This document shows, one piece after another, positions 1-20,000 of a stretch of 20,000 nucleotides of DNA. The translations under genes were made by a program, and so were the position numbers. Every line of letters begins with the position of its first letter. Position 1 is the first letter of the stretch. The DNA lies in the IMG/VR virus record IMGVR_UViG_3300009605_000001. One strand, given 5' to 3'. This stretch comes from an uncultured virus (IMG/VR IMGVR_UViG_3300009605_000001) (lineage: Duplodnaviria; Heunggongvirae; Uroviricota; Caudoviricetes). The notes beneath the pieces are model-generated. The model worked only from the letters and a program-made list of their open reading frames with translations. It did no database searches and was not told the DNA's origin.

Positions 1-486
1 GGTAACCACTACTGGTTCACCATTAACTCGCGTGCCTCTCTTTTTTAAGGCAGCAGCAAACATACCCTCTTCACTCTTCTCACCGAGTTTTAATCCTTTA
101 AGCAAACTATTTAAAGTCCAGTTTAGACTTTGTGTAATGTCACCACCTAAAAACTTAGAATCAGCGAGCATGTTGTTTTGCATTAAGTCAATACTAAGTT
201 CAGCAACTATCTGCGCAGTATTAAGATCATTAGCAAGGATACCTAACTTTCTAAGGTCAAAACTATTTCCATTATAAGTAACTACCTTGCCTCCCGCTAA
301 TAAATGCTGCTTCAACATCTTTAATAAAGCTCTAGCTTCACTTCCGCTTACTGAACGAGTAGGCGAGAAATGCTTACCCTTTTTAAACCCCACTCTTCCT
401 GCTGCTTCAAGTGTTCTTTCAACACCACCAATACCTACAATACGTTGTTCCAAGTCCATCGTAGTTTCAATATCAATAGATATAAC
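1..486 (-). other. DEDD/DnaQ-superfamily (RNase H-fold) 3'-5' exonuclease domain within the giant ORF, truncated by the window edge
   Basis: Exo I: VISIDIETTMDLEQRIVGIGGV (D3301 at 474-472, E3303 at 468-466). Exo II: KVVTYNGNSFDLRKLG (N3368, D3373 at 258-256). These are followed by SIDLM and WTLNSLLKGLKLGEKSEEG, in the order expected for YprB/RNase_H_2-like or polymerase proofreading exonucleases. Exo III would lie beyond base 1. Confidence 0.8.
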
Positions 487-3400
487 ATTATCTGTATCGT
501 ATATCCAATTAGGGTTGCTTTGGATTTCAATAATATTAGCTGCTTCAGCTTCATCTAAACCTAGCGATGTTAAGATTTCTACTGCTTTGGTAGGATTATG
601 TTGAGACCACATAGTTCTTTCTGGTGCAGCCCTAGCCATAATATTCATCTCAAGCAAACCTAAACTAGATAGTCTCTTCATAGCTGTAGTAATTGGAGAG
701 ATTAAAGACTCAATAAAGAAGGGTAATGCATTAGGTCTAAGTCCAGCATCTGGTCTATAATAATTAATCCAGTCTACAACTCTAGGTTTAATATTACCAG
801 ATGAACGAGAACCATCAACAAGCATATGAGCAACGGTGTGTCCTGATTCAACACGATCTACTATAATCTCCATTGCTTCACTTAAGACTCTTTCTCTGTT
901 CATCTTTTCAGTTTCACTGTAGCCGAAGTAATCAGCCATCTCTTCAGCATCAGATCGAACTAACTCAGGCTTACCTTCGGCATTAGATCGATAGCGACCT
1001 GTTGGCTTGTTGGTACGCATCGCGGTTTCTATTCTTTCGATAAAAGGATAGTTCTTATGTGACGAAAGCATCAGTAAAGCACCCATTGGTGTAATACCGA
1101 GTTTCATGTTTGTTCCGATTACCGTTCTTGGAACTCTCATAAGCATAGTAAAGGGGCCACCCATAGGATTACGTAAAATCATTTTATCAGTACGTTCATC
1201 CTTCGTTGGCTGCTGCTGTATTAACTTAACAAGGTCATTTCTACCCTCAACACTCTCTACAATAAAATCAAAGGAGAATACAGGATCATTTGCTAGTACA
1301 GCTTTCTCTCTAGCTACATTAATAATAGCTTCTCTGTGATCTGGAGGAATAGCGTTAAAGGATTGTATATCTCTTTGATTAGCAATAACTCTTAATTGTT
1401 TCTTTAGTGCGGGCTCCTTAACAATACCTATATATGTTTCTATAGCTTCAGATATATACCCATCCCACAGTACTCCTACAAGAAACTCCAACTCATCCAC
1501 AGACTGAACAAGTAAGGGATGTATGGCCGTCTCTTCTAGTTTAATTGTTTCGCCCGGATTAACCCCCTCTTCAATTATAAAGTGCTCTGTAGGAACTAAG
1601 CTTTTTTTCAAAGCTTTGTGAATAAGGGTTGGTCCGGATAAGACAGAGAATGGATTATTCTCCGAATATGGACTTGTCAGGATATCATATAGCGTTCTAT
1701 CTGCTAAGTCTGGATTTAAAATACCAATTTCATGTCCCTTAGTTTCCATAAGTAAGGAAGACATCTCTTTGTATCTAATATCCCGAGATAATTGGAACAG
1801 CGCGTGGAATCCTTCGAGGTATGTATTACGGGCTTGTAGTAGTTTCTCTTCGTTAGTTAGTCCTTTATCTCCATAGCGTACAGCAGAAATGATCTGGTCC
1901 ATTTCATGTTCAAGTTTTTGATCAAACCTATATACTAAATACAAGTACGGTACCATTTCTGGATCAAGCATCTCTGCCTCAAAGCCACGTTCTATTGCCC
2001 ACTTACTCATCTTCATCTCAACAACATTAGCTACCATCTCAGGTGCATTAGCATCTAATCCCATAAGATAGTCTAGATAATCAGACTTAACATCTGGACC
2101 CATTGGAAGAGTTTCTCTATTCCAAGGTTTCTCGAATCCTCTACTAGTTACTGGAATTAAGTGATCAGGGTTTTCTAAGGGTTGGTCTAACATAGCCGAT
2201 ACTTCTTCAATAGGACTCATCATCTCTCGTTCAGCGGCATGATAAGCTTTATTCTGAAGGTATAGGTTGCCCTTATTGTGATAAGGCATTCTCCTAGTTT
2301 CAGGAGCCCAAGACATGTATCCCCTTGGTTTGTCTGTAGACTCGAATACCATATCTTCTGTATCGTGTCGTAGTTCTGTCATTGTATGTTCTGCGGACCC
2401 TCTGAAGGTCATAGGATGTCCTGCGACTGGGACCAGTAAACCTATACCCTTAGAGAAATAATCTATGCTTGCTTGGTTTCGAGAACCATCAGCATTCCTA
2501 ACACTATCTTGTTGTAGTCTTTGCGCATTAGTATGATCTATAGCAGCTTCTTGAGAATGCTCCCACCACTGACTCAATACTTCGGCTTCGAGTTCATCCA
2601 TATTATCTTCAGCTTTATATTTTGACAGAGGCGGCTTCTCGGGTTCTGTAACTCTAAGAAGCATTTCATTTCTCATCATAAGAACAGCAATAGTATGATC
2701 CATTCTCTTGTGCCACTCCGCTACTTCAGCGTCATTATCAAAATCAACCATTCTCATTATGGGGTTGCCATATTTATCTAACCTTACCTTCCCATTTTTA
2801 TCCCTAACCGGAATCTTTTGATGAGGATTATCTTCCATTCTCCACTGACCCAACGGAGATTCGCCTTCTACGTCTACAAATACTTGCTTACCGTTTACAT
2901 ATTCGTAGGGATTTTCAGACCACTCCATGATCTTTCTACCAATCTTAGCAGGGTTATCCCAATCTTCATCTCTAATCTCTTCTGCTACGAAACTTTTAAA
3001 CGCATCTTGATTAGTTTGGATTCTAGCAAACATCGTGTTGTGATGGTGTCTATTCATATTAGAACTTGCAGAATAGGTTCTATAACTCTCAAGACCGGGT
3101 AAGAAGATTTGATACAGAATAAAGTTCTGAATTCCAAGAAGATCTTCTTCATTAAATCTCTGGTGATTAGTTGCTGCTTGTGCCTTTAATACATCTACAG
3201 CAACTCTGAACCCCGTAGAGTTTACTGTATTTAATGCTCTGAATAATTGATTATGTTTCCAGTGCATACCCTTTGGTTGCAGTAATTGGCCAACCTCTTC
3301 CCTTTCAGCTAAAGTTAGCTTTCCTCCTTCTCCCGACTTTGCCCTAGCATCTGCTTTCCTAATGATTGCGTCAGCTTTCATCAACCTACTATTCTTATAC

Positions 3401-6400
3401 TTCTCCTTAAATGCTTCTACAGTCATCTGAACTCTTTCGCCATCCGGTCCTATCATCATCTCACGCTTAGCTAACATAGCAATATTTAGATCCAGTTGTC
3501 GGCGTAAATAATCTCTTTTCATAGCGGGGTTATTTTGATCTGTTTTCTTAATCTCCTTGTTCCGCATACTCTTTACAGTTGAAATCCAATCTGTTATATG
3601 CCTATCTGTCATGTTTTCGTGCATCGACAGAATTTTTCTTGCTTCTTCCCGAAGACCCTCAATACCCAAAGCTACATCAATAACAGCAGCGTTCTCACCC
3701 GCTATATGGTCAAATATAGAATGTCCAAACAAAGCCATAACATGTGATATACCTTCAGATTGATCCTTAAAATTAAAACCAAACTCTTGCCTCAGCCTAG
3801 TCAGGATACCTACAAACATTGGATCGGTTTGTAGTTCTACCCAGCCTTTCCATCCCATAGTATATAGCCTACGCATAACTTCTGGTTTCCAGAATTCACG
3901 CATCAGCTTCATCTTCCTAACCATATCAGGATCAGAGCCTTCATTACTAACGTAATCAGTATACTTAGTATGATCATCGATTCCCAACGTAGCTAACTGA
4001 TCATAAAACGTAACCATTGGAGAGAGAAGTTCGCCATATTCTGGGTGTGCTAAAGCCTTTCTTCTAACGGTTTCAGCAAAACCTAAACCAGCTCTGATAT
4101 AATAATCTTCAGCCTCAATAGACATATTCATTTTATTCCTTAACTCACCCATAGCGGTAATAGCTGCTTCGCTACCGAGACTTAGAATCTTAGTTACAAA
4201 TAAACCATTAAACTTCTTATCCAAGTAAGTCTTTGGTGAAAGGATCCTTTTATAGAACTCTGGGTTTTCCCAATACTTTGGCCCAAACTCTTTATAATGT
4301 TCTTTTGCATAGGCTTGTTCTGCTTCGGTAGCCTGTTGAATAACATCATTGGCTAATCCTTCTAAGTGCATGTTCATGCTTTCTAAAGCAAGTATAGAAG
4401 AAATACCACTCATTGGAACAATAGTAGGTAAGCCTGTAGTAAGCTCAGGGTGTATCATTTTAAAAGCTGCATCACCCTCTGAAGTATAGACTAACCCCGG
4501 ACCAGCCGCCCAACGAGCATCATGGAGGAAAGCATAAGCAATATTTGCTGTATCTAATAGAACCTCAGAAAGAATATTCTTAAGTTCTTCTCTAGTAGTA
4601 ATTCTATCGTTTAGTCTTACATTAATAATAGGAGGCAATAACCTAGCATCTGGTTGAAGACTTCTAGAAACAGGTCTACCCGGCACAGCACCATCTTTAT
4701 CTTCTAGATAAGCGTTGTATTCTATAATATCGTTCTCATCAATCTCTTCTGTAAAGATAAACTCTAATCGTTTCCTTACAATAGCATCTTCAATCACAAG
4801 AGCAACAGCCTCAGGTCGTTCTGGAGCAAAGGAAGTCATGTGTCCCCGTAACATCGGGTGTGTCCGGACTGTCTCTCCTTCTTGCGGCTCATCAAAACGA
4901 TTCTCTTCTTTTCTTTCTGATCTATATTCTGGGGATTTTCGTCTCTTGGTAACTATTTCTTTAGTTTTTAGTCTGGTTACTAAAGCAAAGTCAACCAGTT
5001 CCCAACCAAGCCGTCTTGCTGGTTGCCAGCCCCGAGTACCGTCCCCCATACTAATGATCTCGTCTCTAGTAATTAGGGTGTGTTCATTATCACCCTCTGC
5101 AAGCCTATCAAGAATTATACTAGCTATTCTATCTAGGTCTTTTAAGTCTTCTGGAATCTTAAAGTAAGCATATATATCTTTCTTCTGTCTTTGAGATTGC
5201 ATAAAGAGTACTTCTAATTGCTCAACTATACCCTTTCTAACCTCCTCAAGATATTTCATCTCTGCTTCTGCTCTTGATTCCGGATCATCTAGATCAAAGG
5301 TAATTGTTTGGTCAAGATCGGGAGAAAGATTATCTGTTAAATCAATTAGGAAACCATACTGATTAAACAAATCATCATCGACTGCTCTCGACGCTTTCAT
5401 AAGTCTATCGGTAAACGCAATGGCAGTATATAACCCAATCTTAGATTTAGGATCTCTATCATAAACCATAACATCTTCTTCTGTAGCCCTAGTTTCAGCA
5501 TTCTTTGCTATTACTGCCTGATGTGCCGTGTCTCGTTTTTTGATAAAGGTTACTAATCCTTCATCCCCCTTGAAGTCATGCAACAGACTTTTTAAAAGGT
5601 TCTTAGGAAATCCACCTTCCCCTGCTAAAGTAAGGGCTCGAACATCCTGTACAAACCCCCAATCTGTTAGATCTGGGCTAACGAGAGTCTTCCCTTCAGC
5701 TTCAAGGCGGTTATTGATGCCCGAGATATATCTAAATAATCCTAACTGACCTTCTTCTGACTCGAAAGCCTTAAAGAGTTTGTGTATAATTTGCCTTGCT
5801 TCTAGTTCGTTAATACGGCCATCCTGAAGTGCCGTCCTAATTTCTGCAACCCATGAATTAGCTTCGTGGATTCTCCACTTCTCCCCCTTTTCCTCAATCC
5901 TCTGAAGAACCTTTTGAACCTTTGCATCACCTTCTTTCGCTACAAGTCTCCGTCCTCTAATGCGGCGAACTAAGTCTGTGAGAGACTCTTTTGAGATTGC
6001 TTTAAGATCACCATTAGCTCTCATTATTCTACGAGTAACTAAGGCAATAAGTTTATCTAATCTAACAAACAAAGTATCATACTCAAGACTCAAATCTTCC
6101 ATCGTTCTGTTACTAGGAAACTCCTCGCCTTCTGCATTAACAATAACTTCTCTAAAGACTGCATCATAGATACCATCTGGGAGACAACTATCAACAACGA
6201 AGATTGGAACCAATCCTACTTCAGGATCTAAGGCTCTACCCCACGGTCCTTCAAGTACAGATATTAATTGCGAATGAAACTCTTGAAGTGCCATCAACTC
6301 TTCTGCTAATGTAAATGCATACTCTTCAGGAACTATTCCTCTATCTATACTTTCTTTGTTTATCGCGGTTTTGTTTGCAGCTTCAGTATTAGTTCGATCA

Positions 6401-9400
6401 ATAGCTGGAGCTTCTGTAGCTTGGTTAATCCCCCACTGAGAAGCAGTAATTGGCCTGTTACTTACACGACTCCAATTAACATCTTTGAAGTAGTTCCTCT
6501 TAATAGACTTTATATATGTCTCTCGTTCTTTAGCAGCCTCTTCAAATATAGCTAATGCTTCTTCCTTACTATAAACAATTGGATCCTCATCGCTATCTGC
6601 TCTCTCATCTATTTCTTTCTTAACCCTGTCTTTGGTAGCACTTTCAGGTAAGAACGCTCCTAATAAGTCTTCAGCAGAAATAGTCTCTGTGGTTTCGAGT
6701 TTCTTTGTTAATACATGTCTTCGTATTGTTAAAGTCTTTAGTTCTTTATTACGATAATCTAATACTGCCCTGATTGTTTTCAGCTGATAAGACGCAAAAC
6801 CATATTTCCTAGCCATATCTAGTTTGTATCTTAAGGATATCTTTTCACGCTTTCTATCTAACCTCTTCATATCCTCTTCTAATTTCTCCAATTGTCTATA
6901 TTCATCTGAAGGTTGAATTACCTTAGTAAATATTTCATTCTGCATTCCAATAAGACCCAAAGCTAATGCTCTTAAGTCATCAAGCTTAACCCGCCCACTC
7001 TTTATACCTTCTAGGAGACTAGCTTTATTTTTTTCATTACTCTTTATAGTTTCCCATGTCTGTACAGCCTCTTCAAGATCGGCCCATTCTTCAGGAGAAA
7101 CATCATTCTTATCCATTTCCCCCTTTTGTCTCCACTTTGGGTGTTTCCCTGCTTCTGCTTCTGCCGCAATCGTATCAACAAAGGTTTTACTTAAGGTGCC
7201 AACTACTAGAGAAAGTTTAGATATCCTTTTACCCTTTTCACCTACATACTTTGTATCAATAGCATCTCGTATCTCTTTAACCTTTTCAGTTAACTCACCG
7301 ATCTCCTTCTTTACGTCTCTTAAAGCTTCACTATCGGATTCAACATCCTGCCACGCAGCAATACTTTCATCAAACTCGGAGATTAACTCGTCCATTTCAG
7401 CAATAAGTTCGTCAAGTTTATTCCTTATTTTTGGATCGGTAGTTCCTTCTCGTTCTTCTTCAAGAGCTGCCTTAAGGCTTTCAGCTTCCTCTTTCTCTTT
7501 TGTTGTTTGGACAACTGCGGATTGTTGCTCTCCTTCTTGTGCTCTAAGACTATCTATCCTAGCGTTTACAAGACCCTCCCCCTCAAGATCTTTCTTTCGC
7601 CATGCTTCCTCTTCTTCAGTTAGTTTTTTGTCGGCAATAATCTTCTTAGCAATACGATCAGAAATCTCCCAGTCAGTCTCTGGAACCTTATCAGTTACCT
7701 CCTTGATCTCAGCATCAATCTTTTTAATAGCTACAGTAAGTTGCCTAACTGTTTCCTTCTTACTTGCAAAATCTTCAAGTTCAAACAACTCTTCTACCGT
7801 AGTAACTTTTTCTCTGTCTATCTCAACTTTTTCCATACCCTTTTTTCTCTTGTGAGATATTTTACCAGTCTTAGAGTGCTTCCAATAAAAACCCATACGA
7901 AATATTTCACCAGCAAAGGATTCTACTATACCGGTAATTTGTGCTTGTATCTTACCCTTCCTCTCAACTTTATCTTGTATCCCCGCCATTGCCTTTTCTC
8001 GTTCAGCTTGAGCTACTCCAGCCTCCTTTAGTCTCTTGGCTCTTTTTCTCGCCGCCCTCATTAGGCTAACCTTACGTCTAAGTGTAGACGGTTTTTTTGG
8101 AGCTAGCTGTGGTGACTCCTTTATCTGTTTTTTAATAATACGGTCTACTGCTTCTTTATGCTCATTATATATCTTCTCTTCTTCCTTAGTTAATGTCACA
8201 TCACCTCTTTTTTTAATAGCAATATCAACTAAGACAGAATCTTCCTCCTCCTCCTTCGCTTGAATTAAAGAGTCAACATCTTCAGCCTTTTGTTTAAGTC
8301 TTTCTAACTCTGTTGTATTAGCCTCTAAAGAAAGTTTAAGTTTCTCTTCCTTTTCTCTAAATTTTTCCTCAACCTCAACCTCAATATCATGAACTACTTT
8401 AAGCTTTTCTGCAGCTGTGGCTGTATCAAAATTAAGTCCTTCTTTATCCATCCTCACACGAACCATACTCTCTACATTATCATCAACATATATTTCCCAA
8501 AGATCTTCATCAGAAATTTCATCTGTTTGATTAAGCCACTCCTCTGGGGTAAAGTTAGTTCCGTTTTCCTCATTCAACTTACGTACATATCTTGCCACCC
8601 GAAGCCTAGTTTTTGCTATAGCTGTACGTTCTCCTAGTTGTTTAGCTAAAGTCTGGGCTTCTGGTCCTCCTAATCTTTGAATTAGTCTATTAGCAATCTC
8701 ATCTAGAAGTACATCATCAGATATCTTCTCCCCATCCAAATCATTTTTAATTTCTTCTAACAGACTAAGAATACTGGTTACATCATCATATGTATTAACC
8801 CCGTCTCTGATCTGCCAAGGATCAAGAACAAAACCAAGAGGTCCATCCATTAAATCATTTAAGTCAATATCTCCACCTTCTTGTCGAATAGAGTTTAAGG
8901 AATCAACGACTGAATCACCTAACTCATAATGCTCTATAGCTGCTAAGATAGGATTATCACTACCCCTTGCGGCTGCCTTCCAAGCTTCTGTAATACTAGA
9001 CCTAAGTCTAGCACCAAGTGGAAGACTCATAATACCTTGACCAATTATACCACCAGCTGCTGAAAGAGGAGCGTTTACTGTATACTTCATAGCTGTTCCA
9101 AGGATTGGGTTTGCTACGACAGAGAACACAGCCTCCATCTTTGCTTCAGCCCAGATACCACCTAAATCATACTCATCAATAAACCCTCTTTTAATTTTCA
9201 AAGTTTGGTTTATACCTTCAGCTAAAGCACCCTCAACGAAACCCTCTCCTGCATTAAGAGGAGAACTATATAACATTCCCCTTAAGCCTTTTGTTTTAGC
9301 TAGCCTTTTACCAAGATCTGGGGCAATCTTACTAAAGATAGTTGTGCCTATGTTTTCTGGAAGCCAGTCAACAATCTTAGCTATCTTTGTTGCATGTGTA

Positions 9401-10374
9401 GAAAGCTTAGTAATATTAGTAATCCCTTTAGCAATAGTAGCAGCTCCGTGTACTTTTTTAAGTACCCGACCCGCAAAGAAGCCAGCCGCTATTGGCGCAC
9501 CAACTCCAAGTGTTGCTGCTGTAATACCTAAACTAATAACAATAGAGGCAGGCATGTCTGGATCATTTATTAGACCGTCTCTAATAAAAGGCCACGCCGT
9601 AAGATTCCAAAACTCTTCCATCCCTTCCATCTCTTTTTGGTGGAAGGAGATAGATTGCGCCACTGCCTTATGATCAATAGCCTCATTAATAAAATACATA
9701 AAGGCATCTGAGTTAGTAGCATCTTCTGTTATTTTCTTTAGTCCTTCTCTACCACCAAAATTAAGTTCAAGATAAGCAAGATGACCGGGGCTAGTATCAG
9801 CCATAATATCCAACATCTTATCAGCACTATAGTTTTCTTGTACATACTCAAATAAATCTTCCGGCTGCTGAAACATTTGGGCAGCAAAACCAGAACCAAC
9901 ATCAACATATCTACCAATATCTTTCCAATCACCACCAAACTTAAGCCAGTTACTTTTGGTTGATAAGAATGGCTCAAGAAAGCCTTTAGATGTATCAGAT
10001 AATCCGGCTTCGCCCTTTGGATCTTCTATTAGTTCTTGACCCCGTAAAATTCTTTTTGCTGTTAGGTTCGATCTCGCTTGATTATATGTAAAGATACCTC
10101 TATGATAATCATCTGCAAACGCCATTGATGTTGCAATATTAGCTGGTAGTGTTCCAAACGCATAACCATCCTCATAAGGTATTAGACCCGCACCATACTG
10201 TGATTCCCTACCTTGTTCATAAGGATCAAAAGGAAGTTCTTTTGCTAATCCCCATGCCTCATTTAGTCTCTTACTAAAAGGCGATACCCCTTCTTCATCC
10301 ACCGCGTACTGTGACATATAAAACTCAGATAGCCGTGGCAGTTTTGTTGGAATATCAAACTCTGATCGTGGCAT
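1..10374 (-). CDS. Giant internal virion (ejection) protein, >3458 aa, 3' end outside the window; putative virion RNA polymerase (single-subunit T7/N4-type motifs) fused to a DEDD 3'-5' exonuclease domain
   Basis: ATG at 10374-10372, with SD AAGGAG 6 nt upstream. Hand translation (MPRSEFDIPTKLPRLSEF...FAAALKKRGTRVNGEPVVVT) found no stop codon down to base 1, which explains its absence from the ORF track. I saw only one Cys (6184-6186). It is the last and largest gene of the internal-virion cluster, the position of T7 gp16. The ORF itself is near-certain; the function is inferred from motifs. Confidence 0.9.
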   Translation of the reverse strand, partial: MPRSEFDIPTKLPRLSEFYMSQYAVDEEGVSPFSKRLNEAWGLAKELPFDPYEQGRESQYGAGLIPYEDGYAFGTLPANIATSMAFADDYHRGIFTYNQARSNLTAKRILRGQELIEDPKGEAGLSDTSKGFLEPFLSTKSNWLKFGGDWKDIGRYVDVGSGFAAQMFQQPEDLFEYVQENYSADKMLDIMADTSPGHLAYLELNFGGREGLKKITEDATNSDAFMYFINEAIDHKAVAQSISFHQKEMEGMEEFWNLTAWPFIRDGLINDPDMPASIVISLGITAATLGVGAPIAAGFFAGRVLKKVHGAATIAKGITNITKLSTHATKIAKIVDWLPENIGTTIFSKIAPDLGKRLAKTKGLRGMLYSSPLNAGEGFVEGALAEGINQTLKIKRGFIDEYDLGGIWAEAKMEAVFSVVANPILGTAMKYTVNAPLSAAGGIIGQGIMSLPLGARLRSSITEAWKAAARGSDNPILAAIEHYELGDSVVDSLNSIRQEGGDIDLNDLMDGPLGFVLDPWQIRDGVNTYDDVTSILSLLEEIKNDLDGEKISDDVLLDEIANRLIQRLGGPEAQTLAKQLGERTAIAKTRLRVARYVRKLNEENGTNFTPEEWLNQTDEISDEDLWEIYVDDNVESMVRVRMDKEGLNFDTATAAEKLKVVHDIEVEVEEKFREKEEKLKLSLEANTTELERLKQKAEDVDSLIQAKEEEEDSVLVDIAIKKRGDVTLTKEEEKIYNEHKEAVDRIIKKQIKESPQLAPKKPSTLRRKVSLMRAARKRAKRLKEAGVAQAEREKAMAGIQDKVERKGKIQAQITGIVESFAGEIFRMGFYWKHSKTGKISHKRKKGMEKVEIDREKVTTVEELFELEDFASKKETVRQLTVAIKKIDAEIKEVTDKVPETDWEISDRIAKKIIADKKLTEEEEAWRKKDLEGEGLVNARIDSLRAQEGEQQSAVVQTTKEKEEAESLKAALEEEREGTTDPKIRNKLDELIAEMDELISEFDESIAAWQDVESDSEALRDVKKEIGELTEKVKEIRDAIDTKYVGEKGKRISKLSLVVGTLSKTFVDTIAAEAEAGKHPKWRQKGEMDKNDVSPEEWADLEEAVQTWETIKSNEKNKASLLEGIKSGRVKLDDLRALALGLIGMQNEIFTKVIQPSDEYRQLEKLEEDMKRLDRKREKISLRYKLDMARKYGFASYQLKTIRAVLDYRNKELKTLTIRRHVLTKKLETTETISAEDLLGAFLPESATKDRVKKEIDERADSDEDPIVYSKEEALAIFEEAAKERETYIKSIKRNYFKDVNWSRVSNRPITASQWGINQATEAPAIDRTNTEAANKTAINKESIDRGIVPEEYAFTLAEELMALQEFHSQLISVLEGPWGRALDPEVGLVPIFVVDSCLPDGIYDAVFREVIVNAEGEEFPSNRTMEDLSLEYDTLFVRLDKLIALVTRRIMRANGDLKAISKESLTDLVRRIRGRRLVAKEGDAKVQKVLQRIEEKGEKWRIHEANSWVAEIRTALQDGRINELEARQIIHKLFKAFESEEGQLGLFRYISGINNRLEAEGKTLVSPDLTDWGFVQDVRALTLAGEGGFPKNLLKSLLHDFKGDEGLVTFIKKRDTAHQAVIAKNAETRATEEDVMVYDRDPKSKIGLYTAIAFTDRLMKASRAVDDDLFNQYGFLIDLTDNLSPDLDQTITFDLDDPESRAEAEMKYLEEVRKGIVEQLEVLFMQSQRQKKDIYAYFKIPEDLKDLDRIASIILDRLAEGDNEHTLITRDEIISMGDGTRGWQPARRLGWELVDFALVTRLKTKEIVTKRRKSPEYRSERKEENRFDEPQEGETVRTHPMLRGHMTSFAPERPEAVALVIEDAIVRKRLEFIFTEEIDENDIIEYNAYLEDKDGAVPGRPVSRSLQPDARLLPPIINVRLNDRITTREELKNILSEVLLDTANIAYAFLHDARWAAGPGLVYTSEGDAAFKMIHPELTTGLPTIVPMSGISSILALESMNMHLEGLANDVIQQATEAEQAYAKEHYKEFGPKYWENPEFYKRILSPKTYLDKKFNGLFVTKILSLGSEAAITAMGELRNKMNMSIEAEDYYIRAGLGFAETVRRKALAHPEYGELLSPMVTFYDQLATLGIDDHTKYTDYVSNEGSDPDMVRKMKLMREFWKPEVMRRLYTMGWKGWVELQTDPMFVGILTRLRQEFGFNFKDQSEGISHVMALFGHSIFDHIAGENAAVIDVALGIEGLREEARKILSMHENMTDRHITDWISTVKSMRNKEIKKTDQNNPAMKRDYLRRQLDLNIAMLAKREMMIGPDGERVQMTVEAFKEKYKNSRLMKADAIIRKADARAKSGEGGKLTLAEREEVGQLLQPKGMHWKHNQLFRALNTVNSTGFRVAVDVLKAQAATNHQRFNEEDLLGIQNFILYQIFLPGLESYRTYSASSNMNRHHHNTMFARIQTNQDAFKSFVAEEIRDEDWDNPAKIGRKIMEWSENPYEYVNGKQVFVDVEGESPLGQWRMEDNPHQKIPVRDKNGKVRLDKYGNPIMRMVDFDNDAEVAEWHKRMDHTIAVLMMRNEMLLRVTEPEKPPLSKYKAEDNMDELEAEVLSQWWEHSQEAAIDHTNAQRLQQDSVRNADGSRNQASIDYFSKGIGLLVPVAGHPMTFRGSAEHTMTELRHDTEDMVFESTDKPRGYMSWAPETRRMPYHNKGNLYLQNKAYHAAEREMMSPIEEVSAMLDQPLENPDHLIPVTSRGFEKPWNRETLPMGPDVKSDYLDYLMGLDANAPEMVANVVEMKMSKWAIERGFEAEMLDPEMVPYLYLVYRFDQKLEHEMDQIISAVRYGDKGLTNEEKLLQARNTYLEGFHALFQLSRDIRYKEMSSLLMETKGHEIGILNPDLADRTLYDILTSPYSENNPFSVLSGPTLIHKALKKSLVPTEHFIIEEGVNPGETIKLEETAIHPLLVQSVDELEFLVGVLWDGYISEAIETYIGIVKEPALKKQLRVIANQRDIQSFNAIPPDHREAIINVAREKAVLANDPVFSFDFIVESVEGRNDLVKLIQQQPTKDERTDKMILRNPMGGPFTMLMRVPRTVIGTNMKLGITPMGALLMLSSHKNYPFIERIETAMRTNKPTGRYRSNAEGKPELVRSDAEEMADYFGYSETEKMNRERVLSEAMEIIVDRVESGHTVAHMLVDGSRSSGNIKPRVVDWINYYRPDAGLRPNALPFFIESLISPITTAMKRLSSLGLLEMNIMARAAPERTMWSQHNPTKAVEILTSLGLDEAEAANIIEIQSNPNWIYDTDNVISIDIETTMDLEQRIVGIGGVERTLEAAGRVGFKKGKHFSPTRSVSGSEARALLKMLKQHLLAGGKVVTYNGNSFDLRKLGILANDLNTAQIVAELSIDLMQNNMLADSKFLGGDITQSLNWTLNSLLKGLKLGEKSEEGMFAAALKKRGTRVNGEPVVVT
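3427..4680 (-). other. Single-subunit RNA polymerase-like palm/fingers region (motifs A and B) within the giant ORF
   Basis: Motif A: YLD2052KKFNGL (4221-4219; cf. T7 D537GSCSG, N4 D559GVTNG). Then ED2090YY (cf. T7 QD569IY). Motif B: R2159EFWK2163PEVM2167RRLY2171TMGWKGW (3900-3841; cf. T7 R627SVTK631RSVM635TLAY639GSKEFGF). Then LFGHSIFDHI (cf. T7 YMAKLIWESV) and GPDGERVQ (cf. T7 TPDGFPVWQ). All are colinear. Confidence 0.7.
6781..8400 (-). other. Long Glu/Lys-rich predicted helical/coiled-coil linker in the giant ORF (approx. aa 660-1200)
   Basis: Heptad-like charged segments such as EEKFREKEEKLKLSLEANTTELERLKQKAE, LRDVKKEIGELTEKVKEIRDAI and YRQLEKLEEDMKRLDRKREKI. Boundaries are approximate. 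Confidence 0.55.
9469..9549 (-). other. Uncharged Gly/Ala-rich hydrophobic segment (candidate membrane-inserting helix or hairpin) near the N-terminus of the giant ORF
   Basis: ASIVISLGITAATLGVGAPIAAGFFAG (27 uncharged residues, approx. aa 276-302), preceded by NDPDMP and followed by basic RVLKK. Further G/A-rich stretches follow (GEGFVEGALAEG; LSAAGGIIGQGIMSLPLG), as is typical of podovirus ejection proteins. Confidence 0.6.
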
Positions 10375-10380
10375 TTAGTT

Positions 10381-10386
10381 CTCCTT
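10381..10386 (-). promoter_or_regulatory. Shine-Dalgarno site (AAGGAG) of the giant ORF
   Basis: The minus strand reads TTTAAGGAGAACTAA-ATG, with 6 nt spacing. Confidence 0.85.
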
Positions 10387-10412
10387 AAAGAATAAGTAGG
10401 TTAGTAGAAGGA

Positions 10413-13400
10413 TCATTGGTGTCTATTGCGTATTGTCTCCTGAATATCAGGCAATACCTCCCCGAGTTTTTCGCCAATTTTTTCGCCAATTTTTCCAGCA
10501 GCTGTTTCGGGTATGGCCTCTTTTAGAATGTCGACAAAGACTTTCATATGTGGGGGTAAGACTGCATAAGCAGCCTCCCAAGTAGCTGGATCATTCCTAA
10601 TTGGTTGCAGGGTTTCAATCAGATTATTCCACCAATGAGGATACTCCCCATTATTATAGTATCTGTATTGTTCAACGCTATCCTTTATGTTTGTTTTCAT
10701 CTCTTCTATTAATGCGTCTCTCTCCGTCTTATCTCCTGTTGCACCAGCAATAGTACTCAATGCTTGATTAATAATCATGTTTGTACGGCCTACCGGTCCA
10801 TGTTTGGGTGCTCCTGCAGCGACATCTATAGCAAACCCAACAAGCATAAGAATTTTTCTTACTTTTCCACCTGTAACTTTATCAAGATTTTCCTCCAAAC
10901 CCTCCAGATCAAGACCACCTTCGTCGATGATCCCCCAATCCTCTAAGAGCTGTACTGTGTTTGCTAGAGCCAGAGTATTCATAAATACACCCTCAGCAAT
11001 AGCCCCACCTAACGTGCTGTTTAGTTGATCATCTGCAAGAAGTTGATCTACCCTTTCTTGCTGTGCTACTCTTCGATCTATCATATCATTACTCAACTCC
11101 CAACCAAGACCCCGTATAATTCTTTCTCTGCCCCCAATACCTTGTACAACAATATCAAATTTTGGATTAGCTCCCCGTTTTCCTCTTCTTCCAGCAGGAT
11201 CTGGGGCTCTTACTTCTGTAATAAGCCTAGAGCTAGTTCTTATCATTAATCTACCATAATCGTCTGTTCCATACCCGGATTGAAACAGCCCCATCTCTTC
11301 AGCGTAAGCTTCTATCTTTTCCCCGCCCACTCTATCATCTAGTATAAACTTACGCATAGCACCTATGGACCAGTCTAGCATAGTTCTAGCTGTCCACTTA
11401 TTGTCTTGACTTCCCCACGATGCTCTTTCTTGTTCCCACATAGGTTCCAGTATTTCTTCTTTAAATACTTCAAAACCTTTAGGATCATCGGGATCCATCC
11501 CAATAGCGGGCAAATACACGCCAAAAGTATTTACCATGTTTTGCCACGTTATCAGGTTTATATGCTCTTCTGCTCCCTCTACTAAAGATAGGTTCTCTCT
11601 AGTTCGTTCTCTTGCAGGAATCCATACAACATGAGATGAATTATCTCCTGTTACATAGTGAGATACGGTTCTAGCATCTTTTTCATCCTTATCTAAAGAA
11701 GGCAGAATTTTATGAATACCGATTCCCTTACCCGGCATAAAACCCATTTCAATAGTCTGACCGTTATCGTCTCTTCTTACAGGCACCATGGTAACTTCCA
11801 GTAGTCCTAACGAACCCTCAATTTGGTTAATTATTTGGGACATACGTAATTTAGTACCAGAGGTACTACGAATACTGTGTGAAAGTATCATAGATTCCAT
11901 CATATCTCTGGTTGTCGGATTATTCGTGTACATGTTAAAAATAGAAAGAACTTTGCCTCGGGATGTTGGGTGCTCTACGCCAAGAAGAATTTCTTTTGAG
12001 TTTTCACTTAACGCGTCATACTCAGTCTTCCACTGTTTCCCGTCATCGTCTCCATGATATATTATACGCAGATCCTCTAAATCATTCTGCGCTCTTGGTT
12101 TTAAGTTCCACGACTGATCTCCGGGCATCCATGACCAGTCCCTTGTTGCTAGTGGTCCAGTTAGTCTATTTAAAGAATGTTTCATAGCCTGATACGAGGT
12201 TTCTGTTGTTCCTTGAATCACCTCTGGGCTTACTAAATACATTAGTGTATTTATCTGATGAAGATTGTGATCACTCATACTATCGAATAAAAGTTTCATA
12301 GCATACTCAGGACTAACGGAAACAGTTTTACCATCCTGAGAGATTTCCATTGTCTCCAGTTCTGGTGTCATAGTATATCGTACAGCTTCATCTAAAAACT
12401 CCCACATAGACTTTCCCATCGCAGCAGAAGAGTCGTTCAAAGCAACACCAAGGTTTGCAGATACACCCCTAAGATATTCTGCAAAGAATGAGTCATCGCC
12501 CAAACCCTCAAATATTCTATTAATTAGATTCAGACCATCGCCTCTAGTAGCTCCCGCTATTCTTCTTAGGTCTCCTAATACAGCTAAAGACACCAGCATT
12601 TTAGAAGCAGCTTCTGGGTTCGTTAGAAGCTCTTCTGTATCCATTAATGCTCCTGTTCCATATTCAGATTTTAAAAGCTGCATAGACTCTATCATAGCGT
12701 CTCCATATGCTCTATAAAATGAAGGAGTCTCTTTATATTTGTGTATGGAGTTGTCATGCATAATCCAAGCTCCAATACCGTACATCCTTAGGGGATCCAT
12801 ATCCACACGTTGTCCGTCCTCTCCTACATCAAAGAACTTAATACCTAAGTCTCCATTTTCCATAATATCTTCTATATGAAGGATATTAATATCTACATCC
12901 TCAGGTAGTCCCATGCCTGCACGCAGCATAGCATTAGCATCAGCATTTATTTGCTTAACTGCAGCTATAATACTTTCCTGAACCTGTGGAGCTAAAGCAT
13001 TCCAGCCGTTATCTTTAATAAATCTACTAAGATGAGCACCATCATCACTACTGGCAGGGTCTATAAGGTACGACTCCATAGTACTGCCCCATGAAACTTT
13101 AGTACTCCGCGCTGCTTCTGACATAGATTGCTTATCTCTTACATTATCCCATATCCTATCGGTTTCTTCACTAACCTTAAACGCCTTAAAACTATCACTG
13201 TAGGTTCGCAGGATAAGCATATTTGTATCATGAGAGAACTCACCCTGACTTGCTCGTAGTACATAGTTTTCAATAGCCGTATTCCACTCACTTATAGGAG
13301 TATCAAGATCTCTTACATTTGGTATATCCTTTAGGTTTATAATTTCGCTAAATATTCTAGCAGTATTCCAAATCCTCCTTTCATCTAAGGTTCTAGGCCT

Positions 13401-14705
13401 ATTGATCCTTTGTTTCTCTGCTAACAATTCTAGCATCTCTTCGTTGTTTAAACTATACTCTACTAATGATGCATCCATATCCATGAGAATACTATCATAA
13501 TACGCAGTCATTGGATCATCTGGATCCATCTTATCAATAGCCAACGCTAACGCTTGTCGTTTTATTTTCCAAGTGTTTGCTTCCATATCCTGTATACCTA
13601 AGTCTAAGAACATATCTATAATATGTTTAGCTTCTGTTGTTTTAGCTGGTGTCTCTTCCCTTCGTCTTACTTGATTATCTAGCATAGCTTGCGCATTATC
13701 ACCAATATCTTTAGTTAAGAATATTGGCTCAGTTAGATCTGGCTTTTGGAACGTTATATATGATGCAATAGCATCTTTAAGTTTCCCTATATTGCCAAGT
13801 AACTCTTCAGACTCTATGAGGCTAGTACGCTCTTCTTCACTCATAGCCTGAATCCGCTCACCTAAAAATCCATCTTCTCCAAAGAAGTCTCCAACCTCCG
13901 TTAGATTATTTACTTGAAACTGGACAAACTCATCCCACTCTTCTTCCCCCCATATTTGTGCAAAGTAATCTGTAAGCGGGGAATATTCACCCTCTACAAA
14001 TAATTCTTCTACCAACAACCAAGTGTCACACTCTTCTACAATCTGAAGATCAAAATCATGATCTTGCTCAACCATACGGACTTCATTATTAGCTTTTTGG
14101 TGTTCTTGTCTTCTGATTTGACTAGACATATTATCTACCCACTTAACAACAGTCTCTTCATCAATCGGTCCAGTTCCTCTCATTAAAGCTTCTGCGGGGC
14201 CGAGAGGTATGGTTTTACCTGTTTCATCAAACTGGTGAGGCCCTGCGATCCCCAGCTTGTGCAGTCCATAAGGATCTCTAACATTAGGAGCAACGCCACC
14301 AGTGTCCTGATAAAAAATATCTAGACCGGTTTCAACAAAAACTTCTCTTCTTAACCTTTCCTCTTCGGGCTTCAGATGACCCGTCCATCCATACGCACTG
14401 GGCCGCTGATGTTCCCACTCCCCACTCTCCAAAAGCCTTGCTCCAGTGTCCGTACTTCCTCTTGTATAACGCCAATTTTGTCTCGTAGAAGAAAGAGTTT
14501 CAGTAGGTACTGTTAACATCTCATCTAATTTTTGCTGTCCTTTAGCTTCTCTAAGTCTTGTATTCCACGGAGGCTCGGGAGACCTCATCATCAGACTCCT
14601 TCGCGACATAGGTGTTGATTGCTCTAGATTATTTTTTCTGTTATTCCCTAGCATATTATCTATGAGTGTGTCATATTTCTTATCATTAATTGGTAAACTA
14701 GGCAT
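10413..14705 (-). CDS. Large internal virion protein, 1430 aa (positional analogue of T7 gp15; no recognisable catalytic motif)
   Basis: Long ORF with SD GGAGGT and a TGATG overlap with the upstream gene's stop. It is acidic and helical-looking, has a single Cys, and sits directly before the giant protein. Function is assigned by position and composition only. Confidence 0.7.
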   Translation of the reverse strand: MPSLPINDKKYDTLIDNMLGNNRKNNLEQSTPMSRRSLMMRSPEPPWNTRLREAKGQQKLDEMLTVPTETLSSTRQNWRYTRGSTDTGARLLESGEWEHQRPSAYGWTGHLKPEEERLRREVFVETGLDIFYQDTGGVAPNVRDPYGLHKLGIAGPHQFDETGKTIPLGPAEALMRGTGPIDEETVVKWVDNMSSQIRRQEHQKANNEVRMVEQDHDFDLQIVEECDTWLLVEELFVEGEYSPLTDYFAQIWGEEEWDEFVQFQVNNLTEVGDFFGEDGFLGERIQAMSEEERTSLIESEELLGNIGKLKDAIASYITFQKPDLTEPIFLTKDIGDNAQAMLDNQVRRREETPAKTTEAKHIIDMFLDLGIQDMEANTWKIKRQALALAIDKMDPDDPMTAYYDSILMDMDASLVEYSLNNEEMLELLAEKQRINRPRTLDERRIWNTARIFSEIINLKDIPNVRDLDTPISEWNTAIENYVLRASQGEFSHDTNMLILRTYSDSFKAFKVSEETDRIWDNVRDKQSMSEAARSTKVSWGSTMESYLIDPASSDDGAHLSRFIKDNGWNALAPQVQESIIAAVKQINADANAMLRAGMGLPEDVDINILHIEDIMENGDLGIKFFDVGEDGQRVDMDPLRMYGIGAWIMHDNSIHKYKETPSFYRAYGDAMIESMQLLKSEYGTGALMDTEELLTNPEAASKMLVSLAVLGDLRRIAGATRGDGLNLINRIFEGLGDDSFFAEYLRGVSANLGVALNDSSAAMGKSMWEFLDEAVRYTMTPELETMEISQDGKTVSVSPEYAMKLLFDSMSDHNLHQINTLMYLVSPEVIQGTTETSYQAMKHSLNRLTGPLATRDWSWMPGDQSWNLKPRAQNDLEDLRIIYHGDDDGKQWKTEYDALSENSKEILLGVEHPTSRGKVLSIFNMYTNNPTTRDMMESMILSHSIRSTSGTKLRMSQIINQIEGSLGLLEVTMVPVRRDDNGQTIEMGFMPGKGIGIHKILPSLDKDEKDARTVSHYVTGDNSSHVVWIPARERTRENLSLVEGAEEHINLITWQNMVNTFGVYLPAIGMDPDDPKGFEVFKEEILEPMWEQERASWGSQDNKWTARTMLDWSIGAMRKFILDDRVGGEKIEAYAEEMGLFQSGYGTDDYGRLMIRTSSRLITEVRAPDPAGRRGKRGANPKFDIVVQGIGGRERIIRGLGWELSNDMIDRRVAQQERVDQLLADDQLNSTLGGAIAEGVFMNTLALANTVQLLEDWGIIDEGGLDLEGLEENLDKVTGGKVRKILMLVGFAIDVAAGAPKHGPVGRTNMIINQALSTIAGATGDKTERDALIEEMKTNIKDSVEQYRYYNNGEYPHWWNNLIETLQPIRNDPATWEAAYAVLPPHMKVFVDILKEAIPETAAGKIGEKIGEKLGEVLPDIQETIRNRHQ
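10467..10494. repeat. 12-nt tandem repeat (tttttcgccaat, approx. 2.3 copies) encoding KIGE-KIGE-KLGE at the C-terminus of the 1430-aa protein
   Basis: Exact copies at 10467-10478 and 10479-10490, then a partial copy; in frame. Confidence 0.8.
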
Positions 14706-15694
14706 CAGCTACCTCCCTTCAGCTTACGTAGGCGTGCAAAAAGTAATTCCTTTTGTTCCTTGAGTCGTTTCTCTGCCAAGCTACCCTCAAGAACAACCTT
14801 CTGATATTGAGAAAGATCTTCAAGTCTAGCTATAGCTTGATCTCTATCCAGCTTACTAATTTCTTCATTTGTTATCCATTTATATTTTCGCTTAGGATCT
14901 TCATAAATGTTTTCTATACCAACTACCCCAAAACCAGTACGTTTTTCTACGGGAAGGATACGTTCTGTATTAAGAATCTCAGTTAATTCTTCTTCATATG
15001 CATCTCGTTCCGCTTTTTGTGCAGCTATATCAGGGGCCGAAAGATCTACTTGTTTTATAATCTCATCAACGCTTCTCATCAAACCGATTCTCTCCTGCTC
15101 TTTCTGAGCTAAAGACTCTTGTAGAGCTATACTTTGTCTCTTATTAAAAGCATCTCTACGAGCCTGTATCTTAGCATCCTCATCAGCTTCCTTAGCGTCT
15201 TCCTCATACAGTTGCCGTTTTGCTTCTCTGTCCTCATCTTCCCCTCTAGCTACCCCTATTGCGGCTATTAAATCTAATTGCTCTTGAGCTAAGTCCTTTG
15301 CTTCTTGCATATTATTTGTATGCCCAACGAAATCTCCTGCTATAGCTTCCTTTCCCTCCGCAACAGTCATGATTCTGCCATTGATTCTAGCATCATTCTC
15401 CCCAAGAGTATGGCTATACTCCTGTGCTTCTACCCCTGCGTCATTGCCCGCCGCCACTCTATCCTTTTTGTTTTGTTCATCGTTTTTTCTCCAGTAATCA
15501 AAAAGCTTAGTAGCCTGACTTAGGAAAGCAGCTCCGTTTTGCCATGCTTCCATCATTTTCGTATGATAGAATATAGCAGCTCCGTTAGCGTTTTGTGTAC
15601 GCTGTACCTGACTAACTGGAGTCAGTCCCATTACCTTTAAGGATCTATCTACTTCCGGAGTACCCGGAGGATTAATCTGCATAACACTAGACAT
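14705..15694 (-). CDS. Putative internal virion protein, 329 aa, coiled-coil rich
   Basis: ATG at 15694 after AGGGGGG-TAAAAA, overlapping the upstream stop (ATGTCTAG). It has no Cys, a Pro-containing extended N-terminus and E/K/A/Q-rich helices. Confidence 0.65.
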   Translation of the reverse strand: MSSVMQINPPGTPEVDRSLKVMGLTPVSQVQRTQNANGAAIFYHTKMMEAWQNGAAFLSQATKLFDYWRKNDEQNKKDRVAAGNDAGVEAQEYSHTLGENDARINGRIMTVAEGKEAIAGDFVGHTNNMQEAKDLAQEQLDLIAAIGVARGEDEDREAKRQLYEEDAKEADEDAKIQARRDAFNKRQSIALQESLAQKEQERIGLMRSVDEIIKQVDLSAPDIAAQKAERDAYEEELTEILNTERILPVEKRTGFGVVGIENIYEDPKRKYKWITNEEISKLDRDQAIARLEDLSQYQKVVLEGSLAEKRLKEQKELLFARLRKLKGGS

Positions 15695-16715
15695 TTTTTA
15701 CCCCCCTTTTTTCTGAGGTTTGAAGTAGACCTTCCCATTTTTTAATAAAGTCAAATATAAGATCGTGTTCATTAGTATATATGTTTTGATCAATAGCTTT
15801 AGTTACAACCTTTTCAAGTCCTTGATTAACGGCTGCTACTGGATCAAACTGTAACTGGGCATAGTCTAAGATAATATTATTATGGTGCTCAGTAAAGTTA
15901 TTACCTAGTGTATCTAGCTTATCAAACAACACTCTTTTGTTTTCCCTATCTAATAATTGATACTCTTGTTCAGCTTCTTTGTATTTAGGAGCTAGCATCT
16001 TATCAATCATATTATAGTTATCAGAGTATAGTATGTATTCTTCTTGGGGATCTATAGGATTATAGTCTTCTTGTACAAGAGAATATATAGGAACCAGAGC
16101 ACCTTGAACAGATACAGCAATCCTACCTGCCTCATCCGTATGTATCTCATCTGGAGTATATCCATACTGTATCGCAGAGTATAAGTCTTCAGAGTGTATC
16201 CTTCGGCCTACAGCATGAGATAGTTTAAAATCATCTCTTGTAGTAATGTGATTAACTGCGTCTTCTGTATTTAGTTTATTATTAATTCTACTAAGCTCTA
16301 AAGCCCTACCTTCTCCCATTATACGACTACGCTCAATATCCATTTCATATTCTTTTTGTAGCCACGAAGGCCACGAAGAAGCGTTATTCTTAAAGTAATC
16401 TCCCCGTTCAGAATCTGATGGAAGCTGGTCAAGCTCTCTATTTATACGGTTAGTTGTATCACTTTTAAAAGATGAGCCCGGATATGCCTGCTCTTCTAGT
16501 TCCCACATTTTATCATTAATATCTGGATGAGAGATAACGTCTCTGGTTTCTCGTTTGAATACTCTATAACGATCCTTTGGACTTAGGTTTGCAGGTATGC
16601 TGTTTAATGCAGTCTTACTAGCATCTAGCTGGGCTTTAGCAAGAAGCTGCTTAGGTGTAACAGTTTCTCGCGGAGTACCTTTAGCTATCATTTGAAGTGT
16701 ATTATAATCAGCCAC
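15687..16715 (-). CDS. Putative internal virion protein, 342 aa (start revised to GTG at 16715)
   Basis: SD GGAGGAGG (16728-16721) lies 5 nt before GTG 16715, and GTGGCTGA overlaps the upstream stop. The track's TTG start at 16730 overlaps that SD and is less likely. No Cys. Confidence 0.65.
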   Translation of the reverse strand: MADYNTLQMIAKGTPRETVTPKQLLAKAQLDASKTALNSIPANLSPKDRYRVFKRETRDVISHPDINDKMWELEEQAYPGSSFKSDTTNRINRELDQLPSDSERGDYFKNNASSWPSWLQKEYEMDIERSRIMGEGRALELSRINNKLNTEDAVNHITTRDDFKLSHAVGRRIHSEDLYSAIQYGYTPDEIHTDEAGRIAVSVQGALVPIYSLVQEDYNPIDPQEEYILYSDNYNMIDKMLAPKYKEAEQEYQLLDRENKRVLFDKLDTLGNNFTEHHNNIILDYAQLQFDPVAAVNQGLEKVVTKAIDQNIYTNEHDLIFDFIKKWEGLLQTSEKRGVKNV

Positions 16716-17403
16716 TGCTACCTCCTCCAATTAAACTATAATAATTATTAGTAGTATCACCACCTGCTTGGGACGCGCCAAGTGCACTGACAGCGTAGCC
16801 CATAGTATTAGCAGCACCACCAATTATTCCAGCATAGAGAGATTGCTCAAATGCAGCGGCTGGATCTGGTCCACCATATCGTGCAGGTATAAACGGCACA
16901 TGTTCGTTATATCCAAAGTCTCGTCCTGCTAAAGCTTGGGCTTGTTTTCGCTCAGATCCAATAAGCTGGTTCGATACATTAATCCTTAGTCCACTCATAG
17001 CTTCTTGTGAAGCTTCGTTTTGTTGACGCAGCAAAGCCCTAGCAGTACCAGAGTTTGGATCAATACCCTGACCCGACAACCTAGAGTACAACTCATCCTG
17101 AGCAGCCTTATGTTGTTTGCCATAGGCTCCAGCTTGGTTATCCCAATTATACCTAATATAGAAATCCTCTTCAGCTCTTCTTTTGTTGGCAGTCTCAGCA
17201 ATCATCTTATTATTAAACCATCTCATAGCGTTTTGCTTAGCTACGTTTCGGTTTTCTATTTGATTCTGCCATCTCCTCTGGAACTCAGCTTCCTCAAAGT
17301 TAGCCCTTTGGGCTGCAGCTTCGGCTGCTGATGCGTTTGCTCCGGCCTCTGCCTGCATGAACTGCAGTCCAGCCATAACTGGGATTCCCCATATCAGTGG
17401 CAT
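16708..17403 (-). CDS. Internal virion protein resembling T7 gp14 (ejection protein), 231 aa (start revised to ATG 17403)
   Basis: SD GAGGAGG precedes ATG 17403. It has a hydrophobic N-terminus (MPLIWGIPVMAGLQFM), an Ala/Gln-rich helix, a central SGQGIDPNSGTA Gly/Ser turn and a G/A-rich hydrophobic C-terminus (AGIIGGAANTMGYAVSALGASQAGG). This is the gp14-like architecture. No Cys. Confidence 0.7.
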   Translation of the reverse strand: MPLIWGIPVMAGLQFMQAEAGANASAAEAAAQRANFEEAEFQRRWQNQIENRNVAKQNAMRWFNNKMIAETANKRRAEEDFYIRYNWDNQAGAYGKQHKAAQDELYSRLSGQGIDPNSGTARALLRQQNEASQEAMSGLRINVSNQLIGSERKQAQALAGRDFGYNEHVPFIPARYGGPDPAAAFEQSLYAGIIGGAANTMGYAVSALGASQAGGDTTNNYYSLIGGGSSG

Positions 17404-17501
17404 TATAAGCCTCCTCACAGCCTGTCTAAGGCATTCTAAAATAAGATGTGCTACCTCCAAGGGTACAGCCGAAACGCCCACACAGGCGATCCTACGGCTT
17501 C
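17404..17501 (-). promoter_or_regulatory. GC-rich structured intergenic element between terL and the ejectosome genes (candidate cis-regulatory RNA or processing site)
   Basis: On the minus strand, AGCCG (17499-17495) pairs with CGGCT (17471-17467) and encloses the hairpin CGCCT-GTGT-GGGCG. It is followed by TACC-CTTGGA-GGTA and GCCT-TAGAC-AGGC, just before SD GAGGAGG. There is no long U-tract after the main stem. Confidence 0.4.
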
Positions 17502-19199
17502 TCAGGACCAGCTACGACCCTTGTTCCTTCGACCCTGCCACTTTGCGTGGTTGGGGTCTATAATCTGCTCTTTTTCTTTATGGAAATGTACCGCCCCCGA
17601 CAACTTTTCAGACCACATTCCCATACGTCTATCATCATTCAACCATGTCTTGACGATATCTTGACGAATCTTTTCTCGGTTGTGTTCAATTATTACTTCT
17701 ACATCTGTAGAAAGAAGATCCTCCCAGTATCCTACCGTTGCTGCAAGGCAGTCTATACGGTCATCCTTAGGTAAGGCTCCTCTCTTATCAAAGATTCTAG
17801 TTATCTGTTTCTGTGTTTCTTCTTGAGAGATAGCTCTCTTGTCTATGACTAATCTGTGCTGAGTCATGACAGGTTCTAAAAGGGATATTATCCTAGCTTC
17901 CTTGCGACCTACTGCTCTAAAGTCTTCGATGGCAATAGAACCACATACCTCGGTTAGGATTGGTGCGAGTAACTGACAGAACATAGCATCTCCGAAGTTA
18001 CTCTCAACACGAACTAGCTTAACACCATACTCATAAGCAAGCCGGGCAATTTTCTTAAGAACACCCTTCTCATATCCACCGGGATATCCTACTAACTCAT
18101 GAATATAGACATAACCATTCGCGAAAGAAGCAACACACACCGCTGTCTCATCTTCTCCACGCCCGCTAGGGTCGATATACATAACCCTTTGAACATAAGG
18201 AACAAACTTTTCAGAAATCCACATGGGATCATAAATTAAATCTCCTGTAAGACCAAAGGTAGGAATACCTTTCATCGGTTTAGAATTAGACCAGACAATT
18301 TTTTCTGGACACATATCTGGGTGAACATCTATAACAATAAGATCTGATAATCTAAGCGGGAACTTCTCAAAGTCCGCTAAGGATGTGTCTAGTTTATAAT
18401 GCAACGCAAATAACTTAGGCCCAATCTTAGCCATACGCTCCATCAAAACTTCCATAGGAAATCTTTCAGGCTGGGTTGGCTGGCCAGCCTCTAATCCTGA
18501 TTGCAATACCCACTCATTAACATCTTCAACCTCAACCACGCTATCTAGATCAGGCATAACTGCAGGAAACTTTGTTACGGGATAACCAGTCTTAAGTTGG
18601 TTATAGATTGAATCCTTAATCTGGGGAGTACCTAGAAAGAGAACACGCCCCCCTACATTCCTGATCTGTTCAAACTCAGCCACCTTATTCATAAGCTTTT
18701 CTCGGGATGCTGCGGTTTCGCAGTTACCCTCAATCTCAACATCATCAGCAATTACAAAGTCTGCGTGAGAACCGGTTAGCTGAGAAGAAATTCCACGAGC
18801 AAAGCAAGACTTGTCTTGTCCAATCTTTGTACGACACTCAACATCAAATGCAAAAGCATTGTCTGTAGTGTGGTCACCGGGTCTAAGCGGTTCACAGTAA
18901 GGCACCAGATCCATAATCTTCCTAGTCATGGAGATAAACTCTGCTGCCTTATTACTGGTAGCCGATACAACCATAATTGTTTTATTAGGATCTTGTAAAA
19001 GAAACCAAGAGGCTAAACAAGAAGTAATAACCGATTTTCCAAAACCACGCCCAGCTTGTAACTGCATATCGACAGGACCATTTTGCAAAGCATCAGCCAT
19101 AGCATACTGTGCAGCAGTAGGTTCTCCTATCCCCAGATATTTAAAACAGGCCCAGAGATGATTACGAAAATCGTCTAGCATTTCTTGTGGTATGTTCAT
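17502..19199 (-). CDS. terL: Terminase large subunit, T7 gp19-type, 565 aa
   Basis: Walker A QAGRGFGKS; GISSQLTGSHADFVIADDVE (Walker B); coupling motif LGTPQ; nuclease motifs IDPSGRGEDET, ESNFGDAMF and DDRIDCLA. All closely follow T7 gp19-family motifs. SD-like AAGGAAG upstream. Confidence 0.95.
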   Translation of the reverse strand: MNIPQEMLDDFRNHLWACFKYLGIGEPTAAQYAMADALQNGPVDMQLQAGRGFGKSVITSCLASWFLLQDPNKTIMVVSATSNKAAEFISMTRKIMDLVPYCEPLRPGDHTTDNAFAFDVECRTKIGQDKSCFARGISSQLTGSHADFVIADDVEIEGNCETAASREKLMNKVAEFEQIRNVGGRVLFLGTPQIKDSIYNQLKTGYPVTKFPAVMPDLDSVVEVEDVNEWVLQSGLEAGQPTQPERFPMEVLMERMAKIGPKLFALHYKLDTSLADFEKFPLRLSDLIVIDVHPDMCPEKIVWSNSKPMKGIPTFGLTGDLIYDPMWISEKFVPYVQRVMYIDPSGRGEDETAVCVASFANGYVYIHELVGYPGGYEKGVLKKIARLAYEYGVKLVRVESNFGDAMFCQLLAPILTEVCGSIAIEDFRAVGRKEARIISLLEPVMTQHRLVIDKRAISQEETQKQITRIFDKRGALPKDDRIDCLAATVGYWEDLLSTDVEVIIEHNREKIRQDIVKTWLNDDRRMGMWSEKLSGAVHFHKEKEQIIDPNHAKWQGRRNKGRSWS

Positions 19200-19218
19200 T
19201 ACTTTACTTCCTTAGTTA

Positions 19219-19515
19219 TTATTGTGTAAAGAAATCACGGAATGGCGTACCACCCTTTTTAGTATTGCTTGCAAGCCTATTTACCCAGCGAGCTCTCTTA
19301 TGCTTCAGCACACGGTCCCTCGTTTTGGCAAAGGCCTTGGCAAGCCCCTTCATCGTCTTGATAGGGGTCTCGGACATAGGGGCAATACTTTGATCTTGAT
19401 AATTTCTCATGACATGGCTCAGGAAACTCCTACCACTACCATGCTTTTTTCGGTAATCCTCAGCTCTTTTAACTAATTCTCTCTGCCAGACTCGTGCTTT
19501 TTTCTTCTTACCCAT
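19219..19515 (-). CDS. Small highly basic hypothetical protein, 98 aa
   Basis: ATG 19515 after AGAAAGGATATTGATC (SD AAAGGA); ends in TAATAA. About 27 K+R versus 7 D+E. Confidence 0.75.
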   Translation of the reverse strand: MGKKKKARVWQRELVKRAEDYRKKHGSGRSFLSHVMRNYQDQSIAPMSETPIKTMKGLAKAFAKTRDRVLKHKRARWVNRLASNTKKGGTPFRDFFTQ

Positions 19516-19531
19516 GATCAATATCCTTTCT
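19512..19531 (-). repeat. 20-nt direct repeat AGAAAGGATATTGATCATGG (SD plus start codon), downstream copy
   Basis: Identical to 19834-19853. Confidence 0.9.
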
Positions 19532-19540
19532 GTTGGTTGT

Positions 19541-19837
19541 TTATGGCCTTCTTAAATAATCGATAAGAGCTGCGCCACCTGATATAAGGTTTGTGGCAGG
19601 ATTGAACATCGCAGTCAATCTATATTTGTTCATTCCTCTAGAGGTTGCTTTAACTGCGCCCTTAACCGATTTACTTGGTTTTGCGGCAGTCCCTCCTCTT
19701 GTCTCCATGCTTTTTCCGACCTTCGCGATTTTCTTAGTGGAAGCTTTCTTCTCCGCGGCGGCAGCCTTTCTATCTTTTTTCTTTTTCCACGCTGGTCTAG
19801 TGTCTTTTCCCCGTTTACCTAAAGCATTCTTAGCCAT
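19541..19837 (-). CDS. Small Lys/Ala-rich basic hypothetical protein, 98 aa (histone H1-like composition)
   Basis: ATG 19837 after the same SD-containing 20-mer. About 27 K+R versus 5 D+E (KKKKDRKAAAAEKKASTKKIAKVGK), with a mildly hydrophobic C-terminus. Confidence 0.75.
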   Translation of the reverse strand: MAKNALGKRGKDTRPAWKKKKDRKAAAAEKKASTKKIAKVGKSMETRGGTAAKPSKSVKGAVKATSRGMNKYRLTAMFNPATNLISGGAALIDYLRRP

Positions 19838-19853
19838 GATCAATATCCTTTCT
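19834..19853 (-). repeat. 20-nt direct repeat AGAAAGGATATTGATCATGG (upstream gene stop, SD and start codon), upstream copy
   Basis: Identical to 19512-19531; 322 nt apart. Confidence 0.9.
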
Positions 19854-20000
19854 TGGAATTTGTTGTAGCTTTCTCTGAATTTCCGCTACCACCACGAACA
19901 GAATAATCATTCTTTGGGTTGGAGTACATTTTCTCCATGCGGTGTTTGTTAATCAACTCTATGTAAGTTCCGTATGGGTCCGAGACCCCCGGTGCAAATG
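19840..20000 (-). CDS. 3' end of a hypothetical protein (start outside the window)
   Basis: Open frame ...FAPGVSDPYGTYIELINKHRMEKMYSNPKNDYSVRGGSGNSEKATTNSKKGY*, with TGA at 19842-19840, 2 nt before the next ATG. Confidence 0.55.
   Translation of the reverse strand, partial: FAPGVSDPYGTYIELINKHRMEKMYSNPKNDYSVRGGSGNSEKATTNSKKGY

Follow-up and report, generated by a model that had tools for sequence, protein, structure and literature searches.

In a 20,000-nucleotide stretch of viral DNA (the window; bases 26989 to 46988 of a 53,605-bp parent viral contig), half of the sequence is taken up by the start of a minus-strand gene for a 5,359-amino-acid (aa) protein. Our preferred reading, to which we give a probability of roughly 0.55, is that this is an ejected "polyvalent" internal virion protein, a functional counterpart of T7 gp16 and N4 gp50 that carries an RNA polymerase (RNAP)-like module and an exonuclease. 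Packaging and ejection are inferred, as is any polymerase, nuclease, or protease activity of the protein. The features discussed below are collected in Table 1.

TABLE 1 Features of the giant gene and its neighborhood (positions are those of the window unless another contig is named)
Feature	Position	Strand	Basis
Large terminase, T7-type, 565 aa	17502..19199	minus	phrog_38 1.2e-91; PF22530 9.1e-34
Three overlapping genes, 329/347/257 aa, 0/0/1 Cys, no family match	14705..17481	minus	
1,430-aa gene directly upstream of giant gene, 1 Cys, no family match	10413..14705	minus	
Shine-Dalgarno AAGGAG, 7 nt 5' of ATG (10374-10372)	10381..10386	minus	
Giant gene, first 3,458 of 5,359 codons	1..10374	minus	ORF calling, translation
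Giant gene, remainder past base 1	contig 21283-26988 (L002:283-5988)		parent-contig frame
Conserved N-terminal block, aa ~40-460, G/A-rich (0.20-0.22)	8995..10257	minus	
Sole strongly hydrophobic, transmembrane-like segment, aa 274-303	9466..9555	minus	Kyte-Doolittle
Charged, poorly conserved region, aa ~600-1630	5485..8577	minus	
Family-wide conserved core block, aa ~1630-3240	655..5487	minus	homologue alignments
F-L/I-H-D1952, near-invariant Asp	4519..4530	minus	best local match T7 motif C (IHDSFG)
Single-subunit-RNAP-like segment, aa ~2030-2460	2995..4287	minus	family alignment, block hhalign
Motif A-like D2052-KKFN-G2057	4204..4221	minus	family alignment
Fingers-like helical part, aa 2089-2225	3700..4110	minus	AlphaFold models, structural alignment
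Invariant D2090-x-Y2092	4099..4107	minus	family alignment, hhalign
Motif B-like R2159-EFW-K2163-PE-V-M-RRL-Y2171-TMG	3853..3900	minus	
DEDDy 3'-5' exonuclease-like domain start (RNase H fold), aa ~3290-3458	1..507	minus	
ExoI D3301-I-E3303	466-474	minus	
ExoII N3368..F-D3373	256-273	minus	
ExoIII Y3500-x3-D3504, outside window	L002:5851-5865		

Extent and authenticity of the giant gene

A first-pass annotation had described an uninterrupted minus-strand frame filling half of the window, and this description holds: 3,458 codons translate without a stop from an ATG preceded by a strong ribosome-binding site, and the frame is still open at base 1. ORF calling with open-ended settings lists the frame; the default setting omits frames that run off the window. 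In the parent contig, the frame continues from 37362 to 21283 and yields 5,359 aa plus a stop, so the protein first given as >3,458 aa is indeed at least as large as the N4 virion RNAP (vRNAP), which it exceeds. A second, independent contig is 99.88% identical across 11,789 bp, from aa ~2454 to the end of the gene and on into the downstream DNA. Homologues of 4,993 to 4,994 aa align with the protein over their full length at 45 to 49% identity, and aa 1850 to 3049 are matched by 28 protein clusters (E ≤ 1e-3). Ten homologues (P0004 included) are 4,650 to 5,635 aa long and collinear with the giant protein, the distant ones being only 18 to 25% identical. The stop-free translation, the independent contig, and the full-length homologues show no in-frame stop or chimeric join; the frame is a real gene, neither a chance frame nor an artefact of assembly.

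Genomic context and cysteine content

Profile searches revealed a T7-like genome with a T7-type RNAP, a primase-helicase, PolA, a gp2.5-like single-stranded DNA-binding protein (SSB), a T7-type large terminase (TerL), and a nozzle; a T7 portal was found on a sister contig. The phage's own T7-type RNAP, of 813 aa, is encoded outside the window (PF00940, 3.5e-82). The terminase gene marks the late operon upstream of a cysteine-poor block whose products measure 257, 347, 329, 1,430, and 5,359 aa, with the giant gene last. This order (TerL, three small genes, a gene of ~1,500 aa, giant gene) is kept on the contig of a distant homologue that is 22 to 23% identical to the giant protein in aligned slices. 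The 1,430-aa gene product occupies a gp15-like position and may be a further large ejection protein; BLASTP detected no similarity between it and the product of the syntenic 1,631-aa gene in L026. We propose that the source is an uncultured T7-like podophage of about 68 kb and that the giant gene is the last and largest of its late operon.

The giant protein contains 2 cysteines in 5,359 residues, its homologues contain none (10 of 10), and the four genes upstream encode 1, 0, 0, and 1. The remaining proteome is 1.48% cysteine (91/6,156), which gives a Poisson P of ~1e-31. Since T7 gp14, gp15, and gp16 (1, 0, and 1 Cys) and the N4 vRNAP (0 Cys in 3,500 aa) are likewise cysteine-poor, the reading we favor is that of an ejected virion protein. 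As an almost cysteine-free product of a late operon, the giant protein resembles known ejected proteins and is most likely carried in the particle and injected along with the DNA. Profile-versus-sequence searches found no similarity to T7 gp14, gp15, or gp16 or to the N4 N- and C-terminal domains (NTD/CTD). The nuclease-like and polymerase-like motifs would also suit a cytoplasmic giant enzyme made late for replication, repair, or counter-defence. We regard such a non-virion protein as very improbable, because the gene closes a structural and packaging operon within a conserved block after TerL and because its cysteine depletion is shared by T7 gp14 to gp16 and N4 gp50 to gp52, whereas the replication proteins of this phage contain 1.2 to 4.7% cysteine.

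Domain layout

The hydrophobic, G/A-rich N-terminal region noted earlier is present, and its single membrane-type segment peaks at 1.91 on the Kyte-Doolittle scale (19-residue window). The charged linker described after it is also recovered: D, E, K, and R make up 39 to 43% of aa 601 to 1200, and homology to distant homologues breaks within this region, which presumably acts as a helical spacer.

RNA polymerase-like motifs

The annotation had placed RNAP motifs A and B at aa 2052 to 2171. The family alignment shows a motif A-like, a DxY, and a motif B-like block in aa ~2030 to 2460, together with blocks reading hID2233xALG, FRALN, and RxY..QG. The counterparts of the motif A-like block are D537-GSCS-G in T7 and D-GVTN-G in N4, although it was not recovered by small-block hhalign. 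The D-x-Y block corresponds to D569-I-Y571 in T7 and to D-L/M-Y in N4-like sequences. For the motif B-like block, the T7 counterpart is R627-SVT-K-RS-V-M-TLA-Y639-GS, and its K-xx-V-M-xxx-Y spacing is the RNAP-type pattern of T7 K631..V634 M635..Y639. This block gave hhalign E values of 0.0048 and 0.011 against profiles of T7-like RNAPs (10 sequences) and N4-like vRNAPs (9 sequences), respectively.

In the family, 146 of the 5,359 positions are near-invariant. They include R2159, K2163, and Y2171, which account for one of the four such lysines and one of the six such tyrosines. When residue identities were shuffled 200,000 times across the conserved positions, just 60 of the shuffles produced an R-x3-K-x7-Y triple. 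When 60-aa family blocks were compared with the T7-like profile, E values of <0.01 were obtained for 3 of 16 blocks inside aa 1900 to 2440 versus 0 of 60 elsewhere (Fisher P = 0.008, with windows overlapping by half). Top matches in a canonical motif followed the same trend (10/16 versus 13/60; Fisher P = 0.003, same half-overlapping windows).

Other expected elements are less clear. The weak motif matches fall out of T7 order, motif B and the closest motif C-like Asp are separated by 62 aa (173 in T7), and the F-L/I-H-D1952 block matches T7 motif C at an E value of 0.15 to 0.17 and lies upstream of motif A. No confident motif C or T/DxxGR was identified in the giant core. The crAss-like phage phi14:2 reportedly packages and injects a large RNAP, gp66, that is too divergent for sequence recognition; this enzyme belongs to the two-barrel (DPBB) polymerases and has a DxDxD site. 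The sole DxDxD-like string in the giant protein, DFDND (aa 2544 to 2548), is not conserved in the family.

These results leave room for an alternative in which the giant protein is structural and ejected and has an accessory exonuclease but no polymerase, its motifs being a repurposed relic or a chance resemblance. The lack of a convincing motif C or T/DxxGR fits this alternative, as do the 13 of 60 control windows that likewise top-match a T7 motif zone and the presence of a T7-type RNAP gene elsewhere in the genome. Against it, D2052, D2090, Y2092, R2159, K2163, M2167, and Y2171 are near-invariant across homologues that are 18 to 25% identical, as would be expected if an active or binding site were conserved there, and the motif B triple is rare among shuffles. 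We therefore consider a protein without a polymerase possible but doubtful. A relic of this kind might serve, for example, in nucleotide or nucleic-acid binding.

Library and structure comparisons

Sequence libraries did not recognize a polymerase. Pfam gave none in either half of the giant protein at E ≤ 1 and none in its 10 homologues, and PHROGs gave none at E ≤ 0.01. Across the genome, PF00940 matched only the 813-aa RNAP gene at E ≤ 10. PDB sequences yielded no match to the giant protein by phmmer or profile, the ESM Atlas yielded no usable match, and neither BLASTP nor hhalign matched it to N4 gp50. Whole-region hhalign gave E values of 0.017 (T7-like) and 0.067 (N4-like), and windows taken from unrelated parts of the giant protein gave similar scores; the T7-like and N4-like profiles matched each other at 1.9e-9. 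The proposed motifs A and B contain near-invariant, T7-like residues, but libraries and whole-region profiles do not recognize a polymerase.

Two AlphaFold models of the region (mean pLDDT, 57.5 each) are nearly all helical. No palm is visible in either, since pLDDT is <50 around D1952 and D2052 in both. The fingers-like part superposes on T7 residues 568 to 687 and human POLRMT residues 953 to 1045. Among 48,161 chains aligned with VIA-align, T7 RNAP ranked first for both models (Z 5.3, root mean square deviation [RMSD] 3.1, 98 aa; Z 6.2, RMSD 2.9, 94 aa) and human mitochondrial RNAP (mtRNAP) ranked fifth and second (Z 4.8 and 5.6), although a Z of 5 to 6 is under the level that the tool's notes treat as trustworthy for helical models. 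The structural register places D2090 on T7 D569, as the motifs predict. Foldseek found nothing at E ≤ 0.001; among 130 aligned of its 132 top chains, mtRNAP 6erp_A scored Z 5.8 and the next chain 3.1. The structural check proposed earlier thus yields a helical part that best matches the fingers of T7 RNAP and mtRNAP but no right-hand palm. The failed library and profile searches and the low-confidence, all-helical, palm-free models are what a protein without a polymerase would give, whereas the top rank of T7 RNAP, the high ranks of mtRNAP, and the motif-predicted register argue for a polymerase relationship. Collectively, motifs and models partly support aa ~2030 to 2460 as a very divergent T7-type RNAP-like module.

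Exonuclease-like and zincin-type modules

A DEDD exonuclease had been proposed from aa ~3297. Its DxE lies at 3301 to 3303, and the Pfam family RNase_H_2 (PF13482) matches aa 3301 to 3401, with 24.7 bits on a slice of the giant protein and 22.8 bits on homologue P0003 (cutoff, 22). The DxE, NxxxFD, and YxxxD motifs are kept in P0003, P0004, and P0017. Sequence evidence thus supports a DEDDy exonuclease-like domain; by the same evidence it is an accessory insert in the family, present in four of the eight members tested.

Further toward the C terminus, 12 of 14 aligned family members carry a zincin-type HExxH (all but P0028 and the query), and a downstream Glu is kept in all 14. The site is degenerate in this phage (EEIGH) and, with its first His replaced by Glu, may be inactive. 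These residues raise the alternative that the giant product is a polyprotein, cut by the embedded protease into separate virion or early proteins, so that no 5,359-aa protein would exist in the particle; autoproteolysis is one role proposed for such domains in the available part of a survey of polyvalent proteins (PMC5512222). We consider this improbable, given the EEIGH site and given that the N4 vRNAP, which has the same kind of domain, is packaged unprocessed according to that part of the survey.

Proposed role

Under the preferred reading, an ejected protein with an RNAP-like module and an exonuclease, the protein would leave through the tail at infection and carry its enzymes into the cell. 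In order, it would comprise the N-terminal region, the charged spacer, the family-wide core with its RNAP-like module, the DEDDy exonuclease, the degenerate zincin, and a conserved C-terminal region of 1,100 aa. The N-terminal region, with its single membrane-type segment, may help to build or anchor a trans-envelope conduit. In a scheme modeled on N4, the polymerase-like module would arrive in the cytoplasm together with the leading end of the DNA and transcribe the first genes. Such transcription may also draw DNA into the cell, and the 813-aa RNAP would take over afterwards. Since the phage has this RNAP, an injected polymerase is not required. Of the injected multi-enzyme protein originally envisaged, the giant, late, cysteine-poor gene, the exonuclease-like domain, and the RNAP-like motifs are in place, but the polymerase goes unrecognized by libraries.

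Comparison with known systems

With T7 RNAP and human mtRNAP, the giant protein shares the motif B pattern R-x3-K-x2-VM-x3-Y, the D-x-Y, and the D-x4-G pattern of motif A. It differs in lacking a PF00940 match, in its uncertain motif C and T/DxxGR, and in the order of its weak motifs. Like T7 gp16 and other IVP-D proteins, it is encoded by the largest and last gene in a series of late genes that are poor in cysteine and match no family, within a T7-like genome. Unlike them, it contains no detected lytic transglycosylase, it is four times the length of gp16, and its cysteine-poor block follows the terminase rather than the nozzle gene. IVP-D members are described as hosts for domains destined for the cytoplasm; examples are the RNAP of N4 and, in H66 gp60, a methylase-like domain (PMC4819975, in part).

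In being very large, multidomain, and probably DNA-delivered, with a zincin hub and nucleic-acid enzymes, the protein resembles the polyvalent proteins (PMC5512222). The available part of that survey does not report this family, and none of the architectures it quotes joins a T7-like RNAP-like module to both a DEDDy exonuclease and a zincin.

The likeness to N4 gp50 is broad. Both are giant, cysteine-poor single polypeptides from late-region genes that adjoin further cysteine-free (N4) or cysteine-poor (here) genes. In both, a T7-type polymerase module (here, RNAP-like) precedes a zincin HExxH (PMC5512222, in part), which in the N4 vRNAP reads HELVH at residue 2228, and both phages encode another T7-like RNAP. 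However, there is no detectable sequence or profile similarity between the two proteins, and the N4 hallmark ExDGxxxG (PMC10654107) is absent here, where the block reads D-KKFN-G with no Glu at -2. The annotation knew of no characterized virion RNAP with this architecture. In outline, the architecture is known from N4, where a gp16 homologue houses the vRNAP (PMC4819975, in part) and where a polymerase within an ejection protein, fused to a zincin domain, has been described (PMC4819975 and PMC5512222, both in part). The novelty is thus limited to the additional DEDDy exonuclease, the size (5,359 aa versus 2,842 to 3,820 aa for Schitoviridae vRNAPs), and the T7-like rather than N4-like genome, with its fused primase-helicase, gp2.5 SSB, T7 TerL, portal, and nozzle.

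Extent and setting of the giant gene

The giant is a real gene. Within the window, its minus-strand frame translated cleanly as one ORF of 3458 aa, with an ATG start, a Shine-Dalgarno sequence (AAGGAG) 7 nt upstream of the ATG, and no stop before base 1 in an open-ended ORF listing. The first-pass annotation had described this as a frame of >3458 aa that was still open, and the parent contig (53,605 bp, estimated completeness of 79%, of which the window is bases 26989-46988) bore this out: the full frame runs from contig position 37362 to 21283 and encodes 5359 aa with 2 cysteines. As for a stop or an assembly chimera that might split the ORF, the frame is unbroken, and an independently assembled sister contig (44,249 bp) agrees with it, with 99.88% identity over 11,789 bp spanning aa ~2454 to the stop codon and the DNA downstream. 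Several features read earlier from the translation were also found where they had been placed, namely, a hydrophobic G/A-rich segment (a single strongly hydrophobic one, aa 274-303), a charged linker (39-43% charged residues across aa 601-1200), the conserved residues at aa 2052-2171, and a DxE motif at aa 3301-3303. Near the C terminus lies a low-complexity P/A/T-rich tail (aa ~5260-5330; approximately L002:286-700, in the parent contig beyond the window).

To place the gene in its genome, 31 neighboring proteins were scanned against Pfam and PHROGs. All genes of the parent contig lie on the minus strand, and their content (see the table), together with a T7-type portal gene on the sister contig, marks the genome as T7-like. 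The order is nozzle, a 1265-aa fiber, three small genes, large terminase (TerL), and then genes for 257, 347, 329, 1430, and 5359 aa; downstream of the giant are ~12 kb of small early-type ORFs, followed by the gene for the phage's own RNA polymerase (RNAP). This RNAP shares 22 to 29% identity with RNAPs of cultured phages (<60% in each of the 2731 matching records), and thus the lineage is far from known Autographiviridae. The giant ends a block of presumed internal virion protein genes (window 10413-19199 region, TerL included); this block follows TerL, whereas that of T7 follows the nozzle gene. The TerL-then-block order is kept in a distant relative (L026:1174-24199), which encodes TerL and then proteins of 238, 350, 179, 1631, and 4732 aa; the last of these (P0007) is only 22 to 23% identical to the query in aligned slices.

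Two further observations concern the layout of this genome. Consecutive genes of the block after TerL overlap by 1 to 23 nt (window 14705, 15687-15694, and 16708-16730), and the entire module may thus be translationally coupled. Elsewhere, a direct repeat of ~72 nt (L003:15073-15144 and L003:15837-15909, beyond the window; spacing of 764 nt; 55 nt at 91% plus 15 nt at 100%) lies within 1.2 kb (contig 14895-16107) where the minus strand, the coding one, lacks any ORF of at least 80 aa and the plus strand has one of 87 aa (15575-15838). The repeat may have a regulatory role, encode an RNA, or be connected with the genome ends. A search of the intergenic regions for a shared promoter-like word (exact 12-mers, and 11-mers with 1 mismatch) returned only GAAGAAGAG runs and start-codon context and is therefore evidence neither for nor against N4-like hairpin promoters.

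Features of the giant and its genome, with cysteine counts, block-test results, and structural matches
Feature	Location	Strand	Observation
Giant gene	window 1..10374 and on to contig 21283	minus	2 Cys/5359 aa
Four genes upstream of the giant (257, 347, 329, 1430 aa)	window 10413-17481	minus	1, 0, 0, 1 Cys
T7-type large terminase	window 17502-19199	minus	T7-like genome marker
Phage's own T7-type RNAP, 813 aa	L003:6251-8689	minus	PF00940, 3.5e-82; phrog_414, 5e-159
Fused primase-helicase, gp2.5-like SSB, RusA, nozzle protein	parent contig	minus	T7-like gene set
PolA	cut by contig end	minus	T7-like gene set
10 giant homologues			0 Cys in each
Other 14 proteins counted			91 Cys/6156 aa (1.48%)
N4 virion RNAP (vRNAP)			0 Cys/3500 aa
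N4 gp51, gp52			0, 0 Cys
T7 gp14, gp15, gp16			1, 0, 1 Cys
Block test, core windows (n=16)	starts aa 1900-2440		E<0.01: 3; top match in canonical motif zone: 10
Block test, control windows (n=60)	starts outside aa 1840-2480		E<0.01: 0; top match in canonical motif zone: 13
Model 1, rank 1: T7 RNAP 3e2e_A	aa 2088-2232 vs T7 567-689		Z 5.3, rmsd 3.1, 98 aa
Model 1, rank 5: human mtRNAP	aa 2089-2232 vs mtRNAP 953-1044		Z 4.8, rmsd 3.3, 91 aa
Model 2, rank 1: T7 RNAP 3e2e_A	aa 2089-2225 vs T7 568-687		Z 6.2, rmsd 2.9, 94 aa
Model 2, rank 2: human mtRNAP	aa 2090-2228 vs mtRNAP 954-1044		Z 5.6, rmsd 3.6, 90 aa

Cysteine depletion and the family of giants

Cysteine composition is the strongest signal that the giant is an ejected virion protein. 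Together with the four genes upstream, it has 4 cysteines in 7722 aa, versus 1.48% in the rest of the proteome, and if the proteome rate applied to the giant, 2 or fewer cysteines would have a Poisson probability of ~1e-31. The same depletion is seen in T7 gp14-16 and N4 gp50-52, and it may be usable as a marker of ejected proteins. From its position, size, and composition, we infer packaging of the giant in the virion and its injection. No Pfam or PHROG family was matched by the five genes after TerL, and hhalign comparison of family blocks with single sequences of T7 gp14/15/16 and the N4 NTD and CTD gave E values of at least 0.024 throughout, which is noise level; membership in the T7 gp16-type internal virion protein family (IVP-D) is thus not established. 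According to Hardies et al. (PMC4819975), gp16 ("IVP-D") homologues are hard to detect, their detection takes podovirus-only profile libraries, and they carry cytoplasm-destined domains, including the N4 RNAP.

Word-index searches for homologues returned only 3 and 4 proteins, and the homologue P0006 led to no viral contig. Two of the homologues were full length (4994 and 4993 aa); their identity to the query was 47% and 43% by the BLASTP of the word-index search, and they were conserved end to end (49% and 45% identity in alignment A1). When 1.84 billion representatives were searched exhaustively by phmmer with aa 1850-3049 as the query, 28 clusters passed E<=1e-3, 17 passed E<=1e-10, and 9 passed E<=1e-30; nine of the 28 are proteins of 4650 to 5635 aa. 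These giants are collinear with the query in blocks at aa ~40-460, ~1630-2470, ~2550-3240, ~3780-4045, and ~4200-5330, the first two being separated by a variable charged region. No cultured phage was matched at E<=1e-3 by tblastn of aa 1701-4700 against 50,697 GenBank phage records. Near-invariant positions (no more than 1 deviation among at least 12 sequences) number 146/5359 and, within aa 1900-2480, include D1952, E1998, D2052, K2062, D2090, Y2092, R2159, K2163, and Y2171. The segment N-R-H-H-H-N-T-M-F (aa 2441-2445; approximately window 3040-3054) does not vary among the query and its two closest homologues and is replaced by G-M-N-x-Q-G..ER in distant ones; in the query's sub-lineage, this part of the core has been remodeled.

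Polymerase-like motifs in the conserved core

RNAP motifs A and B had been assigned to aa 2052-2171. Motif B was the part that stood. The R-x3-K-x7-Y-G pattern is present, with R2159, K2163, M2167, and Y2171 near-invariant in 15 sequences and the Gly offset by 1 to 2 residues, and an hhalign block aligned it with T7 R627..Y639 (E = 0.0048) and with the N4-like motif B (E = 0.011). The giant reads R-EFW-K-PE-V-M-RRL-Y, where T7 has R627-SVT-K-RS-V-M-TLA-Y639 and N4 has R-GIA-K-NP-L-T-ITI-Y. When residue identities were shuffled among the conserved positions, the R-x3-K-x7-Y triple arose in 60 of 200,000 trials. For motif A, the invariant D2052 precedes R2159 by 107 aa, a spacing equal to that between N4 D559 and R666, and sits in a motif A-like D-x3-[SN]-G (T7, D-G-S-C-S-G); block hhalign did not align D2052 to motif A. 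Between them, D2090-x-Y2092 corresponds to T7 D569-I-Y571 and the N4-like D-L/M-Y.

The remaining polymerase motifs gave weaker candidates. For motif C, hIHD1952, which is upstream of motif A, had T7 IHDSFG as its top local match (weak, E = 0.15 to 0.17), and hID/E2233xALG, 62 aa after Y2171, had T7 803-818 as its top match (weak, E = 0.85). Nothing resembling the T/DxxGR motif was found upstream of motif A; downstream of motif B, an S-x-R2432-x-Y...(N)xQG block weakly matched T7 R425-VY..NPQG (E = 0.12 to 0.24). Two other assignments were tried and rejected: a PD-(D/E)xK nuclease at D2052...E-x-K2062, as the query and its closest relatives lack the Glu, and a two-barrel (crAss-type) polymerase, as DFDND (aa 2544-2548) is not conserved.

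Profile searches and structural models

Library and whole-region profile searches did not recover a polymerase. PF00940 had no match at E<=1 on either half of the giant or in 10 homologues, and a six-frame search of the genome at E<=10 matched only the separate 813-aa RNAP gene; Pfam and PHROGs searches on halves of the giant likewise yielded no polymerase, only a weak RNase_H_2 match. Against N4 gp50, the best BLASTP E value was 0.59 and the hhalign probability of the family profile was 0.2%; against the phage's own RNAP, the full family profile reached a probability of 1%, and BLASTP was also negative. We built profiles of T7-like RNAPs (10 sequences) and N4-like vRNAPs (9 sequences), which as a control found each other at an E value of 1.9e-9 (96% probability). 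The family profile of aa 1890-2480 gave E values of 0.017 and 0.067 against the T7-like and N4-like profiles, respectively, and unrelated 600-aa windows of the giant scored similarly. A search of the ESM Atlas with aa 1860-2510 gave no usable match, and phmmer of the first half of the giant against PDB sequences gave nothing. We rejected the beta-lactamase matches of the second half in that search (E = 0.064 to 0.58), which are spurious and come from the P/A/T-rich low-complexity tail, and a MerR match of profile A3 to the PDB (E = 0.3).

These negative results are what an ejection protein that carries no polymerase would show, and we regard this main alternative as unlikely, though it is the strongest rival. 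In favor of a polymerase-like module is a block test in which 60-aa family blocks were compared one by one with the T7-like profile (80 windows overlapping by half; four, starting at aa 1840-1899 or 2441-2480, were left out of both groups). Core windows exceeded controls both in matches at E<0.01 (Fisher P = 0.008) and in top matches within the canonical motif zone (P = 0.003), values that are optimistic given the half-overlapping windows. The three matches at E<0.01 fell on motif B (twice) and on an "AINxxQ..W.IN" helix (E = 0.0021).

Structural models also bear on this question. Few homologues were retrieved, and the family alignments consequently held 15 to 16 sequences and both AlphaFold models (model 1, aa 1640-2520; model 2, aa 1900-2300; 15-sequence alignments) had a mean pLDDT of 57.5. 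Both are almost all helical, with no beta-sheet, and pLDDT is <50 around D1952 and D2052. The models were compared with 48,161 representative chains using VIA-align. The only chains at Z>=5 were T7 RNAP for model 1 and T7 RNAP and mtRNAP for model 2 (see the table), with Z values that, for helical models, fall short of what the tool's notes regard as safe. Neither N4 mini-vRNAP nor Pol I-type DNA polymerases were among the 50 best rows, an absence that carries no evidential weight. When 130 of the 132 top Foldseek chains were aligned, mtRNAP 6erp_A scored Z 5.8 and the next chain 3.1. The motif itself may also have steered AlphaFold; still, both models place the same family first, in the register predicted by the motifs. 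The palm and thumb of the right-hand fold that the first-pass annotation expected from such modeling were not modeled, and Foldseek gave nothing at E<=0.001 (PDB, model 1), its top rows, to Prp8, being rejected at E values of 0.36 and above. For the proposed single-subunit RNAP-like core, motif B and the fingers-like model match speak in favor, while PF00940, PHROGs, and the whole-region profiles were negative.

Putative exonuclease and zincin modules

The DEDD exonuclease predicted from aa ~3297 onward was recovered by profile search. PF13482 (RNase_H_2) scored 24.7 bits (E = 2.6e-5; cutoff, 22 bits) on a slice of aa 3271-3561, 19.4 bits on the long half-protein, and 22.8 bits on the homologue P0003. 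D3301-I-E3303, N3368-GNS-F-D3373, and Y3500-ISE-D3504 are conserved in three homologues (P0003, P0004, and P0017) and fit the DEDDy pattern, which we take to be DxE for Exo I, Nx2-3[FY]D for Exo II, and Yx3D for Exo III. Four other homologues (P0006, P0008, P0016, and P0028) had no match to the exonuclease region at E<=1, and in most giants only ~130 residues take the place of the query's ~460, indicating that the putative exonuclease is an accessory insert and not part of the family core.

Farther along, HExxH occurs at aa ~3873-3877 in 12/14 aligned family members. The query reads EEIGH (L002:4732-4746, beyond the window; first His to Glu) and P0028 reads HELME, while a conserved Glu ~63 aa downstream (EEFIA; module to ~aa 3941) is kept in 14/14; P0014 had a weak SprT-like match. 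N4 vRNAP has HELVH at 2228, directly after its polymerase domain, and the family zincin block matched the end of the N4-like alignment across the HExxH helix (E = 0.008).

A possible permuted core

Taken at face value and in order along the giant, the weak matches read A (2052), DxY (2090), B (2159), C-like hID2233xALG, "AINxxQ..W.IN" (2378), and "GR..NPQG" (2432-2447). The T7 order is AIN, GR, A, DIY, B, and C, so that with D2233 as motif C, the order in the giant is that of T7 rotated. Some viral RdRps are known to have permuted C-A-B palms. On this reading, the family would be a new lineage of injected single-subunit RNAPs with a core that corresponds to a circularly permuted T7 enzyme, housed in a 5359-aa, cysteine-free ejection protein of a T7-like phage that also encodes a canonical T7-type RNAP, with a DEDDy exonuclease in cis in a subset. 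The spacings are short, B and C being 62 aa apart and AIN and GR ~50 aa, too little for a T7-size thumb, and the permutation would be a post hoc reading of weak matches; we consider it improbable. If true, it would describe a "transcription-injection machine" capable of proofreading or end processing, for which no counterpart has been described.

Comparison with known systems

Collectively, we favor, at a probability of roughly 0.55, a reading in which the giant is an ejected polyvalent internal virion protein. In this reading, its T7-type polymerase-like module is real though extremely divergent, its DEDDy exonuclease is accessory, and the zincin of this phage is degenerate. Should the polymerase be lacking, the family would still be of use: its 5,000-aa proteins are collinear and cysteine-free, with a zincin and an exonuclease that is optional, and they offer a model of the packing of very large proteins and their threading through a tail. 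To our knowledge, the textbook example of a capsid-carried, injected T7-type RNA polymerase comes from N4-like phages and is so far close to being the only one; a second giant family would alter this view. If the polymerase reading is true, a polymerase on an ejection protein would be a recurrent podovirus solution, one that occurs here in phages whose genomes are otherwise T7-like; it would become possible to test for a link between the infection strategies of T7 and N4; and enzymology would gain a single-subunit polymerase that is very divergent and perhaps minimal or permuted. By analogy with N4 (PMC13492108, PMC13434306, and PMC4496689), the module could serve to transcribe the first genes ahead of the synthesis of the phage's own RNAP. 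The ExDGxxxG motif, an N4-like vRNAP hallmark (PMC10654107), is absent from the giant, which reads YLDKKFNG. The giant family has no detectable sequence relationship to N4 gp50; the order of its polymerase-like module, putative zincin, and C-terminal region parallels that of N4 gp50, and it follows the same logic of a cysteine-free, late-operon protein that combines a putative polymerase-like module with a zincin.

Follow-up and report, generated by a model that had tools for sequence, protein, structure and literature searches.

Does the giant protein encoded behind the terminase of an uncultured marine phage carry a virion RNA polymerase (vRNAP), and, if so, is that enzyme an N4 module in a mosaic genome or part of a T7-like lineage? 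The locus lies in a 20,000-nt stretch (the window) of a whole-genome contig, G000, the two being numbered separately. The large terminase gene (terL) is followed by four ORFs (231, 342, 329 and 1430 aa) and a fifth that the window edge leaves open; the ATG that follows terL is at 17403, leaving a gap of exactly 98 nt, and no portal, capsid or tail gene intervenes between terL and the giant, such genes being located at G000 755-14458. The original prediction had described just this arrangement, a T7-type terminase followed after 98 nt by internal-virion genes and a last protein on the scale of N4, and in these respects it stands: TerL matches T7-type families, its best cultured matches are T7-like phages (37-40% identity), and the giant, at 5359 aa, exceeds the N4 vRNAP (3500 aa), with homologues of 3500-5700 aa. 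Its remark that no recognisable small terminase stands beside terL was not borne out: a 72-aa terS sits 1.2 kb upstream of terL, across the junction of the 124-nt contig end repeat, which contigs L005-L007 span.

A terS homologue is found upstream of terL in 39 of the 40 loci listed, and the gp14-like gene comes next after terL in 36 of 40 loci of at least 10 kb (34 by BLAST and two more by profile), the remaining four ending too early and three of the 40 belonging to the same phage as the window. Contigs from other runs repeat the block without indels, one of them covering window positions 2858-15480 with 11 letters different. In T7, CRP-114 and S-TIP37 the internal virion genes lie between tail tube B and the tail fibre, before terS and terL, whereas in our phage the tail tube B and fibre genes adjoin and the block comes after terL. 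The order terS-terL-gp14-like-...-giant is real and conserved across the clade; by itself it is a useful clade marker of modest interest.

The four genes after terL, together with the giant, are likely to be a DNA-injection block that has moved behind the packaging genes. Six of the 34 aligned homologues of the 231-aa protein match PF24072 (T7_gp14; best E 6e-8), a family that the window's own protein does not match by itself. The 342-aa protein, which has homologues at the same place in relatives, and the 329-aa protein gave no significant family match in Pfam and PHROG searches; homology of the 1430-aa protein to gp15 was not detected, and relatives have an ORF of 1000-2500 aa directly before the giant. 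Cysteine is scarce throughout, with two residues in the 5359 of the giant, one in 1430 and none in the 342-aa and 329-aa proteins, against 1.2-3.3% in the enzymes of the genome; 54 pooled giants contain 55 in 246,072 residues, and N4 vRNAP and T7 gp16 have none. Profiles of homologues were needed to recover the labels 'internal-virion genes' and 'RNAP-like' of the original prediction; searching the libraries directly with the window's own proteins did not reveal them.

Table 1. Features of the locus. Positions are those of the window unless G000 is given; profile positions and P values refer to a profile based on the homologue L090, compared with blocks of T7 RNAP.
Feature	Position	Strand	Remarks
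terS, 72 aa	G000 524-742		PF11123 E 8.7e-6, 26.2 bits vs cut-off 27.5; phrog_1351 E 1e-4
Third short Lys-rich ORF before terL	G000 160-522
Two 100-aa Lys-rich ORFs between terS and terL	19219..19843	-	matched in contigs of the same phage only
terL, T7-type terminase large subunit, 565 aa	17502..19199	-	PF22530 E 9e-34; phrog_38 E 1e-91
gp14-like ejection protein, 231 aa	16708..17403	-	starts 98 nt after terL
Putative ejection protein, 342 aa, 0 Cys	15687..16715	-	likely GTG start at 16715
Putative ejection protein, 329 aa, helical type, 0 Cys	14705..15694	-	variable among relatives
Putative positional counterpart of T7 gp15, 1430 aa, 1 Cys	10413..14705	-
Giant, first 3458 of 5359 aa	1..10374	-	whole gene G000 41927-58006
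Conserved N-terminal module of giant, aa 40-560	8695..10257	-
Single hydrophobic segment of this module, aa 274-294	9493-9555	-
Single-subunit RNAP-like core, ~aa 1772-2720	2215..5061	-
D1952 in H-D-A, candidate motif C Asp, upstream of motif A	4519..4521	-	profile position 199, P 0.041
D2052, motif A Asp, counterpart of T7 D537	4219..4221	-	62/62; profile position 285, P 0.038
Motif B, R2159-x3-K2163-x7-Y2171	3862..3900	-	K 64/64, Y 61/65, R/K 64/64; profile position 396, P 3e-4
Segment matching T7 RNAP 313-340 (AIN..Q..W.IN helix and strand), downstream of motif B	3184..3258	-	profile position 601, P 3.6e-4 (reversed control 0.25)
R2432, counterpart of T7 R425 in DxxGR, downstream of motif B	3079..3081	-	63/63; block at profile position 646, P 0.0036
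DEDDy-type 3'-5' exonuclease-like domain, start, aa 3291-3520	1..504	-	domain ends outside window

Judged by its genes, the phage is T7-like throughout, and its terminase groups with the Autographiviridae group AG-10.1. The genome (67.5 kb, circular by the end repeat) encodes T7-type portal, scaffold, capsid, tail tubes A and B, TerL, primase-helicase and DNA polymerase A, all found in Pfam and PHROG searches. A standalone T7-type RNAP of 813 aa (G000 26892-29333; PF00940, E 7e-82; phrog_414), for which the original prediction had suggested looking, is encoded upstream of the DNA replication genes, where Autographiviridae have one of about 800-880 aa, and recurs in all nine relatives that are at least 90% complete; a second, short RNAP-like gene encodes 627 aa with its motifs in canonical order. 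In a tree of 29 TerL sequences, the window's TerL is nested among five listed AG-10.1 contigs, and together these are set apart from three cultured outgroups (support 1.0), a placement by one gene and few outgroups. Of six relatives compared with the published membership of AG-10.1, five are on the list (Du et al. 2025, PMC12361551).

According to the accessible parts of that survey, the genomes of AG-10.1 are large and every member has a protein of 3274-5566 aa and, downstream of it, a second RNAP of ~650 aa (PMC12361551), and our phage has all three traits (67.5 kb, 5359 aa and 627 aa). Eight of the group's giants are credited there with RNase_H and four with RNA_pol matches; the function of the giant is termed unclear, and its gain by gene transfer is proposed. 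The main text has neither 'internal virion' nor 'virion RNA', the readable supplements contain none of 'virion', 'ejection', 'large protein' and 'gene order', and an ejection role, relocation behind terL and the motif order were not found in these parts. The original prediction of a poorly described T7-like lineage is supported: the group and its giant, carried by all members, are on record, but in the parts consulted without an ejection or virion-RNAP label. Also supported are a relocated ejection block and an RNAP module in its largest ejection-type protein, but not a mosaic in the sense of an N4 module. Nothing detectable in the genome points to N4 descent: tblastn with N4 vRNAP, gp51, gp52 and gp15 matched neither the genome nor any of the 54 giants, and N4 gp16, which with gp15 represents N4 RNAPII, touches only the standalone RNAP (E 0.03).

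Within the giant, the N-terminal module is a separate gene of 918-1197 aa in the deepest branch. The exonuclease-like domain matches PF13482 at E 6e-4, which is below the cut-off, and retains D3301, E3303, D3373, Y3500 and D3504. Structural look-alikes of the C-terminal part in the ESM Atlas are phage proteins, the nearest named families, LPD39/LPD38, serving as a lead only. Sequence searches found no homology to T7 gp16 or to two marine equivalents, and so lent no support to a fusion to a gp16-like protein as originally envisaged. Three of the 17 giants fetched by synteny have no RNAP core; the core is therefore dispensable in that branch, a lineage that has probably lost it.

The window's own core gave no direct match in Pfam, PHROG and PDB sequence searches and none among 50,697 phage records; a homologue fragment, P0060, passes the PF00940 cut-off. 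Five core residues (D1952, G1981, D2052, K2163 and R2432) are invariant in homologues (62-64 for the two Asp, the Lys and the Arg) whose median identity to the window's core is ~18% (span 13-49%), D1952 and D2052 being the sole invariant acidic residues. The stretch with motifs A and B aligns to T7 526-648, with K2163 and the near-invariant Y2171 as counterparts of K631 and Y639. All 62 sequences that span D1952 keep this Asp, with H before it in 45 and Q in 12, and the candidate motif C around it matches T7 804-820 by profile (P 0.04, among 12 blocks tried); a wider T7 block, 771-883, reached only P 0.09. Reversed controls gave P values of 0.25-0.89, and a window-based profile yields the same four stretches. 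Six of the 12 T7 blocks had no match (the N-terminal domain, 261-305, the thumb, 451-525, the specificity-loop region and the C-terminus). The catalytic blocks thus appear rearranged, running C-A-B-(AIN)-(DxxGR) where T7 RNAP has (AIN)-(DxxGR)-A-B-C. The original prediction had not touched on motif order.

Of 48,161 chains searched, T7 and human mitochondrial RNAP were the best two for both core models. The window protein's model gave Z 5.9 with T7 RNAP (rmsd 2.9, 99 aligned), a value within the range of chance arrangements; the model of L090 gave Z 8.5 (rmsd 2.2-3.3, 89-104 aligned; next row 5.7) and, aligned to T7 542-690, Z 9.1 (rmsd 2.6, 101 aligned). The fingers are closer to those of T7 and mitochondrial RNAP (Z 8.5) than to N4 vRNAP (Z 4.5-4.7), against the supposed N4 mosaic. 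Foldseek returned nothing at E<=0.001 for either model, the superposition is limited to ~100 residues of the fingers, and the palm is weak in both (mean pLDDT 65-66, falling under 50 around motif A). With the motif A Asp, the motif B pattern R-x3-K-x7-Y and a predicted fingers fold in place, the models and motifs indicate that the giant contains a T7-family single-subunit RNAP core whose fingers fold like those of T7 RNAP.

A T7-family RNAP module lies in a giant that is likely injected, and therefore it is likely that this phage brings a starter polymerase of its own into the cell. We consider it probable, on motifs and models, that the giant is an injected vRNAP that starts early transcription, a role like that in N4 without detectable descent from it. 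The five genes after terL would be expressed late and their products loaded into the head. Once the phage has adsorbed, the gp14-like protein and those of middle size would form a channel (compare T7 gp14/gp15 and N4 gp51/gp52); the giant would come after them with its domains only loosely linked, its hydrophobic segment holding it at the inner membrane. The core would then refold, two metals being bound by D1952 (motif C, relocated to the front) and D2052 (motif A). It would read hairpin promoters on the entering template strand and transcribe the early genes, with the standalone RNAP to follow; the exonuclease-like and metallopeptidase-like domains would be accessory cargo. The first candidate promoters are three C-GGA-G hairpins at G000 37242-37345, downstream of the second RNAP gene; they have their GC-GGA-GC core in common with two hairpins that precede early genes in N4. 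The presence of hairpins does not follow that of the RNAP core: none was found on the template strand in two of ten core-bearing relatives, and some were found in both core-less ones. A bolder proposal, plausible but held with less conviction, is that the AG-10.1 giants form a second, independently built class of single-subunit vRNAP, active, block-reversed (C, A-B-fingers, AIN/DxxGR), ejection-borne and heading a cascade of three phage-encoded T7-family RNAPs without host RNAP. On this proposal the split N-terminal module, the moving exonuclease and the core-less branch would be steps in the assembly or loss of such a protein.

Several other readings compete with that of an injected starter polymerase. 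It is unlikely, yet worth weighing, that the core is an active polymerase with a mechanical or replicative job, pulling in the genome by transcription or making RNA primers, while host RNAP or the second short RNAP reads the early genes. Two standalone RNAPs are already in the genome, T7 transcription drives DNA entry (PMC13434306, as far as accessible), the thumb and specificity-loop blocks are unmatched, and the three hairpins could be promoters of the second RNAP, downstream of whose gene they lie. However, the ejected single-subunit RNAP of N4 transcribes early genes from hairpins with the same loop, according to the accessible part of the same source, and genome pulling and early transcription are not exclusive. 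Rather doubtful is a polymerase-derived, inactive module that binds DNA or shapes the ejection channel, with the true motif C lost and D1952 a look-alike. The weak motif C statistics (P 0.04), the low-confidence palm, the loss of the core in one branch and the missing Asp of DxxGR in the window's copy would fit such a module; against it, the residues required for catalysis (two Asp, Lys and Arg) are invariant at 13-49% identity, and the candidate Asp lies between two short strands in the L090 model, as would be expected for motif C (pLDDT ~60).

That the core is a family-A DNA polymerase which, paired with the exonuclease-like domain, repairs the incoming genome or processes its ends seems very unlikely. 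The domain occurs in 28 of 51 core-bearing giants, in the region directly upstream in 19, and an apicoplast family-A polymerase ranked third in the window-model fold search (Z 5.0); but the domain is missing from 23 of the 51 and shifts position, RNAPs took the top ranks in both fold searches, both the AIN and the DxxGR block match T7 RNAP, and a separate DNA polymerase A is encoded in the genome. The motif C pattern of family-A DNA polymerases is H-D-E, and the candidate motif C of the core reads H-D-S/A. Least credible, and in our view highly improbable, is a true mosaic in which a T7-like phage acquired a whole N4-type ejection operon with its vRNAP. The outline of N4 gp50 is alike (N-terminal region, RNAP, HExxH domain, C-terminal region; accessible part of PMC5512222), HExxH occurs in 37 of 54 giants, and the gp14-like family has a weak profile match to N4 gp52 (11 bits). 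Against these stand the unmatched N4 proteins, a first gene whose homologues point to the T7 gp14 family and an N4 vRNAP ranking far below T7 RNAP by fold; moreover, no description of a rearranged order in N4 vRNAP was found in the literature accessible to us.

If the reading of the giant as an injected vRNAP is true, polymerase injection arose or was rebuilt more than once, here in a differently wired T7-like lineage, and the T7/mitochondrial polymerase fold tolerates a reordering so far known from some RNA-virus polymerases. This reading gives a testable role to a protein left unexplained in a 2025 survey of a globally distributed marine group, and it explains why standard profiles miss the core.

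Single-subunit virion RNAPs count as a hallmark of the Schitoviridae (PMC13434306, in part). Like N4 gp50, which is Cys-free, the giant is a Cys-poor protein that ends a likely ejection operon and carries a single-subunit RNAP core mid-protein; an HExxH-type domain after the core, GGA-loop hairpins and a proposed three-polymerase programme are further likenesses to N4. Unlike N4, sequence similarity is undetectable, terminase, portal, capsid, tail and DNA replication genes are of T7 type, the third polymerase is phage-encoded, the block order is apparently rearranged, an exonuclease-like domain is present and HExxH reads EEIGH in this phage. With the gp14-gp15-gp16 ejectosome of T7 the locus shares a gp14-like gene at the head of a run of Cys-poor genes of rising size; it differs in lying behind terL rather than between tail tube B and the tail fibre, and T7 gp16 is a protein of 1318 aa without a polymerase. 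As for motif order, the C-A-B palms of birnavirus and permutotetravirus RdRPs likewise belong to right-hand polymerases with motif C ahead of motif A, although those are RNA-dependent enzymes of another family (accessible part of PMC8310298); a single circular permutation is insufficient here because the AIN/DxxGR part also appears to have moved behind motif B.

The complete contig, G000, comprises 67,632 bases with a 124-nt end repeat, and the window is its final 20 kb. Every sizeable gene lies on the minus strand; read in that direction, the genome opens with small early genes, among them one for a 627-aa RNAP-like protein, followed by an 813-aa T7-type RNAP and then by primase-helicase, DNA polymerase A and further DNA metabolism genes. 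Next come portal, scaffold and capsid, then tail tubes A and B and the tail fibre, and after these terS, three Lys-rich ORFs and terL. After terL come ORFs of 231, 342, 329, 1430 and 5359 aa, in that order. The original prediction described a T7-type TerL, 98 nt from the next start, with no head or tail genes between the two, and this description held. It also reported no small terminase beside terL; terS in fact sits 1.2 kb upstream, beyond the contig junction and out of sight in the window, and a homologue precedes terL in 39 of the 40 loci mapped. The junction is bridged by contigs L005-L007, and one contig crosses both candidate genome-end places. The block is without indels in independent assemblies, so the giant 5359-aa ORF did not arise through assembly. 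The sequence occurs in sequencing runs from marine metagenomes. No tRNA was found in the window. For the host, 185,579 species genomes contained no relative, and the host scores that PMC12361551 gives for related contigs (0.15–0.17) are not usable. The Lys-rich (or Lys/Arg-rich) ORFs, of 100–120 aa, are found in this phage only, and the same 20-nt stretch precedes two of the three. A 226-aa ORF, flanked by the primase-helicase and DNA polymerase genes, resembles a sulfotransferase in its N-terminal motif.

Features of the virus contig and of the polymerase-like core of its giant protein (conservation counted among spanning sequences)
Feature	Location	Strand	Block position, L090-based alignment	Residue in giant (conservation)
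226-aa ORF	G000 21825-22505	-		
C-GGA-G triloop hairpins (3)	G000 37242-37345	template		
Second RNAP-like gene (627 aa)	G000 38136-40019	-		
TGACC-loop-GGTCA hairpins (4)	G000 40550-41855			
Lys/Arg-rich ORFs (3), between terS and terL	window 19219-19843 and G000 160-522			
RNAP-like core	giant, aa ~1772-2720			
Motif C (candidate)			199	D1952 (62/62)
Invariant Gly				G1981 (62/62)
Motif A			285	D2052 (62/62)
Motif B			396	K2163 (64/64), Y2171 (61/65)
AIN segment			601	
DxxGR			646	R2432 (63/63)

A TerL search returned 67 loci, and the 40 of at least 10 kb were mapped, three of which represent this same phage. A homologue of the gp14-like 231-aa gene follows terL, directly or past one inserted ORF, in 36 of these, the other four ending too early, and tail tube B adjoins the fibre genes directly. 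In L023/L024, L044, L054 and L067 the extra ORF (390–1077 aa) lies between terL and the gp14-like gene, on a branch that includes giants lacking the polymerase core; a decoration-type gene (319-aa homologue) stands ahead of terS in L068-L070. PMC12361551 lists five of the six related contigs looked up as AG-10.1, a marine Autographiviridae group, and the window nests among these in a TerL tree built with FastTree from 29 sequences. The gene order is real and clade-wide within a described marine group. The TerL phylogeny that the original prediction called for places its supposedly poorly described lineage in one already described. That paper reports the giant from every AG-10.1 member, with RNA_pol matches in four, and calls its function unclear. 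Lineage and giant were already known; their interpretation was not, as far as the consulted portions of the paper show.

Synteny supplied giants from 17 loci; others came from a word search and from searching 1.84 billion proteins with a profile (59 hits), the profile-found set being biased towards giants that carry the core. Among the synteny-chosen giants 14 of 17 possess it, and the three without it form one TerL branch; these three were excluded before near-duplicate removal, which left 73 sequences. Among the sequences spanning each site, five residues are invariant and Y2171 is nearly so (Table), although median identity to the window's core is 18%. Direct searches with the window's giant gave only a sub-threshold RNase_H_2 match in Pfam, nothing useful in PHROGs, and no match among PDB sequences or phage records. 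The core of L090, a deep-branching relative, had no match among phage records, nor had profile A1 among PDB sequences; an ESM Atlas search with the core gave just low-scoring unrelated clusters, and a fragment-homologue search added no sequences. AlphaFold2 models were middling (mean pLDDT 65 for the window's core, 66 for that of L090), and Foldseek found no significant match for either; N4 vRNAP appeared as a weak row, and the N4 RNAPII small subunit at probability 0.5–0.7, E 0.8–1.6 and Z 3.3–3.4, both leads only. Against 48,161 chains, VIA-align ranked T7 and mitochondrial RNAP top for both models; with the L090 model T7 elongation complexes reached Z 8.8–9.1 over T7 542-690. The match is confined to the fingers. 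The core is very probably homologous to T7-family RNAP, and it is probably catalytically active.

Profile-profile comparison with 17 canonical RNAPs gave four local matches that were non-collinear. In a block-wise test, 12 T7 blocks, built from canonical and second-RNAP sequences with T7 numbering taken from its sequence record, were compared with an L090-based alignment; six found no match there, and reversed-alignment controls were not significant. The AIN segment (P 3.6e-4) and DxxGR (P 0.0036) are mutually adjacent, in their own right order, downstream of motif B, and this displacement is better supported than that of motif C to the front. The candidate motif C precedes motif A with P 0.04; we place it there on this value together with its invariance, the V/I-H-D-S pattern of distant members and the lack of any other invariant acidic residue. 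Placing motif C instead at the D of 'EDLLG', or at 'GLQDH' after motif B in two homologues, was rejected: the positions are not invariant, and the stretch aligns with T7 313-443. A rearranged motif order is probable. The T7 order X-Y-Z appears to be Z-Y-X in the core, and at least two events are needed; a possible route would be that the enzyme split into two subunits (compare N4 RNAPII), its catalytic subunit was permuted and the parts fused again. An aromatic residue two positions before the motif A Asp in 24 of 51 sequences may mark a junction of the canonical C-terminal S-x-Y-F to motif A, and is suggestive only. In the L068-L070 branch motif A is best preserved (FDADASG-like), and AIN/DxxGR are not clearly clean. 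Among the papers that literature searches listed, with subscription journals thinly covered, no title or abstract opening describes a permuted T7-type RNAP, or a virion RNAP, from Autographiviridae.

In the window's giant the core is followed by an exonuclease-like domain that has the full set of DEDDy residues. Of 51 core-bearing giants, 28 have such a domain, which precedes the core in 19 and follows it in 9. A metallopeptidase-like region is present in 46 of 54 giants, and an HExxH motif was identified in 37; the giant of this phage has EEIGH, and L068-L070 have E-E-x-x-H in place of HExxH. In the homologous giants P0004 and P0005, compared with L076, the exonuclease-like domain seems to interrupt this region, suggesting an insertion. 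The deepest branch encodes the N-terminal module as a separate gene: in L090, L091 and L112-L115 the giant is two genes (918–1197 aa and about 4000 aa), with the exonuclease ahead of the core. PDB rows for the N-terminal module of the giant were weak (E at least 0.07, a hydrophobic segment) and regarded as chance.

An ejection role accords with matches to Pfam T7_gp14 in the family of the 231-aa protein (6 of 34 homologues) and with the near absence of cysteine from the block, as from N4 vRNAP and T7 gp16 but not from the genome's enzymes. There are 55 Cys in 246,072 residues across 54 non-redundant giants; these counts establish cysteine avoidance by ejected proteins for these examples, and it may be a general rule. 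The name gp16-like is justified by position only: homology to gp15/gp16 was not found for the 342-, 329- and 1430-aa proteins or the ends of the giant.

The standalone T7-like RNAP whose presence was to be checked is the 813-aa enzyme. The second RNAP-like gene has canonical motif order, and most relatives have a homologue of it after the giant; where the giant is core-less, the gene is in two genomes much nearer PF00940 (170 and 99 bits) than elsewhere. Within the genome the four TGACC hairpins are confined to the 1.3 kb that follow the giant's stop, and three of them stand directly before ribosome-binding sites; GC there is about 50% against 40%. The type is sparse in relatives.

Three C-GGA-G hairpins, candidate promoters, occur on the template strand; N4 has three hairpins of this kind ahead of its early genes, and two of them share the loop. 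In ten core-bearing regions of relatives such hairpins are commoner on that strand (18 versus 4, with short stems expected by chance), but their presence does not separate core-bearing from core-less genomes. The mosaic with N4 was not borne out; the giant is likely an injected single-subunit RNAP of rearranged design. Profile comparison of its HExxH region with that of N4 gave no match (E 0.1); N4 gp50, according to PMC5512222, carries an HExxH domain after the RNAP. T7, CRP-114 and S-TIP37 keep the usual gene order, unlike the clade of the window.

Follow-up and report, generated by a model that had tools for sequence, protein, structure and literature searches.

What is the function of the most conserved part of a phage protein that is 5,359 residues long? 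The 20,000-nucleotide stretch analyzed here (the window) belongs to an uncultured member of the Caudoviricetes (IMG/VR record IMGVR_UViG_3300009605_000001). Positions 3427..4680 of its minus strand, which encode residues 1899-2316 of the giant protein, had been flagged in an initial annotation as carrying colinear motifs of a T7/N4-type RNA polymerase (RNAP). Translation and alignments identify this stretch as the most conserved part of the protein. On balance, we favor the view that it is the conserved, catalytic-type core of a giant, ejected ‘polyvalent’ internal virion protein of deep-branching T7-like podoviruses.

The giant gene and its phage

The open reading frame is found on the minus strand at genome coordinates 21283-37362, encodes a protein of ~600 kDa and accounts for 30% of a 53.6-kb T7-like phage record. 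According to the ORF list and translation, the window holds residues 1-3458 (1..10374), and the gene runs past position 1 to genome 21283. With its 5,359 residues, the product ranks with the largest proteins reported from phages; one passage of a 2013 paper calls the N4 virion RNAP (vRNAP), with 3,500 aa, ‘by far the largest described’ (PMC3821669). Misassembly or gene fusion was rejected as the origin of the ORF because three contigs carry the 5,359-aa protein and independent contigs encode intact relatives of 4,662-5,182 aa. The identical product in the protein collection is P0003.

A phmmer search of 1.84 billion representatives returned 13 matches, most of them either 4,700-5,000 aa long or pieces of proteins of that size, and every family member is devoid of annotation. 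The family is small, uncharacterized and confined to a deep T7-like, marine-type podovirus branch with genomes of about 63-68 kb. Three conserved modules are apparent in the BLASTP map, and contiguous parts of two relatives (P0004 and P0005) align to residues 1-1473 and 1642-5329 of the query. The conserved N-terminal module (residues ~1-690, 8305..10374, minus strand), delimited by the BLASTP map to homologs and a hydropathy scan, includes one hydrophobic, membrane-like segment at residues 278-300. Composition scanning and the BLASTP map then place a highly charged, poorly conserved region at residues ~600-1473 (5956..8574, minus strand), with Lys and Glu together making up 25–32% across residues 600-1200. 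The BLASTP map also places an insertion private to this protein at residues 1474-1641 (5452..5955, minus strand). The conserved middle module (residues ~1640-3240, 655..5454, minus strand), which contains the flagged core, is common to all family members by phmmer, BLASTP and alignments. Wider searches were uninformative: neither the flagged stretch nor the C-terminal 2,059 aa had a tblastn match in 50,697 phage records, phmmer of residues 1-3458 returned nothing from the PDB at E<=10, a profile built from four full-length relatives returned two chance rows from the PDB, and an ESM Atlas look-up of residues 1919-2460 gave a top score of 0.83 and no family.

The phage itself is T7-like. Its record encodes a T7-type RNAP (PF00940, 3.5e-82), a primase-helicase, a family A DNA polymerase, a gp2.5-like SSB, a nozzle protein and a T7-type terminase. 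The large terminase (565 aa, 17502..19199, minus strand; phrog_38, E 1.2e-91; PF22530, E 9.1e-34) is followed by five genes without a family match, encoding 257, 347, 329, 1430 and 5359 aa, and this order is repeated in a relative, L007, and in another that is 93% complete, G001. The first three, which separate the terminase from the 1,430-aa gene (14705..17481, minus strand), are candidates for small internal virion proteins. The 1,430-aa product (10413..14705, minus strand), encoded just upstream of the giant gene, is a larger candidate of the same kind; it has no Pfam or PHROG match, and its syntenic counterparts measure 1,631 aa in L007 and 1,270 aa in G001. PHROGs gave no match for the giant family or its neighbor genes in general. 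Since the nozzle and fiber genes are adjacent, the gp13-16 position is empty, and the giant gene block appears to sit where the missing internal (ejection) protein genes would be expected.

Downstream of the middle module, residues ~3290-3530 (1..507 on the minus strand, running out of the window) are predicted by profile and motifs to form a DnaQ-like DEDD 3'-5' exonuclease of the DEDDy type. The PF13482 (RNase_H_2) match has an E-value of 2.9e-4 in the whole protein, and the domain alone scores 25.1 bits (E 1.9e-5), above the curated threshold of 22. All four members that have the domain, which is limited to the giant protein's own subclade, keep the ExoI DxE, ExoII NxxxFD and ExoIII YxxxD motifs. 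A scan of 12 family sequences found a second signature, HExxH, in six; in relatives the site is weakly SprT/M91-like (E 0.004-0.07), and in the giant protein it is degenerate (EExxH). Pfam PolyVal/LPD families matched neither the giant protein nor its relatives.

Conserved residues of the core

To gauge conservation, nine giant homologs were aligned with MAFFT (A2); they are 20–50% identical to the giant protein. Only 38 of 1200 columns are invariant, and 16 of these are Gly or Pro. In the flagged core the invariant positions are D1952 (in FIHD), G1981-x4-VP, D2052-x3-[NS]-G, K2062, D2090-x-Y2092 and R2159-x3-K2163-x-P-x-M-x3-Y2171; with Gly or Ala allowed at its end, the D2052-x3-[NS]-[GA] pattern is invariant or near-invariant in the family, and 10 of 11 sequences retain both M2167 and R2168. 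The charged and aromatic residues stand out against their background. Namely, D2052 and D2090 are two of the three invariant Asp among 84, R2159 is one of three invariant Arg among 82, K2163 is one of two invariant Lys among 71, and Y2092 and Y2171 are the sole invariant Tyr among 42. A further clade (L018) keeps D2052, D2090, R2159, K2163 and Y2171 as well. The conservation of D2052, D2090-x-Y2092, R2159, K2163 and Y2171 is therefore far from chance and not noise. A second conserved patch in the alignments (3076..3231, minus strand) comprises L-N2382-x2-N2385, F-x3-D2411-x-L-G2414, P2426 and S2430-x-R2432; D2411 is in place in eight of nine members and one position off in P0006. The residues that precede D2052 and D2411 are polar and do not form a hydrophobic strand.

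These results bear directly on the motifs listed in the initial annotation. Each is present in the minus-strand ORF at the residue numbers given there, with D2052-KKFNG at window 4219-4221, and D2090-YY, R2159/K2163/M2167/Y2171, G2174 and G2177 are all in the translation. The claimed spacing of 111 between D2052 and K2163 is correct. The annotation had staked its reading on D2052, R2159, K2163 and Y2171 being conserved among homologs, and all four are invariant in 9/9 aligned members. Its accessory features are more local. LFGHSIFDHI occurs at 2215 but is not conserved, as D2222 and H2223 vary among members; PDGxxV occurs as PDGERV at 2310, but in an insertion missing from other members. Likewise, the Gly residues at Y+3 and Y+6 are real in this protein, whereas most members have Gly at Y+2/+3, and the Gly at D+5 is replaced by Ala in the P0009 clade.

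Judging from the alignment, D1952, D2052, D2090, Y2092, R2159, K2163 and Y2171 most likely form the catalytic or phosphate/nucleotide-binding site of a putative enzyme.

Candidate roles of the core

The gene lies in the structural/late module and encodes a large, helical protein that is syntenic across relatives, as expected of an internal virion protein; its position, size and helical content suggest a location in the virion. The top fold-search rows for the model, although non-significant, are of the same kind: the T7 gp15-gp16 core complex in Foldseek and long helical virion proteins in BFVD. The giant protein would travel inside the capsid, as do T7 gp14-16 and N4 gp50, and would enter the host by ejection alongside the DNA. 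Packaging and ejection would be the task of the N- and C-terminal modules, while its internal modules would be ‘cargo’ active inside the cell: the conserved middle domain and, in its own subclade, the DEDDy exonuclease, with the HExxH peptidase-like site as possible further cargo in most relatives. There is precedent for such a design. Internal virion proteins are described in parts of one study as carrying domains destined for the cytoplasm, for example the N4 vRNAP inside an IVP-D homolog, and as normally diverging fast (PMC4819975), and sections of another describe N4-vRNAP-like polyvalent proteins that unite metallopeptidase, ART and further domains (PMC5512222). Comparison by hhalign with T7 gp14, gp15 and gp16 and with the N- and C-terminal parts of N4 gp50, all as single-sequence templates, gave probabilities below 1%.

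A rival reading, which goes back to the initial annotation and which we regard as doubtful, takes the middle module for a highly divergent single-subunit (T7/N4-type) RNAP, and the protein for the virion RNAP of a new branch. D2052 would then supply the Asp of motif A, D2090-x-Y the DxY element and R2159/K2163/Y2171 the O-helix (motif B); for the second catalytic Asp the candidates are D2411 (D-x-L-G) and, if the motifs are permuted to C-A-B, D1952 (FIHD). Invariant D, R, K and Y residues are scarce in the module, and the five singled out by the annotation belong to them; eight N4-like vRNAPs have the same invariant order, D559-x4-G564, D610-x-Y612 and R666-x3-K670-x-P672. The N4 positions D559 and K670 quoted in the annotation are thus borne out, as D559, D610/Y612, R666 and K670 are invariant in all eight. 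The D-to-K spacing is 111 in both N4 and the giant protein, and Pro at K+2 is common to both. The corresponding motifs of the phage's own T7-type RNAP read DGKCNG...DLY...RKVTKRSTMCEPYG, so that the family pattern D-x3-[NS]-G ... D-x-Y ... R-x3-K-x-P-x-[MT]-x3-Y agrees in order with both the N4-like enzymes and this one. The HExxH site on the same polypeptide is also compatible with the N4-vRNAP-like polyvalent architectures described in part of PMC5512222.

Motif B gives the clearest signal. R2159, K2163 and Y2171, which would answer to the O-helix pattern R-x3-K-x7-Y-G, are invariant. Ranked over about 5,000 positions per sequence, an N4-derived motif-B PSSM places the R2159/K2163 site first in five and second or third in four of 11 sequences, and permuted PSSMs equal this ranking in 2/300 cases. 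Two single-subunit RNAPs of the phage are recognizable: its T7-type enzyme, of 813 aa, and RNAP2, a hidden one of 627 aa whose gene lies just downstream of the giant gene. A PSSM derived from RNAP2 places the site first in 6/9 sequences, again with 2/300 permuted controls as good. The best local hhalign of the RNAP2 set against the module aligns motif B to the R2159/K2163 site in exact register (E 0.53), and BLASTP against the N4 mini-vRNAP finds the same register (E 1.1). Against this, a T7-like motif-B PSSM ranks the site 14th to 90th. The motif-B-like site is the sole polymerase motif for which the sequences offer statistical support, and this support, from two separate polymerase sources, is modest.

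At the homologous columns, PSSMs of motif A, motif C and T/DxxGR-NPQ lend the polymerase reading no support. Motif A PSSM maxima fall off the homologous column in most members, in a region where the model pLDDT is below 50, and the DxY score is equaled by 50/500 permuted controls. For motif C, PSSM scores are equaled by 74/500 and 121/300 permuted controls; a T7-like version is reached by 11/300, but its maxima fall elsewhere. No canonical motif C was found; there is no invariant Asp within 700 residues after motif B, and the IHD-like FIHD1952 lies upstream of the motif A position, so that the order is not canonical. The T/DxxGR-NPQ block fares no better: a PSSM of N4 residues 418-441, run over the 270 residues upstream, is equaled by 258/500 permuted controls, and no invariant Arg occurs at the place expected for T/DxxGR upstream of motif A. 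A wide-window test of the three-motif chain did not exceed shuffles in 10/11 sequences.

Profile and fold searches returned no polymerase match. The search with PF00940 and N4 vRNAP profiles proposed in the annotation did not match the giant protein. No PF00940 match was returned by Pfam for residues 1-3458 (E<=1), residues 3301-5359 (E<=0.001) or eight relatives (E<=0.01), and PHROG RNAP families matched neither the giant protein nor these eight. Against alignments of N4-like (eight sequences), T7-like (four) and RNAP2 (four) enzymes, hhalign probabilities stayed below 2%, and below 1% when the full-length giant family or the 1,430-aa neighbor family was compared with all three sets. An N4 HMM gave scattered matches to the giant family with negative scores and nothing usable. 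These hhalign negatives are weak because the known N4/T7 pair, our control, reached just E 0.0094. The AlphaFold model (model 1) is nearly all helical and of low confidence, with helices around D2052 and D2411, both of which follow polar residues, and Foldseek/VIA with this model found no polymerase fold. The lineage, moreover, already has two recognizable RNAPs. The residue pattern and its order thus agree with N4-like vRNAPs, but all runnable tests of identity were negative or not significant, and an RNA polymerase identity of the middle module is not established.

A search for promoter-like or hairpin elements found no 14-mer present three times or more and nothing similar to N4-type hairpin promoters; the only repeats found, two short RBS-adjacent ones, lie past the giant gene, and the 1.2-kb leader has one weak sigma-70-like site against 2.4 expected.

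We think it unlikely that the 5,359-aa protein, itself probably ejected, houses a third, extremely divergent single-subunit polymerase with its palm motifs perhaps permuted, D1952 preceding D2052 and the O-helix. If it did, the phage would deliver its own transcription or priming enzyme besides the two further RNAPs that it encodes, a three-polymerase program built otherwise than in N4. The hidden second RNAP in the lineage already implies a transcription program unlike both the T7 and the N4 models.

An altogether different possibility, which we consider quite improbable, is that the domain lacks enzymatic activity and belongs to an ejection-channel protein, in which the invariant residues make structural or interaction contacts (for example salt bridges, or contacts to portal, core or DNA), their likeness to polymerase motifs being coincidence. 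The nearly all-helical model would fit, as would the T7 gp15-gp16 core complex in the top, non-significant Foldseek rows (E 0.41 and 0.47). That no enzyme family was detected and that so many invariant columns are Gly or Pro is also expected from structural constraint. However, three invariant Asp, joined by an Arg, a Lys and a Tyr that line up along the same side of a helix (i, i+4, i+12), all preserved to about 20% identity, fit a catalytic or ligand-binding site better, and internal virion proteins are described in part of PMC4819975 as usually diverging very fast. A family A DNA polymerase was rejected, as the genome has its own enzyme and the giant protein has no PF00476 match.

The conserved residues of the core yield a short list for mutation: D1952, D2052, D2090, R2159, K2163 and Y2171. 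Should the core be a polymerase, the single-subunit RNAP superfamily would extend past the reach of profile methods; should it not be, it would represent a new injected enzyme.

Comparison with known systems

The giant protein resembles N4 gp50 and the other Schitoviridae vRNAPs (3,500 aa, with the mini-vRNAP at residues 998-2103) in being a giant single podovirus polypeptide, encoded in the late/structural region, whose conserved central module has large parts on its N- and C-terminal sides. A further likeness is the order of the invariant D-x4-G, D-x-Y and R-x3-K-x-P...Y, with the D-to-K spacing noted above. However, similarity to gp50 is undetectable in sequence, profile and fold, and the giant protein has neither the T/DxxGR-NPQ block nor a motif C of the F-D-G-M type. 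It is also 1.5 times longer, has an extra DEDDy exonuclease, and is encoded in a T7-like genome with its own T7-type RNAP.

With T7 gp14, gp15 and gp16 (IVP-B/C/D) the giant protein shares a T7-like host phage, in which the five-gene block is the only candidate replacement for these genes, and a helical model for which the T7 gp15-gp16 core complex heads the Foldseek list, if non-significantly. Unlike the T7 genes, the giant block follows the terminase and does not precede the fiber gene. The giant protein is four times as large as gp16, a lytic transglycosylase domain was not detected in it, and the hhalign probabilities against gp14-16 were as low as reported above.

Finally, the polyvalent proteins described in sections of Iyer et al. 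(2017; PMC5512222) are likewise very large, multidomain products of the late region. They differ from the giant protein in the Pfam PolyVal/LPD families, which it does not match, and in the HExxH site, which in it has decayed to EExxH. In both, unrelated enzymatic signatures (in the giant family a DEDDy exonuclease and an HExxH site) are set among long helical linkers.

Genomic setting of the giant gene

The stretch under study (window 3427-4680, residues 1899-2316) lies within a single minus-strand ORF, which occupies window 1-10374 and exits at the low end. The source record is a linear IMG/VR virus sequence of 53,605 bp, estimated to be 79% complete, of which the window covers bases 26989-46988. 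The ORF spans 21283-37362 of this record, encodes 5,359 residues and accounts for 30% of its length. The record belongs to a T7-like podovirus, with all genes on one strand. It encodes a T7-type RNA polymerase (RNAP) of 813 aa (PF00940, E 3.5e-82), a T7-type primase-helicase, a family A DNA polymerase truncated at the end of the record, a gp2.5-like SSB, a nozzle protein, a fibre or spike of 1,265 aa and a T7-type large terminase. Since none of the 2,676 phage records with a match has a terminase more than 40% identical to this one, the phage represents a deep branch.

The nozzle gene adjoins the fibre gene, and the position of the internal core genes gp13-16 in T7 is therefore empty. The terminase is instead followed by five tightly packed genes (257, 347, 329, 1,430 and 5,359 aa), for which no Pfam or PHROG family was found. 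The same post-terminase gene order occurs in a contig with a 4,732-aa relative and again in the record G001 (62.8 kb, 93% complete), where portal, scaffold, capsid, tube, nozzle, fibre and terminase genes precede products of 279, 354, 1,270 and 4,662 aa. Directly upstream of the terminase (window 19219-19843, minus strand), two neighbouring 100-aa basic proteins, both beginning MIM[GA]K and without a family match, may occupy the place expected for the small terminase subunit.

Several further elements were observed elsewhere in the record, outside the window. The early region carries tRNA genes for Leu(taa) and Arg(tct) side by side (11282-11433, minus strand). A 1.2-kb non-coding leader (14895-16107, minus strand) after a strong terminator (16075-16047) contains a manA RNA motif (RF01745, 79 bits), a 51-bit match to the tmRNA model in its tRNA-like portion, several T-arm-like boxes and a direct repeat of ~73 nt that is 90% identical; ARAGORN called no tRNA in this leader. 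Ahead of the two small genes that come first after the giant gene (~20816-21282; rc 32324-32790), GGGTCACAACCCA[C/A]AGGAG occurs twice, each copy with a 4-bp stem and 4-nt loop beside the ribosome-binding site, and a second repeat pair, TCATA[A/C]CTCTAACAC[G/A]AGGAG, precedes the next two genes.

Protein family and module layout

A full HMMER pass with residues 1750-2650 against 1.84 billion representative proteins returned 13 proteins, comprising P0004, another four giants (4,704-5,012 aa) and fragments. Another search added P0005 (4,993 aa), and locus scans added two members of 5,182 and 4,662 aa. All family members are unnamed and lack precomputed Pfam domains. BLASTP mapping divides the giant protein into three conserved modules: N-terminal (residues ~40-690), middle (~1640-3240) and C-terminal (~3790-5300). 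The N-terminal module has a single hydrophobic segment (residues 278-300), Lys and Glu make up 25-32% across residues 600-1200, and residues 1474-1641 form an insertion found in this protein only.

Two further features were noted. Residues ~3290-3530 (window 1-507, continuing into L002:5573-6355, minus strand), scanned alone, score 25.1 bits with PF13482 (RNase_H_2, DnaQ-like fold), above the cut-off of 22. This DEDDy 3'-5' exonuclease-like domain keeps DxE, NxxxFD and YxxxD in all four carriers, which form one subclade (this protein, P0004, P0005 and P0014), and it is absent from the other clades. An HExxH site near residue 3872 (L002:4133-4825, minus strand, outside the window) is present in 6 of 12 family sequences scanned, as AHELAH in the six, and the members P0013 and P0008 give weak SprT/M91-like matches (E 0.004-0.07). 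In the window phage the site reads EExxH (AEEIGH), and since Glu replaces the first His, the putative peptidase is probably inactive here.

Conserved residues of the middle module

The initial annotation had proposed colinear T7/N4-type RNAP motifs in the flagged stretch, and every listed motif is present, with the residue numbers confirmed: D2052-KKFNG, D2090-YY, R2159/K2163/M2167/Y2171 with G2174 and G2177, LFGHSIFDHI at 2215 and PDGERV at 2310. Conservation was assessed in nine members, 20-50% identical to the giant protein, over 1200 columns (residues 1661-2860), of which 38 are invariant. Just three of 84 Asp (D2052, D2090 and D1952), three of 82 Arg (R2159 among them), two of 71 Lys (including K2163) and two of 42 Tyr (Y2092 and Y2171) are invariant. 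D2052, D2090, R2159, K2163 and Y2171 are also kept in the separately found clade L018, and M2167 and R2168 in 10 of 11 sequences. The concern that the motif residues might vary among homologues is thus not borne out, and their conservation indicates that the annotation had located the functional heart of the middle module. The last two elements are not shared features: D2222 and H2223 of LFGHSIFDHI vary among members, and PDGERV lies inside an insertion absent from the others. The flagged residues are real and functionally special, and provide a clear experimental handle.

An AlphaFold2 model of residues 1661-2860, built from 15 sequences (mean pLDDT 56.6, pTM 0.32), is nearly all-helical, with pLDDT below 50 around D2052 and 63-82 in the motif-B helices. 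Foldseek found no PDB match to this model at E<=0.001; the top rows, which are non-significant, are the T7 gp15-gp16 core complex (E 0.41 and 0.47). A BFVD fold search gave a best E of 0.031.

Polymerase resemblance and the proposed internal virion protein

The best-supported reading, which we consider reasonably probable, is that of a polyvalent internal virion protein that is ejected and has, as its conserved core, an enzyme or ligand-binding site with an unrecognized fold. That the middle module would instead be an RNAP is a live minority hypothesis, unlikely in our estimation, whose backing lies at the motif level only. Among the polymerase domains of eight N4-like virion RNAPs (vRNAPs) that we aligned, R424, N432-P-Q434, E557, D559, G560, T562, G564, D610, Y612, R666, K670, P672 and T674 are invariant. 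The giant family presents D2052...G2057, D2090-x-Y2092 and R2159-x3-K2163-x-P-x-M in the same order, and the proposed D-to-K spacing of 111 holds in both groups. The phage's own T7-type RNAP reads DGKCNG...DLY...RKVTKRSTMCEPYG...IHDSFG.

The motif-B-like site is the best-supported part of this resemblance. With an N4 motif B PSSM it ranks first in 5 of 11 sequences and second or third in four (each of ~5,000 positions), a result equalled by only 2 of 300 column-permuted PSSMs. A PSSM derived from RNAP2, a small second polymerase of this lineage (see below), places it first in six of nine sequences (permuted controls as good, 2/300). The best local hhalign alignment of the RNAP2 set with the middle module puts motif B on this site in exact register, albeit at E 0.53, as does BLASTP against the N4 mini-vRNAP (E 1.1). 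However, with a T7-like motif-B PSSM the site falls to ranks 14 to 90, motif A maxima fall off the homologous column in most members, and permuted controls reached the observed scores in 50 (DxY), 74 (motif C) and 258 (T/DxxGR-NPQ) of 500 trials. When the three motifs were chained across wide windows, 10 of 11 members scored no better than shuffles. Motif B is not followed by an invariant Asp; the sole candidate is D2411 (D-x-L-G, 8/9), and polar residues precede both it and D2052 where a palm would have a hydrophobic strand. An IHD-like FIHD1952 does follow a hydrophobic run, 100 residues upstream of D2052, but as motif C it would demand a permuted motif order.

Every family-level test was also negative. 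Neither the giant protein nor eight relatives matched PF00940 or the PHROG RNAP families, an N4 vRNAP HMM search of the giant family found nothing, and the PDB yielded nothing by sequence or profile. Comparison by hhalign with N4-like, T7-like and RNAP2 alignments gave probabilities below 2%. None of these negatives weighs heavily: with such shallow alignments, hhalign takes the known N4/T7 relationship itself to only E 0.0094 (probability 4.3%).

The lineage already encodes two recognizable RNAPs, which lowers the need for a third but leaves room for one. All three giant-gene records of at least 66% completeness also carry a T7-type RNAP of ~815 aa, while two fragments of at most 50% completeness lack it. 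The RNAP2 ORF of this phage (627 aa; 17492-19375 of the record, L003:17495-19375, minus strand) is located beyond the window, a few genes further downstream than the giant gene. Neither Pfam nor PHROGs match it directly, but inspection by eye shows IDKRGRRY, FDQGCSG, DAY, RTTAKRLARGGQYEAG and NHDGF and all four motifs (T/DxxGR, A, B and C). It is related (BLASTP E 5e-6) to a 602-aa counterpart in G001 (L038:356-2164) that matches PHROG RNA polymerase families (E 1.8e-5 and 3.8e-5). Two more records also have a copy after the giant gene, which makes four records in all; one counterpart lies at L039:1234-3027 in G003. The four-sequence set aligns with T7-like RNAPs over 242 columns (hhalign E 8.2e-5, probability 61%).

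As to the reading as an internal virion protein, T7 gp14, gp15 and gp16 and both ends of N4 gp50 share no detectable similarity with the giant protein. Hardies et al. (PMC4819975) describe such proteins as notoriously difficult to match, and internal virion proteins as hosts of cytoplasm-destined domains, with the N4 vRNAP inside an IVP-D homologue. Iyer et al. (PMC5512222) describe N4-vRNAP-like 'polyvalent' proteins that join metallopeptidase, ART and other domains. On this reading the protein would belong to an already known class, the giant injected podovirus proteins, as a novel variant.
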